Assembly (NCBI GenBank): GCA_002269645.1
Contig: NIVC01000386.1
Coordinates: 434,001-498,000, forward strand
Reading direction: 5' to 3'
DNA: 64,000 nucleotides
Source of the DNA: Macrostomum lignano
Lineage: Eukaryota
This document shows, one piece after another, positions 1 to 64,000 of the stretch. The notes beneath the pieces are model-generated. The model saw only the letters and a list, made by a program, of their open reading frames with translations. It searched no databases and was not told the DNA's origin. Position numbers and translations under genes: made by a program. The number at the start of each line of letters is the position of its first letter. Positions within the stretch are counted from its first letter, which is position 1.

Positions 1-185
1 GTTAAGCAGACTTGGCCGCGGTTAGTACGCAGCTTGGGCTCCACCAGTTCATCCAGCTGCCGTAGAAATTCAGGCCTGAGAGTTGCGGCTTCCAAAACTC
101 AAGCAGCGTAGAAGCCTACTGATGAGTAGCAAGAGAATAATTTGAGGCCAATATGTTTACAGCTGCATCTCAGGCTCAGCGGTTC

Positions 186-230
186 AGACCAACTGATGAA
201 GATTGCAGAGTCGGAAACTGGTCCTGGTCT
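186..230 (+). ncRNA. Candidate degenerate minimal hammerhead ribozyme (Penelope-like-element type)
   Basis: Stem I AGACCA(186-191)/TGGTCT(225-230), core CTGATGA(193-199) plus one extra A, stem II GATT/AGTC with a GCAG loop, then G-G-AAAC-TG-GTC. There is one extra G versus the canonical CGAAAC and an A/C mismatch next to the cleavage site. Confidence 0.35.
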
Positions 231-440
231 CGAGTTCTAATCTCAAAAGTGCTCAAAAGTGCAGCGACTGTGCATTTGGTGTCAGGACTACTTTAACTCA
301 AAATATTGTCTCTTTTATAATAGCCTTGCTTTTGTCTGCTTTTAGTTTGCTGCTTGCAGAATCCGCCTAGAGTTGGAGTTTCTGCTTCTGAGCCCGCCCT
401 GTTGTTCCTTGCCCAAGCTCTGATGAGTAGCCAGGGACTT

Positions 441-738
441 GAGCAGTCCTGAGCAGCAGTCCTTGAACTCAACAAAACCCGCAGGCTACCACTGGGACCT
501 GAGCAGTCCTGAGCAGCAGTCCCTGAACTCAACAAAACCCGCAGGCTACCACTGGGACCTGAGCAGTCCTGAGCAGCAGTCCCTGAACTCAACAAAACCC
601 GCAGGCTACCACTGGGACCTGAGCAGTCCTGAGCAGCAGTCCCTGAACTCAACAAAACCCGCAGGCTACCACTGGGACCTGAGCAGTCCTGAGCAGCAGT
701 CCCTGAACTCAACAAAACCCGCAGGCTACCACTGGGAC
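441..738. repeat. 60-bp tandem repeat, about 5 copies
   Basis: Unit gagcagtcctgagcagcagtccctgaactcaacaaaacccgcaggctaccactgggacct; it generates the repetitive ORFs 293..715 and 439..1047. Confidence 0.95.
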
Positions 739-741
739 ACG

Positions 742-1066
742 TCCGACTGGCGCGGCGCGGCGGCGACCCTGGGCGGCCTTGGCGCGTCCAGGGGCCCCGG
801 CAACCCGCCGGATCTCATCATGGACGGCGGCCCGTTCAGCGTCAGCTACTTCGGCGGCGCCGGCTGTCGGCAAACGTCGGCAGCGTCGGCATCGTCGCCT
901 TCGAACGCGTCGACGTCGACATCGGCGGCCGCCTCGGCGCCTCCGCTGGTCGTCATCGGCTGCGGCGGCGGTGGCAGCGGCTTCGGCGGCTTCGGCGGCC
1001 TGGCGGAGGAGAGCGAGGAGCTGCGGGTGAACGAAACGGTGGCTTGAACGGCAGCTGAGCGTTGAT
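742..1066 (-). CDS. Probable Pro/Ala/Asp-rich coding exon of an unidentified gene, with an in-frame TAG at 846-848
   Basis: GC-rich and codon-like after acceptor ...caacgctcag|: AVQATVSFTRSSSLSSARPPKPPKPLPPPPQPMTT...APPK*LTLNGPPSMMRSGG...; the frame stays coding-like past the stop. Confidence 0.4.
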
Positions 1067-1716
1067 GACGACAGGACGAAGCGCGGAGAAGATGTACACA
1101 CACAGGTGCACATTCTGAGTACTTTTTGAGTTCCCCCGGAGTCCTTGCAAGAGATTAATTTCTGCTTTGAGCTGAATTTAAAAAAAATTCTTAATGTTAA
1201 ACAGCGCGCTTGCACATTTTTGTCATTTCTGTTTTTTCGTGTTTATTTTTTCATCTCTGCTACACTTAATTGGTGCTTTCTACTTGCAGTAGTGTATCTG
1301 CAGTAAGTAGTTTAATAGTGAAAATTCAAATGCCGTGTGTCCCAGCTGCATCAGTGCTGCTGGGTATTGTGGCTAATCTCATTTTCGCAATAATATTCGC
1401 TGTAGGAATCTAATTTTCGCTAAGCAATAAGAGTAATCAATACAAATCATACACAGTAGCAATAAGAATAATGCACTGCGACAGTGTTCGACGAAAATGC
1501 TATTCCTTTAGCAGCGAATCGCGAATGCCCTATAAGTTTACATTGCTATGGAAACTCTACCCTGAATTGCATCAATATTAATACATTAAAATCGAGTGAC
1601 CATGGATGTCTGTACTGCGCCAATTCATTTGCAAAGTTAGACAAAACTGGTTTTCATTACATTGTTGAACTCTGTTATTTAATGTAATTATTGAAGAGCT
1701 TTGCCAACTTTGAAGT

Positions 1717-2461
<745 letters not shown>

Positions 2462-2465
<4 letters not shown>

Positions 2466-3806
2466 ATCGGGAAGTCCTTGGTGACTTGTTGAATCTGGCG
2501 AACTCTGTTGCTGGGATACCAGGTCTTGCACAGGCCGCTGATGTCTCTCAGCAGCAGGTGCTGAGCGTGCCGCAGGCGGGCCAGCCCGATGTACCGAGCC
2601 TTCAGAAACTACCGATGCCGAAACTGCCCGACACGAATCGCAGGCTGCGAAGGCAGCGCAGGTTGTTGGCGCCCAGCCGGTCGGTCCGCATGATGAAGAG
2701 GCGGCCGGAGAAAACCTGCAGAGATTCCAGAGCCTGCAGGCTGGCCTGGCTTGCCAGAATCGGAGCCTTAACGGTCAGAGCCGAGCTTGACTCCCAAATC
2801 CCGCAGCCGCGGTTGCTCAGCGACATCGCCGCTGCATCGTTGAGCAGCGGAGATTCCACTGAGCACGCTTTGCAGAGCGCAGGCGCAGAGCACAACTGAC
2901 AGGCACCGTCAGCTGGAATCTCATTTGGTGGGCACTTGGTTGAGCAGTTGCGACCGTCAGAGCTGGTTGGGAAATTCCTGTCGCACTGCTTCACGCAAAT
3001 GCAGCTCCAGTTGCTTCAGGCCGGACGCTCCAGTTTCAAGGCGCGAACAGCCGCGCCTGCCGGAGCAGCCGCCCACGCACTGGCTGCCGCAGCACTCCTC
3101 CCTACCCGAGTCCGGATCGCGGTAGCAACTGTCGCACTGCAGCCGCTCAATGCAGCCATGAAAGCGCTGGCAGGCATCGGTCCCGCCTGACCAGCACAGC
3201 CGCCTTCCCGAGGCCTGCGAGTTGCAGCTGGCGTGACAGCTGGCCACTGACGAGCAAGGAGTGTTGACCGCAGTGAGGTCCGTACGACTGACCTGCCCAT
3301 CACCAACGGTTACCACGGAGGTCTGATCGATAAACTGATGCTTCAATTCGCTGTGGAGCAAGTTGGACCAGTCAATGGAGCGCGACAGATAGCAGTACAG
3401 ACTGGCGTGCAGGTTGCCGATGATGCTGGCGTCTCCCTGGATGGCGCTGAGGCTGGGCAGCTCCAGCCGAGTGGGGTACATCGACTGCATCACCTCCAGG
3501 GCGTGGAAGTGGCTCCTCCAGGTTTTTGCGGCGAATGATGCGCAGACGGCGCAGGCCGATGCGCTCCAAGTTGGCCCGCTTGATCACCAGCCGGCCGCTG
3601 ATCTCCTCGATGGAGTCCAGGAAGTCGGTGCTCATCCTGCTGATGAAGCTGTCCAGCGGCGCTTCGGTGATCGGATTGACGCCGAAGTTCTCGATGATGA
3701 GGTCGCCGAGCACGTGCACCAACGAGGCCAGCAGAGGGAGAAACAGGAGCCCGACAATGCCCGGCATGGCCATGCAGTTGGAGTGGCAGTTTTCAGACTT
3801 GAGAAA
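2462..3806 (-). pseudogene. EGFR/ErbB-type receptor ectodomain (Receptor L - furin-like Cys-rich - Receptor L), frameshifted (pseudogene or sequence errors)
   Basis: Three ORF-track frames plus a fourth segment join into VHVLGDLII..FLDSIEEISGRLVI..LRIIR / LELPSLSAI..CYLSRSIDWSNLL..CHASC..CWSGGTDACQ..CCGSQCVGGCSG / CVKQCDRNF..CSTKCP..CQLCSAPALCKAC..LESLQVFSGRLFI..LRSLRFVSG / LKARYIGLARLRH..SGLCKTW. Cysteine spacing resembles EGFR more than the insulin receptor. Shifts occur near 3510, 3000-3040 and 2603. Phase-0 acceptor ttttgcag| at 3806. Confidence 0.8.
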
Positions 3807-4057
3807 CTGCAAAACTGCTTGTTATTCCCTTATAATAAGCGCAAGCTGCTCAGCTCAGATCGAGTTCATTGATTTCTGATCCAGGAATGCCGCTTTGTTG
3901 CCAAAATGTCGCATTCAGTAAAACAAATTCTAAATAAAATTGTGTATCCAAATATTTTGAAAAAATATTTTAAAAAATATTTTGATTTCTGCTAGTAACG
4001 ATTTTCGTTGCTTGAGAAAATTTTGCTGCTCACTCAAGCATAATTGCCACTGACTCG

Positions 4058-4120
4058 AACCCGAACTATCACAAACCCAAAAAATCAAAATTCCAAAAAA
4101 TCATAAACCCGAAATATCAC
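4058..4120. repeat. Partial copy of the palindromic element at 62387-62508
   Basis: atcacaaacccaaaaaatcaaaa...atcataaacccgaaatatca resembles atcacgaatccgaaaaatcaaaaacccgaaatatcata. Confidence 0.45.
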
Positions 4121-4134
4121 ATGAGCTAGAGTAG

Positions 4135-4815
4135 ATCTAGCTAGAGCTAGACTGGGGTCATGAGCTAAACTGGGTCATGAGCTAGACTGGGGTCATGAGC
4201 TAGACTGGGCATGGGGTCATGAGCTAGACTGGGCATGGGGTCATGAGCTAGACTGGGCATGGGGTCATGAGCTAGACTGGGGTCATGAGCTAGACTGGGG
4301 TCATGAGCTAGACTGGGGTCATGAGCTAGACTGGGGTCATGAGCTAGACTGGGGTCATGAGCTAGACTGGGGTCATGAGCTAGACTGGGGTCATGAGCTA
4401 GACTGGGGTCATGAGCTAGACTGGGGTCATGAGCTAGACTGGGGTCATGAGCTAGACTGGGGTCATGAGCTAGACTGGGGTCATGAGCTAGACTGGGGTC
4501 ATGAGCTAGACTGGGGTCATGAGCTAAACTGGGTCATGAGCTAGACTGGGGTCATGAGCTAAACTGGGTCATGAGCTAGACTGGGGTCATGAGCTAGACT
4601 GGGTCATGAGCTAGACTGGGGTCATGAGCTAGACTGGGGTCATGAGCTAGACTGGGGTCATGAGCTAGACTGGGGTCATGAGCTAGACTGGGGTCATGAG
4701 CTAGACTGGGGTCATGAGCTAGACTGGGTCATGAGCTAGACTGGGGTCATGAGCTAGACTGGGTCATGAGCTAGACTGGGGTCATGAGCTAGACTGGGGT
4801 CATGAGCTAGACTGG
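4135..4815. repeat. 18-bp minisatellite (gagctagactggggtcat)n
   Basis: About 37 direct tandem copies, some with 1-nt deletions or a gcatg insertion. Confidence 0.97.
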
Positions 4816-5129
4816 CGCGGCTACTTTCATAGCCAAAGGCCAGCCACAGGGAAGCAAATTTGCTTGTTGCACTTCAATTTACACGCAGCCTGCTGAGCCG
4901 CCGCCTAAGCCGAGATGTCTATGGCCCAGGCTCCTCGATCCTGACAGGATTTCGCCTACAAGAGGGATTCAAACGCGCCCTGAGCTCAGCTGACTCAGCC
5001 CGAGTTCCCTTCAAGCGCAACTATTTTTCAGGCGAACGCAAAACAGAACGGCGATGACAGTGGCGAAAGCAGCAAGCAGCCAGCAGCAGAAGCAACAGGA
5101 AACAAGAGGATCGGTGCAGCAGGCGAGAC

Positions 5130-5983
5130 AGCAAGCAAAAGCAGCTGTAGATCAGGTGAGGCGGGAAGCAAAGGCAGCTGTAGATCAGGTGAGGCGGTAA
5201 GCAAAGGCAGCTGTAGATCAGGTGAGGCGGGAAGCAAAGGCAGCTGTAGATCTATTGAAGGTAGAAAGTAGGGAGGTTGTAAAGCAGAAGCAGCAAGAAG
5301 GTAAAGAGGCTTTGAAGCGGAAGCAGGAAGAAGGTAAAGAGGCTGTGAAGTGGAAGCAGCAAGAAGGTAGAGAGGCTGTGAAGCAAAAGCAGCAAGAAGG
5401 TAGAGAGGCTGTGAAGCAAAAGCAGCAAGAAGGTAGAGAGGCTGTGAAGCAAAAGCAGCAAGAAGGTAGAGAGGCTGTGAAGCAAAAGCAGCAGGAAAGT
5501 AGAGAGGCTGTGAAGCAAAAGCAGCAAGAAGGTAGAAAGGCTGTGAAGCAAAAGCAGCAAGAAGGTAGAGAGGCTGTGAAGCAAAAGCAGCAGGAAAGTA
5601 GAGAGGCTGTGAAGCGGAAGCAGAGAGAATGTGGAGGAGAAGCTGTGAAGCATCAAGCTGTTGAACTGAAGAAGCAGCAAGCTGTGAAGCGGAAGCAGCA
5701 AGCTGTGAAGCGGAAGCAGCAAGCTGTGAAGCGGAAGCAGCAAGTCGTGAAGTGGAAGCAGCAAGTCTTGAAGCGGAAGCAGCAAGCTGTGAAGCGGAAG
5801 CAGCAAGCTGGGAAACGGAAGCAGCAAGCTGTGAAGCGGAAGCAACGATCAAGAAAAAGAGTCAAGTGGAAGATGCCAGCCAGAGGCGCTGTGAAGCAGG
5901 GAGAAAGCAAGCGAAAGAAGCCGAGAAGCAAAGTCTGCATGCAGTCAGCAAGTCTGTCTTCCCCGCTGAGGCGGGGCTGGTGA
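5130..5983 (+). other. Composite 30/33/21-bp repeat block with an open Lys/Gln/Glu-rich frame (EAVKQKQQEGR)n, followed by AATAAA and an A-rich tract (6044-6087)
   Basis: ORF 5222..5983; all repeat units are multiples of 3; caataaaacaaaaaaacaaaaac... lies downstream. Coding status is uncertain. Confidence 0.35.
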
Positions 5984-6462
5984 GAGTTGGTCCACCAAAT
6001 TTGTTTTATTACTTTACTTTTGTTTTAATTGCAAAAACTCAACAATAAAACAAAAAAACAAAAACAACAAAAACCAAAAAAAATAAACCTAATGTTTACC
6101 AATTATATTAGATTACAGATTAAATTCATATCTAAATTTCGATTTCCATTCATTGATTTCTAGATAAATCGTACCTTTATTTTATATTCTTACCAGTAAA
6201 AAAACTTGAATATATTACAATGCTCTGAAAACCATCTTGATTGCCCTCTCGATTGAACACCTATCGCACTTTTATCTTTAATTACTAATACAGTGTAATT
6301 CACTTACAATCATAAATTTAATACTCCAAATTTTCGTATTGTATGACTGTATTAGAAATTAACTCAAATTTCAGAAATTTTTCAAATTCAGCACCTTACC
6401 TTTCTTTGTCTGCAATCCCCGACTCCCAGCACCCAGCCGGCTCTTCCAAGCCGCCTCATATA

Positions 6463-7870
6463 ATTCATCCTTACTAAACTCTCCCTCACTTTCTCCGCCT
6501 CTCGCCATGGAGGGAAGCGGGGATCGCAGGGAAGAGCAGGCGATGCTTGATGGGGCAGAAAGCAGCCTAGCCACCTGCTGTCCGCTCCATCACGCATCCC
6601 TGAATCCCCCAGACTCCTCCTAATTGGAGAGCCCGCCCACCAGTCTACTTACCTACCTATCTACCTAAATACCTACCAATTTATCTACCTGCCTAAATAT
6701 TTATCTACCTATTTATCTACCTTACCCTACCTGTCTGCTTTTATTTATACCGCACTTACACCAATATAAATACAGGGCCGCAACAACTGAGCTGTTTCAT
6801 CAAAGCTTTACTCTACTTAAAGTTAAGATGGCTGCTTGCAACCTTCCTCGTGTTTGGGGTTCACGAGTAACCAACGTCCCCCACTATTGTAAAGTCTGTG
6901 ATGAAATGCTTAGTTGCTGTAGTCCCGCTAAAACTACATTTTATTTGAAAAAACAAACTATTAGCAGTCCAACAGCCTCACATTCTACCACAGAAACTAA
7001 TACAGTACCCACAAGTTTTTATTTTCCGGTACACACCTGGCCGAGAAACCTAGTAGACAACCCGGCAGCACACCCGGCGGCACACCCGGCGGCACACCCG
7101 GCGGCACACCCGGCAGCACACCCGGCAGCAACATCCGGCAGCAACACCCTGCAGCACACCCGGCAGCAACACCCGGCAGCAACACCCGGCAGCAACACCC
7201 AGCAGCACACCCGGCAGCAACACCCGGCAGCACACCCGGCAGCACACCCAGCAGCAACACCCGGCAGCAACACCCTGCAGCACACCCGGCAGCAACACCC
7301 GGCAGCAACACCCGGCAGCACACCCAGCAGCACACCCGGCAGCAACACCCGGCAGCACACCCGGCAGCACACCCGGCAGCACACCCAGCAGCACACCCGG
7401 CAGCACACCCAGCAGCAACACCCGGCAGCACACCCAGCAGCAACACCCGGCAGCACACCCAGCAGCACACCCAGCAGCAACACCCGGCAGCGCACCCGGC
7501 AGCACACCCAGCAGCACACCCGGCAGCACACCCAGCAGCGCACCCGGCAGCACACCCGGCAGCACACCCAGCAGCAACACCCGGCAGCGCACCCGGCAGC
7601 ACACCCAGCAGCACACCCGGCAGCACACCCAGCAGCAACACCCGGCAGCACACCCAGCAGCAACACCCGGCAGCACACCTGGCAGCAACATCCGGCAGCA
7701 CACCCGGCAGCACACCCGGCAGCACACCCAGCAGCAACACCCGGCAGCACACCCAGCAGCAACACCCGGCAGCACACCTGGCAGCAACATCCGGCAGCAC
7801 ACCCGGCAGCACACCCGGCAGCACACCCAGCAGCAACACCCGGCAGCACACGTAGAAGCGAGCTAACCAA
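6463..7870. repeat. Tandemly duplicated module, copy 1: about 590 bp of unique sequence plus a CACCCGGCAG-type minisatellite (7060-7850)
   Basis: 6463-7058 is nearly identical to 8057-8650; both copies end in ...gaagcgagctaacc. Confidence 0.9.
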
Positions 7871-8056
7871 TCCAGGTATTTACATTCTTTCCTTCTACTA
7901 AAATACTTATCCTTTCATACATCCCTCTACAACTAACCCATCCAACAACCAAAACCACCTCTTCCACTTGCCTGACTTTAGTCACTCCGAAAACTGCATA
8001 ACTTCTTTATTTCCTTTCCCAGTAAAAGCCAAACAACCAAACTCCTGTTTCTTTTT

Positions 8057-9790
8057 TATCCTTACTAAACTCTCCCTCACTATCTCCGCCTCTCGCCATG
8101 AAGGGAAGCGGGGATCGCAGGGAAGAGCAGGCGATGCTTGATGGGGCAGAAAGCAGCCTAGCCACCTGCTGTCCGCTCCATCACGCATCCCTGAATCCCC
8201 CAGACTCCTCCTAATTGGAGAGCCCGCCCACCAGTCTACTTACCTACCTATCTACCTAAATACCTACCAATTTATCTACCTGCCTAAATATTTATCTACC
8301 TATTTATCTACCTTACCCTACCTGTCTGCTTTTATTTATACCGCACTTACACCAATATAAATACAGGGCCGCAACAACTGAGCTGTTTCATCAAAGCTTT
8401 ACTCTACTTAAAGTTAAGATGGCTGCTTGCAACCTTCCTCGTGTTTGGGGTTCACGAGTAACCAACGTCCCCCACTATTGTAAAGTCTGTGATGAAATGC
8501 TTAGTTGCTGTAGTCCCGCTAAAACTACATTTTATTTGAAAATAAACAAACTATTATCAGTCCAACAGCCTCACATTCTACCACAGAAACTAATACAGTA
8601 CCCACAAGTTTTTATTTTCCGGTACACAACTGGCCGAGAAACCTAGTAGACAACCCGGCAGCACACCCGGCGGCACACCCGGCGGCACACCCGGCAGCAC
8701 ACCCGGCAGCACACCCAGCAGCAACACCCGGCAGCAACATCCGGCAGCAACACCCTGCAGCACACCCGGAAGCAACACCCGGCAGCAACACCCGGCAGCA
8801 ACACCCGGCAGCACACCCGGCAGCAACACCCGGCAGCACACCCGGCAGCACACCCGGCAGCACACCCGGCAGCACACCCAGCAGCAACACCCGGCAGCAC
8901 ACCCAGCAGCAACACCCGGCAGCACACCCAGCAGCAACACCCGGCAGCACACCCAGCAGCAACACCCGGCAGCACACCCAGCAGCAACACCTGGCAGCGC
9001 ACCTGGCAGCAACACCCGGCAGCAACACCCTGCAGCGCACCCGGCAGCACACCCGGCAACACACCCGGCAGCACACCCGGCAGCACACCCGGCAACACAC
9101 CTGGCATCACACTCGGCAGCAACACCCGGCAACACACCCGGCAACACACCCGGCAACACACCCGGCAGCACACCCGGCAGCACACCCGGCAACACACCTG
9201 GCATCACACTCGGCAGCAACACCCGGCAACACACCCGGCAACACACCCGGCAGCACACCCGGCAGCACACCCGGCAACACACCCGGCGGCACACCCGGCA
9301 ACACACCCGGCAGCACACCCGGCAACACACCCTGCAGCACACCCGGCAACACACCCGGCAGCACACCCGGCAGCACACCCGGCAGCAACACCCTGCAGCA
9401 CAACCGGCAGCACACCCGGCAGCACACCCGGCAGCACACCCGGCAGCAACACCCTGCAGCACACCCGGCAGCACACCCGGCAGCAACACCCTGCAGCACA
9501 ACCGGCAGCACACCCTGCAGCACACCCGGCAGCACACCCGGCAGCAACACCCGGCAGCAACACCCTGCAGCACAACCGGCAGCACACCCTGCAGCACACC
9601 CGGCAGCAACACCCTGCAGCACAACCCGCAGCACACCCGGCAGCACACCCGGCAGCAACAGCCTGCAGCACACCCGGCAGCAACACCCGGCAGCACACTT
9701 GGCAGCAACATCCGGCAGCACACCCGGCAGCAACACCCGGCAGCGCACCCTTCAGTACGCCTGGCAGCACACCTGGAAGCGAGCTAACCG
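8057..9790. repeat. Tandemly duplicated module, copy 2, with a longer CACCCGGCAG minisatellite (8652-9770)
   Basis: Same unique segment as copy 1 and an independently rearranged array. Confidence 0.9.
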
Positions 9791-11114
9791 AGGCTTTCCT
9801 CTCGTTCAACAGACTGAACGTTCGGTTCACCCGAATAATTGAAACGTACCACAAACTTGAATTAATCGAGCTTCCTTTTTGGAACACCTCCCATATTTTA
9901 CGACGTATTCTTTTTAAGAAAACTTGTGAAGATCAAACACAACGGTCAAATACAACATTGCAAACTGACTAAAATATTGTTTAAGGAAACGATTACCTGT
10001 GTTGCAATCTGGAGTGTCTCAGCTGTCTATACATATTTTAAATGAATCATAAGTGCTTGCCTTGTAATAATATAGGTACGAGTTAGGGTTAAGTGCTTTT
10101 GTAGTATAATTCCAATGGTCTTTAATACATTGTAAAAGTGTAGAACTTTATGTATAGTGTAATAGTTTATGAGACAAAGTACAGTCAAAAACTTCAAAGT
10201 GAATGAATGGTTGAAATCAAATTGCACCTGTGCATTCTAGCTAAACCCTATCTATAAGGGATAGTGAATTCAACAATGCCCAACAGCTTGAAGTCCCATG
10301 AACAGTGCCAGCAGAGTATGTGTCTGCGAGCTACTTTATCTGTGAAAGGCTGAGCAAGTATTGAGCAATACATCCTTCCTAACTATTGGTCTGTGCGCCA
10401 TCTTCCGCCTGTTTGGAGTCGAATTGTTTCTTCGCTTGGAGGCCCATAACCTCGTCCTTTGCCGTCCAGACTCAACGACGAGCAAATGCTAGCAGACCTG
10501 AGCAGCATTCGTGGAAGTCGAAGATCTCAACCAAACTGCCCATGCCAGCAACCTGCACAAAAATGCAGATCCACGCAACCTATGCAACTGGTACACTTAA
10601 CTAGACCAGAAACTGACCTTCCACTACTAGTGCAGAGATGCAGCCCGGGCTCCTGTGCGGCAGCTGGATAAAGTGATAAATAAAGTGACAGCTAACAGCT
10701 GTGCCAGGCGTGAGCAAGTGCTACGACAACATTAAAGTTCTCTTTCAGCGTCAGATCCTCGGAGGAGGAACAGTGACTTACGCACAATTGTCACTGACTG
10801 TCATTGAGCACTGACTCAAGCATAACTGTGCCTTCCACTGAGTCTGGTTTTTTGGCTGGACCCACCACCTCCGAAATACCGAATATACTCGTAAAAACGA
10901 ACAAATCGAAAAAATAGAACACACAAAATTACCTTGCACAAATTATAATGACTTTTATTCGATGCCCTATTGTCAGTAGAAATACAAGGAAAATACGCTA
11001 AGAAAAAATTCTATAAAAATATGTCCAATACGAGCCATGGTACGTGTGCTGTTAAGCTAAACAAATGGTTTTTATTTGCTACACAAAACCTCTGAGGGCT
11101 GGTGGATTGACATA

Positions 11115-12105
11115 TCAGTGTGTTATCAGTGTGCCAGTCCGGGTCTTATCAGTGTGCCAGTCTGGGTCTTATCAGTGTGCCAGTCTGGGTCTTATCAGTG
11201 TGCCAGTCTGTGTCTTATCAGTGTGCCAGTCCGGGTCTTATCAGTGTGCCAGTCTGGGTCTTATCAGTGTGCCAGTCCGGGTCTTATCAGTGTGCCAGTT
11301 CGTGCCTTATCAGTGTGCCAGTCCGGGTCTTATCAGTGTGCCAGTCCGGGTCTTATCAGTGTGCCAGTCCGGGTCTTATCAGTGTGCCAGTCCGGGTCTT
11401 ATCAGTGTGCCAGTCTGTGTCTTATCAGTGTGCCAGTCCGGGTCTTATCAGTGTGCCAGTCTGGGTCTTATCAGTGTGCCAGTCCGGGTCTTATCAGTGT
11501 GCCAGTTCGTGCCTTATCAGTGTGCCAGTCCGGGTCTTATCAGTGTGCCAGTCCGGGTCTTATCAGTGTGCCAGTTTGTGCCTTATCAGTGTGCCAGTCC
11601 GGGTCTTATCAGTGTGCCAGTCTGTGTCTTATCAGTGCGCCAGTCCGGGTCTTATCAGTGTGCCAGTCCGGGTCTTATCAGTGTGCCAGTCTGTGTCTTA
11701 TCAGTGCGCCAGTCCGGGTCTTATCAGTGAGCCAGTCCGGGTCTTATCAGTGCGCCAGTCCGGGTCTTATCAGTGTGCCAGTCCGGGTCTTATCAGTGTG
11801 CCAGTCCGGGTCTTATCAGTGTGCCAGTCTGTGTCTTATCGGTGCGCCAGTCCGGGTCTTATCAGTGTGCCAGTCTGGGTCTTATCAGTGTTCCAGTCCG
11901 GGTCTTATCAGTGTTCCAGTCCGGGTCTTATCAGTGAGCCAGTCCGGGTCTTATCAGTGTTCCAGTCCGGGTCTTATCAGTGAGCCAGTCCGGGTCTTAT
12001 CAGTGCGCCAGTCCGGGTCTTATCAGTGTGCCAGTCCGGGTCTTATCAGTGTGCCAGTCCGGGTCTTATCAGTGCGCCAGTCCGGGTCTTATCAGTGCGC
12101 CAGTC
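11115..12105. repeat. 23-bp minisatellite (cagtgtgccagtccgggtcttat)n
   Basis: About 43 copies starting immediately 3' of the stop codon of the minus-strand gene ending at 12115. Confidence 0.97.
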
Positions 12106-12114
12106 CAGTGGTTT

Positions 12115-13910
12115 TCAGTCAGTCTCGGAGTTGCACAGGTTGCGAAGGCTGTCGAACTGGGACTTGCTGAGCGAGGCGTTCGCGAATCCCCAGCACTGCA
12201 GCCAGCCGCTGTAGTAGGGAGGGCTCGAGCCGAAGCAGTTGCCGATGCGGAGGCAGTCGTAGTACTGGCCGGAGACAGGAATTGCGCCAGTTCTGTACGG
12301 CGCGTCAGTGTTGTACAGGCTCCCGTTCATGTACCACTTGTTCGCGTAGTTCAGGGCGGCTCCATCGAAGCTCACTCCCACCGAGTTGCGTCTCTGGGTG
12401 CCATCAATCGGAAAGACACTCTCCGAGTTGACGTAAGCATATGTGCTTAAGCCGTCCACAAAGTAGTTGATGGAGTAAATACCGCCATTGTTGTTGGCGC
12501 TCCAGTAGCTGACTCTCAGGCTCGAGCTGCAGCCGCTGAACGAGCTCAAGCAGCTCCCCCTGCATTGGGAGATGCGAATTTGGTTGAAACGAGTGCTCAA
12601 ACTCGAACGACAAAAACAGCTGGCAATTCTTACGTGCCGTTGACAGCAAAAGTTCCTTGAAAGAAGAGACTGAAACTTTTTCCGGCTTTGAAATTCTCAA
12701 AATAGTTGGATGTGTTAATCTTGATGTAGGAGCCGGAAGTGCCGCTAAGACGAACTCCTTCGGCTGAGTTCTGCTCCGCCACACCGAATGGAGTCGCTGG
12801 GAAGCTCGTTGGGTCAGCCAGGTTTGTGTAGCCCTTCTTAAAGTCGTACCAGAGCAGCAGGCTTGAAGAGATGCTCAGAGCCGCAATGCCAGATGGAGTT
12901 GCAGGCGTGGAGACGGAATCGGTGGTAGGAGGTTCAGTGCCGGCAGCTGGCGTTGGAGCAGCTGAGAAATGGCAGAGTTGGCTTTTGTCAACTCCAGCAT
13001 CCAAAATTCGAATGTCTAAGGACTACGCTACCAGTATCCAATATCCGAAGGTCTAAGGACTAAGCTACCAGTATCTAATATCCGAAGGTCTAAGGACTAA
13101 GCTACCAGTATCCAATATCCGAACGTCTAAGGACTAAGCTACCAGTATCCGATATCCGAACGTCTAAGGACTAAGATACCAGTATCCAACATCCGAAGGT
13201 CTAAGGACTAAGCTACCAGTATCTAATATCCGAAGGTCTAAGGACTAAGCTACCAGTATCCAATATCCGAACGTCTAAGGACTAAGCTACCAGTATCCGA
13301 TATCCGAACGTCTAAGGACTAAGATACCAGTATCCAACATCCGAAGGTCTAAGGACTAAGCTATTGATACTAGTATCCAATATCCGAAGGTCTAAGGACA
13401 AAGCTACCAGTATCCAACATCCGAAGGTCTAAGGACTAAGCTATTGATACTAGTATCCAATATCCGAAGGTCTAAGGACTAAGCTACCAGTATCCAATAT
13501 CCGAAGATCTAAGGACTAAGCTACCAGTATCCAATATCCGAAGGTCTAAGGACAAAGCTACCAGTTTCCAACATCTGAAGCTCTCAGTTCTCACTGGGTG
13601 CCGCCGAAATCTTCCGTCGCGCGATCATTCTGGGTTAGCAATGTCCCGCTGATGGCGTTTCCTCAGGCAGGCTGTAGCAGGCCTTGCTGTCCGTCAGGTA
13701 CACAGACAGCTGGCAAGTGGGGTTCAGGGTGCAGCGGAGCAAGCACTCGGTCTCCAGGGCAGCAGTCGCAGATGCCAGCTCAGGCAGCGCAGAGGGGCAG
13801 CTGCCGTCAGCCAGCTCATACACTGCAGAACACTGTTGGCAAGCCGACGCTGCATGACACAGAGGCAAAATTATGCCAATTATTGTAGCAGAAAATTTTA
13901 TAATCATCAT
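12115..13910 (-). CDS. Secreted PAN/apple-like plus Ser/Thr linker plus LamG/concanavalin-like protein, paralog A (3 exons; in-frame TAA at 13635-13637)
   Basis: Exons 13910-13595, 12961-12634 and 12559-12115 with GT/AG sites and consistent phases (1, 2). Hydrophobic N-terminus, CxxC..ECLLRCTLNPTCQLSVY..CY, LLWYDF..GVRLSGTSGSYI..WYMNG..LRIGN..YSGWLQCWGF. Colinear with 54462-55773. Confidence 0.8.
13012..13575. repeat. 37-bp minisatellite filling intron 1 of paralog A
   Basis: Unit tctaaggactaagctaccagtatccaatatccgaagg, about 15 copies. Confidence 0.95.
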
Positions 13911-15501
13911 TAAGGCTTTGGTTGTTGAGTTTCTCGCGGAGTTGCTGCAGTTTCTTACGGCGGATGCTGCCAGAGACTGCCTTATATCCTGATTCTAGCA
14001 GCCAATGAGAGCCAAGGCGGCGGAAGAGCAGAGCAATGTCGAGCTTATCAAGTTTCCTGTCATGTCTTCGATGATAAGAAATCAAGCTTGTGAAAGCCAC
14101 CCCGCTGTACACCCTGAGTGAGCGTGTGCCTGCGCATTTGTCTGTGTGTGCTTAACTGCCTCCTCGCTGGCTGCATTTTCTGCAGTTTACAAAAGCAGCA
14201 AGCTGACTGCGGCTCTGTAGCTTGCTTTTTTCACTAAATGTATTTAAATATTCCTGTGTGAACAACTGAACAGCCTCGCTGAGTGCGGTCAGAATCGGTC
14301 ACAATGGTCTCAGTATGCACAACATAAGCAGAAGGAAGCTGCACTCGATTTTCTGAGAAATGAGCCGGACACAGATTTGTCGTATCTCGAGCGCAGTCCG
14401 TATCTCTCGGATTCGTCTGTGGCAAAACCCCATACAGTGCAATCCGTTCTCTCGAGAGTCACTGGGAAGACATTTATAATTTCGTATGAGGTGTAGTTCA
14501 GCCATCGCACCTTTGAATCACACCGGGCCGGACCTGCATGCCAGACAGACTGCTCCGGTGAGTCTTCCATCCGGGATATGGAGAGCAGACTCAATGGCAG
14601 CTGCAGACAAGCAAGCGTGGCAGACGTGCTGCTGTAAAAAATGTTTTACTGCAAATTTACCGTGACGATTTTGAGCCCAAAGCCAATATTTGGCTCTGTG
14701 TATCTTGTAACTAAGGGTGTAACTAAGGGCGCTGTTGAGGAGCTGCGACGGGAGAAAAAATTTGCTCAACTGAATCGTAGCTCGCCTCAGCGCTTCTATA
14801 GCAAGCAGAAGCTCAGTGGGGAATGGAAATGTTTCGTGTAAGATGTTAAGCAGTTTTTTTGAGAAGCCCACTTGAATCACCTGCCTTCTTATTTGACTTC
14901 TCCACTTGGGAGCACCCACGGTCTCAGGAGTTCTCAAGTATACTCTTGATAGCGAGTGACATGATAGGGTTAGTCAAGACAAGAAATGAGATAATGCTAT
15001 ACTCGGCAACATCGAAAAGTTGCCATCACAGAAAATTCCGTCTGTGGTCGCCACTTTTGAGAGCGCAGGTATAAAGTCTCTCAATCTTTTCCAGCGACGC
15101 AACTCAGCTACGCCCCGGCATACAGGAGTTGAGGAATGAAGTGGGGGGAGCGATGTGCGAAGATTGGACGGATTAAAGCTACCGCGATCAGTTTTCTTAC
15201 ATATTTTATTTTAGAATAGTCCAAGAGAAATTGCTCACTGGCGCATATAAAGTGGCGACTGTCCGATGTCGCTGAGTATATTAGCTGAGGCAGTAGTGCT
15301 GAATTGTAGAAGTGAGAAGAAAGGTGCTCACTTGAGAGCTTGGCTGACTCTATTCATTAGTTTGCAAAGAGATGGTGGATGCAGAAAAAGCGCGCATGGG
15401 GTGGTTGGGTTGAATTAAAGTTCAATTCAAGTGCTGCGGTAGGCCATCAGCAGTCGGTGGAGTTGCTCATTGGAGTGGCCCGCGCTCACTCAGATGCCGC
15501 T

Positions 15502-15792
15502 TCAGCACCTGGGCAAAGCGCTCCGCCTGGCCCTTGGTCGCCGTGTGGAATAGCGTGAGATGTGCCGGATGCCGTTGGACCTGACGAACTCAGCGAACTC
15601 GGCTGGAGCGAATTGAAGCCCGTTGTCCGACACCAAAGTCCTCGGTAGGCCGAGACGAGAGAAGACTTCTCGCAGGCAGTTGATCGCCCTGCTCATCCTG
15701 TGCACCTCTGGCCACTTGCTGTGCGCGTCGACCTGGACCAAGGTCCACGGGTCCCCCGAAGTCGAAGTGTAACCGCTCCCAACAAGGCTCAA
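15502..15792 (-). mobile_element. Ty3/Gypsy LTR-retrotransposon integrase relic
   Basis: VDAHSKWPEV..INCLREVFSRLGLPRTLVSDNGLQF..EFAEFVRSNGIRHI is a typical Gypsy rve motif series; degenerate. Confidence 0.85.
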
Positions 15793-15821
15793 TCGGGGAA
15801 ACTACCTACCTTTGCTTGATG

Positions 15822-15920
15822 GGGCGGAAAGCATCCTAGCCACCTGACCGCTCATCACGCAGCCCAGAATCCCCCCAGACTCCTAATTGGAGAGCCCGCC
15901 AGTCCGCTTACCTACCTACG
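15822..15920 (+). repeat. Third, diverged copy of the roughly 100-bp element at 6545-6660 and 8133-8250
   Basis: gcttgatggggc.gaaagca.cctagccacctg...atcacgca...cccagactcctaattggagagcccgcc followed by a (tacc)n tail in all three copies. Confidence 0.75.
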
Positions 15921-16857
15921 ACCTACCGTCCTACCTGGGGCAACCTGCCTACAATCTAGGGGCACCTTATTGCTATGCACCTGTCGAAGGCGCTGGGCAT
16001 TCGGCACACACGGCTTGCGCCGTCACCGATTGCAACTGACAGTTTGAGCTGTTAACCTGGGCGGCGGCTCAGGGCCAAAGAAGAGCACGCAGGTCCGCGT
16101 GGAGTGCGCCTAACCCTGCGCTGGAAATCGAGAAGCGACTAAGAAAATGCAGCCACGACCAAGATCGGCCTCGTCATGGACGTTTCAGCAGCCGCTGGCA
16201 AAAGCTCTGGGTGCAAGTGTTCCAGCCGATTGAGCAGACCAGGAGATCCTAAGGTGCCAGAAGTCAACGAAGACAGCGAATTGAGCTTCGGAAATCGCGT
16301 GTGCGACGTGCTGCGATTGGCACCCTGACTTCGGCGCCTACTGCCAAGTCCCGCACGAGTGGGAAGAAAAGAGGCAACAGAGCACGTCAGGTATGTGGGT
16401 CTCATCGGCGTTTGCAGGTCATGTGTGAAATTCGTTTAACAGGGCCCAGTAGTTTGTTGTGTTTGCATAAGACCTGAATGCTAGTTACCTGATCGCACTA
16501 AGCCGCCAGCCTCTTCTGATACATACCGGACACCTACCCATTGGACAGCCCCCTGACACCCGGTTAGCATATTATTAATATGCATTTCAGACTGGTCGAC
16601 AGCAGCGGCGAGTCGACTGCCATAAACTGCAGACTTAAAGTGACCTTCCCCGACTACTATTACTCACTGAACTTGAACAAGTCCGTACCTAGCGTTTTAG
16701 TTACCCATCCACCTACAGTAATTCTCTATCTAAACCTTTTTGCTAATTTTCTACATTTAAACTTTTTTAATTTATGCATCCTGTTGGCAAGGCGAGTTTT
16801 TCACATCAGCCGATAATTTTTATCAATAAACGCAGATCAAAGCCGAAACTGATAGCC

Positions 16858-17695
16858 TGGGGAACCGGGGAGGGGTAGAGAGAATCGAGGAGGGGATGAA
16901 GGAATCTGGGAAGGGAAGGGGGAATCGGAGAGGGAAAGAGGGAATCGGGGAAAAGAAGAGGGAATTGAGAAGGGGAAAAGGGAATCGGGGAGGGGTAGAG
17001 AGAATCGAGGAGGGGATGAAGGAATCTGGGAAGGGAAGGGGGAATCGGAGAGGGAAAGAGGGAATCGGGGAAAAGAAGAGGGAATTGAGAAGGGGAAAGG
17101 GAATCGGGGAGGGGATGAGGGAATCTGGGAAGGGAAGGGGGAATCGGAGAGGGGAAGAGGGAATCGGGGAAAAGAAGAGGGAATTGGGAAGGGGAAAAGG
17201 GAATCGGGGAGGGGATGAGGGAATTGGGGAGGGGAAAAGGGAATCAGGGAGGGGATGAGGGAATCTGGGAAGGGAAGGGGGAATCGGAGAGGGGAAGAGG
17301 GAATCGGGGAAAAGAAGAGCGAATTGGGAAGGGGAAAAGGGAATCGGGGAGGGGATGAGGGAATTGGGGAGGGGAAAAGGGAATCGGGGAGGGGAAGAGG
17401 GAATCTGGGAAGGGAAGGGGGAATTGGAAAGGGGAAGAGGGAATCGGGGAAAAGAAGAGGGGATCGGGGAAAAGAAGAGGGAATTGGGAAGGGGAAAAGG
17501 GAATCGGGGAGGGGATGAGGGAATTGGGGAGGGGAAAAGGGAATCGGGGAGGGGATGAGGGAATCTGGGAAGGGAAGGGGGAATCGGAGAGGGGAAGAGG
17601 GAATCGGGAAAAGAAGAGGGAATTGGGGAGGGGAAAAGGGAATCGGGGAGGGGAAGAGGGAATCGGGGAGGGGAAAAGGGAATCGGGAGGGGAGA
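16858..17695. repeat. Purine-rich degenerate repeat of about 19-20 bp (gggaatcggggaggggaaaa-like)
   Basis: Almost purely G/A on the + strand. Confidence 0.93.
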
Positions 17696-18005
17696 GAAAT
17701 AATCGCGAAGAGAATAAAAGCCGTCGTTTCTAAACCGCAAGCAGTGACTCAGTTTACAGATAAAGTATTTTATCGGCAAATTTTAATTGCTGGGAGTCCT
17801 CAAGCCTTCGTCACTTAAGAATTTATTATTCGAAGAACAAGCCAACAAAGTGAAAGCAGATTTACAGGTGCTGCAGATTTTTAGCACAGTTTACAAAGCG
17901 CAATACAAGCAAAATTAGTTTGCTTCGTATGAAAATGCGAAAGACAGGAACTCCAAAACACCGATTGAGTCTGGCAAACCCGATTGATGAAGAATGAAGC
18001 TGTGA

Positions 18006-21000
18006 TTACAGCAGCATGTCGGCAAAGTACTGATCGAACTCCTCCTCTCTGAAAGCGGATTTGAAAGGCGAAGAAACTGCAGTGAGAAACCTCGGTTTCC
18101 ACGGCAGAGACCAGCTAACCTGCAGGAATTCCCACCTGCCCCCCCCCCCCCGAGACCAGCTAACCTGCAGGAATTCCCACCTGCCCCCCCCCGAGACCAG
18201 CTAACCTGCAGGCATTCTCACCTGCCCCCCCCCCAGAGACCAGCTAAGCTGCAGGCATTCCACCTGCCCCCCCCCCCAGAGACCAGCTAAGCTGCAGGCA
18301 TTCCCACCTGCCCCCCCCCGAGACCAGCTAAGCTGCAGGCATTCCCACCTGCCCCCCCCCAGAGACCAGCTAAGCTGCAGGCATTCCCACCTGCCCCCCC
18401 CCCAGAGACCAGCTAAGCTGCAGGCATTCCCACCTGCCCCCCCCCCCCCAGAGACCAGCTAAGCTGCAGGCATTCCCACCTTCCCCCCCCTAGAGACCAG
18501 CTAAGCTGCACAAAATCACACCTGGACGCGCCCTCATCTTCCACAGCCGGAGCTGGTTGTCGCCAAATTTCGCTCGCGTCAGCAGCTACCGCGTCTCCGG
18601 GCGGCTCCGCTGCTGCCTGCTGCTGCTCTGCTGCCTGCCGGATGGCGCGGATCCCCGCCAGGACTTCGTCCTCAGCCTCCGTATCGGCGGCTGCGTCAGC
18701 TTCGGCTTTGGCTTGCAGCGGCTGCGTTGCCGACTCGGAAAGACGCTGCCGCTTGGCCTCGCGTCTGCGGTGCCTTCGGGTTCGGCATGCGGCGGGTTAG
18801 GGTGCCGAGGTGATGATGGCGAGGTGATGATGCTGAGGTGATTACACTGAGGTGATGATGCTGAGGTGATGATGCTGAGGTGATGATGCTGAGGTGATGA
18901 TGCTGAGGTGATTACACTGAGGTGATGATGCTGAGGTGATTACACTGAGGTGATGATGCTGAGGTGATTACACTGAGGTGATGATGCTGAGGTGATGATG
19001 CTGAGGTGATTACACTGAGGTGATGATGCTGAGGTGATGATGCTGAGGTGATGATGCTGAGGTGATTACACTGAGGTGATGATGCTGAGGTGATTACACT
19101 GAGGTGATGATGCTGAGGTGATTACACTGAGGTGATGATGCTGAGGTGATTACACTGAGGTGATGATGCTGAGGTGATGATGCTGAGGTGATTACACTGA
19201 GGTGATGATGCTGAGGTGATTACACTGAGGTGATGATGCTGAGGTGATGATGCTGAGGTGATTACACTGAGGTGATAATGGCGAGGTGATGATGCTGAGG
19301 TGATGATGCTGAGGTGATTACACTGAGGTGATAATGGCGAGGTGATGATGCTGAGGTGATGATGCTGAGGTGATGATGCTGAGGTGATGATGCTGAGGTG
19401 ATGATGCTGAGGTGATGATGCTGAGGTGAGGATGCTGAGGTGAGGATGCTGAGGTGAGGATGCTGAGGTGATGATGCTGAGGTGATGAGTTAATTAATTT
19501 AAGGTGATGCTAACCAAAGGTAAAGATTTGAGCAGACTAGTTAATGACGCTAAGCAGCTGCACCTGTCAATCACTCACTTTTTCTTATAGTTGAGCCGTG
19601 CCGAGCAGTCCGGGCAGAGGCGCAGCTTCACCAGCGCATTTTTTGTTTCTCCGCCCTCGGTGTAGCGAAAGTTCACCTCCCAGCTGACCAGGCCGTCAGC
19701 CTGCGGACGGTTAAAATTAGTTCCAATGATTACAGCTAGCTTCCATGATGATGAAGAAACAAAAAGGCTGGGATGGGGGGTCGATTTCACAAGCCCGAAA
19801 CTTCCTATCGTGGAATTCGAGTTGAGTTAACAAAAAATGACAGCAGTACACATGACCAGAGGTGAGGATGCTGAGGTGAGGATGCCCTAGTGAGGATGTT
19901 GAGGTGAGGATGCTGAGGTGAGGATGCTGAGGTGAGGATATTGAGGTGAAGATGCTGGGGTGAGGATGCTGAGGTGAGGATGCTGAGGTGAAGATGCTGA
20001 GGTGAGGATGCTGAGGTGAGGATATTGACGTGAAGATGCTGAGGTGAGGATGCTGAGGTGAGGATGCTGAGGTGAGGATGCTGAGGTGAGGATGCTGAGG
20101 TGAGGATGCTGAGGTGAGGATGCTGAGGTGAAGATGCTGAGGTGAGGATGCTGAGGTGAGGATACTGAGGTGAAGATGCCCTAGTGAGGATGCTGAGATG
20201 AGGATGCTGAGGTGAGGATGCCCTAGTGATGATGCTGGGAGGGTGCTAAGGTAGGGATTCTGAGGTGGTCTTAACCACAGCTGTGAGCAGCCTCATAGCG
20301 AGGCACTCACCTGCTCGCAGCGCTTCCCGCCGCAGGCGAACTGCCCCCTGCCGGACAGAACCTCAGCCTCTGTGCGCCATCGCAGGCCGACCCGGCCCTC
20401 CTTGTAGCCCCTCAGGTCGGCAATGCAGTACTCCTTGTACAGCTTGTCCCAGTAGCGCTTGGCGAGCCGCTGCTCCCAGCTACCGGCCTCCTCGGAGCCG
20501 CCGTCCCACACGAACCGGTGGTGCTCCCTGATGATGTCGATGTCTCGCTTGTCGCGCGAGGCGTCCCTTTTGAAGTCAGCGTAGCTGCCGCCGAAGTACC
20601 TGGAAATTGGATGGCGCAGATGGGGCTTTTGATCTAAGCTCCGTGCATGGACCTGTGCTCACCGGAGCCGCGCCTGCGACACCAGCCGAAACCCGAATCC
20701 CGATTGGACGATTGGCTTTGATTTTGAAGATAAGGGAGGGTTGTGACACCCGATTTTGAGGATAAGGGAGGGTTGTGACACCCGATTTTGAGGATAAGGG
20801 AGGGTTGTGACACCCGATTTTGAGGATAAGGGAGGGTTGTGACACCCGATTTTGAGGATAAGGGAGGGTGCTGACACCCGATTTTGAGGATAAGGGAGGG
20901 TGCTGACACCCGATTTTGAGGATAAGGGAGGGTTGTGACACCCGATTTTGAGGATAAGGGAGGGTGCTGACACCCGATTTTGAGGATAAGGGAGGGTTGT

Positions 21001-21921
21001 GACACCCGATTTTGAGGATAAGGGAGGGTTGTGACACCCGATTTTGAGGATAAGGGAGGGTGCTGACACCCGATTTTGAGGATAAGGGAGGGTGCTGACA
21101 CCCGATTTTGAGGATAAGGGAGGGTTGTGACACCCGATTTTGAGGATAAGGGAGGGTGCTGACACCCGATTTTGAGGATAAGGGAGGGTTGTGACACCCG
21201 ATTTTGAGGATAAGGGAGGGTTGTGACACCCGATTTTGAGGATAAGGGAGGGTGCTGACACCCGATTTTGAGGATAAGGGAGGGTGCTGACACCCGATTT
21301 TGAGGATAAGGGAGGGTTGTGACACCCGATTTTGAGGATAAGGGAGGGTGCTGACACCCGATTTTGAGGATAAGGGAGGGTTGTGACACCCGATTTTGAG
21401 GATAAGGGAGGGTTGTGACACCCGATTTTGAGGATAAGGGAGAGTGCTGACACCCGAGTTGAAGACAAGGGAGGCAAAGCTGCTGATTACTGCGAGCTTA
21501 GTCAATTACCAGTGGGCTATGCAAGTTAAGCAGAGATGGCTACGGTTAGTACGCAGCTGAATAGGCTGCTTGTTTACCAGCATGCGGACGGCTACCTGAT
21601 GTAGTTGTTCACCAGCATCTTGTGCCTCGAATAGGCGTCCATCGCCAGCAGCTGCTGCCTCCGAGCGCCGGCCTCTTCTCGACAGGCACCGTCGGCGACT
21701 GCCACGCCGCCGCTCCGCCGCGGTGCACCAAAACCGGATGTTGACGAGGCAGCAGCCGCCCTTGCCTCATCGCGGGGACGCGAGCGCTTCCGGTTGGACA
21801 CCGAAGCGAGCCGCACGGAGGCGGCGTCCTCCGAGGCCGCCTGGCTGACGGAGTCCTCGAAACCGAAGTCCGACTGCCAGTCATCGGGCCCGACGTCGTT
21901 CGCCGTTGGCAACGGCTCGGC
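18006..21921 (-). CDS. FRA10AC1: Protein FRA10AC1 homolog (spliceosome-associated), 5 exons; start codon not genomically evident
   Basis: Exons 21921-21596, 20599-20311, 19700-19579, 18773-18522 and 18048-18006, all GT-AG with consistent phases (1032 nt). Motifs REEA..R..LLAMDAYSRH..VNNYIRYFGG, HRFVWD, WEQRLAKRYWDKLYKEYCIADL, GLRWRTEAEVLSGRGQFACG, SWEVNF..KNALVKLRLCPDCS and EEEFDQYFADMLL*. Confidence 0.95.
18105..18505. repeat. 41-45-bp minisatellite in FRA10AC1 intron 4
   Basis: Unit gagaccagctaagctgcaggcattcccacctg(c)n, about 9 copies. Confidence 0.95.
18805..19490. repeat. 14-bp minisatellite in FRA10AC1 intron 3
   Basis: Interleaved gaggtgatgatgct and gaggtgattacact units. Confidence 0.95.
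19858..20240. repeat. 14-bp minisatellite in FRA10AC1 intron 2
   Basis: gaggtgaggatgct units, related to the intron 3 array. Confidence 0.95.
20722..21460. repeat. 32-bp minisatellite in FRA10AC1 intron 1
   Basis: gataagggagggttgtgacacccgattttgag with a tgct variant, about 23 copies. Confidence 0.97.
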
Positions 21922-21940
21922 CTGCGAAGTGGGTTGGGGA
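21922..21940 (-). promoter_or_regulatory. Unpaired 3' splice acceptor (putative SL trans-splice site) of FRA10AC1
   Basis: Sense strand ...cccctccccaacccacttcgcag|GCC GAG CCG; no convincing upstream coding exon or donor between it and the preceding gene's polyA signal. Confidence 0.6.
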
Positions 21941-22925
21941 GGGGCGGAACCTGTGGCTGAGGAGGAGCGCAACGGCTGGGGACGAGCGGAACCTGTGGCT
22001 GGGAGGGGCGGAGCCTGTGGCTGGGGCGGAACCTGTGGATGGGGGCGGAACCTGTGGCTGAGGGCGGAACCTGTGGCTGAGGGCGGAACCTGTGGCTGGG
22101 GGCGGAACCTGTGGCTGGGGAGGGGGGAATGTTGACTGGGGGCGGAACCTGTGGCTGGGGGCGGAACCTGTCGCTGGGGCGGAACCTGTGGCTGGGGAGG
22201 GGCGGAATGGTGACTGGGGGCGGAACCTGTGGCTGGGGAGGGGCGGAACGGTGGCTGGGGGCGGAACCTGTGGCTGGGGGCGGAACCTGTGGCTGGGGCG
22301 GAACCTGTGGCTGGGGCGGAATGGTGGCTGGGGGCGGAACCTGTGGCTGGGGAGGGGCGGAATGGTGACTGGGGGCGGAACCTGTGGCTGGGGCGGAACC
22401 TGTGGCTGGGGAGGGGCGGAATGGTGACTGGGGGCGGAACCTGTGGCTGGGGGCGGAACCTGTGGCTGGGGGCGGAACCTGTGGCTGGGTTCGGAACCTG
22501 TGGCTGGGGGCGGAACCTGTGGCTGGGGGCGGAACCTGTGACTGGGGGCGGAACGGTGACTCGGGGCGGAACCTGTGGCTGGGGGCGGAACCTGTGGCTG
22601 GGGGTGGAACCTGTGGCTGGGGGCGGAACCTGTGACTGGGGCGGAACGGTGACTCGGGGCGGAACCTGTGGCTGGGGGCGGAACCTGTGGCTGGGGAGGG
22701 GCGGAACGGTGATTGTGGCGGAACCTGTGGCTGGGGGCGAAAACTGTGGCTGGGGAGGGGCGGAACGGTGACTGGGGGCGGAACCTGTGGCTGGGGGCGG
22801 AACCTGTGGCTGGGGGCGGAACCTGTGGCTGGGGTGGAACCTGTGGCTGGGGTGGAACCTGTGGCTGGGGGTGGAACCTGTGGCTGGGGTGGAACCTGTG
22901 GCTGGGGGCGGAACCTGTGATTGAG
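21935..22925. repeat. G-rich minisatellite of about 19-20 bp (ggggcggaacctgtggctg) in the zinc-finger/FRA10AC1 spacer
   Basis: Direct tandem array with composite variants. Confidence 0.95.
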
Positions 22926-23070
22926 GAGGGGTGGACAAGAAAAACAAGTGGCTATATTTTTCATAAAAAGTGCCATTACAGCAACATATAAAATGAGCAG
23001 AGCCAACAGAAATCACAAAGCCAAACATGCCAATTCGGGTCAGATTCAGACTCAGATGAGTGCAGCAGTT

Positions 23071-23076
23071 TTTATT
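23071..23076 (-). terminator. Putative AATAAA polyadenylation signal of the zinc-finger gene
   Basis: tttatt on the + strand, about 800 nt past the stop at 23866 in AT-rich UTR-like sequence. Comparable signals lie at 33457-33462 (NDUFB9) and 17822-17827 (FRA10AC1). Confidence 0.5.
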
Positions 23077-23207
23077 ATTTTTATCAACAAATACAGGCAG
23101 CAAAATGCAATCCAAATATGGTTCAAAGCACACAGAGCGGAGAGTCAGAAAAGCTACGAGCTGCTCATTGATTGCTTCGTAGAAACCGTGCATGGGATGA
23201 AACTGAC

Positions 23208-23705
23208 GGGCGAATGACTGAGTGGTGCCGGGGCAAATGACTGAGTGGTGCCGGGGCGAATGACTGAGTGGTGCCCGAGCGAATGACTGAGTGGTGCCGA
23301 GCGAATGGCTGAGTGTGCCGAGCAAATGGCTGAGTGTGCCGAGCGAATGACTGAGTGGTGACGGGGCGAATGACTGAGTGGTGCCGGGGCGAATGACTGA
23401 GTGGTGCCGAGCGAATGACTGAGTGGTGACGGGGCAAATGACTGAGTGGTGCCGAGCGAATGACTGAGTGGTGACGGGGCAAATGACTGAGTGGTGACGG
23501 GGCGAATGACTGAGTGGTGCCGAGCGAATGACTGAGTGGTGACGGGGCAAATGACTGAGTGGTGCCGAGCGAATGACTGAGTGGTGACGGGGCAAATGAC
23601 TGAGTGGTGACGGGGCAAATGACTGAGTGGTGACGGGGCAAATGACTGAGTGGTGACGGGGCAAATGACTGAGTGGTGCCGGGGCGAATGACTGAGTGGT
23701 GCCGG
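23208..23705. repeat. Minisatellite of about 23 bp (aatgactgagtggtgacggggc-like)
   Basis: About 21 tandem copies within the putative 3' UTR. Confidence 0.95.
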
Positions 23706-23865
23706 GAGAACTGGAGCAGAGTGCAAAAGTACAGGACTGACAGGCTAATAACAGAGCATTCCTTGGCCTCGGCTGTTCGACAATCGAAAACAAAAAGAAG
23801 CGCAATACAAATAAGTTATAAATTAAATGTTAATTTTATGATTGGATGAGCTGCTTTGCTAACTG

Positions 23866-26800
23866 TCACTGATCCGTGAGAGCAGTCCCAGTCCCAGTCC
23901 CAGTTGCTGCAGCCGATGACTCCACGGGAGGCGCATCGGCAGGCGGCTCCGACATCGTCGTCGCTGCCGCCTCCGAGGCAGTCGACAAGGCCGCCACCGA
24001 TGTCGGCACTCGCCGCTTCGTCCGCAGCTGCTGCTGCAGCGAGTCGCTGTCCTCGCTGTCCGCGTCCTGGCTGAAGCAGAGCCCCGGCTGCTCCGCCTCC
24101 TCCTGAGCCGCCGCCGGCTTCTGCCGCTTCTGCTGCTGACGGCGGGCCACCGCGTGCAGCTCGTTGTCGTCCGCTAGCGCGGCGTTTTTCGCCGCTGTCG
24201 CCGAGTCCTCGTCGGAGCTGCAGGTTGTCGCAGCGGCAGCGGCAGCGGCGGCCACAGCGGCGGAGGTCCTGGCGCGCCGCTTCCGCAGCACTTTGCCGCG
24301 CTGGCGCTGTCGCTTCGCGTCCTGCACCGGCGACTCCGAAGCGCCACCGACCGCGGCGTCCTCGGCGTCGGCCCCGAGTTCGACTTCATCGTCCGCTCGC
24401 CGATCCGAGGCGGTCGAGTCCAGAGAGGACGAAATCGAGCGGCGCTGCGGCTGGCGCGACTTCCGCTTGAGACTCGCTGACGGCCCCTGCTGGGCCTGGG
24501 CGGCCTCGGCCGGCTGCTGGGGATGCCGGGGCTGCTGAAGCTGCCCACCGGCCGCGTCGGACTTCTGACGTCGCCGGGCTGTCCGCTTGGTGCGCCGGTT
24601 GCTGACGACTGCGGCGCCGCTGCCACCAGCTGGTCCAGCGGCGGGGTCGGCGTCGGCAACCGGCAGCGGGGCCTTGAAGCCCGGTGGCTGCGCCTGCGTG
24701 CTGCCCGGACCGCCGCCGCCGATGCCGCCTTCGCCTGTTGTTGAAGCCGCGGCTGCTGCGGCTGCCGCTGCGGCCGCCTTCCTCTTGCGCTTCCTCTCGC
24801 CGTCAGCGCCGCCGCCACCGGAGGCGGAGCAGATCAGCAGGTGCTCATCAGCAGCCTCGCTACTATCGAAGATTCTGCCGCAGTTGTGGCAGGTGAGCTG
24901 CGGGTGGCTGGCCCTGCGGTGCTGCAGCAGCAGGTGCTGCATGCGGAAGGACAGGGTGCACACGCCGCACTGGTAGGCGTCGCTGGCAGGGTCGTGGCAG
25001 TCCACCTTCAAATCCTTCAGGCGAACCTGCGGGTCAAGGAGGGAAAAGCAGATTCAATCAAGTGGCAATCAATCAATCAATCAATTAACTAATACCGGTA
25101 AATCGATTAATCAACCAACTAATCAATCAAATAACTAATCAAACACATGTAAATCAATCAGTTAATCAACCAATCAATCAAGCAATCAGCTAATCAGTCA
25201 ATCAATAAACTAATCAATCGATTAATCAATTAACTAATCAACCAATCGATATCTATCTATCAATCAACAAATCACTCAATCATCCAATCAGTCATTCAAT
25301 CAACCAATCAATCAATCATCTAAGTAGTCAAATAATCCATCAATCAATCAATCAAGCCCAGTACCCACAGAACACCCAATTAACAAAGACTAATTGCCTC
25401 ACCTTGTGTTGAGAGATCACGTGATCGGACAGGTTGCGCACCTGCTTCTGGCACACGGGGCACTCTTTAGTCGCCCGGGGCGACACGTGGATCTGCTTGA
25501 TGTGGCTGAGCAGGTTTTGCTTGCCTTTCAGGCTGGCCTGGCAGTGCGGGCAGGGGAAGCAGCGGCTCTCGGAGGTCTGGCCGTGCACCCGCTGCCTGTG
25601 CACCGCCAGGAGCCGCTCGCTGCTGAACACCTTCTTGCACATTTCGCAGGAAATCTCGTCCCAGACCTCGGCTGCGACCGATTTGGAGGCTGCGGCGGGG
25701 ACAGCGGACGCCGGCAGCGGCTCCTTGTGCACCGCGGCCATGTGGTTGCGCAGCAGGTAGAGGCGCTTGAAGTGGTGGCCGCAGAGGCCGCACTGGTGCG
25801 ACTCGACTGGGTGTACATTGTGAAGGTGGACCCGCAGTCGGTACTCCGAGTTGAACTCCTTGCTGCAGGCCTGCGGTGCGACGGTTTGGGGGTCCGTTTG
25901 GGATTATCAGGCAGCCCAGCAACTGAGGATCTGGGAGGCTGGCCCAGCAACTGAGGATCTGGGAGGTTGGCCCAGCAACTGAGGATCTGGGAGGTTGGCC
26001 CAGCAACTGAGGATCTGGGAGGCTGGCCCAGCAACTGAGGATCTGGGAGGCTGGCCCAGCAACTGAGGATCAGGGAGGCTGGCCCAGCAACTGAGGATCT
26101 GGGAGGCTGGCCCAGCAACTGAGGATCTGAAAGGTTGGCCCAGCAACTGAGGATCTGGGAGGCTGGCCCAGCAACTGAGGATCTGGGAGGCTGGCCCAGC
26201 AACTGAGGATCTAGGAGGCTGGCCCAGCAACTGAGGATCTGAAAGGTTGGCCCAGCAACTGAGGATCTGGGAGGCTGGCCCAGCAACTGAGGATCTGGGA
26301 GGCTGGCCCAGCAACTGAGGATCTGGAAGGTTGGCCCAGCAACTGAGGATCTGGGAGGTTGGCCCAGCAACTGAGGATCTGGGAGGCTGGCCCAGCAACT
26401 GAGGATCTGGGAGGCTGGCCCAGCAATTGAGGATCTGGGAGGCTGGCCCAGCAACTGAGGATCTGGGAGGCTGGCCCAGCAACTGAGGATCTGGGAGGCT
26501 GGCCCAGCAACTGAGGATCTGAAAGGTTGGCCCAGCAACTGAGGATCTGGGAGGCTGGCCCAGCAATTGAGGATCTGGGAGGCTGGCCCAGCAATTGAGG
26601 ATCTGGGAGGCTGGCCCAGCAACTGAGGATCTGGGAGGCTGGCCCAGCAACTGAGGATCTGGGAGGCTGGCCCAGCAACTGAGGATCTGAAAGGTTGGCC
26701 CAGCAACTGAGGATCTGGGAGGCTGGCCCAGCAACTGAGGATCTGGGAGGCTGGCCCAGCAACTGAGGATCTGGGAGGCTGGCCCAGCAACTGAGGATCT

Positions 26801-27338
26801 GAAAGGTTGGCCCAGCAACTGAGGATCTGAAAGGTTGGCCCAGCAACTGAGGATCTGGAAGGTTGGCCCAGCAACTGAGGATCTGGGAGGCTGGCATAGC
26901 AACTGAGGTTCTGGGAGGCTGGCCTAGCAACTGAGGATCTGGGAGGCTGGCCTAGCAACTGAGTAAATCAAAGCAGGCAGGCGATTTAACCTCGCAGGGA
27001 TGCGTGCCGGTATCAGAGAAGCCGTGCAGGTAGTGCATGTGCTGGATCAGTTTGATGTGGTGGTTGAACAGGTTGACGCCGTCGCACAGATGGCAGCGCA
27101 GCAGCTTGGTGTGTTTGGCCATGACGTGGGCTGTCAGCTCGCGCAGGATGCCGTCGCTCTCGGCTACTTTGATGCGTCGCCGTCTGCTGCCACCGCCACC
27201 GCAGTTGAAGTCGTCAGCGCCACTCCGAGCGTCAGAGTCGGAGCAGAACGGGCAGCTGACGGGGTTTTGAGCAGGTTGAAAATCAGTTACTCGAAATTTA
27301 CATATCTGCAAACAGACAGAGACAGACAGACGACAGGC

Positions 27339-27391
<53 letters not shown>

Positions 27392-27394
27392 GGC

Positions 27395-27435
<41 letters not shown>

Positions 27436-30400
27436 GGCAGGCAGGCAGGCAGGCAAGGGGGCCGTAGCCCAGCGGTAGCGCAGCTGCTCTGGTGTGCCGC
27501 GACCCAGGCTCGATTCCAAGTGCAGCCACATTCATTTGGGGCTGGATTGGAATCTTGGCTTGGCTCTGCTCGTGCAATTAACGGCCTTGAGAGCCAACCC
27601 CCCCAAGGCGCAGTGAAGTGTACATGCCTAACAATTGATAAAGTTAGGGCCGCTGTACACTCCTGTGTGAGTGTGTGCCTGCGTAACGTATCCGCGCGCT
27701 TGTATGCCTGCTCAGGGGAGTCGGCGGAATGGGCAGTAATGCCTCTCGCCGGTTGTGTGCCAATGACGCTTAAATTGCGCCAGGGTGCACACAACCCCCC
27801 TGCCTCTAATAAAAAAAAGGCAGGCAGGCAGGCAGACAGACAGACAGACAAACACTCAGTGTCACCAACCCGGCCGTGGGCTGCACGCTGGCACAGCAGA
27901 GCACCACGAAGGCCACACAGCGGGTCAGATCGTAGGGCAGCAGCCGCCAGCGCAGCAGGTCCGGGCAGCCGAGGCCCCGCTCGTGCAGCTGGTCGAAGTC
28001 CAGCAGGCCGGGGCGCAGCGGCTCCGGGGTTGGCGGCAGCCGCAGGTCCGGGACGGCCCGCTTCAGCAGGGCGTGCACCCGGCGCACCCGCTTGTCGCAG
28101 AACTGTGCGTAGCCGAGCAGCAGGAACAGGTCCACCCGGCGGCCGCGCTGCCGCCGCTGCTCCGGCAAGTCCTCGTCCTCCGCCTTCTCTTCCGCGGCTG
28201 AGGTTGGCGGCTCCACAACCAGCAGCAGGCGGAGGTTCGGCCACGGCCGGGCCAGCCAGAGGCCTTCGAACTGGCGGTCGGAGGTGCTGGCCAGCAGGCC
28301 GGAGACCAGCTCGTTCAGGCGGTAGTCGGCCAGGGCCCGCTGGGAGCTGCGAAATGGAAACATATGCACATGGGGTCACACTGAGCTGCTGATCAAGGAG
28401 GGCAGTCGAAAAGGTGCAAGACGATGAAATTGATGGAGTTGATGAGCGAGGTGCAGAGATGATGAAGATCGGTGCGGATGTTCCTTGCCAGTCTGGCGAG
28501 TTGAGAGGTGGCATGGCACGGATGTTTGCGGATGGGAACCAAATTCAGGCCACGTGATTTCGTCGTGATTCCACCCATCTCCGGATGGTCAAGCGCCTGG
28601 AACTTCCTCAAGGAAGGCTCGTTATCATCGCATGGCGGCTGGCGCAGCGTTTTGCGTTACCTGCTGTTACTTACCTGGGGGAAGGACTCACGACTAAAAG
28701 GTCGGGGGTTCGATTCTCGACCCACTCAGAACAATTTGTGTCCTTGAGCAAGACACAACTCTGCATTGCTCTACTAAAGATCTACTGTTTTACACTTGAT
28801 GAGATTTGATGAGATCCGGCATTGATAGAAGACTAACCCTTACCTGAACTCCTCCACGCTCAGTGGCGCGGCCGGCTCCTCGTCGCCGGAGGAGCCGCCG
28901 ACTTCCTCACCGTCGCCCTCTTCATCCTCCTCGTCGTTGTCATCTTCGTCCGCCGCGCCGCCGTGTCTGTCGCGACGTCCACCAAAGCCAAGGCCGAAGT
29001 CGAGGCCTTCAAAGCTGCCAGCAGCTCCTCCGCCAGCAGCCTCGACGCCGCCTTCGGATTCGTGCCGCCGGCGCTGCTGCAGCCTCAGCAGCTGCTTCTC
29101 GTCATCGAATCCGTAGCTTACCGCCGAGCCCGCAGCGGCGTCGGGATTGTCGAAGCAGTCGAAGCCGGCATCAAATTCGTCCCACTGCTCGGACGCGGCT
29201 GAGGAGGCCTTCACGTTCAGCATGGCGAGCAGCTTGCCGAACACCGAGGCTCCGCCGGTGCCCACGATAGCGTCGGCGTCGGAAGCGGCAGAGGCAGCGG
29301 CGGTGTCGGCAGTTTCTGCTGCTGCTGCAGCGGCGGTGTCGGCAGTTGCTGCTGCTGCTGCAGCGCCGTAGTAGTCGGTGTCGACGAGGTCGGACTGCTC
29401 CTTGACGAGCTGATCGACAGCCGCAGGCGAAGGTTGCGACGGCTGCTGCTCTGGCTGTAGAACTGCATCAAAGGATCAGAGAGCAGTACTGCTTGGATTG
29501 ATGCGGAGAACTGGGGGGGGGTTGAGAAAGCAAAATGGGAATTAGGACAGACTATGAGGAATTAGAGAATACAAAAAGGCATTTGAAGAAACTACTAGGG
29601 GATTTCTGTGACTATAAATGGGGATCAGTGGCTTTAGATGGGGATCATTGGCTTTAGATGGGGATCAGTGGCTATAGATGGGGAACAGTGGCTATAGATG
29701 GGATCAGTGGCATTAGATGGGGATTAGTGGCTATAGATGGGGATCAGTGGCTTTAGATGGGGATCATTGGCATTAGATGGGGATCATTGGCTATAGATGG
29801 GGAACAGTGGCTATAGATGGGGATCAGTGGCTATAGATGGGGAACAGTGGCTATAGATGGGGATCAGTGGCATTAGATGGGGATTAGTGGCTATAGATGG
29901 GGATCAGTGGCTTTAGATGGGGATCATTGGCATTAGATGGGGATCATTGGCTATAGATGGGGAACAGTGGCTATAGATGGGGATCAGTGGCTATAGATGG
30001 GGAACAGTGGCTATAGATGGGGATCAGTGGCATTAGATGGGGATTAGTGGCTATAGATGGGGATCAGTGGCTATAGATGGGGATCAGTGGCTATAGATGG
30101 GGAACAGTGGCTATAGATGGGGAACAGTGGCTATAGATGGGGATCAGTGGCATTAGATGGGGATCAGGGGCTATAGATGGGGATCAGTGGCATTAGATGG
30201 GGATCAGTGGCTATAGATGGGGATCAGTGGCATTAGATGGGGATCAGTGGCTATAGATGGGGATCAGTGGCTATAGATGGGGATTAGTGGCTATAGATGG
30301 GGATCAGTGGCTATAGATGGGGATCAGTGGCTATAGATGGGGATTAGTGGCTATAGATGGGGATCAGTGGCTATAGATCAGTGGCTATAGATGGGGATCA

Positions 30401-32235
30401 GTGGCTATAGATGGGGATCAGTGGCTATAGATGGGGATCAGTGGCTATAGATGGGGATTAGTGGCTATAGATGGGGATCAGTGGCTATAGATCAGTGGCT
30501 ATAGATCAGTGGCTATAGATGGGGATCAGTGGCTATAGATGGGGATCAGTGGCTATAGATGGGGATCAGTGGCTATAGATGGGGATCAGTGGCTATAGAT
30601 GGGGATCAGTGGTTATAGATCAGTGGCTATAGATGGGGATCAGTGGCTATAGATGGGGATCAGTGGCTATAGATGGGGATCAGTGGCTATAGATGGGGAT
30701 CAGTGGCTATAGATGGGGATCAGTGGCTATAGATGGGGATCAGTGGCTATAGATGGGGATCAGTGGCTATAGATGGGGATCAGTGGCTATAAATGGGGAT
30801 CAGTGGCTATAGATCAGTGGCTATAGATGGGGATCAGTGGCTATAGATGGGGATCAGTGGCTATAGATGGGGATCAGTGGCTATAGATGGGGATCAGTGG
30901 CTATAAATGGGGATCAGTGGCTATAGATCAGTGGCTATAGATGGGGATCAGTGGCTATAGATGGGGATCAGTGGCTATAGATGGGGATCAGTGGCTATAA
31001 ATGGGGATCAGTGGCTATAGATCAGTGGCTATAGATGGGGATAAGTGGCTATAGATGGGGATCAGTGGCTATAGATGGGGATCAGTGGCTATAGATGGGG
31101 ATCAGTGGCTATAGATGGGGATCAGTGGCTATAAATGGGGATCAGTGGCTATAGATGGGGATCAGTGGCTATAGATGGGGATTAGTGGCTATAGATGGGG
31201 ATCAGTGGCTATAGATCAGTGGCTATAGATGGGGATCAGTGGCTATAGATGGGGATCAGTGGCTATAGATGGGGATCAGTGGCTATAGATGGGGATTAGT
31301 GGCTATAGATGGGGATCAGTGGCTATAGATGGGGATCAGTGGCTATAGATCAGTGGCTAAGCGGGCAAGTGAACAGGGAGATCTCCGGCCACTCACTCGG
31401 CTCCTCAACTGTCAGCACCTCGTGCCGCTCGGCACGGACATCGACCAGCTCCACGGGCCGGAAGCCGGGCGGCGGCCTGCCGAAGCGCATGCCCAGCAGG
31501 CGCCTGTAGGGCTGCTGCATGAGGAAGGCGCGGCCTTCAAGCAGGCCACCGGATTCGTCCATCAGGCTGTCCAGCTGCCGCACGTAGGCGTCCGAGACTA
31601 CGCAGAGGCCGCGAACGGGCCACCTGGCCTGGTCCATGGTGGCGAAGGTGGCCGGGTCATCCGCCAGGTACTTGCCCCAGGTGGTGGCGCCGCGGGCAGC
31701 GTCATGGCCGAGCCCACCTGCGGCAGGCGGTCGCAGCCGGAGGCCGGCTCGAACAGCTCGCGCAGAACTCGAACGAGCAGGTGAGCATGGACAGGTAGAC
31801 GGAGCTCGGGTCAGACGACTCGGCAGCGGCCAGCCCGGCCAGAAGGCGGCGGTCCCTGTCCGACGGGCGCTGCCTGGCGAACCTGGCCAGGAAGCCGGGC
31901 TTCGGGCGCACCAGGCCGCGCCGGTGCAGCAGCAGGCTGGTGAGGTTCAGCGGCGCCCCGGCCGAGGACGGCGCCGTTGACGGCTCGGACAGTCGGCGCC
32001 GGATGTCCGAGTCGTCCGGACAGCAGGTGAGGGAGCCGAGACTGCGCCGGATGTAGCAGTCGGGGGGCACCGGATGCACTGCGTTGGGGCCGCGCTGCTG
32101 CGGTGACGGCGAGCGGCGGCGGCGTCGGCGGCGAGGCTGCGGCATCTCCTGAAAGGATGAAGCGTCGCCTGCGGGGGCAGCTGCGGGCTCGGGGGGCGGC
32201 TCAGCTGGCTGCTCTTCGTCCTGGTCTGACGACAT
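23866..32235 (-). CDS. Large multi-C2H2 zinc-finger protein (about 1300 aa) with an unrecognised N-terminal region; 6 exons; two apparent 1-nt deletions in exon 1
   Basis: Exons 32235-31397, 29462-28844, 28346-27866, 27305-26991, 25870-25403 and 25026-23866 have compatible phases once 2 nt are restored in exon 1 (near 31770 and 31695). Fingers: CHLCDG..HIKLIQHMHYLH, CEACSKEF..LRVHLHNVH, CGLCGHHF..LRNHMAAVH, CEMCKKVF..LAVHRQRVH, CPHCQASL..LLSHIKQIH, CPVCQK..LSDHVISQH and CGVCTLSF..LLQHRRASH. The 27866/27305 join uses a weak donor (TTG|GTGACA), so this could be two genes. Confidence 0.75.
25070..25355. repeat. Imperfect (AATC)n microsatellite in zinc-finger gene intron 5
   Basis: Runs of aatcaatc. 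Confidence 0.9.
25912..26962. repeat. 28-bp minisatellite in zinc-finger gene intron 4
   Basis: aactgaggatctgggaggctggcccagc, about 37 copies. Confidence 0.97.
27310..27456. repeat. (GACA)n/(GGCA)n microsatellite, resuming after the SINE at 27819-27850
   Basis: Direct observation. Confidence 0.95.
27457..27818 (+). mobile_element. tRNA-derived SINE inserted in a microsatellite
   Basis: A-box TAGCCCAGCGG (27465-27475), B-box GGCTCGATTCC (27507-27517) and tail taataaaaaaaa; the body matches 57860-58068. Confidence 0.75.
28635..28790 (+). mobile_element. Degenerate tRNA-derived SINE with a CORE-like segment
   Basis: A-box-like TGGCGCAGCG (28640), B-box GGTTCGATTCT (28707) and tgtgtccttgagcaagacac (28737-28756). 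Confidence 0.5.
29620..31355. repeat. 20-bp minisatellite in zinc-finger gene intron 1
   Basis: ctatagatggggatcagtgg, about 85 copies. Confidence 0.97.
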
Positions 32236-32257
32236 TGCGCTGCGGGAAGGAGGAGGC

Positions 32258-33257
32258 GGCTAATGGCGATTGCAGATAGGCTAATGGCGATTCCAGATAG
32301 GCTAATGGTGATTCCAGATAGGCTAATGGTGATTCCAGATAGGCTAATGGTGATTCCAGATAGGCTAATGGTGATTCCAGATAGGCTAATGGCGATTGCA
32401 GATAGGCTAATGGTGATTCCAGATAGGCTAATGGTGATTCCAGATAGGCTAATGGCGATTCCAGATAGGCTAATGGTGATTCCAGATAGGCTAATGGCGA
32501 TTGCAGATAGGCTAATGGTGATTCCAGATAGGCTAATGGTGATTCCAGATAGGCTAATGGCGATTCCAGATAGGCTAATGGTGATTCCAGATAGGCTAAT
32601 GGTGATTCCAGATAGGCTAATGGTGATTCCAGATAGGCTAATGGTGATTCCAGATAGGCTAATGGCGATTGCAGATAGGCTAATGGTGATTCCAGATAGG
32701 CTAATGGCGATTGCAGATAGGCTAATGGTGATTCCAGATAGGCTAATGGCGATTGCAGATAGGCTAATGGCGATTCCAGATAGGCTAATGGTGATTCCAG
32801 ATAGGCTAATGGCGATTCCAGATAGGCTAATGGTGATTCCAGATAGGCTAATGGCGATTGCAGATAGGCTAATGGCGATTCCAGATAGGCTAATGGTGAT
32901 TCCAGATAGGCTAATGGTGATTCCAGATAGGCTAATGGTGATTCCAGATAGGCTAATGGTGATTCCAGATAGGCTAATGGTGATTCCAGATAGGCTAATG
33001 GTGATTCCAGATAGGCTAATGGCGATTGCAGATAGGCTAATGGTGATTCCAGATAGGCTAATGGTGATTCCAGATAGGCTAATGGCGATTCCAGATAGGC
33101 TAATGGTGATTCCAGATAGGCTAATGGTGATTCCAGATAGGCTAATGGTGATTCCAGATAGGCTAATGGTGATTCCAGATAGGCTAATGGCGATTCCAGA
33201 TAGGCTAATGGTGATTCCAGATAGGCTAATGGTGATTCCAGATAGGCTAATGGCGAT
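32258..33257. repeat. 21-bp minisatellite in the NDUFB9/zinc-finger spacer
   Basis: ggctaatggtgattccagata, about 47 copies, ending about 15 nt before the acceptor ...ccttcccgcag|cgcaATG. Confidence 0.97.
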
Positions 33258-33685
33258 ATTGAACGGGCTAACACAGATTTTACAAGCATATTTAGCTAAT
33301 TTGAATTCTATTGAAAGCTACTGAATCTGCTAGACTGGCCATAAAAGTAGGAATTGAACATCCTGAATGAGTAAGAAGAGTAAATAGAACAAAGACAGCA
33401 CGGTGGTAGGCAAGGAGCCTAATGAAGAATCCTATTTGTATTAATAATTATATAGATTTATTTAGTATGGTTTCCACCGCGTACAATCGAATACACCGTC
33501 GTTAATAGCTAAGATGGTAAAGAATTTCCTGTTTTTCTTAAATCTACATTTTTAAGCTACTAGAAGTAGTCAGGTGGATTATTAGACACTCTTAGCCTAC
33601 ATAAAAGAAACTAAGCGATCTGATACGTTGGAGGGGAACTGTTGGTATCCAGCGCAGTCATCCGCACACACTGGGAGCTGGCCAG

Positions 33686-34162
33686 TCAGCCCATCGGCCC
33701 CGTCCACTCGCCGGTGTCCCTGGCGTCTTGGCCGTATTTTTGGTGCCAGCGCTCGATGTACTCCTTCTTGCGCTGCTCCCGCCTGGCAAAGTAGTCCGGG
33801 TACTGCGCCTTCTCCAGCGGGTGCCACAGGTCCAGCAGCGCGTCCGGGTAGTACTGCCAGCGGCCGAAGGCCACGCCGCCGGGGTCGTTAGGCCAGCGGA
33901 AGGGGAAGTAAGACTTCTTGGCCTGCAGCTCCGAGTAGGCGGACTCCAGCAGGGCCTTGGCCTTGATCGGGTCCTCAACTTCGCGGTTCTCGTCGAAGCG
34001 CTGGCGCAGCAGCACGGCGTGGTAGCGGTAGTCCAGGCGCTCGTGGTGCTTGGCCCGCACCTCGTATAGGGCGGCCTTGTACAGCCGGCACACCTTCTGC
34101 GCGTGCGACAGGTAGCTGGTGCGCAGGTAGGCTGGGAGCGGCGGCCCGGGGAGGGTCGGCAT
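33686..34162 (-). CDS. NDUFB9: NADH dehydrogenase (ubiquinone) 1 beta subcomplex subunit 9 (LYR family), intronless
   Basis: LSHAQKVCRLYKAAL..YRYHAVLLRQRFDENREVED..A..LLE..F.WP.DPGGVAFGR..LDLWHPLEKAQYPDYFARREQRKKEY. Confidence 0.95.
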   Translation of the reverse strand: MPTLPGPPLPAYLRTSYLSHAQKVCRLYKAALYEVRAKHHERLDYRYHAVLLRQRFDENREVEDPIKAKALLESAYSELQAKKSYFPFRWPNDPGGVAFGRWQYYPDALLDLWHPLEKAQYPDYFARREQRKKEYIERWHQKYGQDARDTGEWTGPMG

Positions 34163-34284
34163 GGCTGCTCAGCTGAGTCTGCTGCCGATTGCTCTTTCAG
34201 CTTGGGTAACTGCTAGGGCTGGGATCCGAGTGCGGCAGCCGCTGCTGCTGCATGGGGTGGACAGATGCGGTTGATCTATCAGGT

Positions 34285-34635
34285 GTGGTATGGGGTCTAT
34301 CAGATTGCGGTATGGGATCTATCAGATTGAGGTATGGGATCTATCAGATTGCGGTATGGGATCTATCAGATTGAGGTATGGGATCTATCAGATTGGGGAA
34401 TGGGATCTTCACATTGGAGTATGGGATCTATCAGATTGGGGTATGGGATCTTCAGATTGAGGTATGGGATCTTCAGATTGGGGTATGGGATCTTCATATT
34501 GAGGTATGGGATCTTCAGATTGGGGTATGGGATCTTCAGATTGAGGTATGGGATCTTCAGATTGGAGTATGGGATCTTCAGATTGGGGTATGGGATCTTC
34601 AGATTGGAGTATGGGATCTTCAGATTGGGGTATGG
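34285..34635. repeat. 21-bp minisatellite upstream of NDUFB9
   Basis: gtatgggatcttcagattg(a/g)g units. Confidence 0.93.
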
Positions 34636-35094
34636 TGTTTTCAATCGTATAAAACAACTGAGATGATTAGGTAAATAATAAAAGCAGCAAGACGATTGCA
34701 CTGTTAGAGCCACCTATTAATCTATGCATAGCAGTGCTAAAATGTAATGTAATCATTCATTAGTCACACAATTGAATAAAATTTGCACAGACTGGGGATA
34801 TCGCCACAAACTGCCTATGATAGAAAACGAGTCGCAGTATCATTATATAAAAGACACGGGTTGGCTGTAAAGGCGAAACGCCGCAATGAAGCATGGCTAC
34901 AGTGGACTAATGGCAGCCGCACATGCTACTCATAGTAATATTAGCAGCATATATGAATAAAACGAGAAATAACAGCGTATAACAGTTTAACAACAGGATA
35001 CAATGTTACAGCTCGGCAGGGCGAACAGGGTAAAACTGATAATAGGTCAATCTTGAAGCTCCATCAGCTAAAACGTTTTGTGGATTCAGCATTC

Positions 35095-35375
35095 TCTGGG
35101 ATCTGGGGGATTTTAAATCTCAAGCTGAGGATTTGGGAGATTTAAATCCCAAGCTAAGGATCTGGGAGATTTAAATCCCAAGTTGAGGATCTGGGAGAGT
35201 TAAATCCCAAGTTGAGGATCTGGGAGAGTTAAATCCCAAGTTGAGGATCTGGGAGATTTAAATCCCAAGTTGAGGATCTGGGAGAGTTAAATCCCAAGTT
35301 GAGGATCTGGAAGATTTAAATCCCAAGTTGAGGATCTGGGAGAGTTAAATCCCAAGTTGAGGATCTGGAAGGATT
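35095..35375. repeat. 29-bp minisatellite in the PPP1R2/NDUFB9 spacer
   Basis: gaggatctgggagatttaaatcccaagtt, about 9 copies. Confidence 0.93.
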
Positions 35376-35506
35376 AATTTAAGAATGAGGATCAGGGATT
35401 TTTGAAACCCACCAGAGCCTCCTAAATCTACAAAATTTGGCTAAGACTCATAAGTGGGGATTCGGGACGCTGGTGCCGCCGCATCACATTTTCCGTTCGA
35501 ATCAGA

Positions 35507-37382
35507 TCAGCCGTCGTCGGGCCTCTCCCCGCCGGCCGAGGCCTCGCCGTCCTCGTCCTCATCGGACTGCATCCTGGCCCTGAGCACGGCCTCGAACTCG
35601 TTGTAGTGCATCTTCCGCTTCAGCCGGAACTGCCGCCGGCGCTCTCGCTCAGCGGCGTCCAGCAGCTCGTCCTCGGCGTCCAAGTCGTGCAGGTCGGCCG
35701 GGCCGCCGAAGCCGCGTCGATTCGGCGAGGCGGACTCGCCGCCGCCAGCAGCAGCCGCGGCACCGGCATCGCCGTCCTCAGCAGCCGCGGCCTCCTCGAG
35801 ACGCTCCATCAAAGCGTCTGGCGACACGGCGTCGGTGAAGCTGGTCCGGCGCTGCTGCGGCTGCTTCGCCGGCTGCTCGGAGGCCGCCGGGCAGCTCCTC
35901 GAGTCGGCGTCGCCTTCGTCGCCGCTGGCAGTCGAAGCCGCGTCGCTGGACAGCGCCGGCTCGTAAGGGGTCGGCGCTTCGTCCACCTGCCGGGGCGGTG
36001 ATGCACAGATTGGTCTAGATCCCATACAGATTCATCTAGATCCCATACTGATTCACCAAGATCCCATACTGATTCATCTAGATCCCATACAGATTCACCT
36101 AGATCCCATACTGATTCATCTAGATCCCATACAGATTCACCTAGATCCCATACTGATTCATCTAGATCCCATACAGATTCACCTAGATCCCATACTGATT
36201 CATCTAGATCCCATACAGATTCACCAAGATCCCATACTGATTCACCTAGATCCCATACAGATTCACCAAGATCCCATACTGATTCACCTAGATCCCATAC
36301 AGATTCACCTAGATCCCATACAGATTCACCTAGATCCCATACTGATTCACCTAGATCCCATACAGATTCACCTAGATCCCATACAGATTCACCTAGATCC
36401 CATACTGATTCACCTAGATCCCATACAGATTCACCTAGATCCCATACTGATTCACCTAGATCCCATACAGATTCACCTAGATCCCGTACAGATTCACCTA
36501 GATCCCATACAGATTCACCTAGATCCCGTACAGATTCACCAAGATCCCATACAGATTCACCTAGATCCCATACAGATTCACCAAGATCCCATACAGATTC
36601 ACCTAGATCCCGTACAGATTCACCTAGATCCCATACAGATTCACCAAGATCCCATACTGATTCACCTAGATCCCGTACAGATTCACCTAGATCCCATACA
36701 GATTCACCTAGATCCCATACAGATTCACCTAGATCCCATACAGATTCACCTAGATCCCATACAGATTCACCTAGATCCCATACTGATTCACCTAGATCCC
36801 GTACAGATTCACCTAGATCCCATACAGATTCACCTAGATCCCATACAGATTCACCAAGATTCCATACAGATTCATCTAGTTTCTATAGACCCTCTCAGAT
36901 CATAATACAGATTCCACCGATTCCTATACCCTCTCCCAAATCCCGTAAGAATCCCTCAGATCCGATACAGATTTCCCGGATCCTGTAAATTTCCCAGAAT
37001 CTTAGAACTTCTCAGGCCCTAAAGATTGCTCAGATCCCAGACTACACTGATCTTATAGATTCCCCAGATCCCAGTTTACCTTTATCTTATAGACAGCTCA
37101 GACCCTATGGAATCTTGTGAATTCTCAGACACTACACACGTGACATAAGCCGACGCTCACCTTCATGTGCCCATAGTCCTTATCCGCAGGATGGTAAGTC
37201 TTCAAGATGTTCATTTCGTCCCACTGGAACTCTTTCCTGGCGTCGGTGTCATCAGAGTTGCCGATAGCGGCAGCAGAACTGGCAGCTTCCTGACTGTCCT
37301 CGTGCTCATCAGTGCTGATGGATTTGCACTTGAGGATGCCCTTCTTTGGCCGGGCATTCAGCGGCGGCGGGCTGTTTGACAT
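35507..37382 (-). CDS. PPP1R2: Protein phosphatase 1 inhibitor-2 (2 exons, 233 aa)
   Basis: Exons 37382-37161 and 35986-35507 (phase 0). Motifs PKKGILK, KEFQWDEMNILKTYHPADKDYGHMK|VDEAPTPY and FRLKRKMHYNEF. The ATG is directly preceded by tcagtcag|. Confidence 0.95.
36015..36880. repeat. 21-bp minisatellite in the PPP1R2 intron
   Basis: gatcccatacagattcaccta, about 40 copies. Confidence 0.97.
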
Positions 37383-40300
37383 CTGACTGATTGACAATGA
37401 CAGGGGAATGACAGCTGGAATGCCAGTCAGCAGGGTGACACTGCAGCAATTAGTAAGGAGGATGAAATCAACATCAACTCGCGTAGAGGTAAAGACAAGC
37501 GTGAATTTACACTGTTGCTCGTATATAATTTCATAATGCTTCAATACCATGAAAACCTGTTTATATACTAAGAATATGATTAATATGCTGTGCTGAATTT
37601 TTAATTTTACTTTTAACCTAACCAAATTAATCAATCACGAAATGCATGTTTATGCTAGCGATGTGATATTAAAAAGCAAGATTGAGAATAAAAGTGGAAT
37701 TGTATTGAAATTATCACAATATAATCCAAAAGTACAATGTCAGCTCAAATAATCTCTTATACATTGTTGATGCACTTAAATCCTAATTTGCTTTTTGGTG
37801 CCCTAGAGTGATTTTTGCCTTTATGCCTAACTTTTTATATACAAGTAAAATATTAATACTTTATTTAAATACAAAACTGATAGGTCTATATTATTTTATT
37901 AAACATGCCTATTAGTAATAGCAATTTTTTTAATTCCAAACTTTCCACCAAATGTTAAAATTGTAGACCCCAAAATCTTATAAGGCCAAGAAAATGACTG
38001 ACATTAAATTAGGCAAGATCAAACCAAAAATAAACAAAAAACCAAGAGTATGCTAAGGTTGATACCTAACAACTAAGATTATTATAATTTGTACTTGAAA
38101 ATAACTATAAATGCCATGGTTTTCAAATATCAAAGTCACTAAAATATTAGTAATGTTAATTACAATTGGCTAATTTAAAATGTTTGCTAGAAAAAATTAT
38201 AAAATTGAAAATCTATATGATAGCTAAGTAGCATTACATTAGCCTAGCTAAAGATGGGAAGAAACTGAAATTTTTAACCAATTCAATTTGATTTAAATAT
38301 CTGACAATCAATTCAAATATCAGATAATACTAAATATGGTTATATCAGTGAATAATATCTCTTTGGTAGCCTTTAACCAATAGGCCATCATCTTTACTTC
38401 TTTTTCAATTAAAATGCATTTACCCCTTCAAGTTTGTGGGAATTAGCACCTCCACAAATCCATGCTCAACTCGATTCCTAATCTTTCACTTTTCCTTAAA
38501 GCTTCAAATCTAAGTACAATTTACATGCAACTGCTTTTAAATCACCTCTGCCTTTCCTTAAGACATGCCATGTATTATCATTTCCTTAATTTTCTCTCTA
38601 TATTTATGAGCCACAAGCTGTCCAAAACCCCTAGCACTTCACTTTGGTCTTTGACTCTTCAAACTCAAACTTCTCAGCCCTCTACTCTTTCTAAAGCCTT
38701 CATAAATCTTAACACAAAATGATTTATTGTTATATCTCTAATCCTTTTGCCTTTCCTCAGATCACAACTATCCCTAATTCTTTTCCTTCATTTATAAGCC
38801 ACAACATCAATACTCTACTCTTAATTTGTTTCAAATAATCTTTCCACATCAAAGCAATTATTTGGCATTTTCTTGTAGATTGTCAACTTTTTCATTCCAA
38901 TTTGAACCAAATATTCTAAATATTCATCCTATTTCTAAACCTAGCATAGGCCTACCTATTTATTGATAAAACAATATCTAAAATTGTTTTTTATTTCTAG
39001 ATTATAAAAACCATATAACATTTTTAGAAAGAAGAAAGAGAAAGAAAAGAAAAGAAAAAAGGCAAAAAAATCATATACAGAGTGAAAATTAAGTTGCAAT
39101 TGGGAGAACTAAGTCGCAATCAAGAGGAACTACATCATAATTTGGAGGAACTAAGTTGCAAATCTGAACAAAACTAAGTTGCACCGGATGCGTGAAATTT
39201 TAAGGTTAGGCGTGTAAGTGTATTCCCGCATTTACACAATATTGATTCAAAGTTGGAGCCAAAATACATGTAAACTGCCATTTAAAATAGAAAAAATTAT
39301 GCAATTTTTTAAAATATATATATCAATGGTGTTTTTCTCTTTAGTGTATTATCCAAAATGGCATAAAAACAAGACAAAACAATCATCTCATTTCCAGCTC
39401 TTCCCACAACTCCAGTAATGGCACTGATTTTTTGGTAAATGGCAGGAGTAACTATTACCACTATTTTATAAGAAAGTGATTTGTTATCTTATTAGTCAAG
39501 TTGATTTTAATTTTACCATCAAGTTTCATTGCATTGGGCATTATATGTGTATATAAGCATGTATGTACATGAATACACTTGGCTTATTTTTTTATCAAAA
39601 AAGCAACTTAACTATGAAAGAAGAATAAGCAAAGTTAATATAATGTTTGGGTAAATGGTAGGAATAACTATAACTGTATTATAAGGGCTAAATGCCTTAT
39701 CAGCAAATTAGGCCCTAATACTACTTTTAGAATTTTTTGAATAGGCATTTTTGCAGCTTACCTTGGCTGGGCCCCTTGCCAACCAGCTAGATTGGCTTGG
39801 TATTGCATCTAGATGATCTACATAAGGACAAAAGCGGAATAATCCTGTATTAATCCATATATTAAAAATGGTCTGTCAGTAGGTAGGTATGTGTGTGATT
39901 GATTCTAGAAAAAATGGCTGAACTGATTTTCTTTACACTTGCACTATTCAATCAGAATTATGGTCTAAGGATTAAAATTCCAATATATAGTGCATCTACT
40001 TCTATATTAGTAGCATCTACTTATCTTATTGGTAGTGTCTATACATGTACTGTACTCTTTGGCCTAAGCGGTTTAATGACACTGTCTACTTATTTACTCT
40101 TATAAGTTTTTTCTCAGTCTTAGGCATTCCCTAGATCAGAGGGTCACAACCTTATGCATTTTCCTTGCCCTAAAGCAATTTTTGTGCCCTGATGCACTTT
40201 CTTGCTGATTAGTGGGCTTTTTAATACTACTCCCAATTTGGGGATTTACTCTAGGAAATGAATAAGTCTTTAAAAGTTTTGCAAATAAGTTTTTTTTAGA

Positions 40301-40719
40301 ACTAGATTGGCTATTATTCTCGCAATTTGGGGTGAATAAGGAAGTTCCATGTTAACTTCTCCTGGCCCATTCTGGGCTCCTATTTATACTACCTATACAG
40401 TATATTTAAAACAAAAAGTTATTTGGTAAAATATTATTTGATTTAACAACATTTAAACAAATGTAAAAATAATTTCTTTTTAGCATAAATTCAAATGGTA
40501 CTTTCTAGGAAATGTTTTGTGAACATATTTAATACTTATACTGGAAGGCCTTATCCTATAAAACAAAGCATACTACATCAATATAATCATGGTAATATTA
40601 GTAATAATAATAGTACAGTAACATTAATAGTAATAGCATTAATATTAATAATATTAAGATTAAAAAAATAATGCTTGTTATTATTAAAAAATAATAATAT
40701 TAATAAAAATAGCTTTTGG

Positions 40720-41190
40720 TATACTAAGTATTTAGAAAACATTGTAACAACCATTGCTAAAGAATATCTCAGTCTATGAAGCATCTTTGTTAGTCTTTAA
40801 TGTGTCTTTTATAGCAAGGAATGCATAAAGCAGCAGTGCAATTTTCATGCAGAAAGAGCACAGCCTCTGAAAAAATGGTTATATGATTCAAACAGCAACA
40901 TCAAACAGCATTTGGTATATCTAGAAAATGTTGTAACAACCGTTGCTAGGGAATATCTCAGCTTGTAAAGCATCTTTGTGTGTGTCTAATGTGTCTTTCT
41001 AAAGTTATGCCTAAAGCAGCTGTACAATTTTCATTCAGAAAGAGCAAAGTGCAACAATGTAGCGGCTCTTTAAAAAGCAACTATATACATATTTGGTATA
41101 TTGGGAAATGTCGTAACAACCATTGCTGGGGAATATCTTAGCTTGTAAAGTGTCTTTGTGTGTGTCTGGGATGTATTTTTAAAGTAGAGA
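40720..41190. repeat. Diverged tandem repeat of about 185 bp, 3 copies
   Basis: tggtat...gaaa(a/t)(c/g)(a/t)tgtaacaacc.ttgct..gaatatct.ag...aagcatctttg recurs near 40720, 40915 and 41095. Confidence 0.75.
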
Positions 41191-41957
41191 CATGCATAAA
41201 AAAGTCTAAAAATTTACATTGTCTTGCATACTAATTAGACAATTTTGTTTAACATTTACTGATCAATTTCTGAATGTCAGAATGTCTATCAGGAAACCAA
41301 TACATGGTTAGGCATATGCTATTTAAGACAAGTGCATAATTTGGTTATTATTTAATTTAGTTTAAGCCTACTAAAATATATAAAAATTGATATTATAAAT
41401 TTGATATAGATTTTAACTGTGAACTTTTACACTAGCAATTGAACTATCTATGGTCATAATTCTTAAAGACCCAGACAGTTACTAAAGAGCTGGGCACACT
41501 AGAGAAAATGGAATTAACTAAGAACAAGCAGAGCGAGACAAGGGCTCCTACAATAATGAATTATTTTTGCTCCTTTTTGTTGATACAAATATATAATTAG
41601 ACAGAACAAACCATCTTATGAATACACATCAAAAATATATATAGGCTCATTCCATATAAGCACGGTCGTAACATGACAGACTATTTTTACTTATAAAATG
41701 AAATATAATAATAGAATATACTAAACCAATATTTAAATGAAAGATAATTTTGTCAAGAATATTTTTATAGAGTTTCATGCAGATATCGCCGGGGCTGTTG
41801 CCCCCAGGACCCCGGGTCCTGCACGTAATGGCGTGGTGAACTATCTGTGCAGTATGAGACTGGTATGGCCTTTATCCCAGCCAGCGATGCTCACACCTGC
41901 CTCCCCTGGCGGGCTGATAGCTCAAGAGACTCTGTCTCCTGATTTTCACCTTGCAAG

Positions 41958-42027
41958 GCGCACTTCGAAGGGTACTCGTCCCGTGGGTGTTAAGGCAGGC
42001 CCCCTTGGGCCCTGCCAAGCTGATTCG
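41958..42027 (+). ncRNA. Candidate HDV-like self-cleaving ribozyme in the LINE 5' UTR
   Basis: P1 GCGCAC/GTGGGT (G1-U wobble, one G-G mismatch), P2 CGAA/TTCG, P3 GGG/CCC, L3 TACTCGT, P1.1 AC/GT, P4 GGCAGG-CCC..GGG-C-CCTGCC and J4/2 C42020-TGA, all in the nested double-pseudoknot order. Confidence 0.5.
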
Positions 42028-42263
42028 TTGGCACCGGGTCCTGGTGTGACCATAAACGCACCCTCTAATGTCCCAGTGTAACTCCGTGCTGATGGACGCT
42101 TGGCCAGGGAGTAGTCTGGTCGCTAACGGTTCCCCTTGCGCTTTTGGGTCCCCCCGCAGGGTGGTATTTTGCTTTTTGGGGGCCTGCCGCTTGGTTTGGG
42201 GTTGCGGCCTTGCGGCTCTTTGCCTGTGTTCTGCAGGAAGTCCCACCTTTTTACTTCCAGCCA

Positions 42264-43784
42264 ATGGCTTCTAACCGAAGTAACCAACCGGCTGTGGATG
42301 ACACAGTGCCTCCGGCCTCGGCTGGGGCCGTGGACTCCTCGGCCATACCACCTGCTACCATCGGGGACGCCTCGGCGAGACCCGTGGAGCCAACTCTGAG
42401 TGGTGCCTCCGAGAAGACACCTGCTACTCCAGCTGCTAAGAAACGCAGCACCACCTCTGGAGCTGCCCGCCGTCGACTTAACAAGGCGAGGCGGGCCAAG
42501 GAGGGCGGAAGCCAAACCGGTGCCAGGGGCCAACGGCCCGCGGCAGCGGAAGCTTCCCAGTCTGGGGCGGTGGCGGAAGAGGGCCTCGAGCCCACGGAAG
42601 CCCCTGCCCAGGATAGGGAGGCCGATGCAGCCGGGAGGGTGGACAGCCCACCTGAAGAAAGCTCCACTGACCCCCGGGCCTCCTACGCTGATGCGGCAAA
42701 GAGGCAACCGGCAGTTGTCATCCTGGGAAAGGACGCGCGCCTGTCTCCCGATCAGCTGAAGCAGGTGAGAAGTGCCGTTGATGGCCTCCTGTGGAAGCAA
42801 ACTCTGAAGGGCACGCCTCTGAACATTCATTCGAATGCGACGAGGGACTCGTGCCTTCTCATTTGGCCCAGTGATGCTGACTCGGGTTGGCGGCTCCTTG
42901 AGCTGCTGCCCGAGCAGAGCTGGGACCTCAACCTAGCCTTCTGCAGAGAGGACGAGCGCCCCCGGACCAAGAGGCATCGAATCTGGGTCCCGGCCAGGAG
43001 CGTTGTTACCTCTGCTGACGAGCTCCGGAAAGGACTGCTAGCAGTCAACCGGGAGCTTCCCGCCGCGGGCCTAGTGGTGCATGACACCCTTAAGCGCACC
43101 GACGGCACTGGCTTCACAGCCATCCTGGGGCTGTCGGACGCCTGGATGAGGCGTTATCCACACGGCAGCTTCATCAACGTCGGCCTTTGGAAGCTGCGCA
43201 TCCGCTCCTACGAGGCCGACCCTCCCCGTGGCAGTGAGCAGGGCGGGCAGGATGCGGAGGCGGCCGGGGCCGAGGCGCAAGCCTCTGCTCAGACTGCCAA
43301 AGCAAACCACCCTGCCCGGCAGCACGGCCGCGCGGGCAAAGCTGAGCGCGCTGCTGAGGGCGGAGGCGACCGACACCCGGCGCGTAGCACCAAGCGGCGC
43401 GGCCTGTACCAGCGTGCAGCTGAGGCAGTCCGTACCGCCAAAATCTCCCAGCTGAGGCGAGAGGTTGCCGGGACGCCTAGGCGCACCAGTTCGTCCAGGG
43501 AGGGTGGGGACGTCCCAGCTGGGCCCAACGCCTCGGGGCAGGGCCGACTGGAGACGGACCCGCCTGCCCAGGCGGCTGGCTGCTCCAGGGCATTGGGCCA
43601 ATCTGAGGCGGAGGACCCCATGGATGGTGGGCAAAGGGCGGCGAATGCTGCCTACTGCCTTCCGGCCAATCGGGGGCCTTTTGCTGAAGAAGAGCCCATG
43701 GACACCGGCGACCCCGACCCGAAGCCGGTGAGCGCCGAGGAGGAGGAGGAACTCCTGGCGGCTGCAACATCCGATCTGCAATGA
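42264..43784 (+). CDS. LINE ORF1 (gag-like, DUF4780-like central domain)
   Basis: ATG at 42264, 506 aa; basic N-terminus, YADAAK and VVILGKD..L..Q..V..WVP..VHD..F.AILGL segment typical of LOA-type ORF1. Confidence 0.8.
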   Translation: MASNRSNQPAVDDTVPPASAGAVDSSAIPPATIGDASARPVEPTLSGASEKTPATPAAKKRSTTSGAARRRLNKARRAKEGGSQTGARGQRPAAAEASQSGAVAEEGLEPTEAPAQDREADAAGRVDSPPEESSTDPRASYADAAKRQPAVVILGKDARLSPDQLKQVRSAVDGLLWKQTLKGTPLNIHSNATRDSCLLIWPSDADSGWRLLELLPEQSWDLNLAFCREDERPRTKRHRIWVPARSVVTSADELRKGLLAVNRELPAAGLVVHDTLKRTDGTGFTAILGLSDAWMRRYPHGSFINVGLWKLRIRSYEADPPRGSEQGGQDAEAAGAEAQASAQTAKANHPARQHGRAGKAERAAEGGGDRHPARSTKRRGLYQRAAEAVRTAKISQLRREVAGTPRRTSSSREGGDVPAGPNASGQGRLETDPPAQAAGCSRALGQSEAEDPMDGGQRAANAAYCLPANRGPFAEEEPMDTGDPDPKPVSAEEEEELLAAATSDLQ

Positions 43785-46700
43785 TGCCAGCGACTACCTG
43801 GTGTCTGCAGATCAACACCCAGCACTGCGTGGCGGCGTCGGTCAACCTGATGCGCACGGCAGAGCAACAGCTTCCGGGCCTGGTCTTCGTACAGGAGCCC
43901 TGGATGACTAAAGGTAAGCCAAATAATGTGCCATCTGGCTACCACTGTTTTTGCATGGCGGGCTCTCAGCCTCGCCCAAGATCTTTGGTCTTTGCTGCAA
44001 AAGCTTTTGAGGCATGGATGAGACCTGATCTCTCGACTGGGGACATCTGTGTTGTTCAAATCAATAACCTCATTCCCAATAAACCTGTGCTGGTAGCTTC
44101 TGCCTATTTCCCGGGCGATGCCCCAGTTGTCTGCGACGCGTTAGTCAACCTTACTGACTATGCTGCGTCCCATCGGTTCGAGCTGCTCATTGCAGGGGAT
44201 GTGAACGCACACCACCTGCATTGGGGCAGCAAGAACATCAATAGCAGAGGCGAGGAGCTGCTGGCCTATGTCAGCAGCACTAACCTCAACTTCTGTAACG
44301 TGGGCAATGCACCAACATTCAATAATGGGCGGTGGGCTGAAGTCATCGACACCACCATCGCCTCACCCGGACTGCTTTCCGCAGTTACGGGCTGGCGAGT
44401 GTGGGACGAGGACTCGCTCTCGGACCACCGCTTTATCCGCTTTTGCATTGGGCCGACCAAGCAAAAGCCTAAGGTCACTTGGAGTCGGAACGTCAGGAAC
44501 ACCGATTGGGCCGCCTTTGGCTTGAAGCTGAGCCGCGGCCTTCGGGATCTTGACCCCCCCAGTGACCTCTCTGACTGCCAGGTGGTGGACGATCTCGCCT
44601 CCTCCCTGGGCGGGGCGATCACCACTGCCTTTGAAGCAGCCTGCCCCCTAAAGGCCTATAAAGGCAAGAAATCTGCTCCCTGGTGGAACCCAGAGCTCGG
44701 GGCCCTTCGGCGCCGAGCCAGGACCCTCCAAAGGCGAGCGCTCAAAACCAAAGACCCATCTGACAGAGAGGTCTATACCCGTGCGATCCATGAGTTTAAG
44801 GGCCAAGTCAGAAGGGCCAAGACGGCCAAGTGGCGCCAATATTGCGAAGGGCTTGAGGGCTCTCGCCCCGTAGCCCGCGTGGTTAAGGCACTCACTAATG
44901 ACCGTTTTTCTAAACTCTCTGTTGTGAAGAGACCTGACGGCTTGGTCACAGAGAGTTCGGAAGAGACTCTAGAGCTCATGCTCAACAGTTTTTTTCCCTA
45001 AATCTCTGACTCAGCAGGGCCCGCCCGACCACACAGTGGGAGGGCAAGGCCTAGCAAAGTCTATGATCACCAAAGACCGCATTATTAGAGCGGCAAGGTC
45101 CTTTAACCCGTTCAAGGCGCCTGGGCCCAACGGCATCTACCCAGCGTTCTTGCACGAGGCGGTGAAAAACCACCGCTTCCTGGACCTGCTCTGTCGTCTC
45201 CTTCGAGCTTGTGTGGAGCTGGGCTATGTACCAGTTGCATGGAGAGAGGCCCGGGTGGTCTTTATCCCCAAGCCTGGAAAGAGCGACTACCAATCGGTGA
45301 AGGCCTTCAGGCCTATCAGCCTCACTTCTTTCTGCCTCAAGCTCCTCGAGAGACTGGTGCTTTGGCGCCTACTTTCGGTCGAGCTGAAGCGCTTCCCACT
45401 CTCGCAGAACCAGCACGCCTTCCGCGCGGGCAGGTCAACCGAGAGTGCTCTCCATGTCATTGTTGACTTCCTGGAGAGGGCCGTTCTTGGCAGCGGCTTT
45501 GCCCTCTCGCTTTTCCTGGACATTGAGGGGGCCTTCGACAACGTCATCTTCGAGGCCTTTTGCAGAGCCCTGGAATCCAGGGCCACGCACCCTCACCTTG
45601 TCCGGTGGATCATGTTCATGATTCGAAACCGCACTGTTGTGGCCCACCTGAGCGGCAGCTCTCTTTCGGTGCCTGTCCTGAAAGGGGGCCCCCAGGGCGG
45701 CGTTCTCACCCCCATTCTCTGGAACATGGTCATGGATGAGTTGCTTTGCAGTGATCTCCACGACCCCATTCTCAAGGTGGGCTATGCCGATGATGTGACC
45801 GCGATATGCGCGGGCCCCTCGGTTGATACCATCAGAGACCTTCTGCAGGGCTTTCTGGGACGAGCGGAGCGTTGGGCAGACCAATGTGGCCTTAGACTCT
45901 CAGAGTCGAAAACCACAGCAGTCATGTTTACCAACAAACTGCTCTGGACCATTAAGCCCCTCACCCTCTATGGAAAGAATATTTCCATGGAGAAGCAGGT
46001 CCGCTGCCTGGGCCTCACTCTGGACCACAGGCTTAACTGGACTCCGCACATTCAAACTAAAGCCAAAAAAGCCCTGGCTATACTGGCTCAGATCAGGCGC
46101 GCCGTGGGCACCACCTGGGGGCTCACCCCCAGGAAGCTGTGGTGGATTTACACTGCCATCATCCGCCCCTCGATCAGTTACGCCAGCCTCGTGTGGGCTA
46201 GCGGCCTGAGCGTCAAGAGCAACCTCGATGCTCTCTACAAAATCCAGGGCAGAGCCTGCCGCATGACTATGGGCGCTCCACCCTCTACTCCTTTTGAAGG
46301 CATGAATGCCTTCCTCTGTGCCCTTCCTTTGGATATTTATATCAAAGGAGAGGCGGCGAAGAGCACCCGGCATCTTCTGGATGCTGGGGTGGCCTTCAAG
46401 AAAGTGCGGGCCTTTAAGAAGCGGTCGCTTATCCCGCACTCTGACCTCTGCCTCAAGGCTCTCGAGGAGTGTGGCGGGCTCAACATCCTCACGGACTCGA
46501 TCCCAGCCACCCTTCTCCTGAGCCAAAGGTATAAGGTCACCATTCAGCCTCGACACGAGGCGAGTGACAGCTGGAGCGACTCTGAAGTCCACTGTTACAC
46601 TGACGGCTCTATGAGGCATGGTCTTTCAGGCTTCAGAGCTTGCGTCTTCTTCAAGGGAGAAGTGGTGTGGAGCTACTCCCAGCACACTGGGCTCAACTCC

Positions 46701-47487
46701 AGTGTTTTTCAGAGCGAGGTGCTTGCCATCAGCTCCTGCGCGGCAGAGCTGCGCCGAAGGCAGCTTAGCGGCCGAAAATTTATTTTTCACTCTGACAGCC
46801 AAGCAGCCCTTCGGGCCCTCTGCCGCAGCACTGCCAGCTCCAGGTCTGTCCTGGACTGCAACACCCAGCTCAACAGGCTTGCGCTAGGCAACCAGGTGGA
46901 GCTCAGATGGATCCCAGGCCACGCCGGCTTCCTCGGCAACGAGCGCGCTGACCTGCTGGCCAAGGCTGGCTCCGCCGGCGCGCTATTGGGGTCGGGCCCG
47001 GGTGCCCTCATCCCCGCCTCGGTGATCAATTCCCGCGTTAAGCGCTGGGCTGACTCCGAGCATCTCCGCAGGTGGCACGACACCCGGAATTGTAGGCAAT
47101 CCCGTGCTGCCGTCCCCTGTCCTTCTCCTCTCCTGCGTAGAGCCCTCCTCAGGCTCAACCGCAGAGACCTCAGAGCAGTTAGCATGGCCCTCTCTGGGCA
47201 TGGCTGCTTCTCTCGCCACCGCTTCCTTCAGGGCTAAGTACCCGAGGAGTGGTGCCCCTTCTGCCGCTCAGGCAGTGAAAACGCCGAGCATTTTATCTGC
47301 CACTGCCCGGTTTTCACCAGGGCCAGGCTTACTCACCTCAGGCCAAACCCGGTTCTCTCCGACGTTTGCAGGCCCGAGAGCATCCCGCTGCTCGCCCGGT
47401 ACCTCAGGGACACCGGACGAGCTGATTTCTTCCCCACCGTCGGTGAGGAGGACCGCGCTGCAGGCGAGACCGACGGGTCCCCCTGAG
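43781..47487 (+). pseudogene. LINE ORF2 (APE endonuclease, RT, RNase H, CCHC) disrupted by an extra T near 44995 and a TAA at 47235-47237
   Basis: QINTQH, VQEPW, GDVNAHH..WGS, IDTT, SDHRFI (APE); KAPGPNG, IPKPGK, FRPISL, QHAFR, LDIEGAFD, GPQGGVL, YADD (RT); YTDGS, EVLAI, SDSQAAL, WIPGHAG..GNERADLLAK (RNase H); after the stop, CPFC..ENAEHFICHC. Confidence 0.92.
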
Positions 47488-48500
47488 CGACACCACTTCA
47501 ACGGAAGTCGTTGGTCGCCAGGGGCTAGCGGAATGGGCGGTCTCCTCCGCCTCCTCGCTGCATCCGCCGGACGCCCCCTGCAGCTAAGTCAAGTAAGTCA
47601 AGTTCATGTAGATATCATCATTAGTATAGATGCTATTAAACCTTGAATGGCACTTATGGTCGTAACAACAGGATTTTTGACATATAGAAACTAAAAGGTA
47701 AAAGTCTTATAACATTTTTTATTTTTGATATTTTGCAATACATTTTTTAAAATTTGACTAACAACATCTTCAGTAATCATACTATTTTTGTAGAATATAT
47801 AAACTCAAAAGGCAACAAAGATACAAAAGAAAAGGCAGCCTTATGGTCGTAACATTATGGTCGTAACATATTTTTGTCTGTCAATTCAGTAACTTTGAGG
47901 TACCAATATATTAAAAATATAATAGATTATTTGGTCACCAATACTTTTATCTGATGATGCAAGTACTATACTTTTATCTATAGTTTGTTTCAACCTTCCA
48001 AAGCTTTCTATTTGTTTTTAAAAGGTACACAAACTTAATGATGTCTTTTGCTTAGAAAAATGTCCAAATTTTTACAAAAATGACTTTTTGCCACTTGATA
48101 ACATACTAATCCAACATTTTATCATTCCTTTATTCTTAGATTATAGATATTACACATAAAAAACATTTGGTAAAAAAATGGCTGATAAGGCAATGGCAAG
48201 CAAAAATATTGACTTTTTTCTATTTTCCAAAAATGTTCATCTTAAATGGAATGAGCCTATAGCTTATTAGCTTTTGTAAGATTAGGATTATCCATTTTCT
48301 ATTTTTTTCATTTGAAAAATGTTTAGACATAAGTAGTAAAGTAGTACATATATATATATAAATGTATGTTCATATATATATTGTTAATATATTATATATG
48401 TTCCTAGCATTACTCTTTAATTTTTTTCATTTGTAGTTAAACATTATCACAAGCACTTATAGCAAATTTGTACTATGAAACTAGCAAAAGAATGCATCCA

Positions 48501-48905
48501 GGACTATTTGTCTTCCAGACTATTTGTCTGCCCTAAGCAAATGGCCAGTGGACTATTTGTCTTCCAGACTATTTGTCTGCCCTAAGCAAATGGCCAGTGG
48601 ACTATTTGTCTTCCAGACTATTTGTCTGCCCTAAGCAAATGGCCAGTGGACTATTTGTCTTCCAGACTATTTGTCTGCCCTAAGCAAATGGCCAGTGGAC
48701 TATTTGTCTTCCAGACTATTTGTCTGCCCTAAGCAAATGGCCAGTGGACTATTTGTCTTCCAGACTATTTGTCTGCCCTAAGCAAATGGCCAGTGGACTA
48801 TTTGTCTTCCAGACTATTTGTCTGCCCTAAGCAAATGGCCAGTGGACTATTTGTCTTCCAGACTATTTGTCTGCCCTAAGCAAATGGCCAGTGGACTATT
48901 CGTCT
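48501..48905. repeat. 49-bp tandem repeat, about 8 copies
   Basis: ggactatttgtcttccagactatttgtctgccctaagcaaatggccagt. Confidence 0.97.
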
Positions 48906-50744
48906 ATTGGTGCTAAATAATGGATATGGCATTTACCGACATAGGTTTCTGGACACTTAGGTGACAAGATGCTTTGGCAACAAATGTTTTAGCAACAAGT
49001 CATTTTGGCAATAAATAGTTGTGGTAACTTATAGCATAGCAAGTGCAAGCTTGAGTTCCTAAATTTATTATAGTCATTTTATTGTGTCACTACACAATTG
49101 ATATAGACAAAGACAATAATGCTATTGTATCTACTTTTCTAAACCATGCCACAATAAAAAAATGAAAGCCATTGTATTATAATCTACACAAATAAAAGTT
49201 ATCCTGCTATCAAAAATGAATTTTAGATACTATGCCAATGCAATGTTGCAATGAAAACATGATACACTGGTGGCACGCACCACCACCATAAAAATTCTAA
49301 GAAATTATAAACTTTTAGCAAAGCCAAAATTTTCTTCATTTTTTAAAATTCTAGGATATAATTGTTTGAAAAACATAGGTAAAAACATTTTAGAATCTTC
49401 TTGCTTATTAGTGCAGCACCTCTTAAAGAGTTTTAAAACTTTTCAATTTGGACTGTTTGTCTGCCTGTAGACGAATAGCCAGCAGACGAAGTCTGGTAGG
49501 CCTACCCAAAAGTCAAAGAATGCACTAGGCCCTAAGTTGTATTTTTAATCAATAATATAAACCTTATTTTATAAGTGAGCCAATGAGGTGTCTTGTCTTT
49601 ATACTCATACAATAATAAAGCTTCACTATTTTAATATATGATATTATAGTTTGTGAACACTATAAATCATACTGCCATTGGAATTACTAGATTATAACTA
49701 GGCCTATTAGGAGTAGCTTAGGTTAGGTGGTCGGTTTGGGCCTGGCCTGGCGCAACTTGCTAGGCCTAGGCCTAGATATTTTTGCTTTGCAATTTCTCTG
49801 CATATATACTTGCTGTCGAGGATCTTAGATCTGTCTGCCGATATTTTATACACTAGGGATTTAACGCTTATTAGATAGATTTTACATTATACATACTAGA
49901 TGTACTGTAATTAATGCGTGCTGTTGTGCACATCAAATCACCTATAGTGGTCGTTCTTGTCGCCCCGTCGCAAAATATAGTAGTAAATAGTACTTAAGTT
50001 TGGCTCAGGCAAGAAGCCTGTTTGGCCAATATATTTGACAATAATTCAAGAAGAGTAGAAGGAAATATTTATGCATAGGTAGTGAGGTGGGGGCGGAGAA
50101 ATTGGGTCTTTGAATTGGGGTTTTCTTCGAAAACCGATCGGCGTTGCGTTCGCACGAATAAAGCCGGAAATCGCGCAAAAGAATCACAACGAAATCTTTC
50201 TACTGTTTTACTCCGACAGCCGGGTTCTCAAGTGCGGGGGAAGGGTAGTCGTAATCTTAGCAGAGCGGTCTTGTAGGGGCGCAGCCGTTCAATTGATGAA
50301 ACACCAGAGATTCTGACACCGTAGCTTAATGTGTAGATTTGCTGAGCTGGTTATTTTCAGTGGGGTAGTTGCTGCCACCACCGTAATTTACGTATTACGG
50401 AACGATTCAGTCTCGGAGCTTTCTTTGAGCTGAGAAATTTGGTTATTTTACGCCCCCCGGGCAAATGACTCAAGAAATACTATGGCTTTGGTTCAACGGA
50501 TAAATATAAGGAAGTTCAAGTTTATTGAGTTGCGTTATTATTTAGCAGGCTGGATAAATGGAAAAATTACTTAATCGACTCGACACTATGAGGATGAGAT
50601 GGGGGAGAGGAAGGGTAAGCCAGCGGTAGCAGAAAATCATGTTGCATCGCGTTTAAATATACAAAAGGAATCACGGTTCACAAATTGGAGCGTCGGCTGG
50701 ACATAAACATGGAAGCAAATTCACGCAAAGGGGCATAACACGGG

Positions 50745-51996
50745 CAGTGTTGGGCACTTCCGTTACCGAGTAACTTGCAAATGGTAACGCAAGTTACTTT
50801 TTCGTAAAGCGTTCCTTACGCAAGTTACTTTTTTATTTTAGTAACGGAGTAACGGTAAGTTACTCAAATTTCAGAAGTCCGTTACAGTTACTTTGCAACA
50901 ATCGCAATATTTAAATTTAAAACTGAAATGCTTAGCTATTACGCCGGTTGTCACATGTTTTTGCATTTTTCATTCCTAAATTCAAAATTAAGTGAATAGT
51001 ATCATTTGGTATTGCGCTTTAATTAATGAAGAAATACTTGAAACATGTTTTGCTTTGTTATAATTTCAGTAAAATATTTTTGCCTTTCATTTACGTATGA
51101 AACATTCGCCGACACTTGTTCAGACGCTTCTACAGACACTTTAGTTTCTGTCGTACGAATCGTAGGAACAAGCATTAAATTTGTTTATTCCTTACAAACT
51201 ACCAGTAAACTGCTTTATTTTGGGCTTTTTTTGCTTTATTTTATTAAATATGAATTAGGAAGTGTCCTGGACAAATTTAACATTCTTCTTCACGTGAAGA
51301 GAATCTATGCAGAATAACAAATTTCATGATTCAGATTTAATAAAATAAAGCAAAAAAAGCTTAAAATAAAGCAGTTTACTGGTAGTTTGTAAGGAATAAA
51401 CAAATTTAATGCTTGTTCCTACGATTCGTGTGACAGAAACTGAAGTGTCTGTAGAAGTGTCTGAGTGGGTGTCGGCGAATGTTTCATACGTTTCCATTTT
51501 CAAGTTACTAAAAATTTTCAAGTTTGATTCAAACAAACAACCAAAGAAAGAAATTCATCTGTAGCCTCCACAAGTCCCTCCGCTGGCACTGCAGTACACT
51601 ACACCATTTTATACAGTTATTTATTTTACTTTATTGAATTATTGATATTCGTTTATTTTATCATTTATAATTTTAATTATTGATTGCCATTGCCCATCGG
51701 TCCTTCTACTTGCCTCACATCGTGTCGCCAATTGCTGTCTCTGTCTGTTAATCGGTTAATCCCAATGCCCAATGGCAAATTTCGGTAAAAACAGTGTGAA
51801 AAAAATGTGCAATGTGAAAAAAAGCAGAAAATTTTGTTAATAACATGGGTAACGGAAGTGAGTAACGGACAGTAACTTAAAAGTTACCGGGGTTTTTGTC
51901 TAAAGTTACTAGGCTAACGTAAGTTACTTTTTAAAAATTGGTAACTTAAGTTACAGTAACGCAAGTTACTTTTTTTGAGTAACTTGCCCAACACTG
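50745..51996. mobile_element. hAT-superfamily non-autonomous element (1252 bp)
   Basis: 12-bp perfect TIR CAGTGTTGGGCA/TGCCCAACACTG, perfect 8-bp TSD AACACGGG (50737-50744 and 51997-52004) and subterminal AGTAAC/GTTACT repeats. Confidence 0.93.
51093..51491. repeat. Internal long inverted repeat (163-bp arms, 73-bp spacer) inside the hAT element
   Basis: 51093-51255 is the near-perfect reverse complement of 51329-51491. Confidence 0.92.
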
Positions 51997-52289
51997 AACA
52001 CGGGGCGGCATTCAACACAGAAAAAAAAAACTACGGCTCTCGTCCAGCGTCGGGTAAGCAAATGCATAAAAAGGGAAACGTGCAAATTCAAAGTCGGGAG
52101 TGACATCACTCCAAGTAACGGAAAAACGCAAAATTTCAACTCTAGCATGCAAAAATTCAAAATTGAAAAATTCGCAAATTAAATTACTTCGTGGCAACTC
52201 GCCTGCCACAGTTAGTTTTGCAATAATACAGTATTTGAAAGAGTGCCTAAATTTTTTCTACAAAACTTCAAACGATATTTAACGACTAA

Positions 52290-53330
52290 CGAAGCAAAAA
52301 GCAAAAGCAAAAAAAGCAAAATCGATCATTAAGTATTGGATCGCCGGGTCCGAGAGGAAACAATAGCAGCGTGTTTCCTCGACTATTTGATTCAATCAGA
52401 TCGCGGAAACTCTTGCCCGATGAATCAGTGCAGCGTGGTGAACTGTAACCGCGGTCAAATACCGCCACGACTCGATACCCTTGGCACATTCGCACAGAGT
52501 AGTTTTGTTAGTGCAGCTGGAATGAAATGCTCTCGCTCCATCTCTGTCTGGTAGGTCGCCAGATTTCCATCACTGAGGGCAGGAGATATGGATCTACTGA
52601 GCGGTGCTGCGTAAACTACCTTGCCAGTCGCATTCACTACGACCAGTTTCTTTAAAACGTTGCTACACTTCGGAGCATAGTATGTGCGTTGCTGCAGATG
52701 GTGCTGGCCGCCTTCACCGATGAAAAAGTATGTATGGTCACCGATAAACAAAACAAGCTGCTTATCCCGAACGTATCGTTCAAAAACACCTGCAAAAATT
52801 CGTCCCTGACAACGTTCATCTCCAGGATCGTCTCAATCGGAGCACATGACAGCAGCCTTGGTTGAAAATGGTCGTTGATGTAGTGATCCTTTGCCACCTC
52901 CCAAAAGACTTCACAAGCGCGGCGCGCAGAAATGTTGAAATCGTTTCCTATGCATGGCTTCAAAGCTGACGCCATGGCGGAGTTTTTTCAGGTAAAGAAA
53001 TACTCTGTTCTCTTGACTTAGAAATCTAGTGCGTACTAAGCCAGAGATGAGACTTTTGAAGCTGTCGAAGTTTTCTCGAGACATTCCGACGACTTTTTCA
53101 AAGCGCTTGTCAGCCAAAAGTTCAGAAAAAAGATTCGAGTTAAAAAACTTTTAAACCTTGGTTGAAGAACGCTGCAGCGCATCTCTCACATCTGCGAATG
53201 ACTTGCAGGATCCAAAGGAAGTCACTTCCTTTAAAACCGAACACCTGCATGGTTGTCTGCTGATGTTTCTTGAGGCTGAATTCAGTGCTGAACTGTTTAC
53301 CACATCGATGGCATGCCCAGTCCATGACAA
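52290..53330 (-). mobile_element. Degenerate PIF/Harbinger-ISL2EU-like (DDE_Tnp_4-type) transposase with an upstream C2H2 finger
   Basis: Fragments F..VVGMSRENF..ENRVFLYLKKLRHGVSFE (HTH-like), FIGDHTYFFI..QQRTYYAPKCSNVLKKLVVVNATGKVVY..S..LSDG, AVFDRGY and CHRCGKQFSTEFSLKKHQQT; multiple frameshifts. Confidence 0.6.
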
Positions 53331-54461
53331 AGCTAAGCTACATAGATTGAAAAGTGAAGGAAACAATGAGCCGCAACAGTCGATCAGAAAATGCGCATCA
53401 CCAAATTATTGCACGCATAGATTTCGAAATATAAATGGCTAATGGTCACGCACTTTAGAGTCCAGCATGCTGTCTTGAAGGCTACTGACAAGCGTTTCTG
53501 ACATATAAAATACCTTTCTGCCCAAATATTTTAACACTTTTATAATGATAATTGCAGTATTATTAGCTATGCAATTGTACATGCGGTGCACATATGGGTG
53601 CGGGATTCAGATTGCGTAATCGATACTTAAATGCTCGTCTCCCAGCAAAAAGAAAGTTCAAGGTGTCAGGTAGGGCAATAAAAAGTGAACAACACTCATT
53701 ATAAAATGATCGATATTGGCTAGCCAAGAATTACGTCGGCCCTCGATATAATGAGGATTTCAATATTGAGTCCATAAGATTTAGGCATTTGATTACAAAG
53801 GCACAGCACCCTCGGTATCTCTGTTAGCCTATCTTGCCTACTAATGTATATAATCCCATCAGTACTCGAAATATGGCTCGTAAAAATGATCAACGCAAGA
53901 GGGATGCGGCCCCCGCTTCCATGAGGTTTCTATATAGTCGGTGAAAATGGTTTTACGTTTTCAAAGAAATGAAACTTCTACTAAATTAGTCGTAGCAACA
54001 ACATGTACACACTTAATTTAATTTCATGCAGTAAAACTACACATAATATGTGGACACAAACAGGGTTTTTAATATTTGAAAAGTACATGTAAGTTTTACT
54101 AGCTATTGCAGGACGACATCATCTGAATTGTTGTCCGGAATGTACAATGTTTGTAATATGTAGTCAGATGATTTTAATAATCAAAAATCAAAAATAATAA
54201 TCTATTCCTACTGGTACTTAGCCATTTAAAGAGATACTTAAGAGGGCGCAGTGCAATCCTCCAGCACAGGAACATGCATGTAAATCGTCATAGCCTTAAA
54301 AATTTGATGGCTATGTCTACCTGTTCTGTCCAATGGGACACAGTTAAAACAGCTAGCGCGTCATTGGTGATTACAGCGCTACAAAAACTATAAATTCTCA
54401 TAACGCAGCCGACGCAGGGAAGCCCAAAGCAACAAGTTCTAATAAAAAATCATACATTGCA

Positions 54462-55773
54462 ATGATACTAGTTGGTTTAATACCGCTACTGTTTTTGTGC
54501 TACCCAGCTATAGCATGCGAGCAATGCTCTGCCGTGTATGAGCTTCTGACCAACACCTGTCCGATGAGTGCTCTGTCTGGCCTGGAGCCCGCGACCGCTG
54601 CCGTCGAGTCCGAGTGCGTGCTGCACTGCACTCTGAATAGTTGGTGCCGACTGTCTGTGTACCTGACAGACAGTGGCGCCTGCTACAGACTGCCTGACGT
54701 GACTTTAGTGACTGGCAGCTGCGGCCTGGTGCGAAGGAAACTGGCCATCGTTTCCGGTAAGCTTTTAGCATAGCTGTTGGTGGGGTTAGATCTCATCAAA
54801 CGGTTAGATAATAGGGTAAATAATTGAACTATTATCATTTCACAGACGCATCAACGTCTGCAACTGCCTCAACGATCGGATCAACTGGTTCCACGACCAG
54901 CCCGACCAGCGCAACTGGGACTCAATCTCCGGTCACTGTAGCATCAACCACAATGATGCAGAGTGTCACCACGGCTGCCAATTCGTCCGGATTGTCGAAC
55001 CTGAGCTTCGCGTCAAGCGTACTGCTTTGGTACAACTTTCGAAAGGGTTTCATGAACCTGGCTAATCCTGGTCGTTTAGATGCCTCCCCTTTTGGTGTTG
55101 CGGACCAGAATGCACTCAAAGGAGTTCGCCTCAACGGCTCCTCCGGTTCCTATCTCAATATTCATTCGGCCAACTTTTTCAAAAATTTTAAATCAGGGAA
55201 AAGCTACAGCTTCTTTTTTCAAGGGACTTTCGCTGGCAACGCCTCGTGAGTTTTCAGCAAATTCAATTTTAAAATATTCAGGATTTTTAACGCGTTATTA
55301 ATCATTATTAACCACACAGCGGTTGCATACATTGCAGGCTTCGATGCATCAGTTCGTTTAGCAGCTGCTCGTACAACACCACCGTCAGCCACTTCAGCAC
55401 TGACATCGCTGCCAGGATTTACTCCAAGACCTACTTTTCAGACGGCCCCGATGAATTCACGTATGTGCTTGCAAAAGCAGCTCTTCCGAACAACGGTACT
55501 CAGCAAAGCTACTCTGTTGGACTGGCCTTGATTGGTGGGGAGAAGAGGTATCTGGATGAATGGTACATGAACGGAAGTTTCTACGAAACAGAATCACCAA
55601 ACAATGTCGGCGGCAGCCCCGCCGCCAACTCGACCTTCGACTGCTTGCGCATCGGCAACTGCTTCAGCGCCGGCCCTCGGCCCTACAACGGCTGGCTGCA
55701 GTGCTGGGGGTTTGTCAACAGCACTCTCAGTCTTCCCGAGTTTAACAGCCTTCGCCAATTGTGCAACTCTTAG
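54462..55773 (+). CDS. Secreted PAN/apple-like plus Ser/Thr linker plus LamG/concanavalin-like protein, paralog B (intact, 376 aa)
   Basis: Exons 54462-54756, 54846-55245 and 55338-55773 total 1131 nt with GT-AG sites. Signal peptide MILVGLIPLLFLCYPAIA; same motifs and intron phases as paralog A. Confidence 0.85.
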
Positions 55774-56647
55774 ACTGCGCGGTCTGAATCCACGGCGCAG
55801 CCAAAATGGCCAGGACTTTGTCAGAATTTTGAGAACGTGTCTCGCCAAAATAGCATAGAATTGTCAGTAGTAGGCGTCAAAATATCTTTAAAATTTGAAT
55901 CAACGAGTGGGACCAACCAACTAACAAATAATAACTTGATAGATGCTAGCATAAAAAACTGATGGAAGTTCAGAGAGTAACGTGGTGTAACAAGCAGTGT
56001 AACAAGCATAAGAAGCAGTCCAAATAACTCCTAACTTGCATGTAACTTAAAACTGCCAAGCTGTCTATATCCTTGCAGTTTCCGTTGTTTGCTGAAAATT
56101 AAAGAAACCTTGAAGAAAGTTTTGCCGCTCCCAATATCGATTTTCAAGACTGAGACAAAAGCAAAGGGTAATAAAGGCCTATAGCCGTTACTACAGCAAA
56201 CAAAGGCTCTGTTCTGCTTGTTTGCTTCCCCCTAATAGAGCGACTTTTTCTATAGCTGGGAACAATTTTCACAACTAAGGAAGTCGAACTTCCGATCACG
56301 GGGTTCTGTCTGTCGATTGGGCCTTGAAAAACTTTCCCCAGAAAAAGTATCAGGAGTCATGAGTTAAAACGGACCAGAGAGACTCCACACCGGTTTGCGG
56401 CTAGTGAACCCGGGCATGCATAAAACTGAAGCCAAGTGTTGTTTCAGTTGATTGAAAAGTTGCCTTAAACAAAGTCTATTTTTAAGGCAAACTTGTATTT
56501 GCAGTGTTCTTGGTACAATTAATTTTGTTCAGCGATCAGGTCAGCTAAAAACGTCACCCAACCCAACCTTATTTATTAACGCCAGTCACTCTTGTTAACG
56601 CTTTGCATTCTGCCGTTTAGTCATTTTTTCTATCCTGTCAGCGTGCA

Positions 56648-56741
56648 GCACATTCTGCAATCATTTTGATTTTCCACCATCTGTTTTTACGAAAGCACAT
56701 TCTGCAATCATTTTGATTTTCCACCATCTGTTTTTACGAAC
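56648..56741. repeat. 47-bp direct duplication
   Basis: gcacattctgcaatcattttgattttccaccatctgtttttacgaa occurs twice in tandem. Confidence 0.85.
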
Positions 56742-57859
56742 AGCGCGATCTAAAAGTCACGCATGTCAGCTTTTTATTCTGCACTTGGACAAAAATTTAT
56801 GTTGCCTAAGGCGAGCCCAGAATCGTATCTTATCCTGACTGACAGCCTTTTAAGTACCATTTATTCAATTAACTCAGCTTCAATTCTATACTTTATTTTC
56901 TCGATTTCGTTACGATAAGTCTAATGTTTAATTTTTTAACCCACTTATTTTGTCCCTCTAAGTGAGTAACCAATTTTTCTTTAAATTTTTGGGCTGGCAT
57001 GTAGCCAGCCTCTAAAGTATCTGTCTTCACTCCTTATGGGTATACATGCGTAACATGCGTAATTATGCATCTTTGCCTTAATATTGTCGACTAACTATCC
57101 TGTTATTGATCTTAGTATTATATACATTACGTCTATAGCCCAGTCAATTCTGTCGGTTTCTTGAAGTCAAAGTAATGAAAACTATTCTATTATATACTTT
57201 ATATTCTACGAGTATATTCTAAAAAAACTCTGCCTTCAATTTATTTATACATGACTACATCAAGTGCTACAAGTTTCCGACTTACGAACTATAATGTGAA
57301 GCAAACATGGCAACAAGTGCAGAACAAAGTTGCTGTCATTCAATGCAAACTGTATGGACTGTTTCTCAGTAGAAACATCGAGTGAAATTTTACTTAAATA
57401 AGTTTCCTATCAATAAAGAACTACTGGCCAATTGGCTACAAAATCAATCTCGTGAGTCTTCATTTCAATCCGAAATGAGTTTACGGGCGCGCTCTCGGCA
57501 CTTCATCCCAACAACAAGCTTATCACAGACTATCAGGACGGCAATCCTCGCTAGAAAAGGATATAGTTTAAACACAGCTGCACACCGATGACATGCCATC
57601 TTAATTCACCAAAGCAGCCACCAGTTTTAAGATCAGATGGGCTAAAATTGAGGCACCGGAAAAGACGGATTGGTATGGTACGGCATTTTTATTATGAGAG
57701 TTTTATATTCCAGACTGATGTCTGATGTCCTGTATGCCTGATGTGTCTGATGTGTCTGATGTGCCTGATGTACCTGAAGTGCCTGAAGTGCCTGAAGTGC
57801 CTGATGTGCGCTCTGATGTGTCTCTCGCGCAGTTAACGACATTTGAGGGCCAACCATAA

Positions 57860-58068
57860 TGTGCACAGTAAAGTGTACATGCCTAACGGTAAATAAAGTT
57901 AGGGCCGCTATGCCGCTATACACTCCTGTGTGAGTGTGCATAATACTGCGTACGTATCCATGCGCTTGTGTGTCTGCTAAGGAGAGTCGGCCAAACGGGC
58001 AGTAATGCCTCCCGCCGGTTGTGTGGCAATGTCGCTTTAAAGTGCGTCAGGGGTGCCCAAGGGTCTCT
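57860..58068 (+). mobile_element. Second (5'-truncated or diverged) copy of the SINE at 27457, interrupted by a Tc1-like element
   Basis: agt.aagtgtacatgcctaac..aaagttagggccgct..acactcctgtgtgagtgtg..ggcagtaatgcctc.cgccggttgtgtg is shared; a tail-like tgtctctaaaaa resumes near 58768. Confidence 0.75.
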
Positions 58069-58070
58069 TA

Positions 58071-58751
58071 CCGCTTTTGACGCTCTAGATAAGACTTTAG
58101 ACATTCAAAATAAGACTGCATAGGATCGCAAGCAAGGCCAGGCTAGCCACGGCCAGAGCAAGCTTAGTCTTGGCTGCAGGAATGGCTTGGTCATAGACTA
58201 AAAAATGGAATATCAAAATGAGAATAAGACGCTCAATATAAGACTGAGTGTGAAAGCCTTCAGATATCGCTCGAACCCTCTGACCCTCAGCCAGCTCTCC
58301 TTCTTCACCCCTTGGGTTGCATCTGACCCCTTGGATTTCACTGTGATGGCACCATCGATTCCTGCAGCAGACCGTCAGCGTCTGATCGACGCAGTAAACA
58401 ATGGATCAACCATCCTAGCTGCCGCTCAAATTCTCAAGATCAAGAGAGCGTCCGCCTTTAGGATCGCTGCGGAGTTCCGCCTCCATGGCAGAGTTCTGCT
58501 TCTTGTTTATTGCCTAATTTCTCCTTAGCTGTTTGTATGGTGACTGCCAAAAAGCAAATAAATTACGTTCACTCCCGGTCTCATATTGAGCGTCTTATTC
58601 TCATTTTGATATTCTATTTTTTAGTCTATGGCCAAGCCATTCCTGCAGCCAAGACTGGGCTTTCTCTGGCCGTGGCTAGCCTGGCCTTGCTTGCGATCCT
58701 ATGCAGTCTTATTTTGAATGTCTAAAGTCTTATCTAGAGCGTCAAAAGCGA
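58071..58751 (+). mobile_element. Internally deleted Tc1/mariner-IS630-like element with TIRs of about 180 bp
   Basis: 58072-58255 is the inverted copy of 58568-58750; TA flanks at 58069-58070 and 58752-58753; the spacer encodes MAPSIPAADRQRLIDAVNNGSTILAAAQILKIKRASAFRIAAEFRLHGRV (ATG at 58346), an N-terminal HTH-like segment. Confidence 0.8.
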
Positions 58752-60010
58752 TACTAGAGACAGCCTGCTGTCTCTAAAAAGTGTCTAGATTTCTATGCTA
58801 CATACACAAGCGATATTAATTAGCGGCTGCTGTGTGTACTTTTAGTCGTCTGCTCCAATCAACATCCTTATAAAAAAGATTTCGACTTCTCTCGACTTCG
58901 CTCGAAAGCTTAAAATTTGCTATCTGTCCCTCATTACGAGCTATGCAAAACTTCTACAATGTTTGGTTGGGTGAATCAATCACAAACCTGCAATCTTTTT
59001 ACTATCAGCAGGATGGCTGGTCATGCAATATTGTGAGCCTGTGGTTCTGCGATTATTATGAGCCTTCATAAAGCAGCAAGGTAACAAACTATAAAATGCA
59101 TAATAAATCTAGGAACAGCTTGCAGGTGGCAACAACATCCGAGCCCTTCTGCCCACACCCAGTGCCGGAGGTGCCGATAACGCTGGCACCCCATAATTTG
59201 CCGGCGACCCAGTCTAGAAGTTGTTGCTCCAGTTGCTCCATCAAATTAAAAAATTCAAACGTCCAGTACTAACGCCTTTGGGTTTGAACCACTAACAGAA
59301 ACTTTTTATTTGAGAATAACCAACGGACAAGACAAGGTGATCCCGTAGCCTTTAGTCGCAGGACGGAGAATGCCGCATGTCCTGCATCAGCAAGTGGTTG
59401 ATCTGTAGAGGCGCAGCAGCTCACTCGCTTGTGAGAAAATGACAAGGCAAGGTCTTTCCCACAACAGTGAATTGTGGTGCGACTTTGCAGTGAAATAAAG
59501 CTTTACTCCCTGGCGCCAGGCCCGAATGGGAGTTTTCCTCAACAGCTGTGGGCCGGAAAAGTAGAGAGAAACTTGGACAGATGATTCCCATCTGTGAAGA
59601 TATAGCGTAGAACAATGCTATTCACAAAGGAGGCCTATGCGCTGACAATAGCCATTGTGGTGAGCTGAAGCAGACCGGGGGATCGGACTGTTCTGCCATC
59701 CGGTCACACCTGCCTGTGGGTGAATCGGATGCCCGCCGTGAAAACCCCGACTGAAATTCTGAGGGAAAAGCCTCACCAAAGTTTTTGCAACCGATAGCAG
59801 GTATTTTTAGTCTCACACACGAAACAATTTGCATTAATTTTGCACACATTTGCTTACTGCGGCTCTCAAGAACTCACTGTTACATCTCAAAAAGCAGACT
59901 CAAAGAACAAACAGATGCAGATACAGAGGCAGCCCCATCTCAAATAATAAGCCTTCGTCTATGAACTTTTTTACTGATTTTCATGGTTTTCACTCTCTCC
60001 CTTTTGCACG

Positions 60011-60285
60011 GACAGTGCTTGACTAGATTGACTAGACTAGACTAGACAGTGCTTGACTAGATTGACTAGACTAGACTAGACAGTGCTTGACTAGATTGAC
60101 TAGACTAGACTAGACAGTGCTTGACTAGATTGACTAGACTAGACTAGACAGTGCTTGACTAGATTGACTAGACTAGACTAGACAGTGCTTGACTAGATTG
60201 ACTAGGCTAGACTAGACAGTGCTTGACTAGATTGACTAGGCTAGACTAGACAGTGCTTGACTAGATTGACTAGACTAGACTAGAT
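60011..60285. repeat. 34-bp tandem repeat, about 8 copies
   Basis: gacagtgcttgactagattgactagactagacta. Confidence 0.96.
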
Positions 60286-60644
60286 AGAGCTTGACTAGAA
60301 TTTTGATTAACAGTAGAACAACTACCAAGAGGGGGGATTCTCCCCGGACATTTTTTTGCTGCGCCGGAAAAGAGCAACGCAGGCACACGAAATTAAAGAA
60401 CATGAGCCAACTTTTTGTTGCGCACCTTCTCAAACGAGAATCGAGTCGCCAGCCTTTGGAACCGTCGAGATATTCGGCGATTCTGCCAGAAGGTCGGATT
60501 TTTCCTGTAAGCGCCAGTGTATTCAGTACACCCATGTGCGCCAATGAGCCCCGCGCCTCAGTGCAGCCTTGCCAAGTCTCCAAATTTAATCAGTACATCG
60601 ATCACATGTGTCTGCATCAAAACTGACTTCGTTGGTCACTAGCC

Positions 60645-61150
60645 TTAACCCAGGCGGAGCTCCTGGACCTTCAACAGGTGACACCAGGAGACTATGGACA
60701 CCCTGATGCGAATTTCTCTAGTTTTTTATCAAACCTCGATAATGGGCAAGCATCAACTGCTGGACATCCTCAGCTAGTCTCTCAAGCATTCCGTCATCAC
60801 CCCGACGCCGTCGGTTCCTTCAAAAGATGACACCAGGGACTATGAGCACCCTGATGCGAATTTCTCTAGTTTCGCCGATCAAGCCTCGACAGTGGGCAAG
60901 CCTCAATTGCTGAACATCCTCAGCTAGTCTCTCAAGCATTCCTTCATCACCCCGACGCCGTCGGCTCCTTCAACAGATGACACCAGGGACTATGAGCACC
61001 CTGATGCGAATTTCTCCAGTTTCGCCGATCAAGCCTCGACAGTGGGCAAGCCTCAATTGCTGAACATCCTCAGCTAGTCTCTCAAGCATTCCGTCATCAC
61101 CCCGACGCTGTCTTGACCCAGGCGGAGCTCCTGGACCTTCAACAGGTGGC
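60645..61150. repeat. Tandem repeat of about 150 bp, 3 copies, bracketed by a duplicated 33-mer (60648 and 61116)
   Basis: gacaccagg..actatg..caccctgatgcgaatttctc at about 60680, 60830 and 60979; possibly the 3' region of the adjacent Gypsy relic. Confidence 0.85.
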
Positions 61151-62386
61151 ACCAGGCGAGTAAGGACACTCGAGCTAGCGAGTAGCGAATCGGCCCAAAA
61201 AGAAGAAGTTGAACCTTCTCCGGCCAGGAATTGATCGTACAAACCAGCGACTTGGACTACGAGGTGCTGCTGCCCAGAAGTTGAAGTCCACTGCTTGAGT
61301 CGCTTGAGGCAAAGCCGGATTCGAGAGTGGGTTGGCCAGGTTTGAGGTGCCCTGTCAAAAGTCGTACCACAGCAGGTTTTGAGCGAAGCTATAAGCGTCA
61401 GTTAAGGGAATATGTCAATGAGGTGTCATCAGGTGAGGTGGGCCGCCATGAGGAATGTCTGGGTTGCCATAAGATCAGCCATGAAGTGTGCTGAGGACAA
61501 ATTATTCATCGGTCGGAAATTCACAATAGCGTCAGAACAAACGCCGCCGGTTTTTCAATACATGTGTATTGAATATAGTTTCTCATTTTTTTGTTTTTGC
61601 TGTTGCCATTGTCAAATTGATTCACCTACCAGACGCAAAGAAGTACTCAATCGCTAACTAACGAGCCGAACAAAAGGGAAAATTAGGGTAAGCAGGGTGG
61701 AATGCTGAGTGGGAATGGCCGACTAAACTGTGTCAGAGGGTGGCTTGCTTCAGTGCCTTGCTTCAGAAACAGTTATTCGGCTAAGTAAAGCCAGATAGAA
61801 CTGGGTAACCATTTGGAAGCCAAAGGCCTGCACCGCAGGCAATACCGAAACGGCCCAAAAACCCAGAGGTTCAAAAATGTTTATGACATCAAAAACCATC
61901 TCCACAATCACTAACCCAGACCCATCTCCACAATGACTGATTTAAAGAAGTTCATCATGTATTTCCATTATGTTTTGACTCCAATGATAAAGGTGAAATA
62001 AGCATGCACAGTGAAAATACGCGGAGATGCACAAATGTATGGTCGTATTAAATAAAGCTTACTTTAACCACTTTACTCATCTATCATAACTAGGATTAAA
62101 TAAATGCAAAAATTTAACCGGTTACAAACGAAACAAGTCTTGAAAAGAAAAGTGCAACAGGTTTCAAGTTTGGGAGACGCCAATGCAGCTGGACTGCAAG
62201 TGGGACTTCAATGTGTCTCGTGCCAGATTCTGAAGCATGGATCTGGGTGGAGACCAGGATTTCCGGGACGTTGGTTGCAGCGAAATAGTGTCCTCTTAGC
62301 TAGAACGTCAGGTTTCAAAGAGCACATTCGGCATCGTTTGCTTTGGCGAGCCTGGGCTTCCGTTGCTGGGAGGAGGGGGGGGGGGA

Positions 62387-62508
62387 ATCACGAATCCGAA
62401 AAATCAAAAACCCGAAATATCATAACTCCGAAAGTTCTAGCAATGTCCAACACTATTTTGGTTTTCCGAGTTATGATATTTCGGGTTTGTGATATTTCAA
62501 GTTTATGA
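62387..62508. mobile_element. Small palindromic MITE-like element
   Basis: aaacccgaaatatcataactccgaaa ... ttttccgagttatgatatttcgggttt inverted arms. Confidence 0.6.
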
Positions 62509-63199
62509 TGGCGACCCGCTGGGAGTCTCATTGGCAAATGAATTTGGACGGTTGGCCTGCATCGGGGCTGGAGCCTGAATCGGTGATCGAGTGCGTCCCG
62601 TTTGAGTCGCGGATCAGCGTCTTGAACTTGAACAAGGGCCGGCATACATGTAAATGCATGCATATGATTCAAAAATTAACAGTTCCAATTTCAAACTGGT
62701 TTTCACACTGGCGACTTATCTTTGTTGGAAATTGGTGGAAAATTAGTAGTGGTTAGCAACACCTCGGTTACCTTGACAGCTTCATGAAATTATTTTTCAG
62801 AAGCTGCATGCGCAAACCCTGATGTACACTTTTACCGATAGCTTTGTGAGAGCAAATGTTGGAATTTTTAGTTCAGCTGACCTCAGCGAGGACATTGTAC
62901 GAGCTAATTAGTGCCTTGACGCTCGACGTCTCGTAGCTCTATTGAAATTGGATTTTATCTTCATTTCTAATCGTATAACAAAGCTTTAATACAATAAATG
63001 AATTGACTACTGCATATCACTTATGAGATAGAGATGTGTCTGCGAACACTTTTCACAAAATAGGATGCATTTTATGATCCAAAATCTAAATCAAGCTCTG
63101 CGGATACAGCTTGGCTACTTGATAGAATGCCAGCTAACAATATGGTATTGCAGTAAGATTTGTGGTGATTGGCAAGAATTTTCTTATACGAGCGTAAAA

Positions 63200-63960
63200 T
63201 TAGTCAATTTTCAGCTCGCCCACAGCCACTGGCTCGGTTGGCCCCTGCCGATCACAGCCTGCAGCCGGTAGTTCACTGGGCCGACTTTCTTGACAACGGT
63301 ATACGGACCGGACTATCGGTTTGACAGCGGCTTGCACTGTCCGAGCTTCATTGCCAGGTGCGTGAACATCACTTGGAAGCCCCGCCAGATTCTCGCCTGC
63401 AGATCCGCGCAGTCCTTGCGGCAGTTTGCGCTGGTCTCGCTCACCGAGCGCTAAATCGACCAGCAGTCTGGACAGCATGTTTCCAAGCGTCCTGTTGAAT
63501 CTCTCGACGTTTTCGTTTGCAACGGAGTTTGCATTACTCTACTTACAGTAGCATTTATGAATTTGGGATACCATACACTTGCTCCTCTGGCATGTAGGTG
63601 ATCTAAAACTGCACCGGCAGAGAGAGTTTCCGGCACGATGTTCTCCTTGCCAGGCCGATCCAGCGTAAGCTCTTGGATGAGCTGCAGCCAACGTGCTAGC
63701 CCTGTCGGCTCCTTCTCGTCGAGCAGTCCGATGATCGGTGAACACCTGGATATTGCTGCTGTTGCTCAGGTACATGTAAAACTGCTGAGGCTGCGGCTCG
63801 CGTCGAAGTCGAACCGGTCGAGTCGAACCGTCAGGCTGCACTTGGGCTAGGATAGCGCCCGCTTGAGTTGGACTGGCGTCGACGATCAGCCTGGATTGCA
63901 AGTCTTTGCTTAAGAATGCCAGCGCCTGGCTACTGACTATCGTGCGCTTGATGTCGATAA
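63200..63960 (-). mobile_element. Degenerate Ty3/Gypsy pol relic (RNase H and integrase)
   Basis: LIVDASPTQAGAILAQVQPDGSTRPV, VFTDH and NVERFNRTLGNML motifs; frameshifted. Confidence 0.75.
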
Positions 63961-64000
63961 AAGCTGCTTCTTGATGGTCGCCCCACGTCCACTCTGCATC

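What the first reader, a model, noticed from the sequence alone, without database searches (positions are those of the whole stretch)
18006..37382. Putative four-gene SL trans-spliced operon: PPP1R2 - NDUFB9 - zinc-finger - FRA10AC1
Four functionally unrelated housekeeping-type genes lie on the same strand with stop-to-next-start gaps of only 1345, 1451 and 1945 bp, largely occupied by 3' UTR and one or two minisatellites, leaving little room for promoters. Each first coding exon is preceded by a pyrimidine-rich acceptor with no evident partner donor: tcagtcag|ATG (37382), ccccatgcag|cagcag or nearby AGs (34250-34165), ccttcccgcag|cgcaATG (32240) and ccacttcgcag|GCC (21921). AATAAA signals follow three of the genes. 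SL trans-splicing and operons are established in flatworms; that this particular cluster is one is inference.
Basis: partly seen in the sequence, partly recalled or inferred. Interest (0 to 1): 0.75.

Follow-up and report, generated by a model that had tools for sequence, protein, structure and literature searches.

The report
Flatworm four-gene trans-spliced operon
Four unrelated housekeeping genes of the flatworm Macrostomum lignano lie head to tail and are most likely copied into one long RNA that is cut into separate messages by adding a shared leader, an arrangement already well documented and largely annotated for this species.

Summary
The window is Macrostomum lignano assembly Mlig_3_7, contig NIVC01000386.1. 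Four same-strand genes sit at the stated places: PPP1R2/IPP-2, NDUFB9, a lineage-specific C2H2 zinc-finger gene and FRA10AC1. Stop-to-start gaps are 1344, 1450 and 1944 bp, and 46-76% of each gap is minisatellite.

The operon reading is well supported but not new. In GenBank, the coding sequences of the zinc-finger gene and FRA10AC1 are 'partial' and begin at or one base after the predicted AG acceptors. That pipeline places trans-spliced 5' ends at peaks of leader-carrying reads.

FRA10AC1 has a conserved 93-codon N-terminal stretch with no ATG. It starts in phase at the acceptor, both here and in a related species, where an in-frame TAG lies directly upstream. The 35-nt leader ends in ATG and supplies the start codon.

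GenBank locus tags carry transcriptional-unit prefixes. These link IPP-2 with the zinc-finger gene, and the zinc-finger gene with FRA10AC1.

Repeat-subtracted spacers are 432-725 bp, under the published 1 kb operon threshold.

The first gene also has an annotated cis-spliced upstream exon, so it is probably promoter-proximal. The NDUFB9 acceptor is inferred only. No leader-carrying reads could be inspected directly.

The parts
39762..39808 (-). Annotated upstream exon of IPP-2 (encodes MQYQANLAGWQGAQP; donor gtaagc), in the AT-rich region that probably holds the operon promoter
   Evidence: Joining 39808-39762, 37386-37161 and 35986-35507 reproduces GenBank PAA84187.1 (250 aa) exactly. GC is 31.5% over 38-42 kb, against 67% in the NDUFB9 coding sequence.
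37382..37420 (-). Cluster of acceptors in front of IPP-2: TTCCAG|37414, caatcAG|37386 and gtcAG|37382
   Evidence: TTCCAG matches the published trans-splice motif [T/C]TNCAG. The partial coding sequence of the L002 paralogue starts 2 nt after it. Acceptor 37386 is the one used by the cis-spliced upstream exon.
35507..37382 (-). Gene 1, PPP1R2 / protein phosphatase inhibitor 2 (exons 37382-37161 and 35986-35507; the intron holds a 21-bp minisatellite at 36015-36879)
   Evidence: Pfam IPP-2, E 7.8e-30; tandem repeats.
34163..35506 (-). Spacer 1 (1344 bp), with arrays at 35099-35368 and 34287-34635; 725 bp is non-repeat; no AATAAA or ATTAAA
   Evidence: The same spacer is 2489 bp in both paralogues, with 703 bp non-repeat.
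34241..34249 (-). Most likely leader acceptor(s) for NDUFB9: catgcAG|CAG|CAG| (exon start at 34247, 34244 or 34241)
   Evidence: Inference only. These sites have the best pyrimidine tract (12-14 of 20). From them the leader's AUG gives a 15-17-codon upstream reading frame that stops before the main ATG. Every AG downstream of 34218 gives an overlapping frame of 66-185 codons.
33686..34162 (-). Gene 2, NDUFB9 (complex I LYR subunit B22), single exon, 158 aa
   Evidence: Pfam Complex1_LYR, E 4e-8. 56-58% identical to the best flatworm NDUFB9 hits. The protein is identical on all three contigs.
32240..33685 (-). Spacer 2: AATAAA at 33462-33457, then a 21-bp minisatellite at 32258-33257 that ends 18 nt before the acceptor
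   Evidence: 1446 bp in total, 1000 bp of it array and 446 bp non-repeat. About 200 non-repeat bp separate the poly(A) signal from the acceptor. The paralogue spacers are 690 and 879 bp, each with 432 bp non-repeat.
32220..32241 (-). Two zinc-finger-gene acceptors: cccgcAG|32239, and gaccAG|32220 (where the leader ATG is in frame)
   Evidence: The L002 paralogue protein PAA79372.1 (partial) starts 1 nt after the first acceptor. The L001 paralogue protein PAA55040.1 (partial) starts at the first base after the second. Both proteins were rebuilt exactly.
23866..32235 (-). Gene 3, Macrostomum-specific C2H2 zinc-finger protein (exons 32235-31397, 29462-28844, 28346-27870, 27255-26991, 25870-25403, 25026-23866)
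   Evidence: Pfam zf-C2H2 / zf-Di19 on the called product. Apart from one weak hit of unknown origin (E 9e-10, 25% identity), only Macrostomum homologues were found. The model starting at ATG 31637 gives 1076 aa, the same length as the database gene call. Two 1-bp deletions lie in exon 1.
21922..23865 (-). Spacer 3: array at 23207-23706, AATAAA at 23076-23071, then array at 21986-22931 running up to the acceptor
   Evidence: 1944 bp in total, 1480 bp of it array and 464 bp non-repeat. About 150 non-repeat bp separate the poly(A) signal from the acceptor. The L001 spacer is 746 bp with 448 bp non-repeat.
18006..21921 (-). Gene 4, FRA10AC1 (exons 21921-21596, 20599-20311, 19700-19579, 18773-18522, 18048-18006); it has no genomic start codon, so the AUG comes from the leader
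   Evidence: The model equals GenBank PAA84184.1 ('partial', 343 aa) exactly. The coding sequence starts at the first base after cttcgcAG| in the window and L001; the L002 protein has the same N-terminus. The first in-frame ATG is codon 94. The N-terminus is conserved in a related species, with a TAG directly upstream.
17782..17827 (-). AATAAA (17827-17822) and ATTAAA (17787-17782) after FRA10AC1; probable 3' end of the operon
   Evidence: Downstream lie an 88%-pyrimidine array (16860-17693) and transposon remnants, with no nearby same-strand gene.

Best explanation
This is a Macrostomum lignano operon resolved by spliced-leader (SL) trans-splicing.

Proposed mechanism:
- RNA polymerase II starts in the AT-rich region upstream of IPP-2. 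This region lies between the IPP-2 acceptor cluster (about 37.4 kb) and the opposite-strand LINE-like element at 42.1 kb. One annotated 5' exon lies at 39808-39762.
- Transcription reads through IPP-2, NDUFB9, the zinc-finger gene and FRA10AC1.
- Each upstream cistron is cleaved and polyadenylated.
- Each downstream cistron receives the capped 35-nt leader (…TTGCATG) at an AG acceptor. About 150-200 unique bases, plus a variable minisatellite, separate the upstream poly(A) signal from that acceptor.
- For FRA10AC1, and for one zinc-finger isoform, the leader's terminal AUG is the start codon.

Shown here: the gene identities and exon structures; annotated 5' ends that coincide with AG acceptors; the lack of a genomic start codon for FRA10AC1; transcriptional-unit names shared between neighbouring genes; and spacers under the published threshold once repeats are subtracted.

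Inferred: a single promoter, continuous transcription across all three spacers in this copy, and the position of the NDUFB9 acceptor.
For: 1. Organism and precedent. The window is M. lignano NIVC01000386.1. In this species 30% of genes are trans-spliced and 15% lie in operons. Intra-operon spacers are known to be inflated by repeats. The published criterion is a repeat-subtracted distance under 1 kb with a trans-spliced downstream gene (PMC8629364).

2. Spacers. Stop-to-start distances after subtracting tandem repeats are 725, 446 and 464 bp here, and 703, 432 and 448 bp in the paralogues. The arrays themselves vary from 258 to 1786 bp.

3. Annotated 5' ends. The GenBank annotation derives from the TBONE pipeline, which cuts transcripts at peaks of leader-carrying reads (PMC5730564). 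Its 'partial' coding sequences begin at the first base after AG for FRA10AC1 (coordinates checked in the window and L001; the L002 protein has the same N-terminus), 0-1 nt after two AGs for the zinc-finger gene, and 2 nt after TTCCAG| for IPP-2 in L002.

4. Start codon of FRA10AC1. The 93 codons before its first ATG are 64% conserved with a related species' transcript (L004). There the exon also starts in phase, straight after ttttAG, with an in-frame TAG just upstream. The leader ends in ATG. Use of the flatworm leader's AUG as initiator is established (Cheng et al. 2006, cited in PMC12582326).

5. Transcriptional-unit names. Prefixes were assigned to clusters of assembled transcriptional units before those units were cut into genes. 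Mlig005215 covers the zinc-finger gene (g2) and FRA10AC1 (g3), which are adjacent on L001. Mlig025187 covers the window's IPP-2 (g1) and the L002 zinc-finger gene (g5). Unrelated sequences can share a prefix only if one assembled RNA spanned them.

6. Boundaries. No same-strand gene lies between the cluster and the opposite-strand LINE-like element upstream. Only transposon remnants and repeats lie just downstream, with no nearby same-strand gene.
Against: - No leader-carrying reads, transcription-start data or chromatin marks could be examined directly.
- The link from annotated 5' ends to leader reads rests on the published description of the pipeline.
- In this copy FRA10AC1 (Mlig005215g4) carries a different unit prefix from IPP-2 (Mlig025187g1). 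So assembled RNA did not bridge the 1.9-kb spacer 3 here. The authors state that units often break in repeats.
- StringTie/TACO assembly can merge neighbouring genes through read-through or multi-mapped repeat reads.
- NDUFB9's name and 5' end were not visible, so its place in the unit is inferred from gene numbering and position.
- About 60% of trans-spliced M. lignano genes are not in operons. A core promoter could fit in 150-200 bp of unique spacer.
- IPP-2 has no canonical poly(A) hexamer.
- NDUFB9 has different neighbours in two parasitic flatworms.
Confidence: 0.75

Rival explanations
1. The four genes are tandem but independently transcribed. Each downstream gene has its own short promoter in the unique part of its spacer and is trans-spliced as a monocistronic transcript. 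The shared transcriptional-unit names would then reflect read-through or assembly merging.
For: About 60% of trans-spliced genes in this species are outside operons. Each spacer keeps 430-725 bp of unique sequence that is constant in length across the three copies. In the window FRA10AC1 is a separate assembled unit, and in L002 IPP-2 is a separate unit as well.
Against: Unit prefixes link IPP-2 with the zinc-finger gene and the zinc-finger gene with FRA10AC1. After removing the 3' UTR, only about 150-200 unique bases lie between poly(A) signal and acceptor, close to the roughly 100-bp mode for operon spacers. The constant length of unique spacer sequence says little, because the three copies are 94-96% identical throughout.
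Confidence: 0.17
2. The cluster is two units rather than one. IPP-2, NDUFB9 and the zinc-finger gene form one operon, while FRA10AC1 is driven separately or only partly by read-through.
For: In this copy the prefix changes between the zinc-finger gene's unit and FRA10AC1. Spacer 3 is the longest and is 76% array.
Against: On L001, where spacer 3 is only 746 bp, the zinc-finger gene and FRA10AC1 carry consecutive gene numbers in one unit. The authors say units break in repeat-rich spacers. FRA10AC1 has no start codon of its own and is trans-spliced in any case.
Confidence: 0.05
3. The genes are conventional, with undetected cis-spliced 5' non-coding exons and no trans-splicing.
For: IPP-2 does have an annotated cis-spliced upstream exon. 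Cis- and trans-splicing share acceptors in many flatworm genes.
Against: Annotated transcripts of FRA10AC1 and the zinc-finger gene start at the AG in several copies, with no upstream exon assembled. FRA10AC1 needs an added ATG in phase in two species. The species' leader ends in ATG.
Confidence: 0.03

Closest known systems
Macrostomum lignano SL trans-spliced operons (Wudarski et al. 2017, PMC5730564; Ustyantsev & Berezikov 2021, PMC8629364)
   Same: Same species and same single 35-nt leader ending in AUG. The genes are same-strand, conserved housekeeping genes. Repeats inflate the spacers, and repeat-subtracted distances are under 1 kb. The first gene is allowed to have its own 5' exon. Four-gene operons are reported; in the published count 75% of operons have two genes, 18% have three, and the largest have nine.
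   Different: Nothing essential differs. Raw spacers of 1.3-1.9 kb exceed the roughly 100-bp modal distance only because of the minisatellites. Only one of the acceptors here (IPP-2, TTCCAG) fits the enriched [T/C]TNCAG motif, which itself occurs at only about 44% of known sites.
Flatworm SL 3'-terminal AUG used as initiator methionine (Cheng, Cohen, Ndegwa & Davis 2006, J Biol Chem; cited in PMC12582326)
   Same: FRA10AC1, and the gaccAG| isoform of the zinc-finger gene, start in phase at the acceptor and lack or bypass a genomic ATG. The leader's AUG must therefore start translation.
   Different: That work was done in parasitic flatworms (Schistosoma). Here the case rests on sequence and annotation, not on a translation assay.
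Caenorhabditis elegans operons (SL2-type resolution)
   Same: A polycistronic pre-mRNA is resolved by 3' end formation coupled to leader addition at a nearby downstream acceptor. The genes are functionally unrelated housekeeping genes. The modal spacer is about 100 bp.
   Different: M. lignano has one leader and no specialised SL2. No Ur-element equivalent is known. Spacers tolerate kilobase-scale minisatellites.
Operons of parasitic flatworms (Schistosoma, Echinococcus, Hymenolepis; PMC12582326)
   Same: Leader trans-splicing resolves polycistrons. The acceptors of first genes are shared between cis- and trans-splicing, as seen here for IPP-2.
   Different: This gene combination is not conserved. 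NDUFB9 has other neighbours in Hymenolepis weldensis (SIR2 downstream) and no neighbour within 10 kb in Calicophoron daubneyi.

Membership tests
M. lignano SL-resolved operon (criteria of Ustyantsev & Berezikov 2021) | Adjacent genes share a transcriptional orientation, with no opposite-strand gene between them | tested here: met
   All four genes are on the minus strand. GenBank protein accessions run from PAA84184 (FRA10AC1) to PAA84187 (IPP-2). No other gene is called between them in the window copy.
M. lignano SL-resolved operon (criteria of Ustyantsev & Berezikov 2021) | Repeat-subtracted intergenic distance under 1 kb | tested here: met
   Measured stop to start or acceptor, the distances are 725, 446 and 464 bp after subtracting tandem repeats. 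From poly(A) signal to acceptor they are about 200 and 150 bp for spacers 2 and 3. Only tandem repeats were subtracted, not transposable elements.
M. lignano SL-resolved operon (criteria of Ustyantsev & Berezikov 2021) | The downstream gene of each pair is SL trans-spliced (leader-carrying reads at its 5' end) | tested here: inconclusive
   The evidence is indirect but strong for the zinc-finger gene and FRA10AC1: annotated 5' ends at AG in several copies, and an ATG supplied by the leader. For NDUFB9 there is only inference from its position and from the upstream-reading-frame argument.
M. lignano SL-resolved operon (criteria of Ustyantsev & Berezikov 2021) | A single promoter and one continuous pre-mRNA | not testable with these tools
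   The only evidence is shared transcriptional-unit prefixes: Mlig025187 for IPP-2 and the zinc-finger gene, Mlig005215 for the zinc-finger gene and FRA10AC1. No start-site, long-read or RT-PCR data were available.
mRNAs initiated at the SL-donated AUG | The conserved reading frame begins in phase at the acceptor, with no usable genomic ATG | tested here: met
   In FRA10AC1 the first genomic in-frame ATG is codon 94. The 93 upstream codons are conserved (64% identity over 113 aa) in L004, where TAG directly precedes the exon.
mRNAs initiated at the SL-donated AUG | The leader sequence is physically present on the mRNA | not testable with these tools
   The only related transcript recovered (L004) retains 57 nt of outron rather than the leader. 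The leader sequence itself is absent from the window, as expected.

The most novel reading that the evidence does not exclude
The most novel reading not excluded concerns the minisatellites. They abut nearly every acceptor, both trans and cis, and they make up 47% of the locus. Eleven of the 13 arrays are C-rich and G-poor on the sense strand. They might therefore be functional rather than neutral filler, for example as extended pyrimidine tracts or spacing elements that favour leader addition or 3' end formation in the operon. Their copy number, which varies several-fold between paralogous copies, would then tune expression of the downstream cistrons.
Probability: 0.07. Interest if true: 0.55.

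Novelty: already known. Interest (0 to 1): 0.15.

Why it matters
The locus is a clean, worked example of a known phenomenon, not a discovery. M. lignano operons tolerate kilobase-scale, copy-number-variable minisatellites between cistrons. In at least one cistron (FRA10AC1) the start codon is not in the genome at all and comes from the spliced leader.

There are two practical lessons:
- Gene finders that ignore trans-splicing will truncate such proteins or label them 'partial'.
- Raw intergenic distance is a poor operon criterion in repeat-rich genomes.

For M. lignano transgenesis, the result suggests that a promoter for NDUFB9, the zinc-finger gene or FRA10AC1 should be sought upstream of IPP-2, not in the spacers.

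Tried and rejected
- **Leader-bearing transcripts.** Exact look-up of NDUFB9 found only the three genome contigs. Homologue searches for FRA10AC1, the zinc-finger gene and NDUFB9 gave one related-species transcript for FRA10AC1 (L004) and none for the others. M. lignano RNA-seq assemblies appear to be missing from the collection.
- **Leader gene.** The leader sequence is not in the window at up to 3 mismatches. This is expected, because leader RNA genes lie elsewhere.
- **Rfam.** Nothing reached gathering scores. The low-threshold hits in the zinc-finger gene's introns look like chance.
- **tRNA scan.** ARAGORN called one tRNA-Arg, antisense inside the NDUFB9 coding sequence. I take it to be a false positive.
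- **Supplementary tables.** The supplements of Wudarski 2017 and Grudniewska 2018 hold none of the locus tags or gene names.
- **Meaning of gene numbers.** I first read the 'gN' suffix as position within one unit. I rejected that because the three FRA10AC1 copies are g3, g4 and g5. The number runs across all copies in a cluster of units.
- **First gene models.** My first FRA10AC1 model used an acceptor 9 nt too far downstream. My first zinc-finger models used a different intron 3. Both were corrected by matching GenBank proteins exactly.
- **Synteny.** The cluster is not conserved around NDUFB9 in Hymenolepis or Calicophoron.
- **Promoter scan.** I did not run the bacterial sigma-70 promoter and terminator scan, because it does not apply to a metazoan.


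Full report
**Identity of the window.** An exact look-up of the single-exon NDUFB9 protein found three contigs of GenBank assembly GCA_002269645.1, which is Macrostomum lignano Mlig_3_7. Locus L003 (NIVC01000386.1, 457686-478162, reversed) is contained exactly in the reverse complement of the window. L001 (NIVC01002818.1) and L002 (NIVC01000639.1) are duplicated copies. They are 94-96% identical to the window, non-coding DNA included, and differ mainly in minisatellite copy number. The assembly is known to hold extensive duplication of this kind (PMC5730564; PMC8629364).

**Check of the observation.**
- IPP-2: exons 37382-37161 and 35986-35507; Pfam IPP-2, E 7.8e-30.
- NDUFB9: 34162-33686, single exon; Complex1_LYR; 56-58% identical to the best flatworm NDUFB9 hits.
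- Zinc-finger gene: six exons, ATG at 32235, stop at 23866. Apart from one weak hit of unknown origin, homologues were found only in Macrostomum.
- FRA10AC1: five exons, 21921-18006. My final model equals GenBank PAA84184.1 residue for residue.

Stop-to-start gaps are 1344, 1450 and 1944 bp. Tandem arrays take up 619, 1000 and 1480 bp of them. Across the whole claimed interval, 13 arrays make up 47% of the DNA. AATAAA follows NDUFB9, the zinc-finger gene and FRA10AC1 but not IPP-2. The four quoted acceptors exist.

**What the literature says about this species.**
- M. lignano has a single 35-nt spliced leader, CGGTCTCTTACTGCGAAGACTCAATTTATTGCATG.
- About 30% of its genes are trans-spliced and about 15% lie in operons.
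- Once repeats are subtracted, spacers between trans-spliced genes show a mode near 100 bp. The authors state that repeats contribute substantially to distances within operons.
- Their operon criterion is a repeat-subtracted distance under 1 kb with a trans-spliced downstream gene. An operon may start with a gene that is not trans-spliced (PMC8629364).

The GenBank annotation derives from RNA-seq assemblies called 'transcriptional units'. These were clustered at 95% identity and given a shared name prefix. The TBONE pipeline then cut them into genes at peaks of leader-carrying reads and at poly(A) sites (PMC5730564).

**Evidence for trans-splicing at the predicted sites.**
- *FRA10AC1.* All three GenBank FRA10AC1 proteins are flagged 'partial' and begin AEPLPTAND…. 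That is the first codon after cttcgcAG|. The reading frame has no ATG until codon 94.
- *Related species.* A spliced transcript from a related, unidentified species (L004, Logan SRR28338165; 76% identical protein) retains 57 nt of upstream sequence. In it the exon again starts in phase straight after ttttAG, the in-frame codon before it is TAG, and the 113 N-terminal residues are 64% identical. The start codon must therefore be spliced on. The leader ends in ATG. Use of that AUG as initiator is established for flatworm leaders (Cheng et al. 2006, cited in PMC12582326).
- *Zinc-finger gene.* I rebuilt the two paralogous GenBank proteins exactly. Both are 'partial'. The other starts at the first base after gaccAG|, 19 nt further on, where the leader ATG is in frame.
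- *IPP-2.* The L002 protein is 'partial' and starts 2 nt after TTCCAG|, a perfect match to the published motif [T/C]TNCAG. The window's own IPP-2 protein (PAA84187.1) instead includes a cis-spliced upstream exon at 39808-39762, joined at AG|37386. Shared use of an acceptor by cis- and trans-splicing is common for first genes in flatworms.
- *NDUFB9.* The 5' end is not visible in the protein data. Only the CAG-CAG-CAG cluster at 34247-34241 (or 34218) lets the leader's AUG open a short upstream reading frame that ends before the main ATG. Every AG further downstream would create an overlapping frame of 66-185 codons. This is inference.

**Evidence for co-transcription.**
- On L001 the adjacent zinc-finger gene and FRA10AC1 are BOX15_Mlig005215g2 and g3.
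- The window's IPP-2 is Mlig025187g1, and the L002 zinc-finger gene is Mlig025187g5.
- Prefixes were assigned to clusters of units before cutting. Unrelated genes can share a prefix only if one assembled RNA contained both.
- The numbering fits window IPP-2, NDUFB9 and zinc-finger gene as g1-g3 and L002 NDUFB9 and zinc-finger gene as g4-g5. It also fits L001 NDUFB9, zinc-finger gene and FRA10AC1 as g1-g3 of Mlig005215. The assignments for NDUFB9 and for the window's zinc-finger gene are inferred, because names of window-encoded proteins are hidden.
- In this copy FRA10AC1 (g4) is a separate unit. This agrees with the authors' remark that units break in repeat-rich spacers.
- After subtracting tandem repeats, the spacers are 725, 446 and 464 bp here and 703, 432 and 448 bp in the paralogues. 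The arrays range from 258 to 1786 bp. From poly(A) signal to acceptor, only about 200 and 150 unique bases remain for spacers 2 and 3.
- The cluster is bounded upstream by a 31.5%-GC region and an opposite-strand LINE-like element at 42144-47650. Downstream, repeats and transposon remnants follow, with no nearby same-strand gene.

**Limits.** I could not inspect leader-carrying reads, start-site data or long reads. Assembled units can merge neighbours. Most trans-spliced genes in this species are not in operons. Independent short promoters in the unique parts of the spacers therefore cannot be excluded from sequence alone. NDUFB9 has different neighbours in Hymenolepis and Calicophoron, so there is no deep-synteny support.

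**Verdict.** My confidence is about 0.75 for a four-gene polycistronic unit, and about 0.95 that the zinc-finger gene and FRA10AC1 are leader trans-spliced. The finding is an instance of a well-described feature of this genome that is already encoded in the public annotation. Its interest is low. The only open angle is whether the sense-strand C-rich minisatellites next to the acceptors do anything.

Noticed in passing
window ~31762 and ~31696 (minus strand, zinc-finger gene exon 1): Two single-C deletions in C-runs, relative to both paralogous copies, shift the reading frame twice. The GenBank coding sequence of this copy therefore starts at an internal ATG (31637; 1076 aa against 1272 and 1278 aa). 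This is either a long-read assembly error or a decaying duplicate.
   Followed up: partly
window 18006-37382 (13 tandem arrays): Each intron and spacer carries its own distinct minisatellite (units of 4-43 bp; 47% of the region). Eleven of the 13 are C-rich and G-poor on the sense strand, and many end 18-60 nt before a 3' splice site. Array length differs 2-5-fold among the three genomic copies, while the unique spacer sequence stays constant.
   Followed up: partly
window 42144-47650 (+ strand): A LINE-like (non-LTR) retrotransposon, identified from the translated ORFs alone. It has a long ORF1, an ORF whose sequence looks like an endonuclease domain, and a 733-aa ORF that looks like reverse transcriptase plus RNase H. 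It lies on the opposite strand and bounds the AT-rich region upstream of the cluster.
   Followed up: no
window ~28680-28760 and ~27460-27545 (zinc-finger gene introns 2 and 3): Stretches that look tRNA-derived by eye (a GGTTCGAATC-like T-arm on the + strand), possibly SINE remnants. Neither ARAGORN nor Rfam calls them.
   Followed up: partly
window 34059-34157 (+): ARAGORN calls a tRNA-Arg(TCT) that lies antisense inside the NDUFB9 coding exon. It is almost certainly a false positive.
   Followed up: no
L002 16229-16984 (minus strand in the locus): A mariner-type transposase gene (HTH_48 / Transposase_1) is inserted in intron 5 of the zinc-finger gene in this paralogous copy only.
   Followed up: no
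window 15500-15800 (minus) and 12115-13004 (minus) / 54824-55249 (+): By eye, a retroelement integrase-like fragment lies downstream of FRA10AC1. Two similar ORFs (…LLWY-F-KG--NLA-P…FFQGTFA-N…) of unknown family lie on opposite strands on either side of the cluster.
   Followed up: no
window 18764-18774: FRA10AC1 exon 4 has two AG acceptors 9 nt apart. The annotated protein and the related species' protein use the upstream one (KKKHRRREAK). An older UniProt model uses the downstream one.
   Followed up: yes
window 16860-17693: A 20-bp minisatellite just downstream of the FRA10AC1 poly(A) signals is 88% pyrimidine on the sense strand.
   Followed up: no

What the first reader, a model, noticed from the sequence alone, without database searches (positions are those of the whole stretch)
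21596..21940. FRA10AC1 appears to lack its own start codon: the spliced leader's AUG would supply it in frame
The exon starts at cag|GCC GAG CCG (phase 0) and encodes about 95 residues, including DWQSDFGFED and REEA..RR, which resemble the conserved FRA10AC1 N-terminus. The first in-frame ATG is inside the conserved LLAMDAY motif. Upstream are only a minisatellite and the previous gene's UTR and polyA signal. Flatworm SL exons are known to end in AUG that can act as the initiator, giving M-A-E-P-L-P. The gene would then be obligately dependent on trans-splicing for translation. The alternative is a weak cis exon such as ATG CAC GGT... near 23190, which lies 5' of the zinc-finger gene's AATAAA and has only a poor phase-0 donor.
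Basis: partly seen in the sequence, partly recalled or inferred. Interest (0 to 1): 0.75.

Follow-up and report, generated by a model that had tools for sequence, protein, structure and literature searches.

The report
Flatworm gene borrows spliced-leader start codon
In the flatworm Macrostomum lignano the FRA10AC1 gene has no start codon of its own and almost certainly takes it from the AUG at the end of the trans-spliced leader, a mechanism already documented in flatworms, so this is a clean new example and not a new kind of thing.

Summary
The window is Macrostomum lignano scaffold NIVC01000386.1 (assembly Mlig_3_7). The feature is exon 1 of FRA10AC1 (Mlig005215.g4) on the minus strand, 21921-21596.

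- The exon begins right after ttcgcag| in phase 0.
- It encodes the conserved N-terminal motifs [YW]xS[DE]F and REEA.
- Its first in-frame ATG is codon 94, inside LLAMDAY. Two out-of-frame ATGs precede it.

Supporting evidence:
- GenBank models of all three genomic copies are "partial" and start at exactly this base. The annotation pipeline trimmed the leader and cut transcripts at leader-read peaks.
- The published 35-nt M. lignano leader ends in ATG, so leader plus exon reads ATG|GCC GAG, in frame.
- In a related species' RNA contig the acceptor itself forms an in-frame TAG directly before the conserved A-E-P, and no ATG precedes MDAY.
- The region before codon 94 is under purifying selection (dN/dS about 0.22).

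The long open frame upstream in this copy is a minisatellite artefact, since it closes or lacks an ATG in the other two copies. The gene probably lies downstream of a zinc-finger gene in an operon.

I could not see leader-junction reads directly. Leader-AUG initiation is known (Cheng et al. 2006), so this is a new member of a known kind and of modest interest.

The parts
21922..21923 (-). AG of the 3' splice acceptor, inferred to be the spliced-leader trans-splice site (ttcgcag|GCC)
   Evidence: Sequence. The GenBank CDS of g3, g4 and g5 all start at the next base. In the relative, homology begins exactly after its ttttag.
21924..21960 (-). Pyrimidine-rich tract upstream of the acceptor, formed by the last, degenerate minisatellite unit (ttccgcccctccccaacccacttc)
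   Evidence: Sequence. Identical in the three copies.
21596..21921 (-). FRA10AC1 exon 1: 326 nt, phase 0 at its 5' end, 108 codons plus 2 nt, no start codon of its own before codon 94
   Evidence: The three differences between g3 and g4 are all synonymous. dN/dS is 0.22 against the relative for the 87 aligned codons before Met94.
21853..21882 (-). DWQSDFGFED, the conserved N-terminal [YW]xS[DE]F motif (codons 14-23)
   Evidence: Alignment of 13 FRA10AC1 proteins; S and F are invariant.
21670..21681 (-). REEA, the conserved (K/R)EE(A/G) motif (codons 81-84)
   Evidence: Both E are invariant in the alignment.
21640..21642 (-). First in-frame ATG (Met94, within LLAMDAY)
21882..21884 (-). First ATG inside exon 1. 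It is out of frame (+1) and opens a 95-codon overlapping ORF.
21768..21770 (-). Second ATG inside exon 1, also out of frame (+1)
21594..21595 (-). GT of the exon-1 donor (CAG|gtagcc)
   Evidence: The junction is confirmed by the spliced RNA contig of the relative.
20311..20599 (-). FRA10AC1 exon 2 (core Fra10Ac1 domain)
19579..19700 (-). FRA10AC1 exon 3
18522..18773 (-). FRA10AC1 exon 4. The acceptor at 18773 gives KKKHRRRE, as in the GenBank models and the relative's RNA. A second AG 9 nt downstream (exon start 18764) gives the UniProt form without HRR.
18005..18048 (-). FRA10AC1 exon 5 coding part, ending EEEFDQYFADMLL plus TAA (18007-18005)
17822..17827 (-). AATAAA poly(A) signal of FRA10AC1
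   Evidence: Sequence.
21986..22931 (-). 19-nt minisatellite (about 49 copies) filling the outron or intergenic spacer. It has no stop codon in any frame on this strand.
   Evidence: The spacer is about 213 nt in copy g3 and about 1030 nt in g4 and g5.
23071..23076 (-). AATAAA of the upstream C2H2 zinc-finger gene (its CDS ends at 23866)
23156..23193 (-). Rival candidate cis exon A: ATG CAC GGT ... CAG CTC|gtagct (12 codons, phase 0), inside the zinc-finger 3' UTR
   Evidence: Identical in the three copies and absent from every annotated model.
23026..23028 (-). In-frame ATG of rejected candidate exon B (ATG TTT GGC ... CAG|gttccg)
   Evidence: A 1-nt indel between copies destroys its frame.

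Best explanation
FRA10AC1 of Macrostomum lignano (Mlig005215.g4) is made as an outron-bearing precursor, probably as the downstream gene of a polycistronic unit with the C2H2 zinc-finger gene. The 35-nt spliced leader is trans-spliced onto the acceptor at 21923-21922.

The leader ends in AUG and exon 1 begins in phase 0 with GCC. The mature mRNA therefore reads ...UUGCAUG|GCC GAG CCG. The leader AUG is the first AUG on the mRNA, in a good context (G at -3, G at +4). It opens a 344-codon ORF, MAEPLPTANDVGPDDWQSDF..., that encodes the whole conserved protein. The gene has no initiator of its own, so both capping and translation depend on trans-splicing.

Shown here:
- the gene structure;
- the absence of an own ATG in three copies and in one relative;
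- coding constraint on the region before Met94;
- the frame match with the published leader;
- annotated 5' ends exactly at the AG.

Inferred: that the annotated 5' end is a leader junction, that ribosomes start at the leader AUG, and that the gene belongs to an operon.
For: 1. Organism and record: the window is identical to NIVC01000386.1 of GCA_002269645.1.
2. The three GenBank models g3, g4 and g5 are 'partial' and start AEPLPT. Their CDS starts at the base after ttcgcag|. An independent UniProt model also has no Met.
3. The annotation pipeline trimmed leaders and cut transcripts at leader-read peaks (PMC5730564).
4. The leader ends in ATG (PMC8629364). Wiberg et al. 2023 note that the final ATG of Macrostomum leaders is a start codon (PMC10468722).
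5. The motifs before Met94 are conserved across Metazoa, and orthologues start 6-25 residues before [YW]xS[DE]F.
6. dN/dS is 0.22 over the 87 aligned codons before Met94. Indels keep the frame. The three g3/g4 differences are all synonymous.
7. The relative's spliced RNA contig has an in-frame TAG formed by its acceptor directly before A-E-P, and no ATG in any frame before MDAY.
8. Two out-of-frame ATGs precede Met94 in exon 1.
9. The upstream frame closes after 38 codons in g3 and holds no ATG in 347 codons in g5.
10. Leader-AUG initiation is established in flatworms: Cheng et al. 2006, as cited in PMC12582326, PMC9851317 and PMC3510090.
11. The spacer from the zinc-finger AATAAA to the acceptor is about 1150 nt, of which 946 nt is minisatellite. 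That is about 200 nt after repeat adjustment, within the operon criterion of PMC8629364.
Against: No leader-junction read or leader-bearing cDNA for this gene could be seen with the tools available. The trans-splice site is inferred from where the annotation starts.

The six bases before the junction (TCGCAG) do not exactly fit the enriched [T/C]TNCAG motif, although only 44% of sites carry that motif.

Candidate exon A (23193-23158) is in frame, is conserved in all three copies, and has the same GTAGC donor as the real exon 1.

Parasitic flatworms often share one acceptor between cis- and trans-splicing (PMC12582326), so an additional cis isoform is possible.

The species and library type of the relative's contig are unknown.
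Confidence: 0.8

Rival explanations
1. A cis-spliced upstream exon supplies the start codon. The exon ATG CAC GGT TTC TAC GAA GCA ATC AAT GAG CAG CTC|gtagct (23193-23158) would be spliced to the acceptor at 21921, giving MHGFYEAINEQL-AEPLP...
For: It is in frame, at phase 0 on both sides, and identical in g3, g4 and g5. Its donor pentamer GTAGC equals the authentic exon-1 donor. Flatworm acceptors can serve both cis- and trans-splicing (PMC12582326).
Against: - It lies inside the zinc-finger gene's 3' UTR, upstream of that gene's AATAAA. A transcript starting there would need a promoter inside a minisatellite. On a read-through transcript the ATG would sit far downstream of a roughly 1100-1280-codon ORF.
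- None of the three transcript-based GenBank models, nor the UniProt model, contains it.
- The relative's RNA contig runs into unspliced upstream sequence and not into an upstream exon.
- The copies are about 96% identical everywhere, so identity of the exon across them carries little weight.
- The added peptide has no counterpart in orthologues beyond the chance tripeptide MHG.
Confidence: 0.07
2. Translation starts at the internal Met94 (LLAMDAY), and the first 93 codons of exon 1 are a 5' UTR.
For: It is the first in-frame ATG encoded by the gene. An automatic ORF caller chose it in the relative (P0002). The Pfam Fra10Ac1 domain proper lies downstream.
Against: - The 93 codons carry two motifs conserved across Metazoa.
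- dN/dS is 0.22 with dS saturated, and frame-preserving indels separate the two species.
- All three g3/g4 differences are synonymous.
- Two out-of-frame ATGs (21884, 21770) would intercept scanning ribosomes first, and so would the leader AUG itself.
Confidence: 0.05
3. A non-trans-spliced mRNA is used, with initiation either at a near-cognate codon early in exon 1 (for example TTG codon 4 or ACG codon 6) or at an ATG reached by reading straight through the minisatellite from 23193 or 23028.
For: In this copy the frame is open for 636 codons upstream with two in-frame ATGs. Near-cognate codons exist near the 5' end of the exon.
Against: - The upstream frame closes after 38 codons in g3 (TAG) and holds no ATG in 347 codons in g5. 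In the relative it is closed by a TAG at the acceptor.
- The minisatellite is open in all three frames simply because its unit cannot form a stop codon.
- A 1-nt indel between copies lies in the unique part.
- Sequence similarity to the relative stops exactly at the AG.
Confidence: 0.03

Closest known systems
Flatworm mRNAs that use the 3'-terminal AUG of the spliced leader as initiator methionine (Cheng, Cohen, Ndegwa & Davis 2006, J Biol Chem 281:733; further cases in Echinococcus granulosus, PMC3510090)
   Same: The leader ends in AUG. The acceptor is in phase 0 with the main ORF. There is no own ATG before N-terminal residues that are conserved in orthologues. The leader AUG is the first AUG on the mRNA.
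   Different: This case is in a free-living basal flatworm (Macrostomorpha), not a parasite. In the papers I could search, leader-AUG use in Macrostomum is only noted in a figure legend (PMC10468722), and this gene has not been described. Translation from the leader AUG has not been shown for it.
slORFs: ORFs created by leader-supplied start codons (slORFfinder, PMC9851317)
   Same: The ORF exists only after the leader is joined to the recipient exon.
   Different: Here the leader-created ORF is the gene's only route to the full conserved protein. It is not an alternative or extended ORF.
Downstream genes of Macrostomum lignano operons with repeat-expanded spacers (Ustyantsev & Berezikov 2021, PMC8629364)
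   Same: The gene lies on the same strand as the upstream gene. The short unique spacer is inflated by a minisatellite whose copy number differs between copies. The downstream gene appears to be trans-spliced.
   Different: Operon membership is inferred from distance only. No polycistronic precursor spanning both genes was seen for M. lignano.
FRA10AC1 (Pfam PF09725), a conserved protein of animals named after the human FRA10A fragile site, where a CGG repeat lies in its 5' UTR (from my own knowledge)
   Same: The full domain is present, together with the N-terminal [YW]xS[DE]F and REEA motifs and the C-terminal EEFDxYFxDM(F/L)L tail.
   Different: Orthologues encode their own Met 6-25 residues before the N-terminal motif. 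The Macrostomum gene does not.

Membership tests
Leader-AUG-initiated flatworm mRNAs (Cheng et al. 2006) | The species' spliced leader ends in AUG | tested here: met
   The published M. lignano leader is CGGTCTCTTACTGCGAAGACTCAATTTATTGCATG (PMC8629364). There is no other ATG within the leader.
Leader-AUG-initiated flatworm mRNAs (Cheng et al. 2006) | The mRNA's 5' end lies at a 3' splice acceptor, with no upstream exon | tested here: met
   The CDS of three transcript-based GenBank models starts at the base after ttcgcag|. The pipeline cuts at leader-read peaks. Homology with the relative starts at the AG.
Leader-AUG-initiated flatworm mRNAs (Cheng et al. 2006) | Leader sequence physically joined to the exon in RNA (junction reads or cDNA) | not testable with these tools
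   There is no access to M. lignano RNA-seq reads. The only related RNA contig (L001) is the unprocessed form that still carries the outron.
Leader-AUG-initiated flatworm mRNAs (Cheng et al. 2006) | Leader AUG in frame with the main ORF, with no stop codon between | tested here: met
   ATG|GCC GAG ... reads through 344 codons to the TAA at 18007-18005.
Leader-AUG-initiated flatworm mRNAs (Cheng et al. 2006) | No in-frame AUG of the gene's own upstream of residues conserved in orthologues | tested here: met
   The first in-frame ATG is codon 94. The conserved motifs are at codons 14-23 and 81-84. The same holds in the relative.
Leader-AUG-initiated flatworm mRNAs (Cheng et al. 2006) | Translation shown to start at the leader AUG | not testable with these tools
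   This needs Ribo-seq, N-terminal proteomics or a reporter assay.
FRA10AC1 / Pfam PF09725 | Match to the Fra10Ac1 profile above the gathering score | tested here: met
   169.9 bits against a cut-off of 27, E 2.7e-50, covering profile positions 2-118 of 118. Identity to metazoan FRA10AC1 is 46-50%.
M. lignano operon, downstream gene (PMC8629364 criterion) | Same strand as the upstream gene, repeat-adjusted intergenic distance below 1 kb, and the downstream gene trans-spliced | tested here: inconclusive
   Same strand. About 1150 nt separate the AATAAA from the acceptor, of which 946 nt is minisatellite, leaving about 200 nt. In g3 the spacer is about 335 nt. Trans-splicing itself is inferred, and no precursor spanning both genes was seen.

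The most novel reading that the evidence does not exclude
Loss of the gene's own initiator is old and fixed in the genus Macrostomum. This makes FRA10AC1 a permanently obligate client of the leader AUG inside an operon. In humans FRA10AC1 associates with the spliceosome (from my own knowledge). Its dependence on trans-splicing for both cap and start codon could therefore form a feedback loop between splicing capacity and the level of a splicing factor.
Probability: 0.08. Interest if true: 0.45.

Novelty: new member of a known kind. Interest (0 to 1): 0.25.

Why it matters
It explains why three GenBank entries and one UniProt entry for this conserved gene are labelled partial. They are complete once the leader's ATG is added.

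The same correction probably applies to many trans-spliced M. lignano genes, because the leader, including its ATG, was trimmed before annotation.

FRA10AC1 is also a clean natural test case for leader-AUG initiation in a transgenesis-capable, free-living flatworm. It has no nearby alternative start, and out-of-frame AUGs lie downstream.

It does not reveal a new mechanism.

Tried and rejected
Routes that gave nothing:
1. Pfam on exon 1 alone gave no hit, because the profile covers only residues 128-243.
2. A protein search with the 94 N-terminal residues plus Met, meant to find leader-bearing transcript ORFs, returned nothing, not even the known P0001. It is therefore uninformative.
3. I looked for direct records of the gene as trans-spliced. 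No supplements are held for PMC8629364. The gene id appears in no paper. FRA10AC1 is absent from the supplements of PMC12582326. The run SRR28338165 is cited nowhere. Cheng et al. 2006 is not held, so it is cited only through papers that cite it.
4. There is no spliced-leader RNA gene in the window.

Readings rejected:
5. The contiguous 636-codon upstream ORF is a minisatellite artefact. All three frames are open across the repeat. It closes after 38 codons in g3 and has no ATG in g5.
6. Candidate exon B (ATG at 23028, donor CAG|gttccg) is rejected because a 1-nt indel between copies changes its phase.
7. The M-H-G of candidate exon A matches the first three residues of a rodent FRA10AC1 (P0115). 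I treat this as a coincidence, since nothing after it aligns.

Not attempted: I did not scan metagenome or prokaryote genome collections for the leader-exon junction, since they cannot be expected to hold flatworm transcripts.

Full report
**What the window is.** The best protein match of the spliced gene model is a Macrostomum lignano protein. The window is base-for-base identical to GenBank scaffold NIVC01000386.1 of assembly GCA_002269645.1, Mlig_3_7. Window position 21921 corresponds to record position 455921. M. lignano is a free-living flatworm in which about 30-39% of genes are trans-spliced to a single 35-nt leader, CGGTCTCTTACTGCGAAGACTCAATTTATTGCATG (PMC8629364; PMC5730564).

**The gene.** A five-exon gene lies on the minus strand.
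- Exons: 21921-21596, 20599-20311, 19700-19579, 18773-18522 and 18048-18005.
- Stop and poly(A) signal: TAA at 18007-18005 and AATAAA at 17827-17822.
- Splice sites: all internal junctions are AG|...|GT.
- Identity: the product matches Pfam Fra10Ac1 at 169.9 bits, E 2.7e-50, and is 46-50% identical to FRA10AC1 of molluscs, fishes and cnidarians.

**The observation.**
- Exon 1 starts directly after cccacttcgcag| with GCC GAG CCG in phase 0.
- It encodes AEPLPTANDVGPDDWQSDFGFED...CREEAGARRQQLLAMDAYSRHKMLVNNYI.
- In an alignment of 13 FRA10AC1 proteins, the S and F of [YW]xS[DE]F and the two E of REEA are invariant. Orthologues place their own Met 6-25 residues before the first motif.
- Within exon 1 the ATGs lie at offsets 37 and 151 (both frame +1) and at 279 and 303 (in frame). 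The first in-frame ATG is therefore codon 94, inside LLAMDAY.

**Is the part before Met94 really coding?** Yes.
- Copies g3 and g4 are about 96% identical over the locus. They differ at three exon-1 positions, all synonymous and all before codon 94.
- Against a relative with 76% amino-acid identity (Logan contig from run SRR28338165, locus L001), the 87 aligned codons before Met94 give dN 0.26, dS 1.21 and dN/dS 0.22. The frame is kept across indels.
- Initiation at Met94 would delete two pan-metazoan motifs. It would also require ribosomes to pass two out-of-frame AUGs.

**Where does the mRNA begin?**
- Three GenBank proteins are labelled partial and begin AEPLPT: PAA84184.1 (g4, this window), PAA55039.1 (g3) and PAA79370.1 (g5). 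In all three loci the CDS starts at the base after ttcgcag|.
- The frame is open upstream in every copy. A 5'-partial ORF would therefore have been extended had the transcript begun further upstream. The transcript model must start within 0-2 nt of the AG.
- The pipeline that made these models (TBONE) extracts reads carrying the leader, trims it, maps them, and cuts transcriptional units at the resulting peaks (PMC5730564). A model that starts exactly at an AG and lacks a start codon is what that procedure yields when the ATG belonged to the trimmed leader.
- An independent UniProt model (A0A1I8J847) also lacks a Met.

**The relative.**
- Contig L001 has all four introns removed. It still carries 57 nt upstream of the acceptor and about 60 nt beyond its AATAAA, so I read it as a cis-spliced but not yet trans-spliced precursor.
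- Its junction is ccggttttag|GCG GAG CCG. The acceptor's own TAG is an in-frame stop directly before the conserved A-E-P. No ATG occurs in any frame before MDAY.
- Nucleotide similarity with M. lignano begins at the AG and is absent upstream.
- The start codon therefore has to be delivered by splicing in that species too.

**Frame and context.**
- The leader ATG followed by GCC GAG gives MAEPLPT..., an ORF of 344 codons.
- The leader contains no other ATG, so this is the first AUG, 32 nt from the cap, in the context GCAAUGG.
- This last point is read from the two sequences. The strength of that context is general knowledge, not something tested here.

**Rival: contiguous upstream ORF.**
- In this copy the exon's frame is open for 636 codons upstream, with in-frame ATGs at 23193 and 23028.
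- The 19-nt minisatellite (21986-22931) is open in all three frames because its unit cannot form a stop codon.
- In g3 the frame closes after 38 codons with no ATG. In g5 it runs 347 codons with no ATG.
- I reject this reading.

**Rival: candidate exon B.** The ATG at 23028, with CAG|gttccg as donor, is put out of phase in g3 and g5 by a 1-nt indel. I reject it.

**Rival: candidate exon A.**
CTC|gtagct, 23193-23158. It is identical in the three copies, and its donor pentamer equals that of the true exon 1. Sequence alone cannot exclude it.
- Against it, the exon lies in the zinc-finger gene's 3' UTR, upstream of that gene's AATAAA (23076-23071). It is absent from every model, and it has no counterpart in the relative's RNA.
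- I give it about 7%.

**Genomic setting.**
- A Complex1_LYR gene, a large C2H2 zinc-finger gene and FRA10AC1 lie head to tail on the same strand.
- About 1150 nt separate the zinc-finger AATAAA from the FRA10AC1 acceptor, and 946 nt of that is minisatellite. In g3 the whole spacer is about 335 nt.
- Ustyantsev and Berezikov describe exactly such repeat-inflated spacers in M. lignano operons. They use a repeat-adjusted threshold of 1 kb (PMC8629364).
- FRA10AC1 is thus probably a downstream operon gene. That would independently make trans-splicing obligatory for its expression. This is inferred from distances only.

**Comparison with what is known.**
- All reported flatworm leaders end in AUG, and the AUG can serve as initiator (Cheng et al. 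2006, cited in PMC12582326).
- In Schistosoma mansoni the AUG is in frame in 28% of trans-spliced transcripts, and more than 40 cDNAs need it (PMC9851317).
- In Echinococcus granulosus 143 of 187 leader-bearing clusters are full length when the leader ATG is used. The usage is conserved among parasitic flatworms (PMC3510090).
- For Macrostomum I found only a remark in a figure legend (PMC10468722). I found no analysis of which genes depend on the leader AUG, and no mention of this gene.
- This case meets every sequence-level criterion of the known class. The two experimental criteria, a junction read and translation from the leader AUG, could not be tested here.

**Verdict.** It is a new, well-behaved member of a known kind. 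Its practical value lies in correcting 'partial' gene models and in offering a test case for leader-AUG initiation in a tractable flatworm. It is not a new mechanism. Interest 0.25.

Noticed in passing
window 32215-32245 (minus strand); L002 3355-3380; L004 800-830: The upstream zinc-finger gene seems to have two trans-splice acceptors. The g5 model starts after cccgcag| (window 32240|32239), 4 nt before the gene's own ATG (32235-32233). There the leader AUG would be out of frame and open a short overlapping uORF. The g3 model starts after gaccag| (window 32221|32220), 15 nt past that ATG. There the leader AUG is in frame and would replace MSSDQ by M.
   Followed up: partly
window 21986-22931 and 23207-23706; L002 9400-9990: Minisatellite copy number differs greatly between the homeologous copies. 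The 19-mer spacer is about 213 nt in g3 and about 1030 nt in g4 and g5. The 23-mer in the zinc-finger 3' UTR has about 4 copies in g3 and about 22 here. Unique sequence is about 96% identical.
   Followed up: partly
window 18764-18773 (minus strand): Two AG acceptors 9 nt apart at FRA10AC1 exon 4 give isoforms with or without His-Arg-Arg. GenBank and the relative's RNA use the upstream one, and the UniProt model uses the downstream one.
   Followed up: partly
window 18840-19510, 19860-20270, 20720-21474: Each of FRA10AC1 introns 1-3 is largely filled by a minisatellite. Intron 1 holds a 32-mer. Introns 2 and 3 hold two related 14-mers. All are stop-free on the coding strand, which produces long spurious ORFs.
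   Followed up: no
window 15505-15801 (minus strand): A 99-codon open frame matches the retroviral-type integrase core domain (Pfam rve, E 9.5e-09). It is probably a retrotransposon remnant.
   Followed up: partly
L004 5679-6434 and L004 10001-11591: In copy g5 a mariner-like transposase gene call (HTH_48 / Transposase_1) sits on the opposite strand within the span of the zinc-finger gene. The g5 FRA10AC1 model is truncated to 213 residues, with a frame change after exon 2.
   Followed up: no
window 38001-42000 and 48001-52000 against 42001-44000: There are sharp compositional shifts. GC is 30-37% in two blocks and 64% in the block between them. This suggests inserted repeats or transposons. 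I did not examine it.
   Followed up: no
L001 1-57 and 1195-1260: The relative's RNA contig extends beyond both ends of the mature mRNA, upstream of the acceptor and past the AATAAA, while all introns are removed. This is as expected for a polycistronic precursor, and it suggests the operon arrangement is shared.
   Followed up: partly
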